NCBI RefSeq assembly: GCF_902459465.1
Contig: NC_047066.1
Coordinates: 16,244,001-16,308,000 of the forward strand
Direction of reading: 5' to 3'
DNA: 64,000 bases
DNA from: Asterias rubens
Lineage: Eukaryota
Shown: one piece after another, positions 1 to 64,000 of the stretch
How the letters are laid out: every line of letters starts with the position of its first letter
How positions within the stretch are numbered: the stretch's first letter is position 1
Translations under genes and position numbers: made by a program
Notes under the pieces: generated by a model
The model's input: only the letters and a program-made list of their open reading frames with translations
Told to the model about the DNA's origin: nothing
The model's database searches: none

Positions 1-430
1 TTTCGGTGGGATCCTGAGGAATTACATGTATGGTGGAATCGCGGTGGAATCCCCTGGGAATCCCGGTGGAATCCCGGTGGAATCCCGGTGGAGTCCTGGT
101 GGAATCCCAGTGGAATCCCAGTGGAAAACCCGGTGGAATCCCGATGGAATCCCGGCGGAATCCCAATGGAAACCCGGCTGGATCCTGGTGGAATCTAAGT
201 GGAATCCCAGTGGAATTCTGGTGGAATCCCGGTGGAATCCCATTAGAACCCCAGTGAAATCCTGATGGAATCCCGGTGGAATCCCAGTGGAATCCCGGTG
301 GAATCCCAGATGGAATCCCAGTGGAATTCTGGTGGAATCCTGGTGGAATTCTGGTAGAATCCCGGTGGAATCTCGGTGGAATCCCACCGGAACTCCGGTC
401 GAATCCCGGTCAAATCCCTGCGGGGTCACA
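1..430. repeat. Degenerate simple repeat of GGTGGAATCCC-like motifs (intronic)
   Basis: Dozens of GGAATCC(C) motifs at roughly 10-12 bp spacing, upstream of the unit A TIL acceptor. Confidence 0.85.
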
Positions 431-649
431 GGTCAAATCCAGGCAGAATCCTGGTATATTAATCTCGGTTTCATTTTCTATGGGGTAGCTTTGAATAATT
501 CACTTCCTTATCAATTTTGTTTGTGTTGAATGATTATTCCACCATATGTTTCTTTTGTAATTGTTTTATAACATGAACATTATTTTTTCTGACTTGTTCT
601 CAAACTCGTAGCTTATTATTAAAGTTTTTGATTTGTTATCCGATTTTAG

Positions 650-3600
650 AACTGAATTGTCAGAGTGAGTTGCTTTATGACTCATGCGGTACATCTTGTC
701 CTGCTACCTGCCTGGAACCAGAAGGATCTGATAATTGTGCAGATGATTGTATTGAAACCTGCCGCTGTCCAGAAGGTCTGCTTCTTGAAGGAGATCACTG
801 CATCCAAGCTTCTGAATGTGGCTGCTTCTTAGAGGATGGATCATACCTGGAAGTTAGTTTGAGATTCATTTCCATTTTAAGACAAGGATGACAGTTCAAG
901 TGTCTTTAGTGATAAACCTTGACGGGTACAGGGAATCAGAATTTGGAGTTGATGGGGGAACAAGTTTTGACCTTATTGTGTTGATTATTTAAGCACCTGA
1001 CTCTTGAAATTACTTCGTATTGGGTAAAACATAATTTGTTGTAATCATGATAACAACAAATATTGTGATGACTTCTGCTGAAAAGTAGGAATCCAACTGC
1101 CTCAAGCCAGAAGGCATGCCATTCATTCAGGTCTAGTAGGAATCAAACTGCCTCAAGCCAGAAGGCATGCCATTCATTCAGGTCTAGTAGGAATCAAACT
1201 GCCTCAAGCCAGAAGGCATGCCATTCATTCAGGTCTAGTAGGAATCAAACTGCCTCAAGCCAGAAGGCATGCCATTCATTCAGGTCTAGTAGGAATCAAA
1301 CTGCCTCAAGCCAGAAGGCATGCCATTCATTCAGGTCTAGTAGGAATCAAACTGCCTCAAGCCAGAAGGCATGCCATTCATTCAGGTCTAGTAGGAATCC
1401 AACTGCCTCAAGCCAGAAGGCATGCCATTCATTCAGGTCTAGTAGGAATCAAACTGCCTCAAGCCAGAAGGCATGCCATTCATTCAGGTCTAGTAGGAAT
1501 CCAACTGCCTCAAGCCAGAAGGCATGCCATTCATTCAGGTCTAGTAGGAATCCAACTGCCTCAAGCCAGAAGGCATGCCATTCATTCAGGTCTAGTAGGA
1601 ATCCAACTGCCTCAAGCCAGAAGGCATGCCATTCATTCAGGTCTAGTAGGAATCCAACTGCCTCAAGCCAGAAGGCATGCCATTCATTCAGGTCTAGTAG
1701 GAATCAAACTGCCTCAAGCCAGAAGGCATGCCATTCATTCAGGTCTAGTAGGAATCCAACTGCCTCAAGCCAGAAGGCATGCCATTCATTCAGGTCTAGT
1801 AGGAATCCAACTGCCTCAAGCCAGAAGGCATGCCATTCATTCAGGTCTAGTAGGAATCAAACTGCCTCAAGCCAGAAGGCATGCCATTCATTCAGGTCTA
1901 GTGGCATTTTGTTTAACTGGCAAAGGTCAAAGGGTCAAATAACATCCAAGTTAATATGATAAGGGATTTTTTTTTCACGACACTCGGGGCAGGTTATGAC
2001 TAACAGTACTTAACTCACATGGGTAATGAGTAAAACAAGAATATCATCCCTGATGCACATTTTGAATCGTTTTAAACTGATTTACTTATTGGTTCATTTA
2101 AAAAACCAAGTAATTTTTTATCTATCACTGTTGACAACCGACAACTTGTGTGTTTTTTACTGATCACAGCATTGCCCAAGAAGTATGTGTTTAGTGACAA
2201 TAATGATTGTTTTATTCTTTTCAATTAGAATGATGGAGTTTGGGTGTCTCATGACTGCTCTTTGAAATGTGTTTGTGGTGAAGCTGGAGATGTGATATGT
2301 ACAAGTATGGAATGTCACGAGTCTGCACGATGTGCCATCAAGAACGGTGTTAGGGACTGTTACTGTAAGAGAGGTTTTACTGGAGATGGACTCAACTGCC
2401 AAGCAGGTAATAAATGAACATGTTACAACCTAAACTAAATCCTGTAACTAATTTGTCACAGTTTGTTTCTATTCAGTCTTAATATGAAAAATGCTCCACA
2501 CTGATTTAATATGTCTTCCTGTCTGAATACAGCTCCTGGTGTATGTACTGCATGGGGAGATCCACATTATGTCACTTTTGACGGTCTGAAGTATGACTTC
2601 CAAGGAGATTGTGATTACACTCTTGTCAGAGATTGCAGAAACACTTCAGCTCTTGCATCCTTCCATGTGATGGCTAAGAATGTCAAAAACAAGCCTTCTG
2701 AACGTGTATCCTACACTCAAGAAGTTAGATTGGAGTTTGGAGGCACTTTGTATTCTCTACTAAGGGATGGAGAGGTTCGAATCAACGGTGTGACTGTAAC
2801 ATTACCCTCCATGCGTCTTGATGGAGTCCATATCTACAATTCTGGTCGCAATGTGGTAAGACTTGTTGTTCAAGTTTAGTTGAAAGTGAAATATATTCAA
2901 TATTTCTTTGGTAAAGTCACATGTAAGATCAATTTGGCTTTTTGAAATGAGTGTTGATAACTTGTTTGGTATTGCTTTGTTTCAGATTTTAACAACTGAC
3001 TTCCAGTTGGAGATTGTTTGGAATAAAAATACAGACGTCATGGTGACAGTTCCTCAAGCCTACTGGAACAGAACTTGTGGTCTTTGTGGAACATTCAACG
3101 GAGACAAGCATGATGATTTTATTCTACCAGATGGATCCCAGGTTAGTGACTTAATATAAAAATAGTTTTCATCTCTGTATTGTTCCTATTTGTTTGGAAA
3201 CCTAGATTAAACAGACTTGTTTCAATTATTTTCTTTTAACCCAACTTTAATTATCATTATAGAGTGATGATCTACTTCGATTTGGAAACAGCTGGGTTTT
3301 GGATGAAGACCAATGTGATCCTACAATAGAGATGCCAGATCCGTGCGATGAGGGCACAGAACCATACCGACAGGCTACTGATCTGTGCTTTGTAGTCATC
3401 GATCAAAACGGTTTGTCAATTCATTATGAACATCCTCATTTTGATAAAAGCCAAATTGAAACAAGTGTCATGAATAACTTAAGAGGTTTTTGAAAGTCGC
3501 TGAACAAAGCTTTTGTATTGGTTTTGTTTCTTTAGGTCCATTTGCATCATGCCATGATTTTGTTGATCCTGTTGCGTATCATGAATCTTGTGTGTATGAT

Positions 3601-3718
3601 CTTTGTGCTACACTTCCTGAAGATGACGTGATCTGTTCCAGTCTTCAGACTTACGCAGATGTTTGCCGTCTTGCTGGAAGTATGGTTGATGACTGGAGAG
3701 CAGTTAGAACGCAATGTG
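650..3718 (+). CDS. Repeat unit A (TIL, TILa/EGF, VWD, C8)
   Basis: Exons 650-852, 2229-2406, 2533-2855, 2986-3141, 3263-3410, 3536-3718. Lengths 203/178/323/156/148/183 sum to 1191 nt (397 aa). Confidence 0.93.
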
Positions 3719-6700
3719 GTATGTTGAGGCGGTTTTTATAATAAGTTGTTTTCTTTTCTTGAAACAGCTTCCCTCTAGTATGTAGTGTTATTTTGACAAA
3801 TTCTCAACAGAACGACTTTTCCCAATGTAGTTCAGATTAATTCTAGAATATCAAGACCACATTCAATGTGAGAGCAATTAAAAATATGCACTTTGAACAA
3901 ACAACCTGTTTTGATGTTTTTTCGGCAATCACTTTCCTGAGATTGAATATCGTTTTAAAGTAGTTTTATTGCAACCTTTCTCCATTTTATTTGTGAATAT
4001 TAGAACTGAATTGTCGGAGTGAGTTGGTTTATGACTCATGTGGTACATCTTGTCCTGCTACCTGCCTGGAACCAGAAGGATCTGATAATTGTGCAGATGA
4101 TTGTATTGAAACCTGCCGCTGTCCAGAAGGTCTGCTTCTTGAAGGAGATCACTGCATCCAACCTTCTGAATGTGGCTGCTTCTTAGAGGATGGATCATAC
4201 CTGGAAGTTAGTTTGAGATTCATTTCCATTTTTAGACAAGGATGACGGTTGAATTGTGTTTTAATTTTAGATTAATCAAACATTCAAATCAGTTTCTAGA
4301 TTGGAGTGGAGAGCTTGCAGTTTGTGGTTAAAATTTGATCCCGATTTTCTCATTAACATCTACATGTATTACACTGGATTTTCTCGTAGCATCGCTCTTA
4401 ATTCTTACACGATTTCTACAATCATAACTTCAATTTGTGATCAGACATTTCCTGCTGAAGAGTGTTTATTTTACTATTATGATGGTTTGATTCTTTTCAC
4501 TATTAGAATGATGGAGTTTGGGTGTCTCATGACTGCTCTTTGAAATGTGTTTGTGGTGAAGCTGGAGATGTGATATGTACAAGTATGGAATGTCACGAGT
4601 CTGCACAATGTGCCATCAAGAACGGTGTTAGGGACTGTTACTGTAAGAGAGGTTTTATTGGAGATGGACTCAACTGCCAAGCAGGTAATAAATGAACATG
4701 TTACAAAATAAACTAAATCCTGTAACTAATTTGTCACAGTTTGTTTCTATTCAGTCTTAATATGAAAAATGCTCCACACTGATTTAATATGTCTTCCTGT
4801 CTGAATACAGCTCCTGGTGTATGTACTGCATGGGGAGATCCACATTATGTCACTTTTGACGGTCTGAAGTATGACTTCCAAGGAGATTGTGATTACACTC
4901 TTGTCAGAGATTGCACAAACACTTCAGCTCTTGCATCCTTCCATGTGATGGCTAAGAATGTCAAAAACAAGCCTTCTGAACGTGTATCCTACACTCAAGA
5001 AGTTAGATTGGAGTTTGGAGGCACTTTGTATTCTCTACTAAGGGATGGAGAGGTTCGAATCAACGGTGTGACTGTAACATTACCCTCCATGCGTCTTGAT
5101 GGAGTCCATATCTACAATTCTGGTCGCAATGTGGTAAGACTTGTTGTTCAAGTTTAGTTGAAAGTGAAATATATTCAATATTTCTTTGGTAAAGTCACAT
5201 GTAAGATCAATTTGGCTTTTTGAAATGAGTGTTGATAACTTGTTTGATATTGCTTTGTTTCAGATTTTAACAACTGACTTCCAGTTGGAGATTGTTTGGA
5301 ATAAAAAGACAGACGTCATGGTGACAGTTCCTCAAGCCTACTGGAACAGAACTTGTGGTCTTTGTGGAACATTCAACGGAGACAAGCATGATGATTTTAT
5401 TCTACCAGATGGATCCCAGGTTAGTGACTAAATAAAGAAATAGTTTTCATATCTGGATTGGCCTTATTTGTTTATAAAACCTAATGTACATTAAACAGAC
5501 TTCTTTCCTTTCTTTTATTTTAACTCAAACTCATTTATCATTATAGAGTGATGATCTACTTCGATTTGGAAACAGCTGGGTTTTGGATGAAGACCAATGT
5601 GATCCTACAATAGAGATGCCAGATCCGTGCGATGAGGGCACAGAACCATACCGACAGGCTACTGATCTGTGCTTTGTACTCATCGATCAAAACGGTTTGT
5701 CAATTCATATTGAACATTCTCAATTTGAAAAGCCAAATTGAAACGAGTGTAATGAAATACTCAAGAGGTTTTTGAAAGTGTCTGAACAAAGCTTTTGTAT
5801 TGATTTTGTTTCTTTAGGTCCATTTGCATCATGCCATGATTTTGTTGATCCTGTTGCGTATCATGAATCTTGTGTGTATGATCTTTGTGCTACACTTCCT
5901 GAAGATGGCGTGATCTGTTCCAGTCTTGAGACTTATGCAGATGTTTGCCGTCTTGCTGGAAGTATGGTTGGTGACTGGAGAGCAGTTAGAAAGCAATGTG
6001 GTATGTTAAGGCATTTTTTAAAAGTTTGTTTTCTTTTCTTGATATACATGTAAACTGCGCCAATAAAGTATCTAAACACTTACAAATGGTCAGATATATC
6101 GGAACCTGAAACAGTATGCCAAAAATAATTATTCATTTCGAGTCACTGTTAATTTCTGCACATTTTGACACATCTTGTGTTGCGCTACGATGTTGTTTGG
6201 TGGATTTACGGGCACTTGAGTGGCTTAAGGTCAAACTTCAAAAGTTGCAAAATCCCCTATTCAAGCTAAATCGTTGTATTGTGATGAGTAAGATCAGCGT
6301 TTCTTTTGCCCGCCTTTTATAAATGATTTTTTTTGGTCGCGTTTTGGATAAATCGGTTGCGATGAACATCAGCAATAATTGTCAGTAACCAAGCAAAGGG
6401 GTCAAAGATGGGAGGCATACAACAATGGTAAGCAAAGAAAGGTGTTTCAAGATAACAGGAAAGATGGCTCAAACGACCAAACAGGAAAGAGGACGGACCA
6501 TTGGTTTGATAGAAGCCGGTACGTCGATGCGAGCTGCAGCTCATCAGGTGAAAACATCAGCAGCGACGGTCAGTAAATGGTGGAATCGCTACCAAGCTCA
6601 GGGAAATGTGGACGACCTGCCAAGGACTGGTCGTCCGAGGGTGACTTCTGCAGCAGAAGAAGAAAGTGAACAAAGCCATAAAGCCTGACACCACTCTCGA

Positions 6701-9700
6701 GGGGTTTGCGACGCATCCTGATCAGGAAATGGCAGGGGATTGACCAGGGACAGATCAGAGGTCTCATTGAGAGTATGAGAAGACGACTCCTTGCCGTTCA
6801 GGACAATGATGGAGGACACACCAAGAATGGAGGATAGGATAACAGCAGTTTTAAAGTTAAAGATACGGCAATTAATTCCATGGTCATGTAAACGAAACGA
6901 GTTTGTGTCTTTTGTCTTGATTTTGTCTGAGTGTGACGCTTATGTGAGTTCCCTTTTGGAATTGGGGTGAATAGGGGCTTTTGCAACTTTTGAAATTCGA
7001 CCTTAAGCCACTCAAGTGTCCATAAATCCACCAAACAACATCGTAGCGCAACACAAGATGTGTCAAAACGTGCAGAAATTAACGGTGAATAGAAACGAAC
7101 AATTACATTTTTGTATACTATTTCAGGTTCCGATAAATCTGACCATTTGTAAGTGTTTAGATACTTTATTGGCGCAGTTTAGCTTCCTCCTAGTATGTAG
7201 TTGTTTTTTCTTTTCATTCTCAACAGAACAACTTTGTCCAAAGTAGTTCAGATTAATTCTAGAATGATCCAGACGACATTCAATGCAAGAGCGATGGAAA
7301 CTATGCTCTGTGAACAAATAACACTTTTATAGGATCTGAGGCATTGCATGGTGAGGTATCAAAAGTCTCCCGAACACCCGAGCAATCTACTCGCGGTAGT
7401 AGAATAAAGCAAGACAGTTCTCCAAGAACAAACTCTACCTGGCAAGTAGATACACACATGGTGTTACCGCAAACCAAGTATATATAAACAACAAGTTGCT
7501 ATATCTTTGGTGAATCACGTTCCATCGTTTTAAAGTAGTTTTATTACAACCTACTCCATTTTATTTGTGAATGTAGATTTGAATTGTCGGAGTGAGTTGG
7601 TTTATGACTCATGTGGTACATCTTGTCCTGCTACCTGCTTGGAACCTGAAGGATCTGATAATTGTGCAGATGATTGTATTGAAACCTGCCGCTGTCCAGA
7701 AGGTCTGCTTCTTGAAGGAGATCACTGCATCCAACCTTCTGAATGTGGCTGCTTCTTAGAGGATGGATCATACCTGGAAGTTAGTTTGAGATTCATTTCC
7801 ATTTTTAGACAAGGATGACGGTTGAATTGTGTTTTATTTTTAGATTAATCAAACATTCAAATTAGTTTCTAGAGTGGAGTGGAGAACTTGCAGTTTGTGG
7901 TTAAAATTTGATCCCGATTTTCTCATTAACATCTACATGTATTACACTGGATTTTCTCGTAGCATCGCTCTTAATTCTTACACGATTTCTACAATCATAA
8001 CTTCAATTTGTGATCAGACATTTCCTGCTGAAGAGTGTTTATTTTACTATTATGATGGTTTGGTTCTTTTCACTATTAGAATGATGGAGTTTGGGTGTCT
8101 CATGACTGCTCTTTGAAATGTGTTTGTGGTGAAGCTGGAGATGTGATATGTACAAGTATGGAATGTCACGAGTCTGCACAATGTGCCATCAAGAACGGTG
8201 TTAGGGACTGTTACTGTAAGAGAGGTTTTATTGGAGATGGACTCAACTGCCAAGCAGGTAATAAATGAACATGTTACAACCTAAACTAAATCCTGTAACT
8301 AATTTGTCACAGTTTGTTTCTATTCAGTCTTAATATGTAAAATGCTCCACACTGATTTAATATGTCTTCCTGTCTGAATACAGCTCCTGGTGTATGTACT
8401 GCATGGGGAGATCCACATTATGTCACTTTTGACGGTCTGAAGTATGACTTCCAAGGAGATTGTGATTACACTCTTGTCAGAGATTGCAGAAACACTTCAG
8501 CTCTTGCATCCTTCCATGTGATGGCTAAGAATGTCAAAAACAAGCCTTCTGAACGTGTATCCTACACTCAAGAAGTTAGATTGGAGTTTGGAGGCACTTT
8601 GTTTTCTCTACTAAGGGATGGAGAGGTGCGAATCAACGGTGTGACTGTAACATTACCCTCCATGCGTCTTGATGGAGTCCATATCTACAATTCTGGTCGC
8701 AATGTGGTAAGACTTGTTGTTCAAGTTTTGTTGAAAGTGTTACATTTATAATAATTCTTTTGTTTAAAGTCACCTTAGAAGATCATTATGGCTTTTTGAA
8801 ATGTGTGTTGATAACTTGTTTGGTATTGCTTTGTTTCAGATTTTAACAACTAACTTCCAGTTGGAGATTGTTTGGAATAAAAAGACAGACGTCATGGTGA
8901 CAGTTCCTCAAGCCTACTGGAACAGAACTTGTGGTCTTTGTGGAACATTCAACGGAGACAAGCATGATGATTTTATTCTACCAGATGGATCCCTGGTTAG
9001 TGACTAAATAAAGAAATAGTTTTCATATCTGGATTGGCCTTATTTGTTTATAAAACCTAATGTACATTAAACAGACTTCTTTCCTTTCTTTTATTTTAAC
9101 TCAAACTCATTTATCATTATAGAGTGATGATCTACTTCGATTTGGAAACAGCTGGGTTTTGGATGAAGACCAATGTGATCCTACAATAGAGATGCCAGAT
9201 CCGTGCGATGAGGGCACAGAACCATACCGACAGGCTACTGATCTGTGCTTTGTACTCATCGATCAAAACGGTTTGTCAATTCATATTGAACATTCTCAAT
9301 TTGAAAAGCCAAATTGAAACGAGTGTAATGAAATACTCAAGAGGTTTTTGAAAGTGTCTGAACAAAGCTTTTGTATTGATTTTGTTTCTTTAGGTCCATT
9401 TGCATCATGCCATGATTTTGTTGATCCTGTTGCGTATCATGAATCTTGTGTGTATGATCTTTGTGCTACACTTCCTGAAGATGGCGTGATCTGTTCCAGT
9501 CTTGAGACTTATGCAGATGTTTGCCGTCTTGCTGGAAGTATGGTTGGTGACTGGAGAGCAGTTAGAAAGCAATGTGGTATGTTAAGGCATTTTTTAAAAG
9601 TTTGTTTTCTTTTCTTGATATACATGTAAACTGCGCCAATAAAGTATCTAAACACTTACAAATGGTCAGATATATCGGAACCTGAAACAGTATGCCAAAA

Positions 9701-12700
9701 ATAATTATTCATTTCGAGTCACTGTTAATTTCTGCACATTTTGACACATCTTGTGTTGCGCTACGATGTTGTTTGGTGGATTTACGGGCACTTGAGTGGC
9801 TTAAGGTCGAACTTCAAAAGTTGCAAAATCCCCTATTCAAGCTAAATCGTTGTATTGTGATGAGTAAGATCAGCGTTTCTTTTGCCCGCCTTTTATAAAT
9901 GATTTTTTTTGGTCGCGTTTTGGATAAATCGGTTGCGATGAACATCAGCAATAATTGTCAGTAACCAAGCAAAGGGGTCAAAGATGGGAGGCATACAACA
10001 ATGGTAAGCAAAGAAAGGTGTTTCAAGATAACAGGAAAGATGGCTCAAACGACCAAACAGGAAAGAGGACGGACCATTGGTTTGATAGAAGCCGGTACGT
10101 CGATGCGAGCTGCAGCTCATCAGGTGAAAACATCAGCAGCGACGGTCAGTAAATGGTGGAATCGCTACCAAGCTCAGGGAAATGTGGACGACCTGCCAAG
10201 GACTGGTCGTCCGAGGGTGACTTCTGCAGCAGAAGAAGAAAGTGAACAAAGCCATAAAGCCTGACACCACTCTCGAGGGGTTTGCGACGCATCCTGATCA
10301 GGAAATGGCAGGGGATTGACCAGGGACAGATCAGAGGTCTCATTGAGAGTATGAGAAGACGACTCCTTGCCGTTCAGGACAATGATGGAGGACACACCAA
10401 GAATGGAGGATAGGATAACAGCAGTTTTAAAGTTAAAGATACGGCAATTAATTCCATGGTCATGTAAACGAAACGAGTTTGTGTCTTTTGTCTTGATTTT
10501 GTCTGAGTGTGACGCTTATGTGAGTTCCCTTTTGGAATTGGGGTGAATAGGGGCTTTTGCAACTTTTGAAATTCGACCTTAAGCCACTCAAGTGTCCATA
10601 AATCCACCAAACAACATCGTAGCGCAACACAAGATGTGTCAAAACGTGCAGAAATTAACGGTGAATAGAAACGAACAATTACATTTTTGTATACTATTTC
10701 AGGTTCCGATAAATCTGACCATTTGTAAGTGTTTAGATACTTTATTGGCGCAGTTTAGCTTCCTCCTAGTATGTAGTTGTTTTTTCTTTTCATTCTCAAC
10801 AGAACAACTTTGTCCAAAGTAGTTCAGATTAATTCTAGAATGATCCAGACGACATTCAATGCAAGAGCGATGGAAACTATGCTCTGTGAACAAATAACAC
10901 TTTTATAGGATCTGAGGCATTGCATGGTGAGGTATCAAAAGTCTCCCGAACACCCGAGCAATCTACTCGCGGTAGTAGAATAAAGCAAGACAGTTCTCCA
11001 AGAACAAACTCTACCTGGCAAGTAGATACACACATGGTGTTACCGCAAACCAAGTATATATAAACAACAAGTTGCTATATCTTTGGTGAATCACGTTCCA
11101 TCGTTTTAAAGTAGTTTTATTACAACCTACTCCATTTTATTTGTGAATGTAGATTTGAATTGTCGGAGTGAGTTGGTTTATGACTCATGTGGTACATCTT
11201 GTCCTGCTACCTGCTTGGAACCTGAAGGATCTGATAATTGTGCAGATGATTGTATTGAAACCTGCCGCTGTCCAGAAGGTCTGCTTCTTGAAGGAGATCA
11301 CTGCATCCAACCTTCTGAATGTGGCTGCTTCTTAGAGGATGGATCATACCTGGAAGTTAGTTTGAGATTCATTTCCATTTTTAGACAAGGATGACGGTTG
11401 AATTGTGTTTTATTTTTAGATTAATCAAACATTCAAATTAGTTTCTAGAGTGGAGTGGAGAACTTGCAGTTTGTGGTTAAAATTTGATCCCGATTTTCTC
11501 ATTAACATCTACATGTATTACACTGGATTTTCTCGTAGCATCGCTCTTAATTCTTACACGATTTCTACAATCATAACTTCAATTTGTGATCAGACATTTC
11601 CTGCTGAAGAGTGTTTATTTTACTATTATGATGGTTTGGTTCTTTTCACTATTAGAATGATGGAGTTTGGGTGTCTCATGACTGCTCTTTGAAATGTGTT
11701 TGTGGTGAAGCTGGAGATGTGATATGTACAAGTATGGAATGTCACGAGTCTGCACAATGTGCCATCAAGAACGGTGTTAGGGACTGTTACTGTAAGAGAG
11801 GTTTTACTGGAGATGGACTCAACTGCCAAGCAGGTAATAAATGAACATGTTACAACCTAAACTAAATCCTGTAACTAATTTGTCACAGTTTGTTTCTATT
11901 CAGTCTTAATATGAAAAATGCTCCACACTGATTTAATATGTCTTCCTGTCTGAATACAGCTCCTGGTGTATGTACTGCATGGGGAGATCCACATTATGTC
12001 ACTTTTGACGGTCTGAAGTATGACTTCCAAGGAGATTGTGATTACACTCTTGTCAGAGATTGCAGAAACACTTCAGCTCTTGCATCCTTCCATGTGATGG
12101 CTAAGAATGTCAAAAACAAGCCTTCTGAACGTGTATCCTACACTCAAGAAGTTAGATTGGAGTTTGGAGGCACTTTGTTTTCTCTACTAAGGGATGGAGA
12201 GGTGCGAATCAACGGTGTGACTGTAACATTACCCTCCATGCGTCTTGATGGAGTCCATATCTACAATTCTGGTCGCAATGTGGTAAGACTTGTTGTTCAA
12301 GTTTTGTTGAAAGTGTTACATTTATAATAATTCTTTTGTTTAAAGTCACCTTAGAAGATCATTATGGCTTTTTGAAATGTGTGTTGATAACTTGTTTGGT
12401 ATTGCTTTGTTTCAGATTTTAACAACTAACTTCCAGTTGGAGATTGTTTGGAATAAAAAGACAGACGTCATGGTGACAGTTCCTCAAGCCTACTGGAACA
12501 GAACTTGTGGTCTTTGTGGAACATTCAACGGAGACAAGCATGATGATTTTATTCTACCAGATGGATCCCTGGTTAGTGACTAAATAAAGAAATAGTTTTC
12601 ATATCTGGATTGGCCTTATTTGTTTATAAAACCTAATGTACATTAAACAGACTTCTTTCCTTTCTTTTATTTTAACTCAAACTCATTTATCATTATAGAG

Positions 12701-15700
12701 TGATGATCTACTTCGATTTGGAAACAGCTGGGTTTTGGATGAAGACCAATGTGATCCTACAATAGAGATGCCAGATCCGTGCGATGAGGGCACAGAACCA
12801 TACCGACAGGCTACTGATCTGTGCTTTGTACTCATCGATCAAAACGGTTTGTCAATTCATATTGAACATTCTCAATTTGAAAAGCCAAATTGAAACGAGT
12901 GTAATGAAATACTCAAGAGGTTTTTGAAAGTGTCTGAACAAAGCTTTTGTATTGGTTTTGTTTCTTTAGGTCCATTTGCATCATGCCATGATTTTGTTGA
13001 TCCTGTTGCGTATCATGAATCTTGTGTGTATGATCTTTGTGCTACACTTCCTGAAGATGGCGTGATCTGTTCCAGTCTTGAGACTTATGCAGATGTTTGC
13101 CGTCTTGCTGGAAGTATGGTTGGTGACTGGAGAGCAGTTAGAAAGCAATGTGGTATGTTAAGGCATTTTTTAAAAGTTTGTTTTCTTTTCTTGATATACA
13201 TGTAAACTGCGCCAATAAAGTATCTAAACACTTACAAATGGTCAGATATATCGGAACCTGAAACAGTATGCCAAAAATAATTATTCATTTCGAGTCACCG
13301 TTAATTTCTGCACATTTTGACACATCTTGTGTTGCGCTACGATGTTGTTTGGTGGATTTACGGGCACTTGAGTGGCTTAAGGTCGAATTTCAAAAGTTGC
13401 AAAATCCCCTATTCAAGCTAAATCGTTGTATTGTGACGAGTAAGATCGGCGTTTCTTTTGCCCGCCTTTTATAAATGATTTTTTTTGGTCGCGTTTTGGA
13501 TAAATCGGTTGTGATGAACATCAGCAATAATTGTCAGTAACCAAGCAAAGGGGTCAAAGATGGGAGGCATACAACAATGGTAAGCAAAGAAAGGTGTTTC
13601 AAGATAACAGGAAAGATGGCTCAAAAGACCAAACAGGAAAGAGGACGGACCGTTGGTTTGATAGAAGCCGGTACGTCGATGCGAGCTGCAGCTCATCAGG
13701 TGAAAACATCAGCAGCGACGGTCAGTAAATGGTGGAATCGCTACCAAGCTCAGGGAAATGTGGACGACCTGCCAAGGAGTGGCCGTCCGAGGGTGACTTC
13801 TGCAGCAGAAGAAGAAAGTGAACTCTCGCGGGGTTTGCGACGCATCCTGATCAGGAAATGGCAGGGGATTGACCAGGGACAGATCAGAGGTCTCATTGAG
13901 AGTATGAGAAGACGACTCCTTGCCGTTCAGGACAATGATGGAGGACACACCAAGAATGGAGGATAGGATAACAGCAGTTTTAAAGTTAAAGATACGGCAA
14001 TTAATTCCATGGTCATGTAAACGAAACGAGTTTGTGTCTTTTGTCTTGATTTTGTCTGAGTGTGACGCTTATGTGAGTTCCCTTTTGGAATTGGGGTGAA
14101 TAGGGGCTTTTGCAACTTTTGAAATTCGACCTTAAGCCACTCAAGTGTCCATAAATCCACCAAACAACATCGTAGCGCAACACAAGATGTGTCAAAACGT
14201 GCAGAAATTAACGGTGAATAGAAACGAACAATTACATTTTTGTATACTATTTCAGGTTCCGATAAATCTGACCATTTGTAAGTGTTTAGATACTTTATTG
14301 GCGCAGTTTAGCTTCCTCCTAGTATGTAGTTGTTTTTTCTTTTCATTCTCAACAGAACAACTTTGTCCAAAGTAGTTCAGATTAATTCTAGAATGATCCA
14401 GACGACATTCAATGCAAGAGCGATGGAAACTATGCTCTGTGAACAAATAACACTTTTATAGGATCTGAGGCATTGCATGGTGAGGTATCAAAAGTCTCCC
14501 GAACACCCGAGCAATCTACTCGCGGTAGTAGAATAAAGCAAGACAGTTCTCCAAGAACAAACTCTACCTGGCAAGTAGATACACACATGGTGTTACCGCA
14601 AACCAAGTCATATAAACAACAAGTTGCTATATCTTTGGTGAATCACGTTCCATCGTTTTAAAGTAGTTTTATTACAACCTACTCCATTTTATTTGTGAAT
14701 GTAGATTTGAATTGTCGGAGTGAGTTGGTTTATGACTCATGTGGTACATCTTGTCCTGCTACCTGCTTGGAACCTGAAGGATCTGATAATTGTGCAGATG
14801 ATTGTATTGAAACCTGCCGCTGTCCAGAAGGTCTGCTTCTTGAAGGAGATCACTGCATCCAACCTTCTGAATGTGGCTGCTTCTTAGAGGATGGATCATA
14901 CCTGGAAGTTAGTTTGAGATTCATTTCCATTTTTAGACAAGGATGACGGTTGAATTGTGTTTTATTTTTAGATTAATCAAACATTCAAATTAGTTTCTAG
15001 AGTGGAGTGGAGAACTTGCAGTTTGTGGTTAAAATTTGATCCCGATTTTCTCATTAACATCTACATGTATTACACTGGATTTTCTCGTAGCATCGCTCTT
15101 AATTCTTACACGATTTCTACAATCATAACTTCAATTTGTGATCAGACATTTCCTGCTGAAGAGTGTTTATTTTACTATTATGATGGTTTGGTTCTTTTCA
15201 CTATTAGAATGATGGAGTTTGGGTGTCTCATGACTGCTCTTTGAAATGTGTTTGTGGTGAAGCTGGAGATGTGATATGTACAAGTATGGAATGTCACGAG
15301 TCTGCACAATGTGCCATCAAGAACGGTGTTAGGGACTGTTACTGTAAGAGAGGTTTTATTGGAGATGGACTCAACTGCCAAGCAGGTAATAAATGAACAT
15401 GTTACAACCTAAACTAAATCCTGTAACTAATTTGTCACAGTTTGTTTCTATTCAGTCTTAATATGAAAAATGCTCCACACTGATTTAATATGTCTTCCTG
15501 TCTGAATACAGCTCCTGGTGTATGTACTGCATGGGGAGATCCACATTATGTCACTTTTGACGGTCTGAAGTATGACTTCCAAGGAGATTGTGATTACACT
15601 CTTGTCAGAGATTGCACAAACACTTCAGCTCTTGCATCCTTCCATGTGATGGCTAAGAATGTCAAAAACAAGCCTTCTGAACGTGTATCCTACACTCAAG

Positions 15701-18700
15701 AAGTTAGATTGGAGTTTGGAGGCACTTTGTATTCTCTACTAAGGGATGGAGAGGTTCGAATCAACGGTGTGACTGTAACATTACCCTCCATGCGTCTTGA
15801 TGGAGTCCATATCTACAATTCTGGTCGCAATGTGGTAAGACTTGTTGTTCCAAGTTTAATTGAAAGTTAAATATTTACAATATTTCTTTGGTTAAAAAGC
15901 CCTTTTTAATGAAAGATCATTTTGGCTTTTTGAAATTTGTCCTGATACCTTGTTTGATATTGCTTTGTTTCAGATTTTAACAACTGACTTCCAGTTGGAG
16001 ATTGTTTGGAATAAAAAGACAGACGTCATGGTGACAGTTCCTCAAGCCTACTGGAACAGAACTTGTGGTCTTTGTGGAACATTCAACGGAGACAAGCATG
16101 ATGATTTTATTCTACCAGATGGATCCCAGGTCAGTGACTAAATATAGAAATAGTTTTCATATCTGGATTGGCCTTATTTGTTTATAAAACCTAATGTACA
16201 TTAAACAGACTTCTTTCCTTTCTTTTATTTTAACTCAAACTCATTTATCATTATAGAGTGATGATCCACTTCAATTTGGAAACAGCTGGGTCTTGGATGA
16301 AGACCAATGTGATCCTACAATAGAGATGCCAGATCCGTGCAAGGAGGGCACAGAACCATTCCGACAGGCTACTGATCTGTGCTTTGTACTCATCGATCAA
16401 AACGGTTTGTCAATTCATATCAAACATTCTCATTTTTATAAAAGCCAAAATGAAACGAGTGTCATGAAATACTCGAGAGGTTTTTGAAATGTCTGAACAA
16501 AGCTTTTGTATTGATTTTGTTTCTTTTTACAATGTAGGTCCATTTGCATCATGCCATGATTTTGTTGATCCTGTTGCGTATCATGAATCTTGTGTATATG
16601 ATCTTTGTGCTACACTTCCTGACGATGATGTGATCTGTTCCAGTCTTGAGACTTATGCAGATGTTTGCCGTCTTGCTGGAAGTATGGTTGATGATTGGAG
16701 AGCAGTTAGAATGCAATGTGGTATGTTGAGGCGGTTTTTAAAAATGTTGTTTTCTTTTCTTGAAGAAGCTTCTTTTTTGTAGTGATTTTATTTAACTAAC
16801 TCTCAACAGAATGACTTTGTCCAAAGTTGTTCCGATTAATTCTAGAATGATCCAGACCACATTCAATGTAATAGCGATGGAAACTATGCTCTGTGAACAA
16901 ATAACCTCTTGTGATGGTGTTTTTTTTTCAATCACTTTCCTGGGATTGAATATCATTTTAAAGTAGTTTTATTACAAACTTTCTCCATTTTATTTGTGAA
17001 TGTAGATTTGAATTGTCGGAGTGAGTTGGTTTATGACTCATGTGGTACATCTTGTCCTGCTACCTGCCTGGAACCAGAAGGATCTGATAATTGTGCAGAT
17101 GATTGTATTGAAACCTGCCGCTGTCCAGAAGGTCTGCTTCTTGAAGGAGATCACTGCATCCAACCTTCTGAATGTGGCTGCTTCTTAGAGGATGGATCAT
17201 ACCTGGAAGTTAGTTTGAGATTCAATTCCATTTTTAGACAAGGATGACGGTTGAATTGTCTTTTATTTTTAATTTTGACAAACATTCAAACCAGTTTTTG
17301 GAGTTGAGTGGAGAGCTTGCAATTTGTGGTTAAAATGTGATCCCGATTTTGTCATTAATATCTATGACTAGAGATTTTCTTTTTGCATTACTCTTAATTT
17401 GTACCCAGTCGCTACAATCATAACTTCAATTGGTGATCAGACATTTCCTGCAGTAGAGTGTTTGTTTTACTATTATGATAGTTTCACTCTTTTCAATTAG
17501 AATGATGGAGTTTGGGTGTCTCCTGACTGCTCTTTGAAATGTGTTTGTGGTGAAGCTGGAGATGTGATATGTACAAGTATGGAATGTCACGAGTCTGCAC
17601 AATGTGCCATCAAGAACGGTGTTAGGGACTGTTACTGTAAGAGAGGTTTTATTGGAGATGGACTCAACTGCCAAGCAGGTAATAAATGAACATGTTACAA
17701 CCTAAACTAAATCCTGTAACTAATTTGTCACAGTTTGTTTGTATTCAGTCTTAATATGAAAAATGCTCCACACTGATTTAATATGTCTTCCTGTCTGAAT
17801 ACAGCTCCTGGTGTATGTACTGCATGGGGAGATCCACATTATGTCACTTTTGACGGTCTGAAGTACGACTTCCAAGGAGATTGTGATTACACTCTTGTCA
17901 GAGATTGCAGAAACACTTCAGCTCTTGCATCCTTCCATGTGATGGCTAAGAATGTCAAAAACAAGCCTTCTGAACGTGTATCCTACACTCAAGAAGTTAG
18001 ATTGGAGTTTGGAGGCACTTTGTATTCTCTACTAAGGGATGGAGAGGTTCGAATCAACGGTGTGACTGTAACATTACCCTCCATGCGTCTTGATGGAGTC
18101 CATATCTACAATTCTGGTCGCAATGTGGTAAGACTTGTTGTTCCAAGTTTAACTGAAAGTTAAATATTTACAATATTACTTTGGTTAAAAAGCCCTTTAA
18201 TAAAAGATCATTTTGGCTTTTTGAAATTTGTCCTGATACCTTGTTTGATATTGCTTTGTTTCAGATTTTAACAACTGACTTCCATTTGGAGATTGTTTGG
18301 AATAAAAAGACAGACGTCATGGTGACAGTTCCTCAAGCCTACTGGAACAGAACTTGTGGTCTTTGCGGAACATTCAACGGAGACAAGCATGATGATTTTA
18401 TTCTACCAGATGGATCCCTGGTTAGTGACTAAATAAAGAAATAGTTTTTATCACTGGATTGACCTTATTTGTTTAGAAATCTACATTAAACAGACTTCTT
18501 TCCTTTTTTTTTTTTTTAACTCAAATTCATTTATCATTATAGAGTGATGATCCACTTCAATTTGGAAACAGCTGGGCCTTGGATGAAGACCAATGTGATC
18601 CTACAATAGAGATGCCAGATCCGTGCGAGGAGGGCACAGATCCATTCCGACAGGCCACTGATCTGTGCTTTGTACTCATCGATCAAAACGGTTTGTCAAT

Positions 18701-21700
18701 TCATATTGAACATTCTCAACTTGATTATAACCAAATTGAAACAAGTGTAATGAAATACTCTAGAGGTTTTTGAAAGTGTCTGAACAAAGCTTTTGTATTG
18801 ATTTTGTTTCTTTAGGTCCATTTGCATCATGCCATGATTTTGTTGATCCTGATGCGTATCATGAATCTTGTGTGTATGATCTTTGTGCCACACTTCCTGA
18901 AGACGACGTGATCTGTTCCAGTCTTGAGACTTATGCAGATGTTTGCCGTCTTGCTGGAAGTATGGTTAATGACTGGAGAGCAGTTAGAACGCAATGTGGT
19001 ATGTTGAGGCGGTTTTTGAAAAGTTGTTTTCTTTACTTGAAGCAGTTTCCATCTAGTTTGTAGTGTTTTTTTACAAATTCTTAACAGAACAACTTTTTCC
19101 AAATTAGTTCAGATTAATTCTAGAATGTTCAAGACCACATTCAATGTAAGAGCAATGAAAAATATGCACTTTGAACAAACAACCTGCTTCGATATTTTTT
19201 CGACAATCACTTTCCTGAGATTAAACATCGTTTTAAAGTAGTTTTATTACAACCTTTCTCCATTTTATTTGTGAATGTAGAACTGAATTGTCGGAGTGAG
19301 TTGGTTTATGACTCATGTGGTACATCTTGTCCTGCTACCTGCCTGGAACCAGAAGGATCTGATAATTGTGCAGATGATTGTATTGAAACCTGCCGCTGTC
19401 CAGAAGGTCTGCTTCTTGAAGGAGATCACTGCATCCAACCTTCTGAATGTGGCTGCTTCTTAGAGGATGGATCTTATCTGGAAGTTAGTTTGAGATTCAA
19501 TTCCATTTTTAAACAAGGATGACGGTTGAATTGTCTTTTATTTTTTAGATTAATCAAACTTTTAAATAAGTTTCTAGAGTTGAGTGGAGAACTTGCAGTT
19601 TGTGGTTAAAATTTGATCCCGATTTTCTCATTAACATCTACATGTATTACACTGGATTTTCTCGTAGCATCGCTCTTAATTCTTACACGATTTCTACAAT
19701 CATAACTTCGATTGGTGATCAGACATTTCCTGCTGAAGAGTGTTTCTTTTACTATGATGATAGTTTCATTCTTTTCAATTAGAATGATGGAGTTTGGGTG
19801 TCTCCTGACTGCTCTTTGAAATGTGTTTGTGGTGAAGCTGGAGATGTGATATGTACAAGTATGGAATGTCACGAGTCTGCACAATGTGCCATCAAGAACG
19901 GTGTTAGGGACTGTTACTGTAAGAGAGGTTTTACTGGAGATGGACTCAACTGCCAAGCAGGTAATAAATGAACATGTTACAACCTAAAATAAATCCTGTA
20001 ACTAATTTGTCACAGTTTGTTTCTATTCAGTCTTAATATGTAAAATGCTCCACACTGATTTAATATGTCTTCCTGTCTGAATACAGCTCCTGGTGTATGT
20101 ACTGCATGGGGAGATCCACATTATGTCACTTTTGACGGTCTGAAGTACGACTTCCAAGGAGATTGTGATTACACTCTTGTCAGAGATTGCAGAAACACTT
20201 CAGCTCTTGCATCCTTCCATGTGATGGCTAAGAATGTCAAAAACAAGCCTTCTGAACGTGTATCCTACACTCAAGAAGTTAGATTGGAGTTTGGAGGCAC
20301 TTTGTATTCTCTACTAAGGGATGGAGAGGTTCGAATCAACGGTGTGACTGTAACATTACCCTCCATGCGTCTTGATGGAGTCCATATCTACAATTCTGGT
20401 CGCAATGTGGTAAGACTTGTTCAAGTTTAGTTGAAAGTGAGATATTTACGTTGTTTCTTTCGTAAAGTCACCTAAGAAGATCATGTTGGCTTTTTGATAT
20501 GTGTGTTGATAACTTGTTTGGTATTGCTTTGTTTCAGATTTTAACAACTGACTTCCAGTTGGAGATTGTTTGGAATAAAAAGACAGACGTCATGGTGACA
20601 GTTCCTCAAGCCTACTGGAACAGAACTTGTGGTCTTTGTGGAACATTCAACGGAGACAAGCATGATGATTTTATTCTACCAGATGGATCCCAGGTCAGTG
20701 ACTAAATATAGAAATAGTTTTCATATCTGGATTGGCCTTATTTGTTTATAAAACCTAATGTACATTAAACAGACTTCTTTCCTTTCTTTTATTTTAACTC
20801 AAACTCATTTATCATTATAGAGTGATGATCTATTTCGATTTGGAAACAGCTGGGTTTTGGATGAAGACCAATGTGATCCTACAATAGAGATGCCAGATCC
20901 GTGCGAGGAGGGCACAGAACCATTCCGACAGGCTACTGATCTGTGCTTTGTACTCATCGATCAAAACGGTTTGTCAATTCATATTGAACTTTCTCAATTT
21001 AAAAAGCCAAATTGAAACGAGTGTAATGAAATACTCAAGAGGTTTTTGAAAGTGTCTGAACAAAGCTTTTGTATTGGTTTGGTATCTTTAGGTCCATTTG
21101 CATCATGCCATGATTTTGTTGATCCTGTTGCGTATCATGAATCTTGTGTGTATGATCTTTGTGCTACACTTCCTGAAGATGACGTGATCTGTTCCAGTCT
21201 TGAGACTTATGCAGATGTTTGCCGTCTTGCTGGACAGAGGGTTGGTAACTGGAGAAGAGAGAGGCATCAGTGTGGTAAGTGAGGTTTTTTTCATGTTCCT
21301 TTTTTTGTACATTTGTCAATGAGAAGTACCTTATAAAAAAAAGTATCAGGATTCATGATTCAAGCGAGAAACTTTTGGGAAAGATGGAGGAGGGGGGTTG
21401 CAAAATCCAACTGGGATTCCAGGTGTGATTTTTCCTGGCAGGAATCCCGGTTGGATTTTCTATTGGATAGCTTTGAATAATTACTTCCTTATAAATATGT
21501 TGGTATTAAATTATTATTGCACCATAATACACTTATTTTATGCTGCAGCATGCACATCTTTAGTTTTAACTCGCAGCTTATTGTTTTATATTTTGAATTG
21601 TTATCCAATTTTAGAACTGAATTGTCGGAGTGAGTTGGTTTATGACTCATGTGGTACATCGTGTCCTGCTACCTGCCTGGAACCAGAAGGATCTGATAAC

Positions 21701-24700
21701 TGTGCAGATGATTGCATTGAAACCTGCCGCTGTCCAGAAGGTCTGCTTCTTGAAGGAGATCACTGCATCCAACCTTCTGAATGTGGCTGCTTCTTAGAGG
21801 ATGGATCATACCTGGAAGTTAGTTTGAGATTCATTTCCATTTTTAGACAAGGATGACGGTTGAATTGCCTTTTATTTTTAAGTTAATTAAACGTTCAAAT
21901 TAGTTTTTTGAGTGGAGTGGAGAACTTACAATTTGTGGCTAAAATTTGATCCGGATTTTGTCATTAATATCTATAACTCTAGATTTTCTTGTTGCATCAC
22001 TCTTAAGAAGAGTGCAGAAGAGTGTTTATTTTACTGTTATGATGGTTTGGTTCTTTTCACTATTAGAATGATGGAGTTTGGGTGTCTCATGACTGCTCTT
22101 TGAAATGTGTTTGTGGTGAAGCTGGAGATGTGATATGTACAAGTATGGAATGTCACGAGTCTGCACAATGTGCCATCAAGAACGGTGTTAGGGACTGTTA
22201 CTGTAAGAGAGGTTTTACTGGAGATGGACTCAACTGCCAAGCAGGTAATAAATGAACATGTTACAAAATAAACTAAATCCTGTAACTAATTTGTCACAGT
22301 TTGTTTCTATTCAGTCTTAATATGAAAAATGCTCCACACTGATTTAATATGTCTTCCTGTCTGAATACAGCTCCTGGTGTATGTACTGCATGGGGAGATC
22401 CACATTATGTCACTTTTGACGGTCTGAAGTATGACTTCCAAGGAGATTGTGATTACACTCTTGTCAGAGATTGCACAAACACTTCAGCTCTTGCATCCTT
22501 CCATGTGATGGCTAAGAATGTCAAAAACAAGCCTTCTGAACGTGTATCCTACACTCAAGAAGTTAGATTGGAGTTTGGAGGCACTTTGTATTCTCTACTA
22601 AGGGATGGAGAGGTTCGAATCAACGGTGTGACTGTAACATTACCCTCCATGCGTCTTGATGGAGTCCATATCTACAATTCTGGTCGCAATGTGGTAAGAC
22701 TTGTTGTTCAAATTTGGTAGAAGAAGAGAGGTTTTTATTCCTTGATTTAGACAATTTTGAATCATTATCCAAATGGAAGATGTTCAGTGCATACAGTGTA
22801 CAGTACATGAAATGTTGGGTTCTTTGTTCTGGTCCCAATTATTTTCATATCTTTAACAATTATACAGATTTTGTTTTTTTGATGCCTTCTGGTTTCAATC
22901 TTACCTGTTGATTTAATTGAGAACAAGTTTATAACAGTTTTTCATAATTTTGTGTTTTTCAGGTTTTACAGACTGACTTCGAGCTAGAGATTGTGTGGAA
23001 TGGTCAGCAAAATGTCATGGTGACAATTCCTGTAGCATACTGGAATAGAACCTGTGGTCTTTGTGGAACATTTGACGGAGACAAACATAATGACTTTGCT
23101 CTACAAGACGGATCGCTGGTAAGACAATTATATAATAGTAATAATAATTATAAGACAAAGTTCTTATAAAGCGCACATATCCTAGACACTAGGTCAAGGC
23201 GCTGAACAAATAGAGAATTAACAATCATTAAATTAATGGGCTCTGAATAGTTCAGAACAGTTCAGAAAAAATAATTTTTAATAGTTGACACTTATTTTTT
23301 TAGCCAGTATAATACTACTGAACATAAGCTTTTTTAATAATGTCTTTATTAACCTTTTTTACTTTTAGAGAGAGAGCGCTACTGACTTTGGAAACAGCTG
23401 GGTGTTGGATGAAGACCAATGTGATCCTACAATAGAGATGCCAGATCCGTGTGATGAGGGCACAGAACCATTCCGACAGGCTACTGATCTGTGCTATGTA
23501 CTCATCGATCAAAACGGTTTGTCAATTTATTTGTGGAAACTTATCATAACTGTGTAAATGTTTTGTAAAATTTGTGATATATTCCCAATTTTTCTTTTCA
23601 TATGTTGCAGGTCCTTTTGCATCATGCCATGATTTTGTTGATCCTGTTGCGTATCACGAGTCTTGTGTTTTTGATCTTTGTGCTACACTTCCTGAAGATG
23701 ACGTGATCTGTTCCAGTCTTGAGACTTATGCAGATGTTTGTCATCTTGCTGGACAGAGGGTTGGTAACTGGAGAAGAGAGAGGCATCAATGTGGTAAGTG
23801 AGGTTTTGTTCATGTTCCTTTTCTTTACCTTTTTCGTTAAGAAGTACCCGATTAAAAACAATTCTGTGATTCGGGATTCCGGCAAGAAAAAAATTGCCGG
23901 AAAATTTGGGGGGATTTTGCAGGATCCTGTTTGACAGGAGTCACGGCAGGATTTTGATAGGATTCTATCCTGGTTAATCCAACTTGAATCCTGTTTATAA
24001 CCAGTGACCCAATCAACCTGGTTAATCAAACTTGAATCCTGTTTATAACCAGTGACCCAATCAACCTGGTTAATCAAACTTGAATCCTGTTTATAACCAG
24101 TGACCCAATCAACCTGGTTAATCCAACTGGGATTCTGGTTATTCTAAAAGGAATCCTGGTTGATCCAACCGGAATCCTGGTTAAAACCAGTTGCCCAACC
24201 AATTGGGATTTGTTAAATGCATCCTTTTTCAGTTGAATTTTTCAGTTGTGTATTATCAGGTATGTACTGTAACTTTGCACTGGTATCTACAAAACAAGGT
24301 GCTCAAGGCGCTGAGTATATACAAACTTTCAGAAAGATACATGTAGGTTATTGCAGTGATGAATTCTGAGACCCAATTATTTAGCACCTTATAAGGGTTT
24401 ACAAGGTGCTACGGCGCATACAGCAGCCACAGCCAGGAACACCGGGGCGAACCCCTTCTCTTTTCTATAAGTGCACTGGGTTCTTTTACATGCGTTACAC
24501 AAGGGACCAACGGTTTTACGTCCCATCCGAAGGACGAAGCAATGGTTAAGTGTCTTGCTTAAGGACACAAGTGTCACGGCTGGGGATTCAAACCCACACT
24601 CTGCTGATCAGAACCCCAGAGTTTGAATTCGGTGCTCTTATCGCTCGGCTTTTCGATTGCTTTCAATAATTAACTTTCTTATAAATTTCTAGGTGTAAAA

Positions 24701-27700
24701 TTATGTTTGCACCATACGTTTCTTTTATGCTGTAGCATGCACATTCTTTCGCACCTTATCAATTTCGATTTTGAATTGTTATCCAATTTTAGAACTGAAT
24801 TGTCCGAGTGAGTTGGTTTATGACTCATGTGGTACATCTTGTCCTGCTACCTGCCTGGAACCAGAAGGATCTGATAATTGTGCAGATGATTGTATTGAAA
24901 CCTGCCGTTGTCCAGAAGGTTTGCTTCTTGAAGGAGATCACTGCATCCAACCTTCTGAATGTGGCTGCTTCTTAGGCGATGGATCATACCTCCCTGTGAG
25001 TAATGAAATACGGAGATCCTATTTTTTTTCTTCATATTTATTGTTAACCGGTAAATTTTTAGTGCTTTTAATATTTCCCTTTCAACTGTTGCTATTGTTG
25101 TTTTTGTAAAATGACAGATAACATATTTTGAACTATGTTTCGTTGCATTTCATATGTTCTTTCAGTTTGAATAAACAGTAGTTTTCAAGTTGAACTATTT
25201 ACTTAAGTTTGTAATGAATCTACACTCAACTGTAGATTATGTTACAAATCTACACTTAAGTTACAGGCCTGGAATTTTTTTAAAGTTTTTACTTTGGCCT
25301 TGGAGAGGCAAAATTTTGGTGGGCACCACGGCCAGTAGAAAAGGCACCAAGGCCTAACATTTCAAAATAGAGAAGGCGTGAAGTCAATGTTATCGAGCGG
25401 TTCTTTATTGTTTATACACAAATCAATTAAAAAATTAAAACAATTGCCAGAGGTTTTCCTATGGGTGTTTAACCCAATCAAACAATTTTTATGAATAACA
25501 AATGGATAAATCATGTCTAATTCATAAATCATAGGGCCTATAGAAAACCCTAAACGATTTTGCTAAAAAAGAAGACAAGTAAAACAAGAAATTTGTTAAT
25601 GTTTCTAAAAATTTGATTTTTAATTGTTAAATAATTGAATTGTGTATGAATTTTGACAAGGTTGGTGACGTGTGGGTTGCCCCAGACTGCTCCAGTAGGT
25701 GTGTGTGTATGGGTTCCAAACAAGTACTCTGTGAAAGGCGACAGTGTAACGAGTCAGCCCAGTGTGATGTTAAGAATGGCATGAGGGATTGCTACTGCAA
25801 TGATGGATTTGTTGGTGACGGAATCAACTGTGCAACAGGTCTGTAAATAATGGTTATCAACACTTGTGGGAAAAAAGTATAATAAGCAAAGATTTTAATT
25901 GAAAAGTCCGGTGTTAAGAATTGCTTGATGAATGCATGTACGTGACTACTAATTTATTTGTGGTGGAATGAATTCTGTGATGGAATGAACTGTAAAGGCA
26001 ACGGCATCACCAAACATTTTCATTTCGTTGGAAGGTGGAGTGGTTAAAAACCTTGTTTTGTTTTACTAAGTTGTAATGGAAAGTGTTAGCTACAATGATG
26101 GGGAAAAAAGTGTTAAAAAAAAAAATAAACAGAAACCAACAGTTTTCTTCCTGCTGCCAGGCACCTAACAATGACCTACCAAAAGAGATCTTTAAACCAA
26201 ATTTACATGTAGAAGTATCGGGTCAAAATTGGTTTTGAGGAACAGATTTCAAGTCAACTGATTTCATTGTCATTGAATCTTCAAAGCAATTATGTCTTGA
26301 ATGTGGAAAATGCCAAACCATTTCATCCTCTCGTACAGCAAAAACAAATTCAGAATAAGACATTTTATTTCAGACCAATTAGATGAAAACTCTGAAACTA
26401 AGTCGCACTTTTGATTCTATCATGCTGTAGCGACAGGCACATGCACCGTCTGGGGAGACCCGCACTACGTCACATTTGACGGGACAAAGTTTGACTTCCA
26501 GGGCGAGTGCGAGTACACACTTGTCAAGCCCTGCAGTAACTCCGCTGAGGACTCATTCCGAATCAATGCCAGGAATGTGAAATTGAAACCCTCTGATGAG
26601 GTCGCCTTGACAGAGGAGGTTATTCTGGATTACGCTGGATCTCTCTATGCCCTGAGGCAGAGAGGAGAGCTGCGTGTCAATGGTGTAATCGTAACTCCTC
26701 CACTGCAACGGGAGGGTGTACAGATCATGATCAATGGTTTCAAACTGGTAAGTCGTACATGTATGTATTATTTGTTTATTTAATTCTTATTAAAAGACCG
26801 TACTGTCATGTCACGACCAAACAACATTAAGTCGTATTAGGTGACTGGCAGCAGGAGGAAAGCTCTTATAAAAGTATGCAACAGTGGTTTAAGTCGTGTT
26901 CTAATTTGCAACTGTGGCTGTGGCTGCCGCTGATGCGAAAGGTATTGTTCTCAGCAACCTTTATGCAATGCATGGTACCATGGTGATCCAGCTGCTGCAG
27001 CCATAGCCCCTAGAAGCAATTTGTTTTTTATTTGGATATCATCTGGTAAGTCAACTTGACTAGTTGCAATTTGCAGCTTAAGTTTGAAATTTCTATAGCT
27101 ACCTCCAGATGAGCAAACCATGGTACTATTATCATAAGAAACTCATTCAAATTTGTGTATTTGTAATATCTGGCTCTTATGCTTTAGAAGCTTTGCCTGA
27201 ATCGTGTCACATAACAACTGCCATTTTAGTCTGATGAGGAATTCAAATTTAAGCGTAACTTATGACTAAGCCAGTCATTGAACCAGACATTACACAAATC
27301 TTACTTGCAAATGGCTCATTTGAAAAAAGCATTTGTACAAAGAAACAAATGTATATAAAAAAAGGTTACTTTTTTTTTACTAAGTGGCAAAATTATCTTC
27401 AAGTCATGCTTATCTCTTCCTATGCTGGATGTAAACTTGTTGTCAAAACTAATGTGTTTCTCATGTATCACCTGAAAAAATAGAGCTAGCTGTTGTAAAC
27501 TGCTTACCTACTAAAAGGATCTATGCCTAAATTCAAAAATTTGTTAATGGCCTGATGTTTTACTCTAGCAGAGTCGTTCTCGAAGGTGATAATATCGTCT
27601 CCGAAAAACTCAGGTTACCAGGAGCTTTATTATGTCTTAGTGTGTGTCTGAATCGCTTGGCTTGGCCTGCACTATCCCGTCATAGAGAGACCGGCTTTGG

Positions 27701-30700
27701 CGGGACTTTCGTTGGCTCAATGCTGCAGGTCTGGTCGTAGTTTCCTTCCTGGTTCTGATTTCTTCCCATTGTTTTTGTTTTTAAATGGTGTTATTATTAT
27801 TGTTTGTTTAGCATTCACTGGATATGTACATGTATTGTTGTGTTTACATTGTCTCTGCTGCGCCTTGAACATCTGTAAAGATTGATTTGGCGCATTACAA
27901 ATACCTACTATTATTTATAATTACTCATGTTATTTTTATAAATTATATGCGATCAATTTTATGACATCCATACAACTGTACAAACTGTATTAAGGACCTG
28001 TTTAGCACTGAACTGTTTTGTAATTGAGATTGAATAATCCCACATTTAGACAAGACTGAGACCTCTCCTCCAACACCATGACTGAGACTAAGACCTCAGT
28101 GTCTGAGTGTCTCAGACTTACAATAGTGGTGCTGAGATGATGACTGCCTTGTGGTTTTAGAAAGATTTGTTTTAATTTGGTTTGGTTTTGGTATCTCCAT
28201 TGTGTTTACAGATATTGCGTACATCTTTTGGCTTGACTATTCGCTGGGATGGATTCCGAACAGCCACGATCTCTCTCCCAAGTTCCTACAGCAACCAAAC
28301 ATGCGGCCTGTGTGGAAACTTTGATAGAAACCCTGAGAATGAGTTCATTACCCCAGACGGGCAAATGGTAAGATAAAAACAAGCTGTTTTCAAGATGCAT
28401 TTCATGTTTTGCATGGAATAGAAAATATTTAAGTTTTGGTAAATGTTGCAAACTATTTGCTACCTTACTTAGATGGATATTTAATATGATTGTGGTCATT
28501 ATGAACCAAGCGTCAATTTCAAAGGGTTTGCTAAAGCAAAAATGTAACATGCATTCTCTATGTGTTCTTGTTTCTGCAGGTTGTAACTCCTAATGAATTT
28601 GGAAACAGCTGGATGACTACACCTGATAGGTGTTACAATGAGACGATGGAACCCAACCCATGTGAGGGTAAAAGAGAGGCTAAGGAACAGGCGGAAGATC
28701 TCTGTTACATAATCATCAACAACTTTGGTGAGACAGCGCTTACTTTAAGAAAGTCTTACAAGTCCAATAAGTGCATTAATCTCCTTTTGCAAGTGTTTTG
28801 TTCTGGTCTATTTTCAATGGTTTGATTATGTGTGCCAGTTGCTGTTTGTTTATACCTCATGAAACACTAGTGATGTCTGCAGACGATGGGCTGTTGGAAA
28901 TTTTCATTAATTTAATGTATATAATTGGAATCCACAAAAGTTACAGTTTGTGTGTTTATGAAGAGTTGGTGTCTCTAAAAAAGAGTTGGTTGGTTTTTCA
29001 GTTTGCTCTAGTCACAGGATTTCCTTAATAGTTTGTTTACAATTGTATGATTACAACATTCCCTCTTTAAACTCATGAAAACTTTTCTCATCATTGCCTA
29101 AATGCAAAACATTCATATTTGTGGATTCATAAGTGGATCTTTGTTATCTGGAGGAAAAAATACTCACAAAAAAGTACAATACCTGGCATCCACTGTGAAA
29201 AACAGTTTGACTGATTTTCAAAATGTTCATTTTACATTAGGAGCCTTCGGAGAGTGCCATGATTTTGTGGATCCCGAACCATACCACGAGGCATGTGTGT
29301 ATGACTTGTGTGCCTACCTCCCCAATGAAGATGTGTTCTGCGACAGCGTAGAGGAGTATGCAGAAGCTTGTCTGAAGAAGGGTGTGGATATTGAACACTG
29401 GCGGTCTGGAGCACGAGAATGTCGTAAGTAGTACTCTGTACTCTCTCAATGGACATTGTTGAGCACCTGTGAGCACCCCAGTCAATTGGCTGCTTATTTC
29501 AATCCTTAAAGAAATTGTACATCTTTTGGTTTTTGAACCGTTTGATTTTTTAAAATCCTATATAACTATGGATATAATATACAATAAAAGTTAAAATAAC
29601 CTTTGAAAATTTATTTTCAAAAGGGAGTGTTTTTTAGATAGTTCTGTCCGCACAGGAAGAGTTACCCATACGCAACCTGAGAAATGTTTAATGCAGAAAC
29701 GTTTCTTAAATTTAAATGTTTTTAATCACTCTCACTTAAATCACATTCTTTTGGAAGGGAATTATTTCTCAGAATGTTATACATTATATATACGTATTTA
29801 CAGCTGCAGTGCTTCTTGAATAATAGGTTTTCATGATGATTATTTTTTGGAGTATTGCAAAAGGTATTTAATCCCTCCCTGTAAACCATCTCAGGTCAAA
29901 GGATGTTATAAGCGTGTTCTTATAAGTATGTCATGCAACAAAATTAATCAAGTACTATCTCTGCATGCACAGGATACTTATTTACTTATGGGTTAAAGGA
30001 TTTGGGTACTTTTTGTAACACAAAACACAATGTCCACAGATTTGCATCAAGCTTACACTGTTTGAAGATAATGATAGTAGAAAGCGTACCTTAAAATATC
30101 AGTTGCTGCGGTGCTGCAGTTTTGAGAGGTGAATAAAACAATGTCATGAAAATACGCTCACTGAGACAAACATTTTTTTCATGACATTGTTTTACTCATT
30201 TCTCAAAATCTACAGCTCCTCAGTTAGTAATATTTGTAGGGAAGCTTTCTACCATGTCTACTTACTATCATTAATCTTCAAACTGTGTATCTTCAAGTTT
30301 AGGTAAATCTGAGGACATTGTGTTTTTTGTCCTATAAAAAGTACCTAGTTCCTTTAAGAGGAGCAATTATAGCTGTGTCTTTGTTGTGTCAAGGACACAG
30401 ATATCAAACTGGTAACCAAACTATACCTAATGAATTTACTATTTGAGTCCAGTGCACTAGTCTAAAAAGCAGGAGACCTGTCCAAACTAAGAGCATTTGC
30501 TTTAACTTGTAACAGTTGTGGGCTGCCTTTGAATCTATGAATGGTCACCCCCCCCCCTAAAAAAAAAGAGGTCACAACAGCAGTCCTTGTTCACATTTTG
30601 TGTGCAATCTGTGTTTTTCCTTACAATTTTTCTGGTTGAATATAAAAATCTATCACAGTTTCAACTTTTTCTGGAGTTTTCTGACATGTGTTTTTATTGT

Positions 30701-33700
30701 TGTGTTACCTGCCAATTGGTTACAATAACTATGTTTCTGAAGGGATTTAGTCAATTTTTTTGACAAATTAATTAGTTTTCTACCATCTCCTGATCTAGAC
30801 CTTTAATAAATTATTATTTTGTTGAAATTTGATTCCAGAACTTAAATGTCCTGAAGGCTTGGAGTACGACCCATGTGGAACTGCATGTCAAAACTCATGT
30901 GCAATGCCAGATGTGGAAGACATGTGCAATGAGACGTGCGTTGAGTCCTGCCACTGTCCTCACGGTCAGCTCGCTGAAGGAGGGCGCTGCATAGATCCAT
31001 CTGAATGTGGTTGCATCTTGCCAAATGGATTCTACCTGAAGGTAAGTTCATAGCGTGTAGATTTTTGGGTATCAACTTATTCATATCTGAGAAAACTGAA
31101 CTTATGTTTGATTACCACCAAATATGTCGTTAAAAACTTCCTAAGCACATAGCTATGATAGCTTATACACTGTTATTCAGTCCTAACTACAGTTGTCGTC
31201 AGAAATGTACTTATTTACATGAATGTACACTATTATTTGGACAGTACAAAAAGTTGTTTTTTATTTCTTAAGCACTTTTTCAAACAAAATTTTGAAGATG
31301 AACTCTAGATCATTAAAAGTTAGTGTTCATGTTTTTGGGATGTTCTTTAGTTTTTTAAAGTCCCCTTTGTCTATCATTCAATACCAGTCTCTGTGGTTTT
31401 GAATGATGGATTAATTATGCCTCTCTGATAACATGTTGTAAATTAATCTGTACAGTACACACAAACACAATTAGTTTAGTGCATAGTTGTTCCATTATAC
31501 ACGATTCTGCCTAGCTGAAGGTTTCAAATGTTCGGTCAATTACCCACTGGAAAGAAATTACAAATTTGAAGGCTGGTCAAATAAAAATACAAACTAATTA
31601 GTATTTAAACAGCATGTGCATTTAAAACAGTTGCCATCAAAACAACTATTGAATTTTTGTTCTGAAATAAGGGAGGTGACGTCTGGGTGGATGACGTCTG
31701 CTCTAGAAGATGTCACTGCGATGGGAGCCAAGTACAGTGTGAGGACTACAGTTGTCACCCAATGGGGGAATGTGCTATTATTAACGGCCACAGGGGATGC
31801 TTCTGCAGGAATGGTTTCTTCGGCGATGGTGTTGAAAATTGTACAAGAGGTAAGGGAGCTCTGACAAATTAGTTAGTAAGCCTTCCAGGTATAAAACAAA
31901 AAGTTAAAAAATTTAAATAAAAAGTAAACACCAATAACAACCAGGACACACAGCATAGTTTGAAAGCACCTCTTCATGTGGTATTATTTCTGATAATAAA
32001 TATAAAGTTCTGGATTTGACCCAATTCACCTGACGTCATCATCAGAATAATCTTGGATGCGCCATTTTGGTGGTCAATTTCACTGTGCGTTATTCAGTGA
32101 AGTGTGCATTTTAGGCGACACGGAGTATACACGTAAACCTATTGACCACCAAAATGGTGAGCATGGCACAGTCGCCGCGTGTGACGTACGTGAGAGGGGT
32201 CAATAAACTTGCACTTGCGAACGGAAGAAGAAGAGAACGGATTAGTTGTTATGGTTGTGGGAGGAATAAACCCAGATAGGGAGAATACTGCAATTCTTGG
32301 ATTGGATTGGTTGTAGGACCATTTATCACTCAAGGCAACTTTAGGCAACCTGGCAGCAACACTTAATGCAAACAAACACTTTGGTAGCATACAATCATCA
32401 TCACGTCACCAGCAGGCAGGATCCCCAGTGGCATCTTCAATCTTCCCTGTCCTCTATGCAGGCAGCCAACTCTGTTGTGGTCTCTGCCCCAGCATCTCTC
32501 CCAAGGACAACGACATTGCTCAACCTCTGTCTTTCCCTTAACTTCATCCTTTCTTGGAGATCTTTCAGTATTGAAAACAAAGAATTTGTTCTTAATTCTC
32601 AAGAGTGTTTGCTTGTTTACTTTCCTGAAAAACCATTGTATAAAGGCTGTCCTTTTCTTCACAGCTCCTGGTGTTTGCAACGCTTGGGGAGATCCACACT
32701 ACATCACATTCGATGGTCGTAAGTTCAACTTCCAAGGAGAATGCGACTACACCTTGGTAGAGGTGTGTCGCAATGACTCACTGGTAGACATGCCCATCTT
32801 TGACATCACGGCATCTAATATAAAGCGGAAGCCTGATGACAAAGTGACATATACCAACAAACTGAGACTTGATTTGTATGGACGTGTAAGTGGAGTTAAC
32901 AATTTAGATACTGAACTTCCTTGACCATCTCCCCAATGGACCCTTCCTATGAACTAATTACATTCACGCATGCGTACAGACCCTGTTGGTTTGCAAAGGC
33001 CATAGAGTTTAGACCATGGGATGGGTATTGAAAAGGGGCCTATTTTGGGGGTTCCGTGGTCCCCATCTCCGGACTGCATGAAATTTGACGCACAAGGGTT
33101 TTCAATGGTACTGAATCCGAATTTGGTTGTTGCTTAGCTCTTAAACTGCACAGTTCGTGAACAGATAAATTTTGGGGTCATTTTAGGTCAAAAACAGTAT
33201 TTTTTGATAACGTCTGTATACACTGGGACTATTTACCAATCATTCACGGCAGTGCAAGAACCTTTTCCAAGTGTTTAATGTGAACGATGTAAATTTTCTC
33301 CTTTTCTGTCCGATTGACACGCAAAGGCCTACAACAAAAACCAATGATTTTTATTGATTGAACATCAAGTACAATGCCATTTGTTTTTCGTTGCTACGAC
33401 GTGCGTGTGTTACATTTTTATTATCACGCGCGCGGCTGAGTTAGATGTGGGACGCAGACGCACTATTTGTTCGTATTCCACTCGCGCTTGTGTGATAACT
33501 TGTAGTTTTGTCGAACGAGCCTGTGAATCGGCATCCTTTTATTCAGGGGTTTGAAGAAATACTCTGTATGTTATAATGGTACAGTGTAGGAACGAAACAC
33601 GATAATGCTTCGAATGACGTCACCCACACCTACATCTATTGTAGTTTTTGAAGAACGTCTTCTGTTCACAGCATTGTTTAGATACTACCAGTTTTTATTT

Positions 33701-36700
33701 TTTGTTATAACTCAATAAAACTATTTGAAGGCTGACAAAAAAAACAACCTGCGGTCGATTTCACCAAGAAAGTAAGATTCATGTGAAGACTAGATGTTAG
33801 TATCACATAATGATTTGTATTGAGACATCACTATTCCCTTAGCAATTAAAATTGCTTTGCACGTCAGATCAATCTTAACTCTTTTTGAAATCGAACTCTG
33901 GTCACCTATTGAGAATTGACAATTAGGATCAATGTTAATATTCTTTTGGAACCAGAGAAAAGATGACCATAATTGCGTAATGAAGATCTGTTGCTTTGGA
34001 AACTGTATTCAAGTATATTTCAATTCCCTGAACTGGTTTGTGCACAGGCTTAACGCGCCGTGCATTTTGCCAATGTTTTTAACATTAGTTTTAGTTTGTT
34101 GATATTTGTATTTATTAATCAGATTTCTATAAACTAAAATTAAAAGAACGATAATTTTAAAATATCTATTTCTTTATAATTTGTTCTTCTAATTTGATCA
34201 GGTTATCAAGTTGACTCAACATGGCGATGTAAGCATTGATGAAGTAGATGTCAAACTACCATTTGTGTCAGTGGAGGGCTTCAATATTTGGTACACTGGA
34301 AAAGAAACGGTAAGTTTTAAAGTTTTGCGAACTGTACTTTCTTCATTTGGTGCATTGGTATTCTGACAATAGATTTTGTAGAGTTTCATGGTAGAGTGAT
34401 CTAGTGCAACAGACTCCAGGTTCTTACCGTCAGAGTTTTTTGGGGGGTCCTGGCTTTGACACTTCTGTCCTTGAGACAAATACTTGACAATATTTCTTTA
34501 ACAGTTGTAATTTTGCATTGGAGGTTAATAGTATAATTTGGTTTTTAATAAGGATGTGTATTATAATATTAAAGGCAGTGGACACTATTGGTAATTACTC
34601 AAAATAATTATCATCATAAAACCTCACTTGGTAACGAGTAATGGGGAGAGGTTGGTAGTAAAAAACATTGTGAAAAACGGCTCCCTCTGAAGTGACATAG
34701 TTTTCGAGAAAGAAGTAATTTTCGCCAAATTTGATTTCGAGACCTCAAGTTTAGAATTTGGGGTCTCGAAATTAACCATCTAAACGCACACAACTTTGTG
34801 TGACAAGGGTGTTTTTTTTCTTTCATTATTATCTCGCAACTTCGACGACCGATTGAGCTCAAATTTTCACAGGTTTGTTAATTTATGCATATGTTGAGAT
34901 TTACCAAGTGAGAAGACTAGTCTTTGACAATTACCAAGAGTGTCCACTGTCTTTAAGCACTTTGTACTCAATACTTTCCTGAGTTAGTCCACAGGCAATT
35001 CCCTTAGGTTGGATTTGAACACAACCTTTGTGTTGCTAAAGCAGATGTTTTACCACTACATGTAGATCATCCAGCTAGCTTGTTGGCTAGGAGGCAGTTA
35101 CATAGGTGCTAGCAGTGGTACATCAATGATTCAATAGATGTATTATAAGTTATCAAACAAGCGCGAGTGGAATTACGGAAAAATATAGCGCTTCTGCGTC
35201 CCAAATGATATGGGACGCAGACGCGCTATATTTTCCGTATTTCCACGAGCGAGCCTGTGATAACGTATTTATCTTCAAGCAAACTTGGCGCGTGACATAG
35301 AACACACAAGACGCATGGTAGTGATATTAGCCGTGCAATATAGGTTTTTATCACCACTCCATTCTGCCAATCTGATTGGAGGATTAGCGCCTACTTGAAG
35401 ATAATGTTCTTTGTTTTGTTATTATATGAGTGGGGTCTCTACTCGACAAACTGATGCTTCTTGGAAACCTCTATCCTCACACAAAATCCAATTGTACTTA
35501 AATGTACATGTTTGTTTTCCTTGATCATTATATAATGTAAACAATATCACTTTTCTTTGTGTGTGGTAAAAATAAAAGAAATGAATGAAAATGAATCAAT
35601 GTTAATTTTTGCAACAAGGATAAAGAATATAATTAGTTTGCAGCCTTTCATTGATGTGTAAAAAGGACTACTTTCCCAAGTTATTTTAATAAAAGAAAAT
35701 CCACAGGCTAATCACTTGGGTGGGATTCGAACCTTCAACCAAATATGTATTGATACTCAGTGGAGAAGCAAGGAGAAGGTTGACCAGGGTGTTTTGAAGT
35801 GGCCCACATCTTTTCTTCCCCTCATTTCAGTCAGTTGGGAATTATTTTTAATGTTTTTTTTTTCTTTGTAGATGTTATCAACCAGATTTGGTTTATCCAT
35901 TCGTTGGGACGGAAGGTATACTGTAGCCATAACAGTGCCTCCAGCATACGACAGTGCACTGTGCGGTCTGTGTGGAAACTACGATACAATTAAAGGAAAT
36001 GACTTCATGTTGTCAGATGGGTCTGTGGTAAGTGAACTATTGAGCCACATTGAAAGCAGTTTTCACTAACATGTTCCACCGTTCTTTAGAACCAAATGGT
36101 TGACTGTACATCAGGATGGACTGTGTTATGAAAAACCAGGGTAAAAAAAAAATTTTGAGGGATGTTTTTGTGATTCATTATGTACTTTTAGAAACTTTTA
36201 GAAAATCTGTTCAACAATATTTATCTCATGAGAAGCGCTTTTGTTTACCAAAGCACCCAATACTAAGGCAATGTGTCTTTTTAAGAAAATAATTTACTCC
36301 ATAAAGACTATTCATCACCAAACACCAAACATGACAACTTATCCCTTGTTTGTCATATTTCGCTTTCTTATTGTTCTTTCGGAGATAGTGAGTTACTTTT
36401 TTTGTGATTGTCTTTTTTTGCTGTAGTGTTCCTTTTACATACAGTGCAGTTGGTTGCCTCCAAGTTACCTGAACAATTTCCTTCTGGGACAAGGCCTTTG
36501 TAGAAAATAAGCCTTTTTTGTGTATTTCAGACACCGGATGACGCAACACTGTTTGCTAACAGCTGGGTTGTGGACAACGAAAGATGTCATTCTGAGCCTG
36601 GTGTCACGGATCCATGTCAGGTGTATGCAAACCTGACTGTAGGACAAGATTTATGCTTTATTGTCAAACAGCCGAATGGTAAGCACATAAGAAAAACAAT

Positions 36701-39700
36701 AATGTCTGCAGTTTTAATTTTGTAATAGAATTGTTTCAAATTCTAATGTGAACATCAAAAACAATAGTTTCGTTTTGGGGATTCATTATTATAACAGCTC
36801 AGTTTTGTGTCAATTATGAAAAAGTAAAGAATTATTTTGGAAACAAATTCTGAAGTACTCTACCTCACAATTTGAAAAGAAATTTTTGTTTTGTATATTT
36901 ATTTGTAAAACTTCCAATTGCCGACGTTGTGGTTGAGTGGTTTAAGAGCACTGGATTCAAGCTTTGGTGTTTCTATTATTAAGCAGAGTGTGGGTTCAAG
37001 TCCCGATCGTGACACTCGTCTCTTTGGTGTTTCTATTATTAAGCAGAGTGTGGGTTCAAGTCCTAGTCGTGACACTCGTCTCTTTGGTGTTTCTATTATT
37101 AAGCAGAGTGTGGGTTCAAGTCCCGGTCGTGACACTCGTCTCTTTGGTGTTTCTATTATTAAGCAGAGTGTGGGTTCAAGTCCCGGTCGTGACACTCGTC
37201 TCTTTGGTGTTTCTATTATTAAGCAGAGTGTGGGTTCAAGTCCTAGTCGTGACACTCGTCTCTTTGGTGTTTCTATTATTAAGCAGAGTGTGGGTTCAAG
37301 TCCCGATCGTGACACTCGTCTCTTTGGTGTTTCTATTATTAAGCAGAGTGTGGGTTCAAGTCCCGATCGTGACACTCGTCTCTTTGGTGTTTCTATTATT
37401 AAGCAGAGTGTGGGTTCAAGTCCTGGTCGTGACACTCGTCTCTTTGGTGTTTCTATTATTAAGCAGAGTGTGGGTTCAAGTCCTGGTTGTGACACTCGTC
37501 TCTTTGGTGTTTCTATTATTAAGCAGAGTGTGGGTTCAAGTCCTGGTCGTGACACTCGTCTCTTTGGTGTTTCTATTATTAAGCAGAGTATGGGTTCAAG
37601 TCCTGGTTGTGACACTCGTCTCTTTGGTGTTTCTATTATTAAGCAGAGTGTGGTTCAAGTCCTGGTCGTGACACTCGTCTCTTTGGTGTTTCTATTATTA
37701 AGCAGAGTATGGGTTCAAGTCCTGGTTGTGACACTCGTCTCTTTGGTGTTTCTATTATTAAGCAGAGTGTGGGTTCAAGTCCCGGTCATGACACTCGTCT
37801 CTTTGGTGTTTCTATTATTAAGCAGAGTGTGGGTTCAAGTCCCGGTCGTGACACTCGTCTCTTTGGTGTTTCTATTATTAAGCAGAGTGTGGGTTCAAGT
37901 CCTGGTCGTGACACTCGTCTCTTTGGTGTTTCTATTATTACGCAGAGTGTGGGTTCAAGTCCCGGTCGTGACACTCGTCTCTTTGGTGTTTCTATTATTA
38001 AGCAGAGTGTGGGTTCAAGTCCTGGTCGTGACACTCGTCTCTTTGGTGTTTCTATTATTAAGCAGAGTGTGGGTTCAAGTCCTGGTTGTGACACTCGTCT
38101 CTTTGGTGTTTCTATTATTACGCAGAGTGTGGGTTCAAGTCCCGGTCGTGACACTCGTCTCTTTGGTGTTTCTATTATTAAGCAGAGTGTGGGTTCAAGT
38201 CCTGGTCGTGACACTCGTCTCTTTGGTGTTTCTATTATTAAGCAGAGTGTGGGTTCAAGTCCTGGTCGTGACACTCGTCTCTTTGGTGTTTCTATTATTA
38301 AGCAGAGTGTGGGTTCAAGTCCCGGTCGTGACACTCGTCTCTTTGGTGTTTCTATTATTAAGCAGAGTGTGGGTTCAAGTCCCGGTCGTGACACTCGTCT
38401 CTTTGGTGTTTCTATTATTAAGCAGAGTGTGGGTTCAAGTCCTGGTCGTGACACTCGTCTCTTTGGTGTTTCTATTATTAAGCAGAGTGTGGGTTCAAGT
38501 CCTGGTCGTGACACTCGTCTCTTTGGTGTTTCTATTATTAAACAGAGTGTGGGTTCAAGTCCTAGTCGTGACACTCGTCTCTTTGGTGTTTCTATTATTA
38601 AGCAGAGTGTGGGTTCAAGTCCCGGTCGTGACACTCGTCTCTTTGGTGTTTCTATTATTAAGCAGAGTGTGGGTTCAAGTCCCGGTCATGACACTCGTCT
38701 CTTTGGTGTTTCTATTATTAAGCAGAGTGTGGTTCAAGTCCTGGTCGTGACACTCGTCTCTTTGGTGTTTCTATTATTAAGCAGAGTGTGGGTTCAAGTC
38801 CTAGTCGTGACACTCGTCTCTTTGGTGTTTCTATTATTAAGCAGAGTGTGGGTTCAAGTCCCGATCGTGACACTCGTCTCTTTGGTGTTTCTATTATTAA
38901 GCAGAGTGTGGGTTCAAGTCCTGGTCGTGACACTCGTCTCTTTGGTGTTTCTATTATTAAGCAGAGTGTGGGTTCAAGTCCTGGTCGTGACACTCGTCTC
39001 TTTGGTGTTTCTATTATTAAGCAGAGTGTGGGTTCAAGTCCTGGTCGTGACACTCGTCTCTTTGGTGTTTCTATTATTAAGCAGAGTGTGGGTTCAAGTC
39101 CTGGTCGTGACACTCGTCTCTTTGGTGTTTCTATTATTAAGCAGAGTGTGGGTTCAAGTCCTGGTCGTGACATTCGTCTCTTTGGTGTTTCTATTATTAA
39201 GCAGAGTGTGGGTTCAAGTCCTGGTCGTGACATTCGTCTCTTTGGTGTTTCTATTATTAAGCAGAGTGTGGGTTCAAGTCCTGGTCGTGACATTCGTCTC
39301 TTTGGTGTTTCTATTATTAAGCAGAGTGTGGTTCAAGTCCTGGTCGTGACACTCGTCTCTTTGGTGTTTCTATTATTAAGCAGAGTGTGGTTCAAGTCCC
39401 GGTCGTGACACTCGTCTCTTTGGTGTTTCTATTATTAAACAGAGTGTGGGTTCAAGTCCTAGTCGTGACACTCATCTCTTTGGTGTTTCTATTATTAAAC
39501 AGAGTGTGGTTCAAGTCCTGGTCGTGACACTCATCTCTTTGGTGTTTCTATTATTAAACAGAGTGTGGTTCAAGTCCTAGTCGTGACACTCGTCTCTTTG
39601 GTGTTTCTATTATTAAGCAGAGTGTGGGTTCAAGTCCCGGTCGTGACACTCGTCTCTTTGGTGTTTCTATTATTAAGCAGAGTGTGGGTTCAAGTCCCGG

Positions 39701-42700
39701 TCGTGACACTCGTCTCTTTGGTGTTTCTATTATTAAGCAGAGTGTGGGTTCAAGTCCCGGTCGTGACACTCGTCTCTTTGGTGTTTCTATTATTAAGCAG
39801 AGTGTGGGTTCAAGTCCCGGTCGTGACACTCGTCTCTTTGGTGTTTCTATTATTAAGCAGAGTGTGGGTTCAAGTCCTAGTCGTGACACTCGTCTCTTTG
39901 GTGTTTCTATTATTAAGCAGAGTGTGGGTTCAAGTCCTGGTCGTGACATTCGTCTCTTTGGTGTTTCTATTATTAAGCAGAGTGTGGGTTCAAGTCCTGG
40001 TCGTGACATTCGTCTCTTTGGTGTTTCTATTATTAAGCAGAGTGTGGGTTCAAGTCCTGGTCGTGACATTCGTCTCTTTGGTGTTTCTATTATTAAGCAG
40101 AGTGTGGGTCAAGTCCTGGTCGTGACACTCGTCTCTTTGGTGTTTCTATTATTGAGCAGAGTGTGGTTCAAGTCCCGGTCGTGACACTCGTCTCTTTGGT
40201 GTTTCTATTATTAAACAGAGTGTGGGTTCAAGTCCTAGTCGTGACACTCATCTCTTTGGTGTTTCTATTATTAAACAGAGTGTGGTTCAAGTCCTGGTCG
40301 TGACACTCATCTCTTTGGTGTTTCTATTATTAAACAGAGTGTGGTTCAAGTCCTAGTCGTGACACTCGTCTCTTTGGTGTTTCTATTATTAAGCAGAGTG
40401 TGGGTTCAAGTCCCGGTCGTGACACTCGTCTCTTTGGTGTTTCTATTATTAAGCAGAGTGTGGGTTCAAGTCCCGGTCGTGACACTCGTCTCTTTGGTGT
40501 TTCTATTATTAAGCAGAGTGTGGGTTCAAGTCCCGGTCGTGACACTCGTCTCTTTGGTGTTTCTATTATTAAGCAGAGTGTGGGTTCAAGTCCCGGTCGT
40601 GACACTCGTCTCTTTGGTGTTTCTATTATTAAGCAGAGTGTGGGTTCAAGTCCTGGTCGTGACACTCGTCTCTTTGGTGTTTCTATTATTAAACAGAGTG
40701 TGGGTTCAAGTCCTGGTTGTGACACTCGTCTCTTTGGTGTTTCTATTATTAAACAGAGTGTGGTTTAAGTCCTGGTCGTGACATTCGTCTCTTTGGTGTT
40801 TCTATTATTAAGCAGAGTGTGGTTTAAGTCCTGGTCGTGACATTCGTCTCTTTGGTGTTTCTATTATTAAGCAGAGTGTGGGTTCAAGTCCTGGTCGTGA
40901 CACTCGTCTCTTTGGTGTTTCTATTATTAAGCAGAGTGTGGGTTCAAGTTCCGGTCGTGACACTCGTCTCTTTGGTGTTTCTATTATTAAGCAGAGTGTA
41001 GGTTCAAGTCCTGGTTGTGACACTCGTCTCTTTGGTGTTTCTATTATTAAGCAGAGTGTGGGTTCAAGTCCTGGTCGTGACACTCGTCTCTTTGGTGTTT
41101 TGTATTAAGCAGAGTGTGGGTTAAAGTCCTGGTCGTGACACTCGTCTCTTTGGTGTTTCTATTATTAAGCAGAGTGTGGGTTCAAGTCCCGGTCATGACA
41201 CTCGTCTCTTTGGTGTTTCTATTATTAAGCAGAGTGTGGGTTCAAGTCCTGGTCGTGACACTCGTCTCTTTGGTGTTTCTATTATTAAGCAGAGTGTGGG
41301 TTCAAGTCCTGGTCGTGACACTCGTCTCTTTGGTGTTTCTATTATTAAGCAGAGTGTGGGTTCAAGTCCTGGTCGTGATACTCGTCTCTTTGGTGTTTCT
41401 ATTATTAAGCAGAGTGTGGGTTCAAGTCCCGGTCGTGACACTCGTCTCTTTGGTATTTCTATTATTAAGCAGAGTGTGGGTTCAAGTCCCGGTCGTGACA
41501 CTCGTCTCTTTGGTGTTTCTATTATTAAGCAGAGTGTGGGTTCAAGTCCCGGTCGTGACACTCGTCTCTTTGGTGTTTCTATTATTAAGCAGAGTGTGGG
41601 TTCAAGTCCTGGTCGTGACACTCGTCTCTTTGGTGTTTCTATTATTAAGCAGAGTGTGGGTTCAAGTCCTGGTCGTGACACTCGTCTCTTTGGTGTTTCT
41701 ATTATTAAGCAGAGTGTGGGTTCAAGTCCTGGTCGTGACACTCGTCTCTTTGGTATTTCTATTATTAAGCAGAGTGTGGGTTCAAGTCCTGGTCGTGATA
41801 CTCGTCTCTTTGGTGTTTCTATTATTAAGCAGAGTGTGGGTTCAAGTCCCGGTCGTGACACTCGTCTCTTTGGTATTTCTATTATTAAGCAGAGTGTGGG
41901 TTCAAGTCCCGGTCGTGACACTCGTCTCTTTGGTGTTTCTATTATTAAGCAGAGTGTGGGTTCAAGTCCCGGTCGTGACACTCGTCTCTTTGGTATTTCT
42001 ATTATTAAGCAGAGTGTGGGTTCAAGTCCCGGTCATGACACTCGTCTCTTTGGTGTTTCTATTATTAAGCAGAGTGTGGGTTCAAGTCCTGGTCGTGACA
42101 CTCGTCTCTTTGGTGTTTCTATTATTAAGCAGAGTGTGGGTTCAAGTCCCGGTCGTGACACTCGTCTCTTTGGTGTTTCTATTATTAAGCAGAGTGTGGG
42201 TTCAAGTCCCGGTCATGACACTCGTCTCTTTGGTGTTTCTATTATTAAGCAGAGTGTGGGTTCAAGTCCTGGTCGTGATACTCGTCTCTTTGGTGTTTCT
42301 ATTATTAAGCAGAGTGTGGGTTCAAGTCCCGGTCGTGACACTCGTCTCTTTGGTGTTTCTATTATTAAGCAGAGTGTGGGTTCAAGTCCCGGTCATGACA
42401 CTCGTCTCTTTGGTGTTTCTATTATTAAGCAGAGTGTGGGTTCAAGTCCTGGTCGTGATACTCGTCTCTTTGGTGTTTCTATTATTAAGCAGAGTGTGGG
42501 TTCAAGTCCCGGTCGTGACACTAGTCTCTTTGGTGTTTCTATTATTAAGCAGAGTGTGGGTTCAAGTCCCGGTCGTGACACTCGTCTCTTTGGTGTTTCT
42601 ATTATTAAGCAGAGTGTGGGTTCAAGTCCCGGTCGTGACACTCGTCTCTTTGGTGTTTCTATTATTAAGTAGAGTGTGGGTTCAAGTCCCGGTCGTGACA

Positions 42701-45700
42701 CTCGTCTCTTTGGTGTTTCTATTATTAAGCAGAGTGTGGGTTCAAGTCCCGGTCGTGACACTCGTCTCTTTGGTGTTTCTATTATTAAGCAGAGTGTGGG
42801 TTCAAGTCCCGGTCGTGACACTCGTCTCTTTGGTGTTTCTATTATTAAGCAGAGTGTGGGTTCAAGTCCCGGTCATGACACTCGTCTCTTTGGTGTTTCT
42901 ATTATTAAGCAGAGTGTGGTTCAAGTCCCGGTCGTGACACTCGTCTCTTTGGTGTTTCTATTATTAAGCAGAGTGTGGTTCAAGTCCCGGTCGTGACACT
43001 CGTCTCTTTGGTGTTTCTATTATTAAGCAGAGTGTGGGTTCAAGTCCTGGTCGTGACACTCGTCTCTTTGGTGTTTCTATTATTAAGCAGAGTGTGGTTC
43101 AAGTCCCGGTTGTGACACTCGTCTCTTTGGTGTTTCTATTATTAAGCAGAGTGTGGTTCAAGTCCCGGTCGTGACACTCGTCTCTTTGGTGTTTCTATTA
43201 TTAAGCAGAGTGTGGGTTCAAGTCCTGGTCGTGATACTCGTCTCTTTGGTGTTTCTATTATTAAGCAGAGTGTGGTTCAAGTCCCGGTCGTGACACTCGT
43301 CTCTTTGAATCAGAAACTTTACCATAATTGCTTTGTCCTTCAGATGGGAAATAAGGCCATAGGTCCCCTGTACTAGGACACTTAAAAGGACACATAATAT
43401 TTATCATGCAAGACTAGGGGTTAACGTTGGTGTTTCTTGTTCACATACCAAACACTCTTGGTTTCATTACCAGAAAAAAACAAATACTAACAATTGTTTC
43501 TGCCTTCTTGTTGTATTCTTAGGTCCCTTTGCAGAGTGCAATATTCATCTAGACCCCAATATATATTATGATGCATGTGTCTACGATGCATGTGCCACAC
43601 TGCCAGACCTTGATGTTATCTGCGATGACATCAGCATTTATGCTGAAACCTGCACTAAATATGGCTTCCCACCCTCACCTTGGAGGAAAGAAGATTTCTG
43701 CCGTAAGTTCCAACTTCTTAACTTTGTTTTTTGTTCCTCTTCTTTGGTTGTTTGAAGTATTTGACAGCCTTTAGCACCATTTCCAGAGTACCACCATAAT
43801 TGATTCTGAATTTTTACTGATTGAGAATCAATTATGTGATGCGATACAAAAGACTCATGAAAATGGCTCGGGGAAACATGGGTGATGAACCCCACAGGAA
43901 AAATTAGAGTGATCAGGCCCATCGATGGTCATTTCAAGCACCTTGTACAGTGTTAGAAATAGCCCTGGGGTGGATTTCACAAAGAGTTAGGACTAGTCTT
44001 ATCTCGACTTAGGACCAGTTTATACTTGTCCTAACTTAGGACTATCCATGCAATGTGTATATCTCCTAGGACTAGTCCTAAGTTAGGACTAGTCCTAACT
44101 CTTTGTGAAATCGAACCCTGGGTATTAGGTTGTTCGAGGTAATCATGCTGGTAGTAGTAGGTAAGTTAATATGTGTTTTCTTGTGGGGGAGCAGTGGAGA
44201 AATATTTTTGGCCAACGACCTGTTCAGTGCAACATTTGTATAAAGGGTTGGGTTATTTGTTAACATCACAATTATACAACTGAATTAAATTTTCAATAAA
44301 CACAATTAAGCAGAGAGTTTTTACACACAAAAGCCAAGTCTCTTTCTTCATGTACACCCACAATGTCCTCTACAAAAACAATTGTAATTGTTTTGCATTA
44401 TGATTTGTTTTGAGTGGTATGTATTGATGTCTACAAGGGAGAAGTGGTGGGTCTGAAAAGAGCTGGCTAATGGTTCTCCAGGTCAATTGTGTGGAAAAGT
44501 TAATAGAGAAAGAATTATGAATCTGACAAATGTAATATCAGGTCCTTTACCTGCATATATGGCTAAACATTATTAATTTTTTTAGATTTGTTCATATTGG
44601 ATTTTCAATAGTTTTTTTCCCAGTGATATACCAGGTAACCGGAACAATCACTCCTTATGTGATAACAAATCTGTGTGTGTCTCGGGTAGTTATGAACATT
44701 GATCCTTTTATTCCTTTGACTCCAATCCTTCTAATTTGTTGCCACTTTCAGCACTCCGATGTTCCGGTGGTCAAATCTACTCACCGTGCTCTCCGGTGTG
44801 CCCAGAAACATGCGCCAGTCGTGACGAAGAGGGCTCGGCAAGATGTGATTCCTGCCAGGAAGGCTGTGTGTGCCCACCTGGATTCAAACTCGATGATCGG
44901 GAGTGTGTTCCTTCCAGTCAGTGCGGCTGCACGGATCAAGGCTATTATTACTCGGTATGTACTATTCCAGGCTTAGGGTCATTATTAAGCCTCTATTCAG
45001 TCTGCCGATAGTGATTAACCCAGGCTAGCTAGTCAAACAATGAGATCAATAATCTCTTACTCCATGGCAGTGAAGATTAGGAGAAGTTCCCTCGATCATC
45101 AAGGTGGCAGTAGAAATCCCTTGAATTTGTCATGCCTACCTTGCTAGAGCTACATGTACTGTAGCTATAGAAGTTCCCTCGAGCATCAAGGTGGCAGTAG
45201 AAATCCCTTGAATTTGTCATGCCTACCCTGCTAGAGCTACTGTAGCTATAGAAGTTCCCTCGATCATCAAGGTGGCAGTAGAAATCCCTTGAATTTGTCA
45301 TGCCTACCTTGCTAGAGCTACTGTAGCTATAGAAGTTCCCTCGAGCATCAAGGTGGCAGTAGAAATCCCTTGAATTTGTCATGCCTACCCTGCTAGAGCT
45401 ACTGTAGCTATAGAAGTTCCCTCGATCATCAAGGTGGCAGTAGAAATCCCTTGAATTTGTCATGCCTACCTTGCTAGAGCTACTGTAGCTATAGAAGTTC
45501 CCTCGAGCATCAAGGTGGCAGTAGAAATCCCTTGAATTTGTCATGCCTACCCTGCTAGAGCTACTGTAGCTATAGAAGTTCCCTCGAGCATCAAGGTGGC
45601 AGTAGAAATCCCTTGAATTTGTCATGCCTACCCTGCTAGAGCTACTGTAGCTATTATGCATTAGGACAAGTTTTTGGTATCGCAACCTAATTAGTCTCCC

Positions 45701-48700
45701 AATTATTTACACGCCTGCTACAGTAGTTTAAAATTAACCTGACCAGTTCTTGCAGAACAAGCTACACAGCTTCAGTAGAGCTTATCCCAGTGTCGCAAAC
45801 CAAATATACTCGGTTGAATTACTTCACCAATTTACTTTACCTACTAAAGATGTCTCAATAGTACTGGAATTAACTTGACAATCCTTTAGCTTTTTAGGAT
45901 AAAACTTGTTCTTAGAGTTTGTATTTCTTTTTGTTGTAACTGCTAATCTGGAACTTTAAGAGAATATCCTTGCTTTTGATATACAGAATATCAACCATAG
46001 ACTTTTTTCTTTTGTAAAACCAAAGAATTAACTAAACTAATTGAAAAATTCAGATCAATGACATCTCACTAGTAACTTATATTTAACCTATAAACATGGT
46101 CTAATGAACTGTTATTAAAGTTACACCCGCATGACCTGATCAGACCGTTTAGTCTACAGTTAAGTTAATCCATAGTTAACCCAACATAATTGTCACAGTA
46201 AACCTTGTGGTTTATGTCTTGATTGTCACAGCCGGAACATTGATTTAGTTTATTTATTACATCTGTTTCTGTGACAATTCCATTTTAAGAGGAACAAAAC
46301 ATCTTTATTGCATTTATGTTTTTAGTTCTTTTATTGAATGTTTCAAATTCCTTTTTTTGTTTCTTTGGTTTGAACTCAGATTGGAGATGAATGGGTTCGT
46401 GAAAACTGCACAGACGAGTGTATTTGCACAGAGTCACAGACAGTCCAATGTCAACCACTAGGATGTCATGAATATGCATCATGCGGCATTGTAGACCAAC
46501 ATCGTATGTGCATATGCAATGAGGGTTACCTCGGCAATGGCATCAACTGCACACAAATCAGAGGACCAACCACAGGTGAGATCCAAATCTCTTCATTCAC
46601 AAGTTTATTAATCACGTCAACCTTTAACCGCAATACTAAATGAAAAGAAAATCCGCCACTCAACAGTTCTACAGGTTTTTAACCAGCCAATCAGAGACAT
46701 CCACATATTTCAATCTCTATGAAACGCTTTGATTGATTGGTCTATAGCTTTATAATACAAGTCAGGTCAGATGATCTGGAAGTGACAAGGTCAAACAGCG
46801 GGGAACATTCATCAAGTTATTGCCTACCCATCCATTAAGTGGATATCTAAAGAACCCCAACTGTGGTTAAACCATTACCCAGAGGTCGATTGGTTTCAAC
46901 ATCATTTCACCCTTTTGTAAACGTCAGTCGATCGCGATGACAACCAAAGGAAACAATGGAGCTTTCATCTTTGCACTTCTTTAAATAGAATAAAAAAAAA
47001 CTCAAGTTAAGTGAAAGTATGGTATCCAAGGTCAGGCGAGATATCTCTTGTGAAATACCCATGCAGAAATGAAAGTAGAATTTTATTTAAAGAATTCTTA
47101 AGTTTAATAGACATTAATTTGTTGATGGTGTAGTCCTAACACATCTGCTCTAGCAATGCAAAGGTCGTGAAGTTCGGATCCCACCCAAGGGATTTGCCTA
47201 TGGATGTTTAAAAATAATGATAATAATATGAATATTTATAAAGCGCTGGTATCCATCACACAAGATGCTCATGGTGCGCAAACCTGAAATTTAATAGAAA
47301 GAGAAAAGTATAATACATACAAAGCTACTACGAAAACCAAATATAAACCAAATATAGAACAAAAACTTTATGGGTGAACAACCATGTTTTGAGAGTTTCC
47401 TTAAAACTAGTCTGGTCCCCTGACCAAAGATTCCTTGTTAAAAATCTTAGGTCAGGTATCACCCACGGTTAAAAATTGAGCATGACGCAACTTGCCAGGG
47501 TCGGGGGTCATCTCCAGGGAAACCATGTCTGCACGTACTACTAGTTGCGATAACGTAACCCTCCTCCCAACGGCCGCCAGGCCGGAGGGTTACGAGATTA
47601 TTTTGATCGTCAATTAATGACAATCTGGTTCAACACGAATAATTTTGACAGCTAGTCACAAGATTTGCCCCATTTTTACCACTTTTAAAAATCATGAAAC
47701 TTAATCCTCAATCAATGTCTAATGAACACTCAAGTCAAAACACCTCTGAAAAAATATTTTTGAAGAAAAAGGACAAAAACTTACCAGATCCCGGAGCGAT
47801 TTCCCAGGTTTATATATTTTGAACTTGTCGCATCGCCATACCGAACATCAACGATACTGTCCGAATGTTGACAACAATACGTTCGGAACATTTTGGATAA
47901 CTTTGAAAAAGGAGGAATTCCTCCTTTTTGGTCACGTGATTTTGGGTGATACCGGACCCTAAATTCGACAGAGCCTAGTCAGAGATTTTTGGGTCTGGGA
48001 ACCAGACTACCTTAAAACTACTCAAAGAAGATATGTTGCAAATGTTTTGAGGAGGTTTATTTCAAAGAAGAGGACCAGCATTAGAGAAAGATCGATCCCC
48101 CAGGTATTGTGAGTGAGAGAGACAACAAACAAACAAGCAAGGACAAATCGGAAGATCTAAGGCTTATACTTGGTCATTAGAGAATCATTATATTTAGGGG
48201 CAAAACCTTGTAATGAACGAAAAACAAGTAAGAGCAACTTAAAAATAATATGGTACAGAACAGGAAGCCAGTGAAGGGAATTAAGAATAGGAGTGATGTG
48301 TTGTCTTTTCCACATAACTCGGGAAACTGCTGGGTATACAGTCATTAATATACATTGGTGTAAGGGTCAAAAAGAAAATCCATTCTTAAATGTATGCCTT
48401 AAAAGAAATAGAACACTGACACTTTTGGCTAAGTTTGTTCTCAACAAGTCTGTATAGACGATGTGACCTGTGACATCACATGTTTATAAAAGAGCCACCA
48501 AGCCTGGACTTCCTGCAGGTACGATTTGTACACAGCCTACTGGAAGAAAACATCAAATCTTATATTTTATGGAGATTGCACTGTCTAATTCTTATCAACT
48601 TTTGGATTGATGTGGAAATTATGACACAAAGTGTCAACTTTCCCATATGACCAGTGCAGTATCTTGCCTGCCAGACTAGCTCTTTCTTCATGTACGAATG

Positions 48701-51700
48701 TACAGGGTCACACTTATTGTAAACAAAGTTCACATGGTCTATACTTTAACTTATTTACGAATAATATTGAACGACCGACCTCGTGCAGAATTGTCAACAT
48801 CCTACATATCTGAAGAAAGAATTATTCTCATCAGGTTAAGTGTTCAAATCGTACAGTAACAATCTTGAAGAGTTTTTTTCACAAAGCTAGACTTTAAGCC
48901 TGTTTTATATAGTGCTTGTGAAAGTTGTCTGTTATTAATATCAGGTACTTTTAGTTTTAATCTTGGGAGCTTATAAATGTATATATATGATAATATTGAG
49001 ATTGGTAATTAGATTTTGCGTCCGTAGCTGTTGCGATGATTGAAGGTTTCTGAACTTTGATGATAGGCCACCTACAAAAAAACAAAACACACGATGGATA
49101 TCTTGTAAACGGTGCGGACATCAATTTATCACCCCCCAATCTCTTTGCCTTATTAGATAAAATGCACTTGGTTTTCCCTTTAATCTTGATGGATAAAATG
49201 GATTTCTTACATTCCTTGAAACGTGTTGCATTTATAAAACTATATAGGTAAGCTTTTGTTATATGTATTTTGAGAGACTGAAATAACAAAAACAAAACAT
49301 TTTTCTGTTTAGCATGGTTAGAGGAGTACACCACTAGTAGTATTTTGGTCTCCAGGAACAATAAAATGAAGTACGTGACGAGTTTATTTCAGGCGGAAAC
49401 TCTTAGCCAATCATGATCCATGTTGTAGCGGGCCAATCACGATCCACGATGTATAATAATGACTTAAGGCACCGCTACCAAGTGTGCTCAGATTTTTAAA
49501 TGTCACTGAAGTACACCTGGTGGCGATGTCACATGTCACGTGATAGAGGGCTGTTCTTCTTTGTGATTTCCGCGTCCATTGCATTCTCTTCCTGTCCTAT
49601 AAGTGAACCATGATATCAAAATCCTTCTGGAATATTGCGTTTCAACCGTTCGTCACTTCCGTTCTGCACAGCTCGCGTATTTGAAGTACCTGCCATGCCT
49701 GTGGAATGAGATCCCCGAGTTCGTTAAGGAGTCACGGTTGATCTATTCAAGAATCACCTATGAAAGCTCATGATGTTCACTGTGCATCATTAATATTGTA
49801 AATTGTGTTTATATATTTTATTCTTGAAGCTTGCTGTTTTGCTTTGCGCAGCAAAGGTATTCCAGCAATTTCTGCACACTTCATTCATTTTCACTATCAC
49901 ACACTCGAACTCAAGCATTTCCCTCAATAGTTCACTCAAACTAGGGTTTCCTTTTTGCTGTTTATGCATTAAGTTTTGTGCACACTACTTCGTTTTTCCC
50001 ATTCAGACTCGTTTCAGTCCTTTGATTTAATTTATAGGCATTCAAGACTACACATTGACCATTCATAAGTTCAAGTTGAATTTATATTACCTATTCACAC
50101 TTGATGAAAACGATAGGTTGACCAGCTCTTGTTGTTGGCTTTTACGAAATTGAATGAGTCTTGCGGCCTAATGAAATTGAATGATCTAATTATCTGCCCA
50201 GTGAACGATAAACTGGTGGAATTGAATCACTATTCTGATTCAGTGGAGCATTCATTGTCAACTGAAGTTGAATGAGCTGGGTGTTGAAAAGAATGTTGTT
50301 CAAATTGGCGGTAGATTTATTTCCAGTTGATTCGTTGAAATGTCTGAGACAATTGTTTCGGACATCAGTGAACCGTATTATTACCTACCAGACTTGTTTG
50401 ATGAAATTGGTTACAAACCAATTTTAAGTAAGATGTACATCTGAAATAAGAAAAAAAATGGTGGGTTTGTGTACATAACTAAAACAGTTGTAACTATTTA
50501 GACTTTCAACCCAAACACAAACCTATACCCGTTTGAAGAAAAAAAAAAAAGGTGGGCATGTCACTTTGGTAAAAGTCGCTTACGTGAAAATAAGTGGAAC
50601 TTATTTTTATTAACACAAAAGCTTATAGTTATTATAAACATTGAATTACAGTGAAATTGCACATTTATCACAAAGTTTTTCAAAGTACAATAGGGCATAC
50701 CTTTTCGGTAAGACCTTTCTAATGTTGTTCAACAAACCGCGCTGGTTGGCATGGGGCCAAAATGTTAGCAAAACATTCAATGTGTTTATAGATGTGTGTT
50801 CTAATTCAAAATGTCTGCAAATTTCCAACTCAAACAAATTTCATTCCATAATTGGGTGCATTTGGTTCCAACAAGTTCAACCCATTTTACAAACTTTGGC
50901 TATCAGTTGTTGCTGTTCATTGATGCCTTCCGATACTTTTCCAACCTTGGCTGACAGCGATTTGGCTGTGATGTTGCCAAAAAAAGGAACGCACATTTGT
51001 CCTGCTTTATCTTTCTAAAATGGGAGGGCGCTTGTTTTTCAACGCCAGCAAACTCACAAGGAATGACGCAGTATGTTTTCTCCACAGTCGCATGATTATC
51101 ATTAACGTTTATTGTGAAGATTAAACACATGATTATAATAGTTTTTCAAAAGAGGGAAGGAAATAACCCCACAAAGGGTCCGTTTTTGTTCTTTTCTTAT
51201 AATTTGTTTTCATACTAACTTTCCCAGGGTTGCTAACATACCGATAGCGTGAATGCCACCCAGCGATCCATTGTGGAAACGCACTCAGGCTTATTACCGT
51301 TGCTACACCAGGCCGGGTACCTGGCATTGTATATTTCTGGGTCCCTACATCACTAAGCCCAAATCTACAGATATTTAATAATTGTATGGGTCACGCAAAC
51401 CGCGCACACAATGGAGGGGAAATTTCATGGGAACCGCTGGATGGGAAGCTCTTTTTCTCCCGTCCAGGTTTAGCAAGATAACAAGGAAAGATTTGACTAA
51501 CCCTGCGAGCCAGAGTACATTGGTCAAAGAATATATTTGGCCACTGTGTATGAACAGCTTTTGGTCTTTTTTGTACCTATCCATTGCGGCTTGTAATAAT
51601 AGTTATTTAGCCGCAGGTACCCACTCATGTATTGCAATGTTATAAAAGGTTGGGTGCTAACAATAACACACCTTGGCCTTTCAATCTGCTTCAACCTTTT

Positions 51701-54700
51701 CCCACAGTATAAACATGTGGGGGTTTATCATTTCTGATGGTGAAACAAAATACAAATATCTATATTGGTTTATGCCTCTCCTGATGACGAAGTTCTGGTT
51801 TGGTTCGGAAGCTAAGGCCAGCCTTCCCTACTAATATTGTATAAATGTCTTCATCCAACTTCAAAGTTGCAGATGATGTTTTGTGTTTGGTTTCCTTTCT
51901 GAAACAATTTAGAATATCATGCATTATAGAGTGATTTTACACAATGTACCACCACAGCGCTTTACAGAACAATTATCAATTATCTAAATACACAATTATA
52001 AAAGAACACAAGAAAATGACATCGAAAGAGCATTTTGTTTTGTGCACGTCATTTGACTAGAAGGTAATCCCCGAGTATTTTCCGGGTATCTCCCCCACCC
52101 TCTTCCCACAAAGCTTCTGGATACTCAGCAGAAATTTATAGAGGTTTTTCTTCCTCTTTCGTAATCATTCCCGCCTCCCTTTCCTTCTTTCGGAGCAAAT
52201 CATTGCGGGCGGGTAGTTGTTTATATTTAAAAGCAAATGGCTCAGACACGCGTATTGGCGCGAATGTTTCACAGATTTTGAAACTCATTCCGAGTTTAGA
52301 GTGATTTCATTTTAAAGGGACTCGTATTCGTTTGGTATATTATCACTCTTTAAATTATTGGTTATTAAAACTTTCTAGGGTAGAAGTACATCGGCTTAGT
52401 GTAAAGCATTTTCTGTATCATCGGAGTGTATTGTGGTTATGGAAAAAGATGTAAACATATATTTATGCAAATACATTTGCATCTGAGGAGCACATCTTTC
52501 AGAAATGTTTGTCAGATTGTGTATTCCAATTGGAGATTATTCTTACTGCTCGGACATAACCGCTCCGGAGTGTTGATGACATCTCCAAAACGTTACAACC
52601 TTTTGAAATTAAAATGCCATGGGTTAGTTTTATTTTATATCTACATTTGAATATTGATTGAAACAATCGAATGGCTCCTAAAACCAAAAGGGCATTCCCT
52701 ATAACGAGTAACGCAAAAGTTGGGTTGCCTGTTTACAATTGATACACACACAGCCCCCTGTGTTGTAGTGTCTCAGTGGACTTTCCTCTGTTCTTACCTT
52801 TAAGGGAAATCAACTCTTCAACACATAAAGTAAAATATCGAATGGTACTCGTTATTCAGCCGGCATGGAAAGAGGAGGGTTTTTCCTATAAACCAGTCAA
52901 TACTTTTTCCTTCCATTCTTCAAATTTGAAATGAAAAGAATAAACTACTTTTCACCTATCTCTTTTCTCAAAGGAAAAACAAAACACAAAGTAAGGATCA
53001 TAATAACACGCTTTCATCCCATAGCAAAATAATTGTTAAAAGATTAAAATTATGTGTTGACTTAATGGAGTAGTAATATCACCCGACACCCTTTCCAAAC
53101 ACCACCACCACCACCACGGACAACTAAAACACTCAGCATTGTGTTTGAATGGATGGGTGTGCCTGTTATACCCGCCCCTTCGTGGGTGGATTAGTGACAA
53201 GGTTATGCCACTTGGCCACACAATCTCTTCTTCATTGCCAAATAGTCCTACAAATTCCGATCATCGCGGAAAAAACAACAACCAACAAACAACTAGTACA
53301 CATAACTCATGTATGAATTTAAACCCTCCTTCATTCTGCTGTTTTGGCGCACCTACTCAGTCGTATTTTATTTTTTATTTTTTTTTGCAGTGCCATAGGC
53401 ACCCATATCGCTATGTACTGATATTCACATCTCGTGTAGGCAAATGTGACTGAAATGTATCTGCAAATGTATTTGACAAAAAAAAACATTTACAAAACAG
53501 CAGACTGGACTTTGGTATACTCATCTGTAAGGTACACTTCGTGGCTGTGCTTCTCTTGACATAAACATCGCGTAAGTGAGGGATCTTATTTACTCGTTCC
53601 GGCCAATATTGAATGTGTAAATTCACAGCAGTTCCGTTGGTGTATTATTAAAGAAGGTCATGTTTGGACAATCAGTTATTATTCAGAAATCACTCCAGGT
53701 ATTCCTAGGCTATGAGCGTCCCGCTTGTATAAAGAGACCTTCGTCCTTGGGTAAGCTTTGTCCTGTACACTACCCAGACTGGGTTATTCTTCATTGACAG
53801 AGTTTATGTAGTTCTTCCAGTTCTTGGTTGTACGTGGTCTTTGTTGTTAAGTACTAGTTTGGGTTCTGTATGAGGATTACATTCTAAAATAGGTGGTTAT
53901 TGGGTTGATGGAATTGTCACTTCTGATGTTATTGCTTCAAACATTTATCCATCCCTAGGAGAAATGGGAACTGGGAATACTCCATGGACAAGAATACTCA
54001 AATGATAACCTGTTTTGCTTACAAACTGTGTATTGTACCAAACACTGAAGAAATAACTTCAACTTTGAATTGGCGACTTTGAAAAAAAAAACGAAATAAA
54101 AGAAAACGGAAAGAAAGCATTTCAACCTCTGACAAATCCATCAAATAACTCCTTGCTACTGATCATGGTGAATTAAAACTTTTACTAGACATTGATTCTT
54201 GAAGTCTTTCCACAAAATCAATATTGGTGATAGTATTTTTATTCCATTATGATTTCATTCTGAAATGTTTCATGGCATTTTCACGCATTCGGCACAAGCG
54301 ACCACGCCCATTTCTAAATTTCTCGTGCACACTAAACATTTCTGTTGTTTTAGTTTATCATTGACAGTCAAACGAATAAATTCTCATCCACCTCTAGAAT
54401 AGTTACTATTTTGGCATTAATATAAGTTAAGCCAACAACTAGATAATCATGACTACTGTGTAAAGCTTTCCAACAACTTACCCAAAGCGCTAAACTCAGG
54501 CCGGTCGCCGTCCCGTAGCTTTGCCGGCATACCTGTCCGACTGCCGCCGCTGTAGACTCTGGGCTGCGCACAGCGATGACGTGCCTACAAAACTTGAAAT
54601 GAAAAAAAAAACATATCACCAAAAAAGAAGAGAAAAAACTCCAATAGAGAGAAATGAAAAGAACTTTTTTACTTGACCTGATTGCAGCATACACTAACTT

Positions 54701-57303
54701 CACTTTCTATAAAGATATGCAAGTCATCGACGTTGAGCCACTTGATTGGTCGACGATGAAAGCCGAATTTAAATAATGGTAGTGGTGAAGTTTACCTGTG
54801 TGTTTAATATCACCGGTTTGGCTGTAGAAAACCTGTTGTAACTATGAGAGCACTATGTAATCAGGTAACAACAATAGCATCATTCAACCGTTCAGCCTCG
54901 ACCCGACCAAATAACACCCGACTGCTTTTGTTAGGGAGTTTTTTTCTCCCTTGATTATTAATGGGTCTGGAAAATTAAAGTTTTTAAGATAGATGACTTT
55001 AAATGTAAAAGTTGTACTTGGTTTATCGAGGATGTTCTCTAAGTTGAATTAATTTCCTGGTGCATAATGCACTATTCAAAAAGTCGAGACCGCACTTGCT
55101 CTTCCCACAGCAGCCACTCTCACAACCGCCCCGCCCCCCCCCCCCCCAAAAAAAAGGGGGATTTGTAACCACGTATACTATACGAGCAATAGTAACTTCT
55201 TGTAATTAAACATATTAACGTAATAATGGAGTTTGCAACACAACTACACAAGTTTAGGATCAGGTTGGCTCAGTGGTTTCTTTCCCTGTCTTTCACCTCT
55301 GTGGACCCGGTTCAAATCCCGCCTCGAACCGGAGTCTTGCATGTGGAACTTGTTTTCAGTTTTCAATTTGGGGTTTTTATCTCGTTTCAAATTCATCCTA
55401 TCATTCTGGTTAGGTTTGTGTTGGATGTGTAATTGAATAAATATTTTGAATACCAAGTGTACCTCACACCTTGTAAGATGTAATAGTTTTAAGCTGACAG
55501 GCTGACGTTCTGACCAGTACTCTGAGCATCACACTTCCTTTTGAGATGTGAATATTATCTCGATTCCCAACAAGTCTTTACTTTACGACTTCGAGTTCGA
55601 ACATAAGGTTTGTTCTAGGTTATACTTTGGAATCATGGCCTTTTCGAAACAAGGACTTCAGTTCGGACTCATGCTTGTTCCGCATCAGATAATACATAGC
55701 ATTTCGGTATGGGATTTCGGAACCCAAGTCTCAGCCATAGTTTCGAAAATGACCTACATATTTGTCGCTCTGTAAGAGGAAATGGTTTCATTTTATTTCA
55801 TTTAGTCTGGTTGTGAAGCCAATGACTCCCTGAAAAGCAAACGTTATCACTGTGGTGGCAAATAACCCACTAGAAACAAAACAAGGGGTAATACATTTAG
55901 ATTAGGGAGGAACACAAATACTACAAGGAAAGCGCACGCAGTCAGATGGGGACTGGATCCTCGAAGTAATAACTAACGCAATTCCAAAAATAAATAAAAA
56001 ATAATATAATATGCTTGCGTACGAATAATGATTGGAAAAGTGTAAATAACTTGATGTGCCCCATTGAGCTGCACTATACAATGTATTGATACCACAGTCA
56101 GACAAGCAAGGTCACATTGCAGGTCACTTATTTGCATAACAAAGAAAACTTAATGCGGGTGTGGAAATAATAATGAAAGAGGAGGGTATTTCAGTGTGCA
56201 CACAGGGAAAGTTGGCTCCGTTCAGGTAAAACTGAAATTTAGGGGTAAAGTAACGAGGTGAAAAGCCCATTGTGGTGAATCCGTGTGAACCGGTCCAGTG
56301 AATGCCGAGTAGTACAATACAGCCAGGTGCCCCAGACGCTCGCATTGCCTGCAATGAATAATTGCTGTCAATGAAGTTTGTCAAGCTTCCATTTTTATGG
56401 ATTTTCTTTTCAATGCTCCATTGAACCTATGCTGAGGAATTTGCCCTACCTCCTGGATTGGTTTTCACACAAAAAAGTTCAAATCCCTGGTTGCTTGTAG
56501 TACTTTGGGAAGTTGGGTTTTTCATTTCAAAGATTATGCTGGTACAAACTCCTTTAAAATGTATATTTTTTGATGTTTTAGTTTTGTTCTTTGACATAGT
56601 ATCTATAGATTTACAAAATATTATGTTGAAAGAATGTTATTTTTCAAAGCCAATTTAAAGGTTTCTCAATTCTTTGATCTGGTGCCCCGAGCCTTGATAA
56701 AAAACTTAAACTCAACTAAAGAATCAATTGTGATTGACAAGATAAGCATTAACAGAAAAATGAGCTTAACACACCACACATACACATAATATACAGGGTT
56801 CAGATTACATTTGGCAGAAAGTTCGTGTGCACTTTCAGATGATGGAAAAAGATGAATTGTGTACATGGCACTCTTATCACATTCACAATCCGTTCGATAA
56901 ACTGGAAAATGTAATTGTTTATTTTTTGTACGAAAATCTACATTTTCTACGATTTTGACACGAGTAGCATGTTCATATGTTTTTACCCAAAAGATTACGT
57001 AAAGCATTAACGCAAGTTTCCGTTTATTTATCTAATATTAAAAGGAAAAAAGTTCCGCGAAGCAAAGTTTTATGTGCGTCATTTTTTCCTCGCACGATGT
57101 GTCGAAAAATTAGTCTTTCTTTGGATCTGGGGACTCGATTACAATTTCGAATAACCTGGTCCTTTGTAAGAATTATTTGTAAGTAATGTTTGATTTTTGT
57201 TAGAGAAAAAACAAACCCCAAAGTTTACAAAGAATTTAAATTGTTGTGACATCATCGATTTATCTACCATGGAACACGGGCGGCAGCCTATGACGATTGA
57301 TGT

Positions 57304-57352
<49 letters not shown>

Positions 57353-60300
57353 AAGGAACGCATTGTCAAGGAGTAAGCCTATAGTGCCCACGCTTAAAGG
57401 CAGTGGACATTATTGGTAATTACTCAAAATAATTATGAGCATAAAACCTCACTTGGTAACGAGTATAGGCAGAGGTTGGTAGTATTACACATTGCGAAAA
57501 AACGGCTCCCACTGAAGTGACAAAGTTTTCGAGAAAAGTAATTTTCCACGAACTTGATTTCGAGACTCCAGATTTAGAATTTGTGGTCTCGAAATCAAGC
57601 ATCTGAAAGCACACAACTTCGTGTGACAAGGATGTTTTTTCTTTCATTATTATCTTGCAACTTTGACGTCTAATTGAGTTCAAAATTTCACAGGTTTGTT
57701 TTATGCATATGTTGAGCTACACAAAATGAGAAGACTGGTCTTTGACAAAACCAATAGTGTCCAGTGTCTTTAAAACCCTTGTTTCAGCTCAGCAGAAATA
57801 AGCAGGATACCACAAGGTAATTTGATCCCAGTAAGCATACATTTCTGGGCTACTTTATGGGTTAAAGCAGGACAATGAAATCGGGCTTGGAATTACGCGA
57901 AGGCAACTGAGGCCTGTTACCTACGTCATGGCTGGTCTTGATACACCTCCATAACGATAATTGAAGAAACAAAAACTGCATGCATTTATATAGCGCCTAA
58001 CACCTCCAAAAGAAAACCTCTATAAAGCGCTCAGAGGAAACACAGAATAATTATATGACGAATTGAACAGAAATGTTTTGAAGAGACTCTTGAAACTTGG
58101 ATAGAGGTAGCTCGTTTGATGTTGATTGTTCCATAAATGAGATGCAGCAAACTGAAAACCACGTTTGACCACATTGTTTTTGACAATTATTTTCGTGCCA
58201 ATATTTGCAGTGCCCTTGGCAGTTTATAAATGGGCTTGCCCTCTAAAATATGAAATTTCGACATGTGAAATTGGTGCTTGTATTTTTCACCCCCCCCCCC
58301 CCCCCCCCCAACCCAATCAAAAATGCAAGGAAACCATGGTTTGAATGCGGGAAAAACTAGTATGGTTCTTGTTTTTTCTTTGAAATTCACCCATCGTGAT
58401 TGTATAATGCACATTCAAAAATCTTGACAAATATGGCGGCAGGGATAACAGGTTCCGGGGTGACTTTCATAGGTCACGTTTTAACCTACATAGTTTGGTA
58501 GTTTTCTTTTGAAATCATCAAGGTAAAGAGAGAGAAAAAAAATTAATTGTACCGGATACTAGACGTACCTGTAAATACATATCGATCAAAATGGAAAGTA
58601 TAATCGTTAACGTGGCAGGCGCTTGTGTGAAACACAATGGACATGCGCTGTGAGCTAAAGGTATTCAAAAGAACAGATCGCAGCGTGTGGAAACTAGGTA
58701 AACCTTGGAGCGCCATTTTGGGGCACTTATATATAGAGGAAACGATTGGTTTTGCACAAAATGAAAAGAACGAATATAGGACGGGAAAATTATTTCTGAA
58801 ACCATTCTTTGGTACTAACTGGTGATCCGGTTTTAATTCTTCAAATGTAAAACAATTGGATGAAACTTGTGGGCATGTTGTAATATTAGTTAGTATTAAT
58901 CGGATCTAATAAGCTCATATTTGGTGTCATTGGTGTGAGGATGGTTTGGGTTCGGTTGTGTTGATTCAGTGATCTGACAGGGGCGTACGTTTAATATATA
59001 TATTTTGAGAGATCGTCTAACATTACAATAACGGACGGCCACTTCAGTGTGAATGTGAAGGATACACCTCACCGATTTGGACTATCGACTTGGCAAATCA
59101 CCTGCCAATAAAGACACGTTGCCACATACATGTAATGGCTAGGGTTGAAACAGGGTTACCTCCCTCACAGTCCGTTGGACGTAGGCATAGGTATGCATCC
59201 ACCAAAGGAGCCTATAGCCGACAAAACAGAATGCACTATTTCAATTTTTTTTTTATGAACCCATTATGGTGAAGTGCCCTGCTCATGCGCTCAAGTTAGT
59301 GTCATGGCCGGGAATCAAACCAACACTCTTCTGCTGACAACACCAAGTCTTGGGTCCGGCGAACTTCACGGCTTTGCCACGACACGAAATTATAGTCGTG
59401 AAAGTAGCATTTTACGGAAATTGCACTCAAACTGTTTGTTAGAAACGCTTCAAGGAGTCCAGGACACAATTTCACAGAGCTGCTTTTTAATGCAGACAAT
59501 AATTTTTGGCTAAGCAAACGATGTTCGGCTTAGCAAAACATTGTATACGAATTCAGTATTATAATGTTGGCTAAGCAGCTCACGGAAACATGGCCCTGCC
59601 GGTAACCACTTATTTGGAGGTCCCCTTTTAGAAGTTTAAACGACGAATACGGTTTATATATTATGTTCGCAAATTAATTTAATTTTGTGAATGAAATGGA
59701 CACTTCATTCATTTTGTCACATCCTCAATTTTCTGCGTTCTTAAAATGTTATCAAAAAGTCCATCTCATGTGGTAGATTAAATTGAATCTCACGCAATGT
59801 GTTTATTTGTTGTGCTTTGCAGTTGAGTCAACAACATTCCAAACAACAATGCTGACAACTGATGACAGTACAACAATAGTAACATATCAGAGCACGACAT
59901 GGGACTTCACAACAGAGGGCGCCACCACCACCGACGGTGCGATCACAACTGATCGTACCACGTTGGGTGCGTTGTCAACTACTGCAGCATCCACAACTGA
60001 TGAGTCGACGTCGATGCAACAATCAACAACTTTAGAACCTTTGTCGACCACTGACGAGTCAACAACTACAGCCTTCACAACAGATCGTACCACGTTGGGT
60101 GCGTTATCAACTACTGCAGCATCCACAACTGATGAGTCGACGTCGATGCAACAATCAACTTCAGAACCTCTGTCGACCACTGACGAGTCAACAACTACAG
60201 CCTCCACAATTGATGACGCGACGTCAACTCAACAATCAACTACTTCCGAGCTGTTGATGACCACTGACGAGTCAACAACAAAAGAAGAAGCAACGACGTT

Positions 60301-63300
60301 GAAAGTGTCCACAACAACTCGTCCACCATCAACAACAACTCTTCCATCATTAACAACTCGTCAACCATCAACAACAACTCTTCCACCATCAACAACTACA
60401 CAGCCAGCAGTGACCACCGATCAACCAACTACAACTATGACACCAATTACGTCATCACCGTCAACTACACAACCGACCATCCTTTATAATCTTACCCTCA
60501 CAAATAAGAACAGCACCTCACTCACCATCTCATGGACGATCTTCGTAGAGGTGGCGGCCCTTCAGGTCCAGTGGCGCCCTCTCTCGGCTGGTTCAAACTT
60601 CGAGAGCAGCGGTGCTGTTTTTGCAACTCTGCCCGAGTACAAGTTGACTGGTCTGATGGCAGCCACTACGTATGAGATACGCCTTGCTTTGCCGAGGAAT
60701 GGAGTGCTAGAGACTGGGGACTCTGTGTTTGATACTACATGTCCCGAAGGATTCACAAATCTCCTTTGTTCAGAGGGTAAAACAATGTTTACTAGAGACG
60801 AAATAAATTCTTTAAAGGCAGTGGACACTATTGGTAATTGTCAAAGACCAGCCTTCACAGTTGGTGTATCTCAACATAAGCATAAAATAACAAACCTGTG
60901 AAAATTTGAGCTCAATCGGTCATCGAACTTGCGAGATAATAATGAAAGAAAAAAACACCGTTGTCACACAAAGTTGTGTGCGTTTAGATGGTTGATTTCG
61001 AGACCTCAAGTTCTAAATCTGAGGAATCGAAATCAAATTCGTGGAATATTACGTCTTTCTCTAAAACTATGGCACTTCAGAGGGAGCCAATTCTCACAAT
61101 GTTTTATACCATCAACCTCTCCCCATTACTTGTCACCAAGTAAGGTTTTATGCCAATAATTATTTTGATTAATTACCAATAGTGTCCACTGCCTTTAAGG
61201 GGACGTATATACCTTTGATTTTTGTAACCGTTCGATGGTTTTAATCCTTTATGTAAATATAGATTATACAATAAAACTTATTTTTGAAAAAGGTGAAAGC
61301 GGTATTGAGATATCGCCGAAAATCCGGAGCGGTTTATTTTTAGTCCTCGGAGGAAGATAATTGGTTATTGGAATACACAATCTGAGAAACATTCAAATTC
61401 AAATGTTGGTAACATAAAAACTGGTATCTTTTCCCATAACAACGTACTTCAAAGTGTTCAGATTCTCAGAATGCTGTGTACTATCGAAAGCTGCTGTACT
61501 AAGTACCAAACAAAAACCTCCCAATTTTATTAACAAATATCCAATTGTACAGAGGGTGAGTTTCATCGTAACCGTCAAAACTGGAAATACATTTTTTTTG
61601 CAAAGAGAAAATACGCAAAGAACGGTTCATGGTCAAAAAGGTTAATTTATTAATGGCAATGTGACATCGGGGCTCTCTTAAAAGTAACGCCTAAAAACAT
61701 GATGTGGCAATCTGTCATCTAGTCAATATAATAGGGAGTTTTCGCTTTGGACGACGGATATGGTTCTGCGACGGTGAACCATCCGTCGTCCAAAACTCCA
61801 TATTCTCTTGGTAACAGAGACTCGGTTTGAATAACCGAACCCCGTATGATTATTTACGAATACAATTTTTTTGATGTATGTATTTAATCTAATTTGCCTT
61901 TAGATATAACCATCTACGGACTTACCCTCGACACTGCAACCAGTAGCTCCCTGTCTGTATCTTGGCATCTCACCGGCCCAGTGGACTGGATCGAGCTAGA
62001 GTACCAAGTAGTAGAGTTTGATACCTCATGGCGGCAATCGTCCGTTCTCACGGGCACCACTACCTCAGACACCCTGTTCGGTCTAGAGCCAGAGCAACAG
62101 GTGCTGATCAGGATACACGCAAGGGGTCTAGACGGCACTGATGCGTACACGGAGCAGAAAACATTTGAGACTTGTATCAGATTCTATCAGGGAGCTTCAT
62201 GCGAGGAATGTAAGAATACCAACTGGGGTTCTTTAAGTTTAGTTTTGTTTGTTCATTGCGTACATAAGCCATTTTTGTTTAAAGTATTGAAGGTAGGTAT
62301 TACATAAAGGTTTAATAATAGTAAGAGTTGTCCATGTCGAGATTGATACATATGGGTATCTAGATGAGTTAAGATGGCTTAGAGAAGTCTTTTCTTAGAT
62401 GGAGATGCCCTTTCTTTGAGCTTCCGTCTCTTTTACGGCAAAGTTTTTGTTTCATTGTGAGCAGTTCTAAGACGTTTCGAAGTTTGTGATTTCAATATGA
62501 GGATACTCCCGTCGCTGTATTATTATTTTTATTTTTGAACAATTCAGATATTATTTGTTAAAACTTTGTTTGTGTTTAGCTCTACCGTATGATGGAAGTA
62601 TATTCGGCAGGAGTAGTTCTGCAGTAGCATTCGGGTTGGATTCGAACCTGAACGCTGATACAGTGACCGGACAGTACCTGAGTGGCTCCACGTTTCTACG
62701 GCAATCCTGGGTCTTTGGAGATACCATTGATGCTGCACGCACGTCGTACATCTTCAATGGGCTGAACCCCAACACCGATTACAACGTGCGTTTCGTGTAC
62801 GTTGGAAGCGCGGGAAATGTGACTATTTCACAGACGTACGGTGTGAACACGTGTGCCGTAGGTTTCCAGGGCGTTAACTGCGAGGGAGGTAAAGCTATAA
62901 TGACAACATTTCTTCTTTTCAACATTATCTTCTGCCCGAAATGTGCAATAATTTTTGACATCGTTTTCAAAAGAATTGGTGATGAGTTAACATTAAATAC
63001 CCCGTTTGTTTTATAATATTAATTAACGCAAGTTTCATTGTTTCATATAACAAAAATTAAAAACATTTTCGATCATTATTTCAAATAAAATTTATTGTAA
63101 ACAGTATTAAGTAATGGTTAAATAAATACAATCGCGGAAGTCGCTAAATTCGTCTGAAAATGCTCAAGACGCTTCACAAAGTTAGAGTTAAAAGTAAATT
63201 GTATTCAAAATTACATGAGCAAACATGGTCGCGGCATGATAATTTACCTGCCGTCGATTTCACCATACTTTTCCAAGCTCGGGATTAATCCTAGGACTTT

Positions 63301-63873
63301 TAGGGCGAGTTAAGTTCCGTATCCATGGACAGGACGCATGGAATCCATTCTAAGTTAGGACAGGTTACTCGTCGTAACTCGGAACAAGATTAATCTTAGC
63401 GTTTCTTGAAATCGGCTGCTGGTCTGTCGTGAAGACCCGTACATTATGTAAGCTGAGTATACAGAAAATGCGACTTAAGAATTTCGAACAATGTTTAAAG
63501 CAGATATCTTTATTATCTACCCGCTGATGTCGAACATTGTTTCTTCTTGTCATTTCAGATTACTCTTTGGGAGCATACGATCTCAAGCTGGTAGAAGCGG
63601 CAAGCACTTACTTCACTGTAACATGGGAAACCACAGCCGATATAACATCGTACGAGGTGCAGTACCGCGTTGATGAAGGAGACACCCAGTGGGTATCTAT
63701 CGGCCCGTTCGCGGCAGGACGGACGGCTATTACAATCGAGAACCTTTCCCCGTTCACGTTCTACACCGTGCGTGTTGTGTTAACACTCTCTGGTGATCAG
63801 GGCAATGTTACTAGCGGTGAACTCAGGTTGTTGACATGTCGACCGGTGTTTATTGGTTTGAACTGTCAGACAT
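650..63873 (+). CDS. Giant multi-exon extracellular protein, partial at both ends: (TIL-TILa/EGF-VWD-C8)x10, TIL-TILa/EGF, PTS mucin, (FN3 + half-EGF)x4; FCGBP/zonadhesin/tectorin-like
   Basis: 67 exons have canonical AG/GT boundaries and compatible phases, and join without a stop over 14190 nt. Motifs seen: [11 protein letters not shown] and [10 protein letters not shown] (VWD), GPFASCH...C8, and 10-Cys TIL. The join across 46576..59822 rests on phase match (1 to 1) and Thr-rich continuity only. Confidence 0.88.
1084..1902. repeat. 51-bp minisatellite, 16 copies
   Basis: Unit agtaggaatc(c/a)aactgcctcaagccagaaggcatgccattcattcaggtct, starting at 1084, 1135 and so on. Confidence 0.95.
4004..6000 (+). 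CDS. Repeat unit B
   Basis: Exons 4004-4206, 4507-4684, 4811-5133, 5264-5419, 5547-5694, 5818-6000; same sizes and phases as unit A. Confidence 0.93.
6053..7179 (+). mobile_element. Non-autonomous Tc1/mariner-family element, copy 1 (internally deleted)
   Basis: TA on both sides (6051-52, 7180-81). Imperfect TIRs of about 210 bp (6053-6263, 6968-7179) start AACTGCGCCAATAAAG. Tc1 HTH remnant ...[27 protein letters not shown] (6425-6688) and C-terminal remnant ...[21 protein letters not shown] are present; the DDE core is absent. Confidence 0.9.
7326..7500. repeat. About 175-bp insertion, probably an interspersed-repeat fragment (also near 10902-11076 and 14455-14630)
   Basis: Present in the three Tc1-bearing C8-TIL introns and absent from the paralogous introns after units A, E and F. 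Boundaries are approximate. Confidence 0.5.
7577..9576 (+). CDS. Repeat unit C
   Basis: Exons 7577-7779, 8080-8257, 8384-8706, 8840-8995, 9123-9270, 9394-9576. Confidence 0.93.
9629..10755 (+). mobile_element. Non-autonomous Tc1-family element, copy 2
   Basis: Same insertion site and flanks as copy 1, offset 3576 bp. Confidence 0.9.
11153..13152 (+). CDS. Repeat unit D
   Basis: Exons 11153-11355, 11656-11833, 11960-12282, 12416-12571, 12699-12846, 12970-13152; offset exactly 3576 bp from unit C. Confidence 0.92.
13205..14308 (+). mobile_element. Non-autonomous Tc1-family element, copy 3 (23 bp shorter)
   Basis: Same site. It lacks aaagccataaagcctgacaccac, which fuses the HTH and C-terminal remnants in frame (ORF 13577-13966). 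Confidence 0.9.
14705..16720 (+). CDS. Repeat unit E
   Basis: Exons 14705-14907, 15208-15385, 15512-15834, 15974-16129, 16257-16404, 16538-16720. Confidence 0.93.
17006..18998 (+). CDS. Repeat unit F
   Basis: Exons 17006-17208, 17501-17678, 17805-18127, 18265-18420, 18543-18690, 18816-18998. Confidence 0.93.
19281..21274 (+). CDS. Repeat unit G (C8 ends in the variant [15 protein letters not shown])
   Basis: Exons 19281-19483, 19783-19960, 20087-20409, 20538-20693, 20821-20968, 21092-21274. Confidence 0.93.
21615..23793 (+). CDS. Repeat unit H (mosaic: homogenised 5' exons, diverged second VWD exon)
   Basis: Exons 21615-21817, 22067-22244, 22371-22693, 22963-23118 ([18 protein letters not shown]...), 23369-23516 ([11 protein letters not shown]...), 23611-23793. 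Confidence 0.9.
23969..24128. repeat. 48-bp tandem repeat, 3 copies plus a partial copy
   Basis: cctggttaatc(c/a)aacttgaatcctgtttataaccagtgacccaatcaa at 23969, 24017, 24065 and 24113. Confidence 0.9.
24376..24649 (-). mobile_element. tRNA-derived SINE
   Basis: Reverse strand reads gccgagcgataagagcacc...gggtttgaatcccc (B-box), then gtgacacttgtgtccttaagcaagacact..., ending in an AT-rich tail. It is homologous to the SINE at 36920-43470. Confidence 0.8.
24793..29423 (+). CDS. Repeat unit I (diverged apart from its TIL exon)
   Basis: Exons 24793-24995, 25661-25838, 26431-26747 ([12 protein letters not shown]), 28212-28367, 28580-28727, 29241-29423; phases match units A-H. Confidence 0.9.
29997..30353. 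mobile_element. MITE with TTAA TSD and AGG...CCT termini (Kolobok-like)
   Basis: TTAA at 29993-96 and 30354-57; imperfect TIR aggatttgggtacttttt / aaaaagtacctagttcct. Confidence 0.65.
30839..43702 (+). CDS. Repeat unit J (diverged; first VWD exon split by an extra intron)
   Basis: Exons 30839-31041, 31672-31849, 32665-32885 ([12 protein letters not shown]), 34202-34309, 35872-36027, 36531-36678, 43523-43702. Confidence 0.88.
32016..32204. mobile_element. Short palindromic MITE-like element
   Basis: ttgaccc...gggtcaat ends, with internal inverted pair ccattttggtggtcaat / attgaccaccaaaatgg. Confidence 0.5.
33748..33901. mobile_element. MITE-like element with CCTG..TCGATTTCAC / GAAATCGA..CTGG ends
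   Basis: Ends resemble those of the elements at 43963 and 63247. Confidence 0.45.
34573..34952. mobile_element. Kolobok-like MITE, copy 1
   Basis: TTAA TSD (34569-72, 34953-56); TIR aggcagtggacactattggtaatt / aattaccaagagtgtccactgtct; homologous to the copies at 57398 and 60816. Confidence 0.8.
34990..35085 (-). mobile_element. tRNA-related SINE-like fragment (second family)
   Basis: ggatttgaacacaacctttg...gcagatg is an inverted homologue of 47125-47205 and carries a B-box-like motif on the minus strand. Confidence 0.5.
35149..35264. repeat. Long imperfect hairpin, MITE-like; related fragment at about 33421-33500
   Basis: gttatc...gcgagtggaattacggaaaaatatagcgcttctgcgtccca pairs with tgggacgcagacgcgctatattttccgtatttccacg...gataac. 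Confidence 0.6.
36920..43470 (+). mobile_element. tRNA-derived SINE interrupted by amplification of its own internal 60 bp
   Basis: A-box-like TGGTTGAGTGG at 36930-40. The SINE body (accataattgctttgtccttcagatggga...ggtccc) resumes at 43308 and aligns with the SINE at 24376-24649. The 3' end is approximate. Confidence 0.82.
36967..43307 (+). repeat. 60-bp satellite, 106 monomers, no spacers
   Basis: Monomer gtgtttctattattaagcagagtgtgggttcaagtcc(t/c)ggtcgtgacactcgtctctttg. Length 6341 = 106x60 minus 19 nt of small deletions. Confidence 0.97.
43963..44122. mobile_element. Hairpin MITE
   Basis: ccctggggtggatttcacaaagagttaggactag and ctagtcctaactctttgtgaaatcgaaccctggg are inverted repeats of about 34 bp. 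Confidence 0.7.
44752..46575 (+). CDS. Terminal TIL and TILa/EGF exons (unit K)
   Basis: Exon 44752-44954 ([20 protein letters not shown]...) and exon 46380-46575 ([16 protein letters not shown]...[17 protein letters not shown], followed by gtgaga). Confidence 0.88.
45082..45654. repeat. 81-bp minisatellite, 7 copies, alternating variants
   Basis: Copies start at 45082, 45169, 45250, 45331, 45412, 45493 and 45574. The first copy is 6 bp longer. Confidence 0.95.
47125..47205 (+). mobile_element. tRNA-related SINE-like fragment (second family)
   Basis: catctgctctagcaatgcaaaggtcgtgaagttcggatccc contains a B-box-like motif; homologous to 34990-35085. Confidence 0.45.
47213..48395 (-). mobile_element. 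5'-truncated L2/CR1-group LINE 3' end, interrupted by a MITE
   Basis: Minus strand encodes [37 protein letters not shown], then [15 protein letters not shown]...[15 protein letters not shown], then a gcgctttataaat...(att)n-type tail. These are typical ORF2 C-terminal motifs. Confidence 0.8.
47408..48009. mobile_element. 602-bp non-autonomous DNA transposon with 9-bp TSD and TAG...CTA ends (AcademH-like candidate)
   Basis: TSD ccttaaaac at 47399-47407 and 48010-48018; 18-bp TIR tagtctggtcccctgacc / ggtctgggaaccagacta (16/18 match). Confidence 0.8.
49630..49775 (+). mobile_element. Degenerate L2/CR1-like LINE 3' remnant
   Basis: Reads RHFRSA...[12 protein letters not shown], then after a frameshift LFKNHL*K. 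Confidence 0.4.
55262..55440 (+). mobile_element. tRNA-derived SINE head
   Basis: A-box TGGCTCAGTGG (55266-76) and B-box GGTTCAAATCC (55309-19), with no convincing acceptor stem. Confidence 0.6.
57305..57352. repeat. (GAT)16 microsatellite
   Basis: Direct reading. Confidence 0.97.
57398..57769. mobile_element. Kolobok-like MITE, copy 2
   Basis: TTAA at 57394-97 and 57770-73; co-linear with 34573-34952. Confidence 0.8.
57975..58170 (-). mobile_element. Degenerate L2/CR1-like LINE 3' remnant
   Basis: Minus strand reads [12 protein letters not shown]...KTFLFNS with frameshifts, followed by a gcgctttatagag...gcgctatataaat tail. Confidence 0.5.
59255..59390 (-). mobile_element. Degenerate tRNA-derived SINE head
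   Basis: gtgtcatggccgggaatcaaaccaacactc..ctgctga is homologous to 24560-24610. Confidence 0.55.
59823..60776 (+). CDS. Thr/Ser-rich mucin (PTS) segment, FN3 domain and half-EGF loop
   Basis: tttgcag acceptor, 954-nt open phase 1-1 exon, gtaaaa donor. About 215 aa are Thr-rich, followed by LYNLTL...SLTISW...[16 protein letters not shown] (FN3) and [11 protein letters not shown]. Confidence 0.88.
60816..61194. mobile_element. Kolobok-like MITE, copy 3 (inverted relative to copies 1 and 2)
   Basis: TTAA at 60812-15 and 61195-98; TIR aggcagtggacactattggtaatt / aattaccaatagtgtccactgcct. Confidence 0.82.
61904..62209 (+). CDS. FN3 + half-EGF exon 2
   Basis: Phase 1-1 exon: SSSLSVSW...[16 protein letters not shown]...[11 protein letters not shown]; gtaaga donor. 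Confidence 0.85.
62580..62888 (+). CDS. FN3 + half-EGF exon 3
   Basis: Phase 1-1 exon: ...[18 protein letters not shown]...[11 protein letters not shown]; gtaaag donor. Confidence 0.85.
63247..63422. mobile_element. MITE-like element related to the elements at 43963 and 33748
   Basis: cctgccgtcgatttcacc...gaaatcggctgctgg ends; internal taagttaggac motif shared with the 43963 element. Confidence 0.45.
63559..63873 (+). CDS. FN3 + half-EGF exon 4 (gene continues past the window)
   Basis: Phase 1-1 exon: FTVTW...YEVQYR...[15 protein letters not shown]...[11 protein letters not shown]; gtaagt donor; no stop codon reached. Confidence 0.87.
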
Positions 63874-64000
63874 GTAAGTTTTATATTGTTGTGTCTTAAA
63901 AAGAGCTCTCCTCTCCAAGTATGTGACATAGTTCATTCCAGGTTAATTATTTACTATTTGCTTTACCAATCAATTATGTAAACTTGTATGTGCTTTTGAG

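What the first reader, a model, noticed from the sequence alone, without database searches (positions are those of the whole stretch)
650..63873. Gel-forming VWD-C8-TIL array joined to a mucin stalk and an FN3 chain in one predicted >4700-aa protein
Seen: 10 VWD-C8-TIL-TILa/EGF units and a last TIL/EGF exon ending GPTT at phase 1. The next strong exon is phase 1, Thr-rich (VESTTFQTT...) and followed by FN3 exons. Known: vertebrate FCGBP, zonadhesin and alpha-tectorin use VWD-C8-TIL arrays but have no FN3 chain, and FN3/EGF chains are typical of cell-surface receptors. Inference: this may be a hybrid in which a polymerising, self-cleaving mucus or adhesive head sits on a glycosylated stalk and possibly a membrane-anchored FN3 tail. 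Candidate roles are adhesion, mucus barrier or gamete coat.
Basis: partly seen in the sequence, partly recalled or inferred. Interest (0 to 1): 0.72.

Follow-up and report, generated by a model that had tools for sequence, protein, structure and literature searches.

The report
Giant membrane-anchored VWD-FN3 sea-star protein
A sea-star gene really does join a long chain of mucus-type (von Willebrand D) modules to a sugar-rich stalk, fibronectin-type modules and a membrane anchor in one protein of about 7,800 residues. Acorn worms share this design, no vertebrate protein listed here has it, and its function is unknown.

Summary
The window carries 10 complete VWD-C8-TIL-TILa/EGF assemblies plus one extra TIL/EGF pair at its start. 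The last exon ends at 46575 in phase 1, and a phase-1 Thr-rich exon follows at 59823 with FN3 exons after it.

Spliced transcript contigs from three public runs cross the 59823 acceptor. In two runs they carry 2,621 further upstream letters. My exon model predicts 2,622 if the partner is exon 46380-46575 with no exon in between.

The model has 118 canonical exons over 136 kb and one open frame of 7,796 aa:
- a signal peptide and 16 EGF modules
- 15 D assemblies, all with GDPH
- 2 internal FN3 modules
- a 215-aa stalk that is 37% Thr
- 6 more FN3 modules, a transmembrane helix and a roughly 100-aa tail

There is no cystine knot, FCGBP_N, MAM or SEA domain in the locus. It is therefore neither a gel-forming mucin nor a true FCGBP or zonadhesin.

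Two annotated acorn-worm proteins also combine D assemblies with the same FN3 + Cys-loop module. One has the same order from D assembly to membrane anchor, so the design is an old ambulacrarian family.

The most likely role is a cell-surface-tethered, FCGBP-like coat or adhesion protein. Tissue and function are untested. The scan's earlier notes hold no similar finding.

The parts
650..2406 (+). TIL exon (650-852) and TILa/EGF 'E' exon (2229-2406). They complete D assembly 5, whose VWD and C8 exons lie upstream of the window.
   Evidence: The TIL exon is 94% identical to the reference TIL exon. The C8 exon lies at window coordinate -712..-530.
2533..4684 (+). D assembly 6. Exons: 2533-2855, 2986-3141, 3263-3410, 3536-3718, 4004-4206, 4507-4684.
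   Evidence: GDPH is present and there are 34 Cys.
4811..8257 (+). D assembly 7. Exons: 4811-5133, 5264-5419, 5547-5694, 5818-6000, 7577-7779, 8080-8257.
   Evidence: It is 96-99% identical in protein to D6 and D8-D12.
8384..11833 (+). D assembly 8. Exons: 8384-8706, 8840-8995, 9123-9270, 9394-9576, 11153-11355, 11656-11833.
   Evidence: Pfam was run on these exons.
11960..15385 (+). D assembly 9. Exons: 11960-12282, 12416-12571, 12699-12846, 12970-13152, 14705-14907, 15208-15385.
   Evidence: The protein is 100% identical to D8.
15512..17678 (+). D assembly 10. Exons: 15512-15834, 15974-16129, 16257-16404, 16538-16720, 17006-17208, 17501-17678.
17805..19960 (+). D assembly 11. Exons: 17805-18127, 18265-18420, 18543-18690, 18816-18998, 19281-19483, 19783-19960.
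20087..22244 (+). D assembly 12. Exons: 20087-20409, 20538-20693, 20821-20968, 21092-21274, 21615-21817, 22067-22244.
22371..25838 (+). D assembly 13. Exons: 22371-22693, 22963-23118, 23369-23516, 23611-23793, 24793-24995, 25661-25838. It is 84% identical to D6-D12.
   Evidence: The point where the RNA contigs stop, 24946/24976, lies in its TIL exon.
26431..31849 (+). D assembly 14, a divergent copy. Exons: 26431-26747, 28212-28367, 28580-28727, 29241-29423, 30839-31041, 31672-31849.
32665..46575 (+). D assembly 15, a divergent copy with its first VWD exon split in two. Exons: 32665-32885, 34202-34309, 35872-36027, 36531-36678, 43523-43702, 44752-44954, 46380-46575. The last exon ends GPTT + 1 base.
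   Evidence: Pfam VWD, C8, TIL, TILa/EGF_3. The last exon is held by the same runs that hold the FN3 exons.
36962..43307 (.). A 60-bp x 106 satellite inside the intron between exons 36531-36678 and 43523-43702.
46576..59822 (+). A 13.2-kb phase-1 intron (GT...AG) rich in transposon fragments. It separates the D-assembly array from the stalk exon.
   Evidence: Contigs cross the acceptor, and none of their upstream letters map to 58001-59819.
59823..60776 (+). Stalk exon: 215 aa with 37% Thr and 14% Ser (129-bp and 81-bp repeats), followed by FN3 module 1, which ends T-C-x2-G-x5-C.
61904..62209 (+). FN3 module 2 (306 nt, phase 1-1).
   Evidence: Spliced contigs in X1, X10 and X12. Pfam fn3 3.3e-5.
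62580..62888 (+). FN3 module 3 (309 nt, phase 1-1). Its N-terminal half is degenerate.
   Evidence: Pfam fn3 3.1e-4. Family HMM 2.6e-8, partial match.
63559..63873 (+). FN3 module 4 (315 nt, phase 1-1). The gene continues past the window with FN3-5, FN3-6, the TM exon and the tail exon at window coordinates 64109-71943.
   Evidence: Pfam fn3 1.1e-9. Structure model pLDDT 92.8. Downstream exons.

Best explanation
The window holds the middle and most of the 3' part of one very large gene of a sea star. The gene spans about 136 kb with 118 modelled exons and a 23.4-kb coding sequence.

The conceptual product is a 7,796-aa type I membrane glycoprotein. In order it has:
- a signal peptide and 6 EGF modules
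- a D assembly (VWD-C8-TIL-E), 4 EGF, a second D assembly and 6 EGF
- 2 FN3 modules
- 13 more D assemblies, seven of them 96-100% identical through very recent tandem duplication
- a 215-aa Thr/Ser-rich stalk, presumably O-glycosylated
- 6 FN3 modules, each closed by a two-cysteine loop
- a transmembrane helix and a roughly 100-aa cytoplasmic tail with no recognisable domain

Shown here: the domains, the canonical splice sites, the open frame, the splicing of the stalk and FN3 exons, and a transcript that runs from the stalk exon back through about 2.6 kb of upstream exons.

Inferred:
- Each VWD self-cleaves at GD|PH, and the pieces stay joined by the conserved Cys four residues upstream, as in FCGBP.
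- The protein sits on an epithelial or secretory cell surface as a tethered, protease-resistant, mucus-like or adhesive coat. The FN3 chain and stalk act as a spacer that holds the D-assembly array away from the membrane.
- It does not polymerise the way gel-forming mucins do.
For: Domains.

Gene model: all 118 exons have AG/GT and give one open frame with a single terminal stop.

RNA:
- Contigs of X1, X10 and X12 (two species labels, three studies) skip the introns exactly at 60776/61904, 62209/62580, 62888/63559 and onward past 63873.
- They cross 59823 with 2,621 (X1, X12) or 1,324 (X10) further upstream letters that do not lie in 58001-59819.
- Their alignments start at 59820, because the intron's last three letters, CAG, equal the last three letters of exon 46380-46575.
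- A k=31 unitig simulated on the model starts at 24946, where the TIL exon becomes identical to 7 other copies. That leaves 2,622 unaligned letters, against 2,621 observed.
- The same runs hold exon 46380-46575.

Anchor: a TM helix at model residues 7675-7695 followed by HRRWNR.

Self-cleavage motif: GDPH and the upstream Cys occur in 15 of 15 VWD domains. The cleavage chemistry is described in PMC10880436 and PMC8267560.

Cross-species support:
- Glandiceps XP_077995227.1 has D assembly - FN3 x6 - D assembly - FN3 modules with STP-rich linkers - FN3 x2 - TM - tail. Its C-terminus aligns collinearly with this one through the TM helix.
- XP_077996405.1 matches the EGF / D assembly / FN3-pair N-terminal part.
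Against: - The letters of the contig parts upstream of 59820 were not shown. The link to 46575 therefore rests on length arithmetic (1 nt off), the shared CAG, and the same runs holding both sides. It does not rest on read letters.
- Nothing here shows that the N-terminal 2,700 residues belong to the same transcript. That rests on phase compatibility, short introns and the hemichordate homologue.
- Exon boundaries in the repeated units are predicted only.
- The copy number of the near-identical units could be mis-assembled.
- No annotated protein for this locus turned up in the protein collections.
- Contig depth upstream of the junction is lower than on the FN3 contigs in X1 and X12 (23 vs 124 and 11 vs 31). 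This could mean 3' bias or a shorter isoform.
- Tissue, localisation, glycosylation and cleavage are all untested.
Confidence: 0.72

Rival explanations
1. There are two neighbouring genes: a secreted FCGBP-like array that ends after 46575, and a separate small mucin-FN3-TM gene. On this reading the junction-crossing contigs are a minor read-through or chimeric assembly product.
For: - The intron is unusually long at 13.2 kb.
- The junction contigs have lower depth than the FN3 contigs in X1 and X12.
- No fused annotated protein was found.
Against: - Three runs from three studies show the same junction.
- In X10 the junction contig has 78% of the FN3 contig's depth, 339 vs 435.
- The upstream contig length fits the VWD exon chain to within 1 nt.
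- Exon 59823 has no in-frame start with a signal peptide. The exon ending at 46575 has no stop and ends at a good donor, CAG|GTGAGA.
- The hemichordate homologue has the same fused order.
Confidence: 0.07
2. The gene is real, but the run of seven near-identical D assemblies is partly an assembly artefact with the wrong copy number. Alternatively it is polymorphic, so the true protein is shorter or longer than 7,796 aa.
For: - Genomic units U2-U4 are 98-99% identical over 3.57 kb, including introns and a transposon fragment.
- The RNA unitigs break at the repeat boundary, so they cannot count copies.
- The Thr-rich exon already shows length variants between individuals.
Against: - The units are not identical. 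They differ by 1-7% and in intron length (2.28-3.58 kb). That argues for distinct assembled copies, not a collapsed or inflated repeat.
- There are no N gaps in the window.
Confidence: 0.2
3. It is mainly a signalling or cell-cell adhesion receptor rather than a mucus-like coat. On this reading the FN3 chain and cytoplasmic tail are the business end and the D assemblies act as a ligand-binding head. A zonadhesin-like role in gamete binding is one variant of this.
For: - The FN3 modules fold like those of NCAM, LAR, neogenin and Robo.
- It is a single-pass TM protein with a roughly 100-aa tail.
- A short tail motif, SNRAYE, recurs in the Glandiceps protein.
- Zonadhesin is likewise a TM-anchored D-assembly protein (own knowledge; listed among multi-VWD proteins in PMC4948705).
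Against: - The tail has no Pfam domain.
- The SNRAYE match alone has E 0.89.
- Fifteen GDPH D assemblies with recent tandem amplification look like a bulk structural or protective array, as in FCGBP (PMC10880436).
- No tissue data are available.
Confidence: 0.2

Closest known systems
FCGBP (IgGFc-binding protein, vertebrates)
   Same: - A long tandem array of VWD-C8-TIL-E assemblies.
- GDPH in nearly all VWD domains, with the Cys that keeps the cleaved strand attached.
- Blocks of almost identical internal repeats (PMC10880436, PMC8267560).
- The top sequence hits are named FCGBP-like.
   Different: - No FCGBP_N domain in the locus.
- It has 16 EGF modules, 8 FN3 modules, a Thr-rich stalk and a TM anchor. 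FCGBP is secreted and has none of these.
Zonadhesin (vertebrate sperm membrane protein)
   Same: A type I membrane protein that combines a mucin-like segment, several VWD-C8-TIL assemblies, a single TM helix and a short tail (own knowledge).
   Different: - No MAM match on this chromosome among the matches listed.
- The stalk and 6 FN3 modules lie between the D array and the membrane, where zonadhesin has an EGF module.
- It has 15 rather than 4-5 D assemblies.
Glandiceps talaboti XP_077995227.1 (uncharacterized, 3,581 aa) and XP_077996405.1 ('IgGFc-binding protein-like', 3,443 aa)
   Same: - D assemblies combined with the same FN3 + T-C...G...C loop module.
- The first protein has D assembly - STP-rich region - FN3 - TM - tail in the same order. 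Its C-terminus aligns collinearly at pairwise E 7e-16.
- The second matches the EGF / D assembly / FN3-pair N-terminal part at 34% identity over 590 aa.
   Different: - Far fewer D assemblies.
- 19 FN3 modules in the first protein, 11 of them alternating with STP-rich linkers.
- Only 22-38% identity.
- Neither protein has been studied.
Gel-forming mucins / von Willebrand factor
   Same: VWD-C8-TIL-E assemblies and a PTS-like segment.
   Different: - No cystine knot in the locus, and no VWC among the exons modelled or scanned.
- The PTS is only 215 aa and lies after all the D assemblies.
- The protein is membrane anchored.
Sea-star footprint proteins Sfp1/Sfp2 (Asterias rubens adhesive)
   Same: Large sea-star proteins with VWD, C8, TIL and EGF domains that are proposed to form cohesive meshworks (PMC9382459).
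   Different: - That paper's catalogue mentions neither fibronectin nor transmembrane domains.
- The Sfps carry lectin, discoidin or FAMeT domains, which are absent from the model here.

Membership tests
Gel-forming mucin / VWF family | C-terminal cystine-knot (CTCK) dimerisation domain | tested here: not met
   A genome-wide PF00007 search found 11 matches and none on contig C5. The modelled C-terminus is FN3-TM-tail.
Gel-forming mucin / VWF family | N-terminal D1-D2-D'D3 followed by a large central PTS domain | tested here: not met
   All 15 D assemblies come before a single 215-aa Thr-rich segment, and EGF and FN3 modules interrupt the N-terminal D assemblies.
Gel-forming mucin / VWF family | VWD-C8-TIL(-E) assemblies | tested here: met
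   Pfam VWD, C8, TIL and TILa/EGF_3.
FCGBP | N-terminal FCGBP_N (PF17517) domain | tested here: not met
   The genome has 11 PF17517 matches. The nearest is at C5:15,107,247, about 1.07 Mb from the gene. The N-terminus here is a signal peptide plus EGF modules. Lang et al. 2016 found no FCGBP_N+VWD proteins in echinoderms (PMC4948705).
FCGBP | Tandem D assemblies with GDPH and the Cys that retains the strand | tested here: met
   15 of 15 assemblies have C-x-x-[WT]-G-D-P-H.
FCGBP | Secreted, with no membrane anchor | tested here: not met
   A TM helix at model residues 7675-7695 followed by a basic stop-transfer sequence.
Zonadhesin | N-terminal MAM domains | tested here: not met
   Of 152 PF00629 matches, none of the 150 listed lies on C5. 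The search reports lower bounds only.
Zonadhesin | Mucin segment + D-assembly array + single TM + short tail | tested here: met
   The order differs: here the mucin segment follows the array.
Transmembrane mucins (MUC1/3/12/13/16/17 type) | SEA domain next to the membrane and a dominant PTS region | tested here: not met
   PF01390 has 2 matches, both on C3. The STP-rich windows span about 250 of the 7,796 residues.
Ambulacrarian VWD-FN3 membrane proteins (provisional; Glandiceps XP_077995227.1 type) | D assemblies plus FN3 modules that end in the invariant T-C...C loop | tested here: met
   In an alignment of 21 modules, both Cys are invariant and the Thr is at least 90% conserved. A family HMM finds 8 modules here, 19 in P0003 and 5 in P0010.
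Ambulacrarian VWD-FN3 membrane proteins (provisional; Glandiceps XP_077995227.1 type) | Order: D assembly - STP-rich region - FN3 - TM - cytoplasmic tail | tested here: met
   The last two FN3 modules and the TM helix align collinearly (E 7e-16).
Ambulacrarian VWD-FN3 membrane proteins (provisional; Glandiceps XP_077995227.1 type) | Orthology (shared descent of the whole gene, not just its modules) | tested here: inconclusive
   Identity is only 22-38%, no tree was built, and no other echinoderm member could be retrieved.

The most novel reading that the evidence does not exclude
This would be the first recognised membrane-tethered FCGBP-type protein. It would be a deuterostome family in which a self-cleaving D-assembly array stands on an FN3/mucin stalk at the cell surface.

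On this reading the protein's own FN3 modules could serve as docking partners for D assemblies of neighbouring molecules. That would echo the binding between RGM, which has a GDPH-cleaved VWD-like domain, and neogenin, which uses its FN3 domains. The result would be a surface-anchored lattice that links secreted mucus or adhesive material to the cell.
Probability: 0.1. Interest if true: 0.7.

Novelty: new variant of a known kind. Interest (0 to 1): 0.42.

Why it matters
VWD-C8-TIL arrays are known from secreted mucus proteins such as mucins and FCGBP, and from a few anchored proteins such as zonadhesin. What the many FCGBP D assemblies do is still unknown (PMC10880436).

A naturally membrane-anchored array of 15 assemblies, all with GDPH, gives a different context for asking that question. 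It is conserved in outline between a sea star and an acorn worm, and it is expressed.

It also shows that the gene space of such arrays is under-annotated. No protein for this locus turned up in the collections searched. The seven near-identical units offer a clean example of very recent exon-block amplification.

The protein may also be relevant to sea-star mucus or adhesion biology, if its tissue turns out to be epidermis or tube feet.

Tried and rejected
1. Looking for an existing gene model.
- A full HMMER scan with the stalk/FN3 exon found one 308-aa genomic read-through fragment, the two Glandiceps proteins, bacterial FN3 proteins, and many short hits to a SINE translated at the end of the open stretch.
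- Long-query searches with P0003 and P0217 (length ranges 1,970-6,267 and 3,233-10,288 aa) listed no protein flagged as the window's own. No echinoderm entry had fn3.
- A search with the P0010 FN3 pair found only itself, because of word-index limits.

I used length arithmetic instead.

3. Tail motif SNRAYE. It is shared with Glandiceps, but its E-value alone is 0.89, so it is only a hint.

4. Furin-like RNKR in the last FN3. One site in 7,796 aa is about what chance gives, so I make no claim from it.

5. Sfp identity. The footprint-protein paper mentions neither fibronectin nor transmembrane domains, so I did not equate the two.

6. Literature searches for VWD + TIL + FN3 + transmembrane + mucin found nothing, and a sea-star variant found nothing relevant.

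7. Paralogues. The tail exon and the FN3-4 exon are single-copy in this genome.

8. No homologous exons lie upstream of window coordinate -60000, apart from the signal-peptide exon at -63839.
Full report
**Where we are.** The window is G000:C5:16244001-16308000, plus strand, in a 417.6-Mb genome of 150 contigs. Earlier notes of the scan call the organism a sea star. An Asterias rubens FCGBP-like protein (P0217) matches another chromosome of this genome exon by exon at 95-96% identity. I therefore take the organism to be Asterias rubens or a very close relative. That is an inference. There are no N runs in the window.

**Checking the observation.**
- Open stretches on the plus strand show a periodic set of Cys-rich exons.
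- Pfam on one repeated unit gives TIL (4e-12), TILa/EGF_3 (8e-8 / 6e-8), VWD in two exons (2e-23, 3e-15) and C8 (4e-18).
- The divergent last unit also scores: VWD 1.9e-14, C8 1.3e-16, TIL 4.7e-11, TILa/EGF_3 3e-7 / 1e-7.
- I used the six exons of one unit as probes and snapped each hit to the nearest in-phase AG or GT. Every unit then has the same plan:
  - first VWD exon, intron phase 1 to 0
  - second VWD exon, 0 to 0
  - a linker exon, 0 to 1
  - C8, 1 to 1
  - TIL, 1 to 0
  - TILa/EGF ('E'), 0 to 1
- The window holds ten VWD-C8 sets and eleven TIL/E pairs. The first pair (650-852, 2229-2406) completes an assembly that begins upstream.
- The last E exon, 46380-46575, ends G-P-T-T plus one base before GTGAGA.

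**Is it one transcript?** I laid four public runs on 58001-64000. Three of them (X1; X10 and X12; two species labels, three studies) carry contigs that skip the introns at canonical sites, so they contain spliced RNA.
- After resolving one- or two-letter ambiguities, the exons are 59823-60776, 61904-62209, 62580-62888 and 63559-63873. All have lengths divisible by three and are phase 1-1.
- Contigs cross the 59823 acceptor. X1 record 1 and X12 record 10 each have 2,621 further letters upstream, and X10 record 5 has 1,324. None of these letters lie in 58001-59819.
- All three alignments begin at 59820, three letters inside the intron. Those three letters (CAG) are also the last three letters of exon 46380-46575, while the fourth letter differs.
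- I summed my exon lengths back from 46575. The distance to the start of the E exon of D assembly 13 is 2,575 nt.
- The TIL exon before it shares its 30-mer 24946-24975 with seven other copies and then diverges at 24976.
- A k=31 unitig simulated on the model mRNA runs from 24946 to 60004. That leaves 2,622 letters unaligned upstream of 59820, against 2,621 observed in two independent runs.
- The right-hand end differs by 24 nt, at a site where these individuals carry a variant (table 3). A one-letter offset is therefore within what allelic differences produce.
- Any extra exon in the 13.2-kb intron would break this agreement.
- The same runs hold exon 46380-46575.
- In X10 the junction contig has 78% of the depth of the FN3 contig. 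In X1 and X12 it has less, which fits 3' bias on a very long mRNA but does not exclude a shorter isoform.

I did not see the letters of the upstream parts, so the link is strongly supported rather than read directly.

**Beyond the window, downstream.**
- There is a fifth FN3 exon (64109-64450) and a sixth split in two (67493-67604, 68503-68735).
- A 100-nt exon then encodes a 21-residue hydrophobic helix followed by H-R-R-W-N-R (70780-70879).
- A terminal exon (71670-71943) ends in a stop.
- All phases fit. X1 record 2 has 2,248 letters past 63873, enough for these exons plus about 1.2 kb of 3' UTR.
- The next gene, about 30 kb further on, looks like an aromatic amino-acid decarboxylase.

**Beyond the window, upstream.**
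- There are five more D assemblies, 16 EGF modules, and two FN3 exons at -23759 and -22531 (Pfam fn3 7e-7 and 0.012; family HMM 2e-12 for the weaker one).
- Nothing homologous lies beyond -60000.
- At -63839 an ATG opens a classic signal peptide. It ends at a perfect phase-1 donor and matches the phase of the first EGF exon.

**The model.** Joined together, 118 exons, every one with AG and GT, give 23,391 nt and one open frame of 7,796 residues with a single terminal stop. That the N-terminal 2,700 residues belong to the same mRNA is inferred from three things: the phases, the short introns between blocks (0.5-2 kb at the block boundaries), and the hemichordate homologue. No RNA evidence bears on it.

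**Anatomy.**
- All 15 VWD domains have G-D-P-H with a Cys four residues before the Gly. Each assembly has 34 Cys, except D1 with 32.
- Assemblies D6-D12 are 96-100% identical in protein, and D13 is 84% identical to them.
- Three genomic units are 98-99% identical over 3.57 kb, including introns and a transposase-HTH fragment (HTH_28, 1.3e-6). These duplications are therefore very recent.
- The stalk is 215 residues with 37% Thr and 14% Ser, built from 129-bp and 81-bp repeats. Its length varies between individuals.
- The eight FN3 modules all end in T-C, a Gly-rich turn and a second Cys. A profile built from four of them finds the other four at 2e-8 to 2e-15.
- An AlphaFold model of the fourth C-terminal module is confident (pLDDT 92.8). 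It is an ordinary FN3 sandwich closest to NCAM2, LAR, tenascin-derived and neogenin domains.
- The tail has no Pfam match.

**Relatives.**
- The only close eukaryotic matches to the stalk/FN3 exon in 1.8 billion representatives are two proteins of the acorn worm Glandiceps talaboti.
- XP_077995227.1 (3,581 aa) reads: D assembly, six FN3, D assembly with E module, eleven FN3 modules alternating with STP-rich linkers, two FN3, a TM helix and an 80-aa tail. All 19 of its FN3 modules carry the same two-Cys ending.
- Its last 380 residues align collinearly with the sea-star C-terminus through the TM helix (E 7e-16, 22% identity).
- XP_077996405.1 (3,443 aa, named IgGFc-binding protein-like) matches the EGF / D assembly N-terminal part at 34% over 590 residues. 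It has FN3 pairs immediately before D assemblies, as here.
- By contrast, the two result lists of 120 long FCGBP- or zonadhesin-like proteins hold no other entry with an fn3 Pfam domain. That includes the crinoid, sea-cucumber and sea-star entries.
- The combination is therefore rare in current annotation but not unique, and probably old within Ambulacraria. The tail and FN3-4 exons are single-copy in this genome.

**What it is not.**
- No cystine-knot match lies on this chromosome.
- No FCGBP_N match lies within 1 Mb.
- None of the listed MAM matches lies on this chromosome.
- The only SEA matches are on another chromosome.

The defining features of gel-forming mucins, FCGBP proper, zonadhesin and SEA-type membrane mucins are therefore each missing.

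**Most likely mechanism.**
- By analogy with FCGBP, the GDPH sites would cleave autocatalytically in the secretory pathway. There, all GDPH sites are cut, the fragments stay disulfide-linked, and the cut domains become more protease-resistant (PMC8267560, PMC10880436). The result here would be a stable, beaded ectodomain.
- The O-glycosylated stalk and six FN3 modules would hold the array off the membrane.
- I favour a tethered mucus-like or adhesive surface coat (about 0.5) over a receptor or gamete-binding role (about 0.2 each, and not exclusive).
- Polymerisation is neither indicated nor excluded.

**Verdict.** The finding is real and its central inference is correct. The gene is larger and more mosaic than described. 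It is a new variant of the VWD-array proteins with hemichordate counterparts, expressed, and of unknown function.

Noticed in passing
window 4004-14704 (also 650-24792): Three genomic repeat units of 3.55-3.58 kb are 98-99% identical across exons, introns and an embedded transposase-HTH ORF (6389-6685, 9965-10261, 13541-13963; Pfam HTH_28 1.3e-6). Shorter 2.3-kb units lack most of that insert. This looks like very recent tandem duplication or gene conversion of whole exon blocks.
   Followed up: partly
window 36962-43307: A 60-bp x 106 satellite (97% matches) fills most of one intron. It was already noted by the scan as s1-150633.
   Followed up: partly
window 60811-61198 and about 63242-63425: Two high-copy interspersed elements lie in introns. 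The first attracts RNA-contig depth of about a million and hundreds of loose ends. It also explains the many short protein hits to the end of the open stretch. The second has 40+ copies at 81-84% identity across the genome.
   Followed up: no
window 59975-60355: The Thr-rich exon varies in length between individuals or species. The X1 contig lacks 60027-60155 (129 bp). X10 and X12 have an extra AAC after 60351. An ENA-derived fragment (P0001) is 51 residues shorter.
   Followed up: partly
window 32-418, 1084-1902, 45082-45654: Further intronic or flanking tandem repeats: 11 bp x 35, 51 bp x 16 (99% matches) and 81 bp x 7.
   Followed up: no
L004:4504-4734 (window coordinate 68503-68735): The only furin-like site of the whole model (R-N-K-R, residue 7641) sits in an insertion of the membrane-proximal FN3 that is absent from the Glandiceps homologue. 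One such site is about the chance expectation, so this is only a lead for shedding.
   Followed up: partly
L004:7671-7940 and P0003 C-terminus: The cytoplasmic tails of the sea-star and acorn-worm proteins share the short motif S-N-R-A-Y-E. The match is too short to be significant on its own.
   Followed up: partly
window coordinate about +104200 to +120600 (loci L010, L011): The next gene downstream on the same strand has exons resembling an aromatic-L-amino-acid (DOPA) decarboxylase.
   Followed up: no
P0003 residues 1598-3204: The 'mucin-like' middle of the Glandiceps protein is really 11 near-identical repeats of about 145 aa. Each is one FN3 + Cys-loop module plus a roughly 45-aa STP-rich linker.
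   Followed up: partly

What the first reader, a model, noticed from the sequence alone, without database searches (positions are those of the whole stretch)
36920..43470. A 6.3-kb satellite born inside one SINE: 106 tandem RNA polymerase III B-boxes in an intron
Seen: the SINE head with its A-box (36930-40) precedes the array and the SINE body resumes right after it (43308). The 60-mer is the SINE segment between two CTTTG microhomologies and each monomer carries GGTTCAAGTCC, with rare point variants. A 13-monomer, 776-bp higher-order duplication is visible (cattcg monomers at 39171 and 39947). An unamplified relative sits at 24376-24649. Known: the B-box (GTTCRANNC) is the main TFIIIC-binding site, and B-box-only sites and tDNA clusters act as chromatin boundaries. 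Inference: only the first B-box has a normal A-box partner, so the rest could form a dense TFIIIC platform or a source of repetitive RNA. It is also a complete snapshot of satellite birth from a SINE.
Basis: partly seen in the sequence, partly recalled or inferred. Interest (0 to 1): 0.7.

Follow-up and report, generated by a model that had tools for sequence, protein, structure and literature searches.

The report
SINE-derived 60-bp minisatellite in an intron
One old copy of a tRNA-type SINE inside an intron of an echinoderm mucin-like gene has had a 60-bp internal piece, which carries the polymerase III B-box, copied head-to-tail 106 times; this is real and arose locally, but it is one of many such SINE-derived arrays in this genome, the kind is already known from reptiles, and nothing yet shows that it has a function.

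Summary
A 60-bp x 106 array (36962-43307, 97% matches) lies colinearly inside one tRNA-type SINE copy. The head with its A-box is at 36920-36961 and the body resumes at 43308. The array is bounded by CTTTG on both sides and fills 96% of a 6.8-kb intron of a + strand VWD-C8-TIL gene.

101 of 106 monomers keep GGTTCAAGTCC. The 13-monomer, 776-bp duplication is real, and its two copies differ at 3 sites. The monomer-to-monomer junction occurs nowhere else in the 418-Mb genome, so the array arose locally.

It is not a singular event. The same SINE family has produced other arrays with different unit boundaries:
- head-derived arrays of 48, 54, 70, 73, 76 and 78 bp
- a 91-bp family at many loci on one chromosome
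- tail-derived 61-, 86- and 98-bp arrays without any B-box, the 86-bp form at many loci on many chromosomes

Amplification is therefore not specific to the B-box. SINE-derived satellites whose unit includes box B are already described in squamates (Vassetzky 2023).

The most likely reading is a neutral, single-locus minisatellite made by slippage or unequal exchange. This is a new member of a known kind, in a new phylum.

The parts
36915..36919 (+). possible 5' target-site duplication (CAATT); weak
   Evidence: The same 5 bases recur at 43491-43495, just after the SINE tail. Five bases is too short to be conclusive.
36920..36961 (+). SINE head (tRNA-related 5' part), with the A-box TGGTTGAGTGG at 36930-36940
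   Evidence: It aligns with the heads of other family copies. The A-box matches the consensus at 10/11 positions. Rfam gives only a weak hit to a long-variable-arm tRNA model, 12 bits.
36962..43307 (+). tandem array of 106 units of 60 bp, each unit being the SINE segment from the anticodon/variable-arm region through the T-arm (B-box) to just past it; the first B-box is at 36993-37003
   Evidence: TRF; monomer table; 101/106 B-boxes intact; the junction 22-mer is unique to this locus.
39120..39895 (+). first copy of the 13-monomer (776-bp) higher-order duplication
   Evidence: It is 99.6% identical to 39896-40671, with 3 differences. Monomer-type strings are DDDIEMNOAAAAG and DDDRSMNOAAAAB.
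39896..40671 (+). second copy of the 13-monomer duplication
41098..41101 (+). the only run of four or more T on the sense strand of the whole SINE plus array, in one mutated monomer
43303..43307 (+). terminal CTTTG, the 5-bp direct repeat shared by the unit start and the SINE body junction
43308..43490 (+). SINE body and tail, carrying a ~70-bp internal deletion relative to other family copies, between short CYCTTG repeats
   Evidence: Family alignment; tail hits at 71-77% identity elsewhere in the genome.
36680..43522 (+). host intron (6,843 bp), 96% of it occupied by the SINE plus array; same orientation as the gene
   Evidence: Donor and acceptor read; flanking exons are VWD (35872-36066) and C8 (43525-43701) by Pfam.
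24376..24649 (-). unamplified relative of the SINE, from a different subfamily in its 3' part
   Evidence: Sequence read; 73% identity over 24499-24640, colinear and with a single unit.

Best explanation
This is a single-locus minisatellite that arose inside one old, inactive copy of a tRNA-type SINE.

Inferred origin: two CTTTG pentamers 60 bp apart in that copy allowed a first duplication by replication slippage or unequal exchange.

Expansion: the array then grew to 106 units by repeated unequal exchange or slippage at one-monomer and multi-monomer registers. The 2-, 3- and 13-monomer duplications are shown.

Decay: the array has been diverging mainly by C-to-T changes.

The B-box is carried along because it lies in the amplified segment, not because it was selected. 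The array sits in an intron, is read through by polymerase II as part of the pre-mRNA, and is most likely neutral apart from lengthening the intron from about 0.5 to 6.8 kb.
For: Shown:
- The array is colinear with the SINE head and body.
- The unit is bounded by CTTTG on both sides.
- The junction 22-mer occurs 106+2 times in the genome at up to 3 mismatches, against 1+6 for the control. The 100 matches listed are all at this locus; 8 were not listed.
- The nearest non-locus matches to the head plus unit are single-copy at 81-87% identity.
- Nested duplications exist, including a 776-bp pair with only 3 differences, against a 3.5% mean monomer divergence.
- Our SINE copy also carries a deletion between short direct repeats in its tail.

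The process is generic in this genome. Independent arrays with other unit boundaries lie inside other copies of the family: 48, 54, 70, 73, 76, 78 and 91 bp from the head and 61, 86 and 98 bp from the B-box-free tail.

A published precedent has a nearly identical unit: snake sSat3 is 67 nt, Squam3 positions 42-108 including box B (PMC10702118).
Against: Neutrality is inferred, not shown.

B-box-anchored tandem pairs are far more frequent per motif than tandem pairs of the SINE core. The B-box 16-mer gives 170 pairs at about 24 loci from 1,896 motifs. The core 16-mer gives 9 pairs at 4 loci from 2,534 motifs. Some position preference within the SINE therefore exists.

The monomers do not fold better than shuffled sequence, so hairpin-assisted slippage is not supported.

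No read data were available to confirm the assembled copy number.
Confidence: 0.78

Rival explanations
1. The array is a dense TFIIIC-binding platform (an ETC-like, B-box-only site) that acts as a chromatin boundary or organiser.
For: 101 of 106 units keep a sequence that fits the B-box consensus GGTTCRANNCC. [quoted passage not shown] Head/B-box segments appear in tandem more often than the SINE core.
Against: There are no occupancy data.

Tail segments of the same SINE that lack any B-box are amplified at least as often: 190 tandem pairs at many loci. No B-box-based selection is therefore needed to explain the array.

The array's B-box has A where the family consensus has G, at the position (G57 in yeast, G70 in human) that makes a base-specific contact.

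The array is a single locus buried in an intron.

16 of about 20 substitution types are C>T or G>A, five of them at the three CpGs. This suggests germline cytosine methylation or deamination rather than a protected, factor-bound state.
Confidence: 0.1
2. The SINE head still works as a polymerase III promoter, and the array is transcribed into a long repetitive RNA or processed into small RNAs.
For: The head has a 10/11 A-box 63 bp (start to start) upstream of the first B-box. The sense strand has no run of four T until 41098, so a Pol III transcript would meet no canonical terminator for about 4.2 kb.
Against: The copy is old: it is 71-77% identical to other copies in the tail and 81-87% in the head. 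ARAGORN finds no tRNA, and Rfam gives only a 12-bit tRNA-like hit.
Confidence: 0.05
3. The copy number or internal order of the array is partly an assembly artefact.
For: Long, near-identical tandem arrays are hard to assemble. No reads could be laid on it.
Against: The array has 30 monomer variants in a structured, non-periodic order, clean junctions to unique flanks on both sides, and no N in the window. This is what a long-read assembly of a real array looks like. Even if the count is off, the finding stands.
Confidence: 0.05

Closest known systems
SINE-derived satellites (sSat) of squamate reptiles, especially snake sSat3 (Vassetzky, Kosushkin & Ryskov 2023, Mob DNA 14:21; PMC10702118)
   Same: The tandem unit is an internal piece of a tRNA-related SINE. 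The snake unit (67 nt, positions 42-108) covers the 3' part of the head including box B plus the start of the body, which is almost the same segment as here (about positions 41-100, 60 nt). In both, the arrays are flanked by the remaining SINE sequence, different units arise independently from the same SINE family, and di- and trimeric higher-order patterns are seen.
   Different: This is an echinoderm, and the authors did not know whether sSats exist outside squamates. This 60-mer sits at a single intronic locus rather than at many subtelomeric loci. Both SINE termini are retained.
Classical minisatellites / VNTRs
   Same: A 60-bp unit, a single locus, a kb-scale array, internal variant repeats, and multi-unit duplications that indicate unequal exchange or slippage.
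   Different: The progenitor sequence and the founding 5-bp direct repeats are still visible. Length polymorphism was not tested.
ETC (extra-TFIIIC) sites and B-box clusters that act as chromatin barriers in yeasts, worms and mammals
   Same: Consensus-fitting B-boxes with a canonical A-box only before the first unit (background).
   Different: Known ETC sites are defined by TFIIIC occupancy, which is unknown here. None is described as a 106-unit array.
Tandem tRNA-like 'pol III' repeats of amphibians (PolIII/TAN, OAX, Rana/polIII, Hy/polIII)
   Same: Tandem repeats that contain tRNA-related sequence (listed in PMC10702118).
   Different: Those have 200-360-bp or longer units and no demonstrated SINE parent. 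Here the parent SINE copy is intact around the array.

Membership tests
SINE-derived satellite (sSat, sensu Vassetzky et al. 2023) | The repeat unit is homologous to a defined part of a SINE. | tested here: met
   The unit aligns to the head-to-body segment of more than 20 family copies.
SINE-derived satellite (sSat, sensu Vassetzky et al. 2023) | The terminal unit(s) extend into the rest of the SINE up to its terminus. | tested here: met
   Head at 36920-36961 on the 5' side; body and tail at 43308-43490 on the 3' side.
SINE-derived satellite (sSat, sensu Vassetzky et al. 2023) | At least four tandem units. | tested here: met
   106 units.
SINE-derived satellite (sSat, sensu Vassetzky et al. 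2023) | Satellite-like spread: many loci, a shared unit, subtelomeric or heterochromatic location. | tested here: not met
   The junction 22-mer is found only at this locus. Other units of the family (91-bp head, 86-bp tail) do occur at many loci.
tRNA-derived SINE | Internal polymerase III promoter: an A-box and a B-box in the 5' head. | tested here: met
   TGGTTGAGTGG at 36930-40 and GGTTCAAGTCC at 36993-37003. The family consensus B-box is GGTTCGAGTCC.
tRNA-derived SINE | The head is recognisably tRNA-like in sequence and structure. | tested here: inconclusive
   ARAGORN finds none. Rfam hits only the tRNA-Sec model at 12-15 bits, against a gathering score of 47. The fold is no better than shuffles.
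tRNA-derived SINE | A dispersed family with many copies. | tested here: met
   822-1,321 first-look candidates. The B-box 16-mer gives 1,896 exact hits and the core 16-mer 2,534, on all chromosomes.
tRNA-derived SINE | Target-site duplication flanking the copy. | tested here: inconclusive
   Only CAATT (5 bp) is shared, at 36915-19 and 43491-95.
ETC / TFIIIC-only site | A B-box motif that fits the consensus. | tested here: met
   101/106 units. Position 57 is A rather than the G of the family consensus.
ETC / TFIIIC-only site | TFIIIC occupancy without TFIIIB or Pol III. | not testable with these tools
   No chromatin data were reachable.
ETC / TFIIIC-only site | Barrier or insulator activity. 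| not testable with these tools
   No Hi-C or reporter data were reachable.
Minisatellite / VNTR | A 10-100-bp unit in a single-locus, kb-scale array with variant repeats. | tested here: met
Minisatellite / VNTR | Length polymorphism between individuals. | not testable with these tools

The most novel reading that the evidence does not exclude
The B-box segment of this SINE family is a preferred seed for tandem amplification because TFIIIC binds it. A bound B-box could stall replication forks and provoke template switching. The resulting arrays, with this 106-unit one as the extreme, would then be occupied by TFIIIC and act on chromatin. The convergence with snake sSat3, whose unit also spans box B, would then reflect a shared mechanism rather than chance.
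Probability: 0.08. Interest if true: 0.7.

Novelty: new member of a known kind. Interest (0 to 1): 0.4.

Why it matters
This is an unusually clean example of how a tandem array starts. The parent SINE copy, the 5-bp founding repeats and the later multi-monomer duplications are all still readable at one locus.

Together with the other arrays found here, it shows that SINE-derived tandem repeats are not confined to squamates, where they were described in 2023. They also occur, repeatedly and from several SINE segments, in an echinoderm.

The locus would be a convenient test bed for two questions: whether B-box arrays recruit TFIIIC, and whether minisatellite length varies between individuals. 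No evidence yet makes it more than neutral repeat turnover.

Tried and rejected
1. Hairpin-driven slippage. Two monomers folded as DNA and head plus unit folded as RNA are no more stable than shuffles (z = -0.5 and +0.2). Dropped.

2. B-box-specific amplification. Head/B-box tandems outnumber core tandems. However, tail-anchored tandems without a B-box are even more numerous. Rejected as a general rule.

3. A widespread satellite independent of this SINE. Rejected, because the junction is unique to the locus and the best other matches are single units at 87% identity or less.

4. The array was brought in by retrotransposition of an already expanded master copy. No second copy of the junction exists.

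5. A real tRNA gene. ARAGORN finds none and Rfam gives only sub-threshold hits.

6. Coding potential. The long ORFs through the array are a by-product of a 60-bp (3n) stop-free unit. The upstream exon's frame hits a stop soon after the donor.

7. An A-box-like 9/11 match (AAGCAGAGTGT) in every monomer. By my rough estimate this is within what chance would give, so it is not used.

The first genome search failed on a pure-repeat query.

9. Earlier notes of this scan. Nothing was on record near the locus or by key words.

10. Species. mir-2006 points to an echinoderm. A paper search for the assembly size gave nothing, so the species is left unnamed.
Full report
**What is there**

TRF reports one array at 36962-43307, with period 60, 106.1 copies, 97% matches and no indels. 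Splitting at the unit start gives 106 monomers: 88 of 60 bp, 17 of 59 bp and one of 58 bp. They comprise 30 distinct sequences with a mean pairwise difference of 2.1 per 60.

Immediately upstream (36920-36961) is the 5' head of a tRNA-type SINE. Its A-box TGGTTGAGTGG lies at 36930-36940 and matches the consensus at 10 of 11 positions. Immediately downstream, from 43308, the SINE body continues to about 43490.

Every unit starts with CTTTG. One more CTTTG (43303-43307) closes the array before the body resumes. The unit is therefore exactly the stretch between two 5-bp direct repeats. Each unit contains GGTTCAAGTCC, and 101 of 106 copies are intact. The window has no N.

**Internal history**

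The monomer-type string shows nested duplications:
- an ACH-ACH three-monomer repeat
- alternating two-monomer patterns around 41388-42047

That is far less than the 3.5% average divergence between monomers. Growth therefore continued by multi-unit unequal exchange or slippage long after the first duplications.

Of about 20 substitution types, 16 are C>T or G>A, split equally between the strands. Five of them sit at the three CpGs of the unit. The first CpG is split 49 C to 57 T. This points to cytosine deamination, probably of methylated DNA. That last step is inference.

**The parent element**

A reconstruction of head plus one unit plus body was built in a script from window coordinates. 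It aligns colinearly, across both junctions, with many other genomic copies. Identity is 71-77% over the body and tail and 81-87% over the head.

The family is large:
- 822-1,321 first-look candidates
- 1,896 exact hits to a 16-mer around the B-box
- 2,534 exact hits to a 16-mer of the core

In the family the two founding sites read CTCTG and CCTTG. In this copy both read CTTTG. The copy also lacks about 70 bp of the tail, between short direct repeats.

The relative at 24376-24649 lies on the minus strand. It belongs to a subfamily with a different 3' part and carries the segment once.

tRNA ancestry is supported by the promoter boxes, but only weakly by models. ARAGORN finds nothing, and Rfam gives a 12-bit hit to the long-variable-arm tRNA-Sec model against a gathering score of 47.

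**Local origin**

The 22-mer that spans a unit-to-unit junction occurs 106 + 2 times in the 417.6-Mb assembly at up to 3 mismatches. A reversed control gives 1 + 6. The 100 matches listed are all at this locus; 8 were not listed.

**Genomic setting**

The window is C5:16244001-16308000 of a 150-contig assembly. A mir-2006 precursor at 49458-49540 on the minus strand (91 bits) points to an echinoderm. The species was not determined.

On the + strand lie exons of a gene built of repeated VWD, C8 and TIL modules. The array sits in the intron 36680-43522:
- the donor is G|GTAAGC
- the acceptor AG is at 43521-43522
- the intron lies between the end of a VWD module and a C8 exon
- the array has the same orientation as the gene

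The SINE and array make up 96% of that intron.

**The finding is not singular**

Searching the genome for two B-box 16-mers 30-90 bases apart gave 170 pairs at about 24 loci. The reversed control gave none. I fetched several of these loci and ran TRF on them.

| Source segment | Period (bp) | Copies | Locus |
|---|---|---|---|
| head | 48 | 14 | C19 |
| head | 54 | 8.9 | C17 |
| head | 70 | 16.2 | C12 |
| head | 73 | 6.1 | C2 |
| head | 76 | 5.5 | C13 |
| head | 78 | 13.7 | C16 |
| whole head (A- and B-box) | 91 | up to 35.6 | about 16 loci on C23, plus unplaced C75 |

In the loci I inspected, a SINE head precedes the array and a SINE body follows it. These are therefore separate events with different breakpoints.

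Tail segments of the same SINE also form arrays:
- 86 bp, at many loci on many chromosomes
- 98 bp
- 61 bp

A tail-anchored search gave 190 tandem pairs. That is more than the B-box-anchored search gave. Core-anchored pairs are rare: 9 pairs at 4 loci from 2,534 motifs. Some SINE segments are thus favoured as seeds, but the favoured ones include a segment without any polymerase III promoter element.

**Mechanism**

Most likely, the first duplication came from slippage or unequal exchange between the two CTTTG pentamers. Expansion followed by unequal exchange or slippage at varying registers, and mutation produced the variants. The first step is inferred from the boundaries. The later steps are shown by the nested duplications.

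I tested whether the unit forms unusually stable hairpins that might favour slippage. It does not (z = -0.5 as DNA and +0.2 as RNA).

**Function**

In favour:
- the B-boxes fit the consensus
- TFIIIC binds B-boxes with high affinity, and B-box-only ETC sites exist (PMC11811891 and PMC12409998)
- the sense strand has no run of four T before 41098, so a Pol III transcript from the head would not meet a canonical terminator for 4.2 kb

Against:
- B-box-free tail arrays are at least as common, so nothing about the B-box is needed to explain amplification
- the array's B-box carries A where the family has G, at a position that makes a base-specific contact in the human structure
- the decay pattern suggests methylated, unprotected DNA

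I put the neutral reading at about 0.78 and the TFIIIC platform at about 0.1.

**Comparison with what is known**

Vassetzky, Kosushkin and Ryskov (2023, PMC10702118) described SINE-derived satellites in 56 squamate genomes. The snake unit is 67 nt and covers Squam3 positions 42-108, that is, the 3' part of the head including box B plus the start of the body. That is practically the segment amplified here.

They also report the following:
- terminal units that extend into the SINE
- independent origins of different units
- di- and trimeric patterns
- the three-step model of a library of short duplications, then amplification, then homogenisation

They state that they do not know whether such satellites exist outside squamates. 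A 2024 bivalve study notes tandem SINE structures and calls for a targeted screen (PMC11481361).

The present locus is thus a new member of a known kind, in a new phylum. It is at the single-locus minisatellite stage rather than being a true satellite. The 91-bp and 86-bp families in the same genome are closer to proper sSats.

**Verdict**

Local origin from one SINE copy is confirmed. The function is unsupported and remains testable. Interest is moderate. The locus is a textbook-quality illustration and extends the taxonomic range. It is not a new kind of element, and the genome-wide context makes a special role for this array less likely.

Noticed in passing
G000 C23, about 16 loci between 3.70 and 10.08 Mb (e.g. 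L084:3470-6706, L071:2670-3479, L073:2419-3367, L074:1474-1910), and C75 (L072:7220-7803): A 91-bp satellite whose unit is the whole tRNA-like SINE head, with both the A-box and the B-box. It has up to 35.6 copies per locus. In the searches run here it was seen only on one chromosome and one unplaced contig. The largest array is flanked by a SINE head on the 5' side and a SINE body on the 3' side.
   Followed up: partly
Many loci, e.g. C14:13500937-13502412, C6:441585-442971, C6:495029-496238, C3:19613856-19642581, C4:153354-153883; L008:1-1554, L016:1672-2276: An 86-bp tandem repeat derived from the 3' tail of the same SINE family, with no B-box, at many loci on many chromosomes. Several loci lie within 0.5 Mb of a contig start, which recalls the subtelomeric bias reported for squamate sSats. 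A 98-bp variant lies at C12:15703804-15705974 (L021) and a 61-bp variant at C1:26533961-26534462.
   Followed up: partly
L079:1962-2443 (C17), L080:1869-2541 (C19), L081:2168-3282 (C12), L082:1843-2905 (C16), L086:1052-1483 (C2), L087:1015-1432 (C13), C15:532823-533771: Independent arrays containing the B-box, with periods of 54, 48, 70 (with 206/276-bp higher order), 78, 73, 76 and about 97 bp. Each has its own unit boundaries within the SINE.
   Followed up: partly
L083:3292-3501 (C2:206.8 kb): A 53-bp array of at least 4 units at the edge of the fetched stretch. By eye it resembles the reverse complement of the A-box part of the SINE head, without the B-box. This was not aligned.
   Followed up: no
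window 49458-49540 (-): A mir-2006 precursor (Rfam RF03979, 91 bits, just above the gathering score of 90). It lies antisense to the VWD-C8-TIL gene region and points to an echinoderm.
   Followed up: no
window 45082-45654: An 81-bp x 7 tandem repeat (96% matches), apparently in the intron after the TIL exon of the same gene. It is unrelated in sequence to the SINE array.
   Followed up: no
window 1084-1902 and 32-418: A 51-bp x 16 tandem repeat at 99% matches, and an 11-bp x 35 repeat at the window start.
   Followed up: no
window 59975-60397: Imperfect 81/129-bp and 21/39-bp repeats rich in ACN/TCN codons. They may be a Thr/Ser-rich (mucin-like) coding repeat of the same or a neighbouring gene.
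   Followed up: no
window 43430-43470: This SINE copy lacks about 70 bp of the family's tail, between two short CYCTTG direct repeats. This is a deletion counterpart of the process that made the array.
   Followed up: partly
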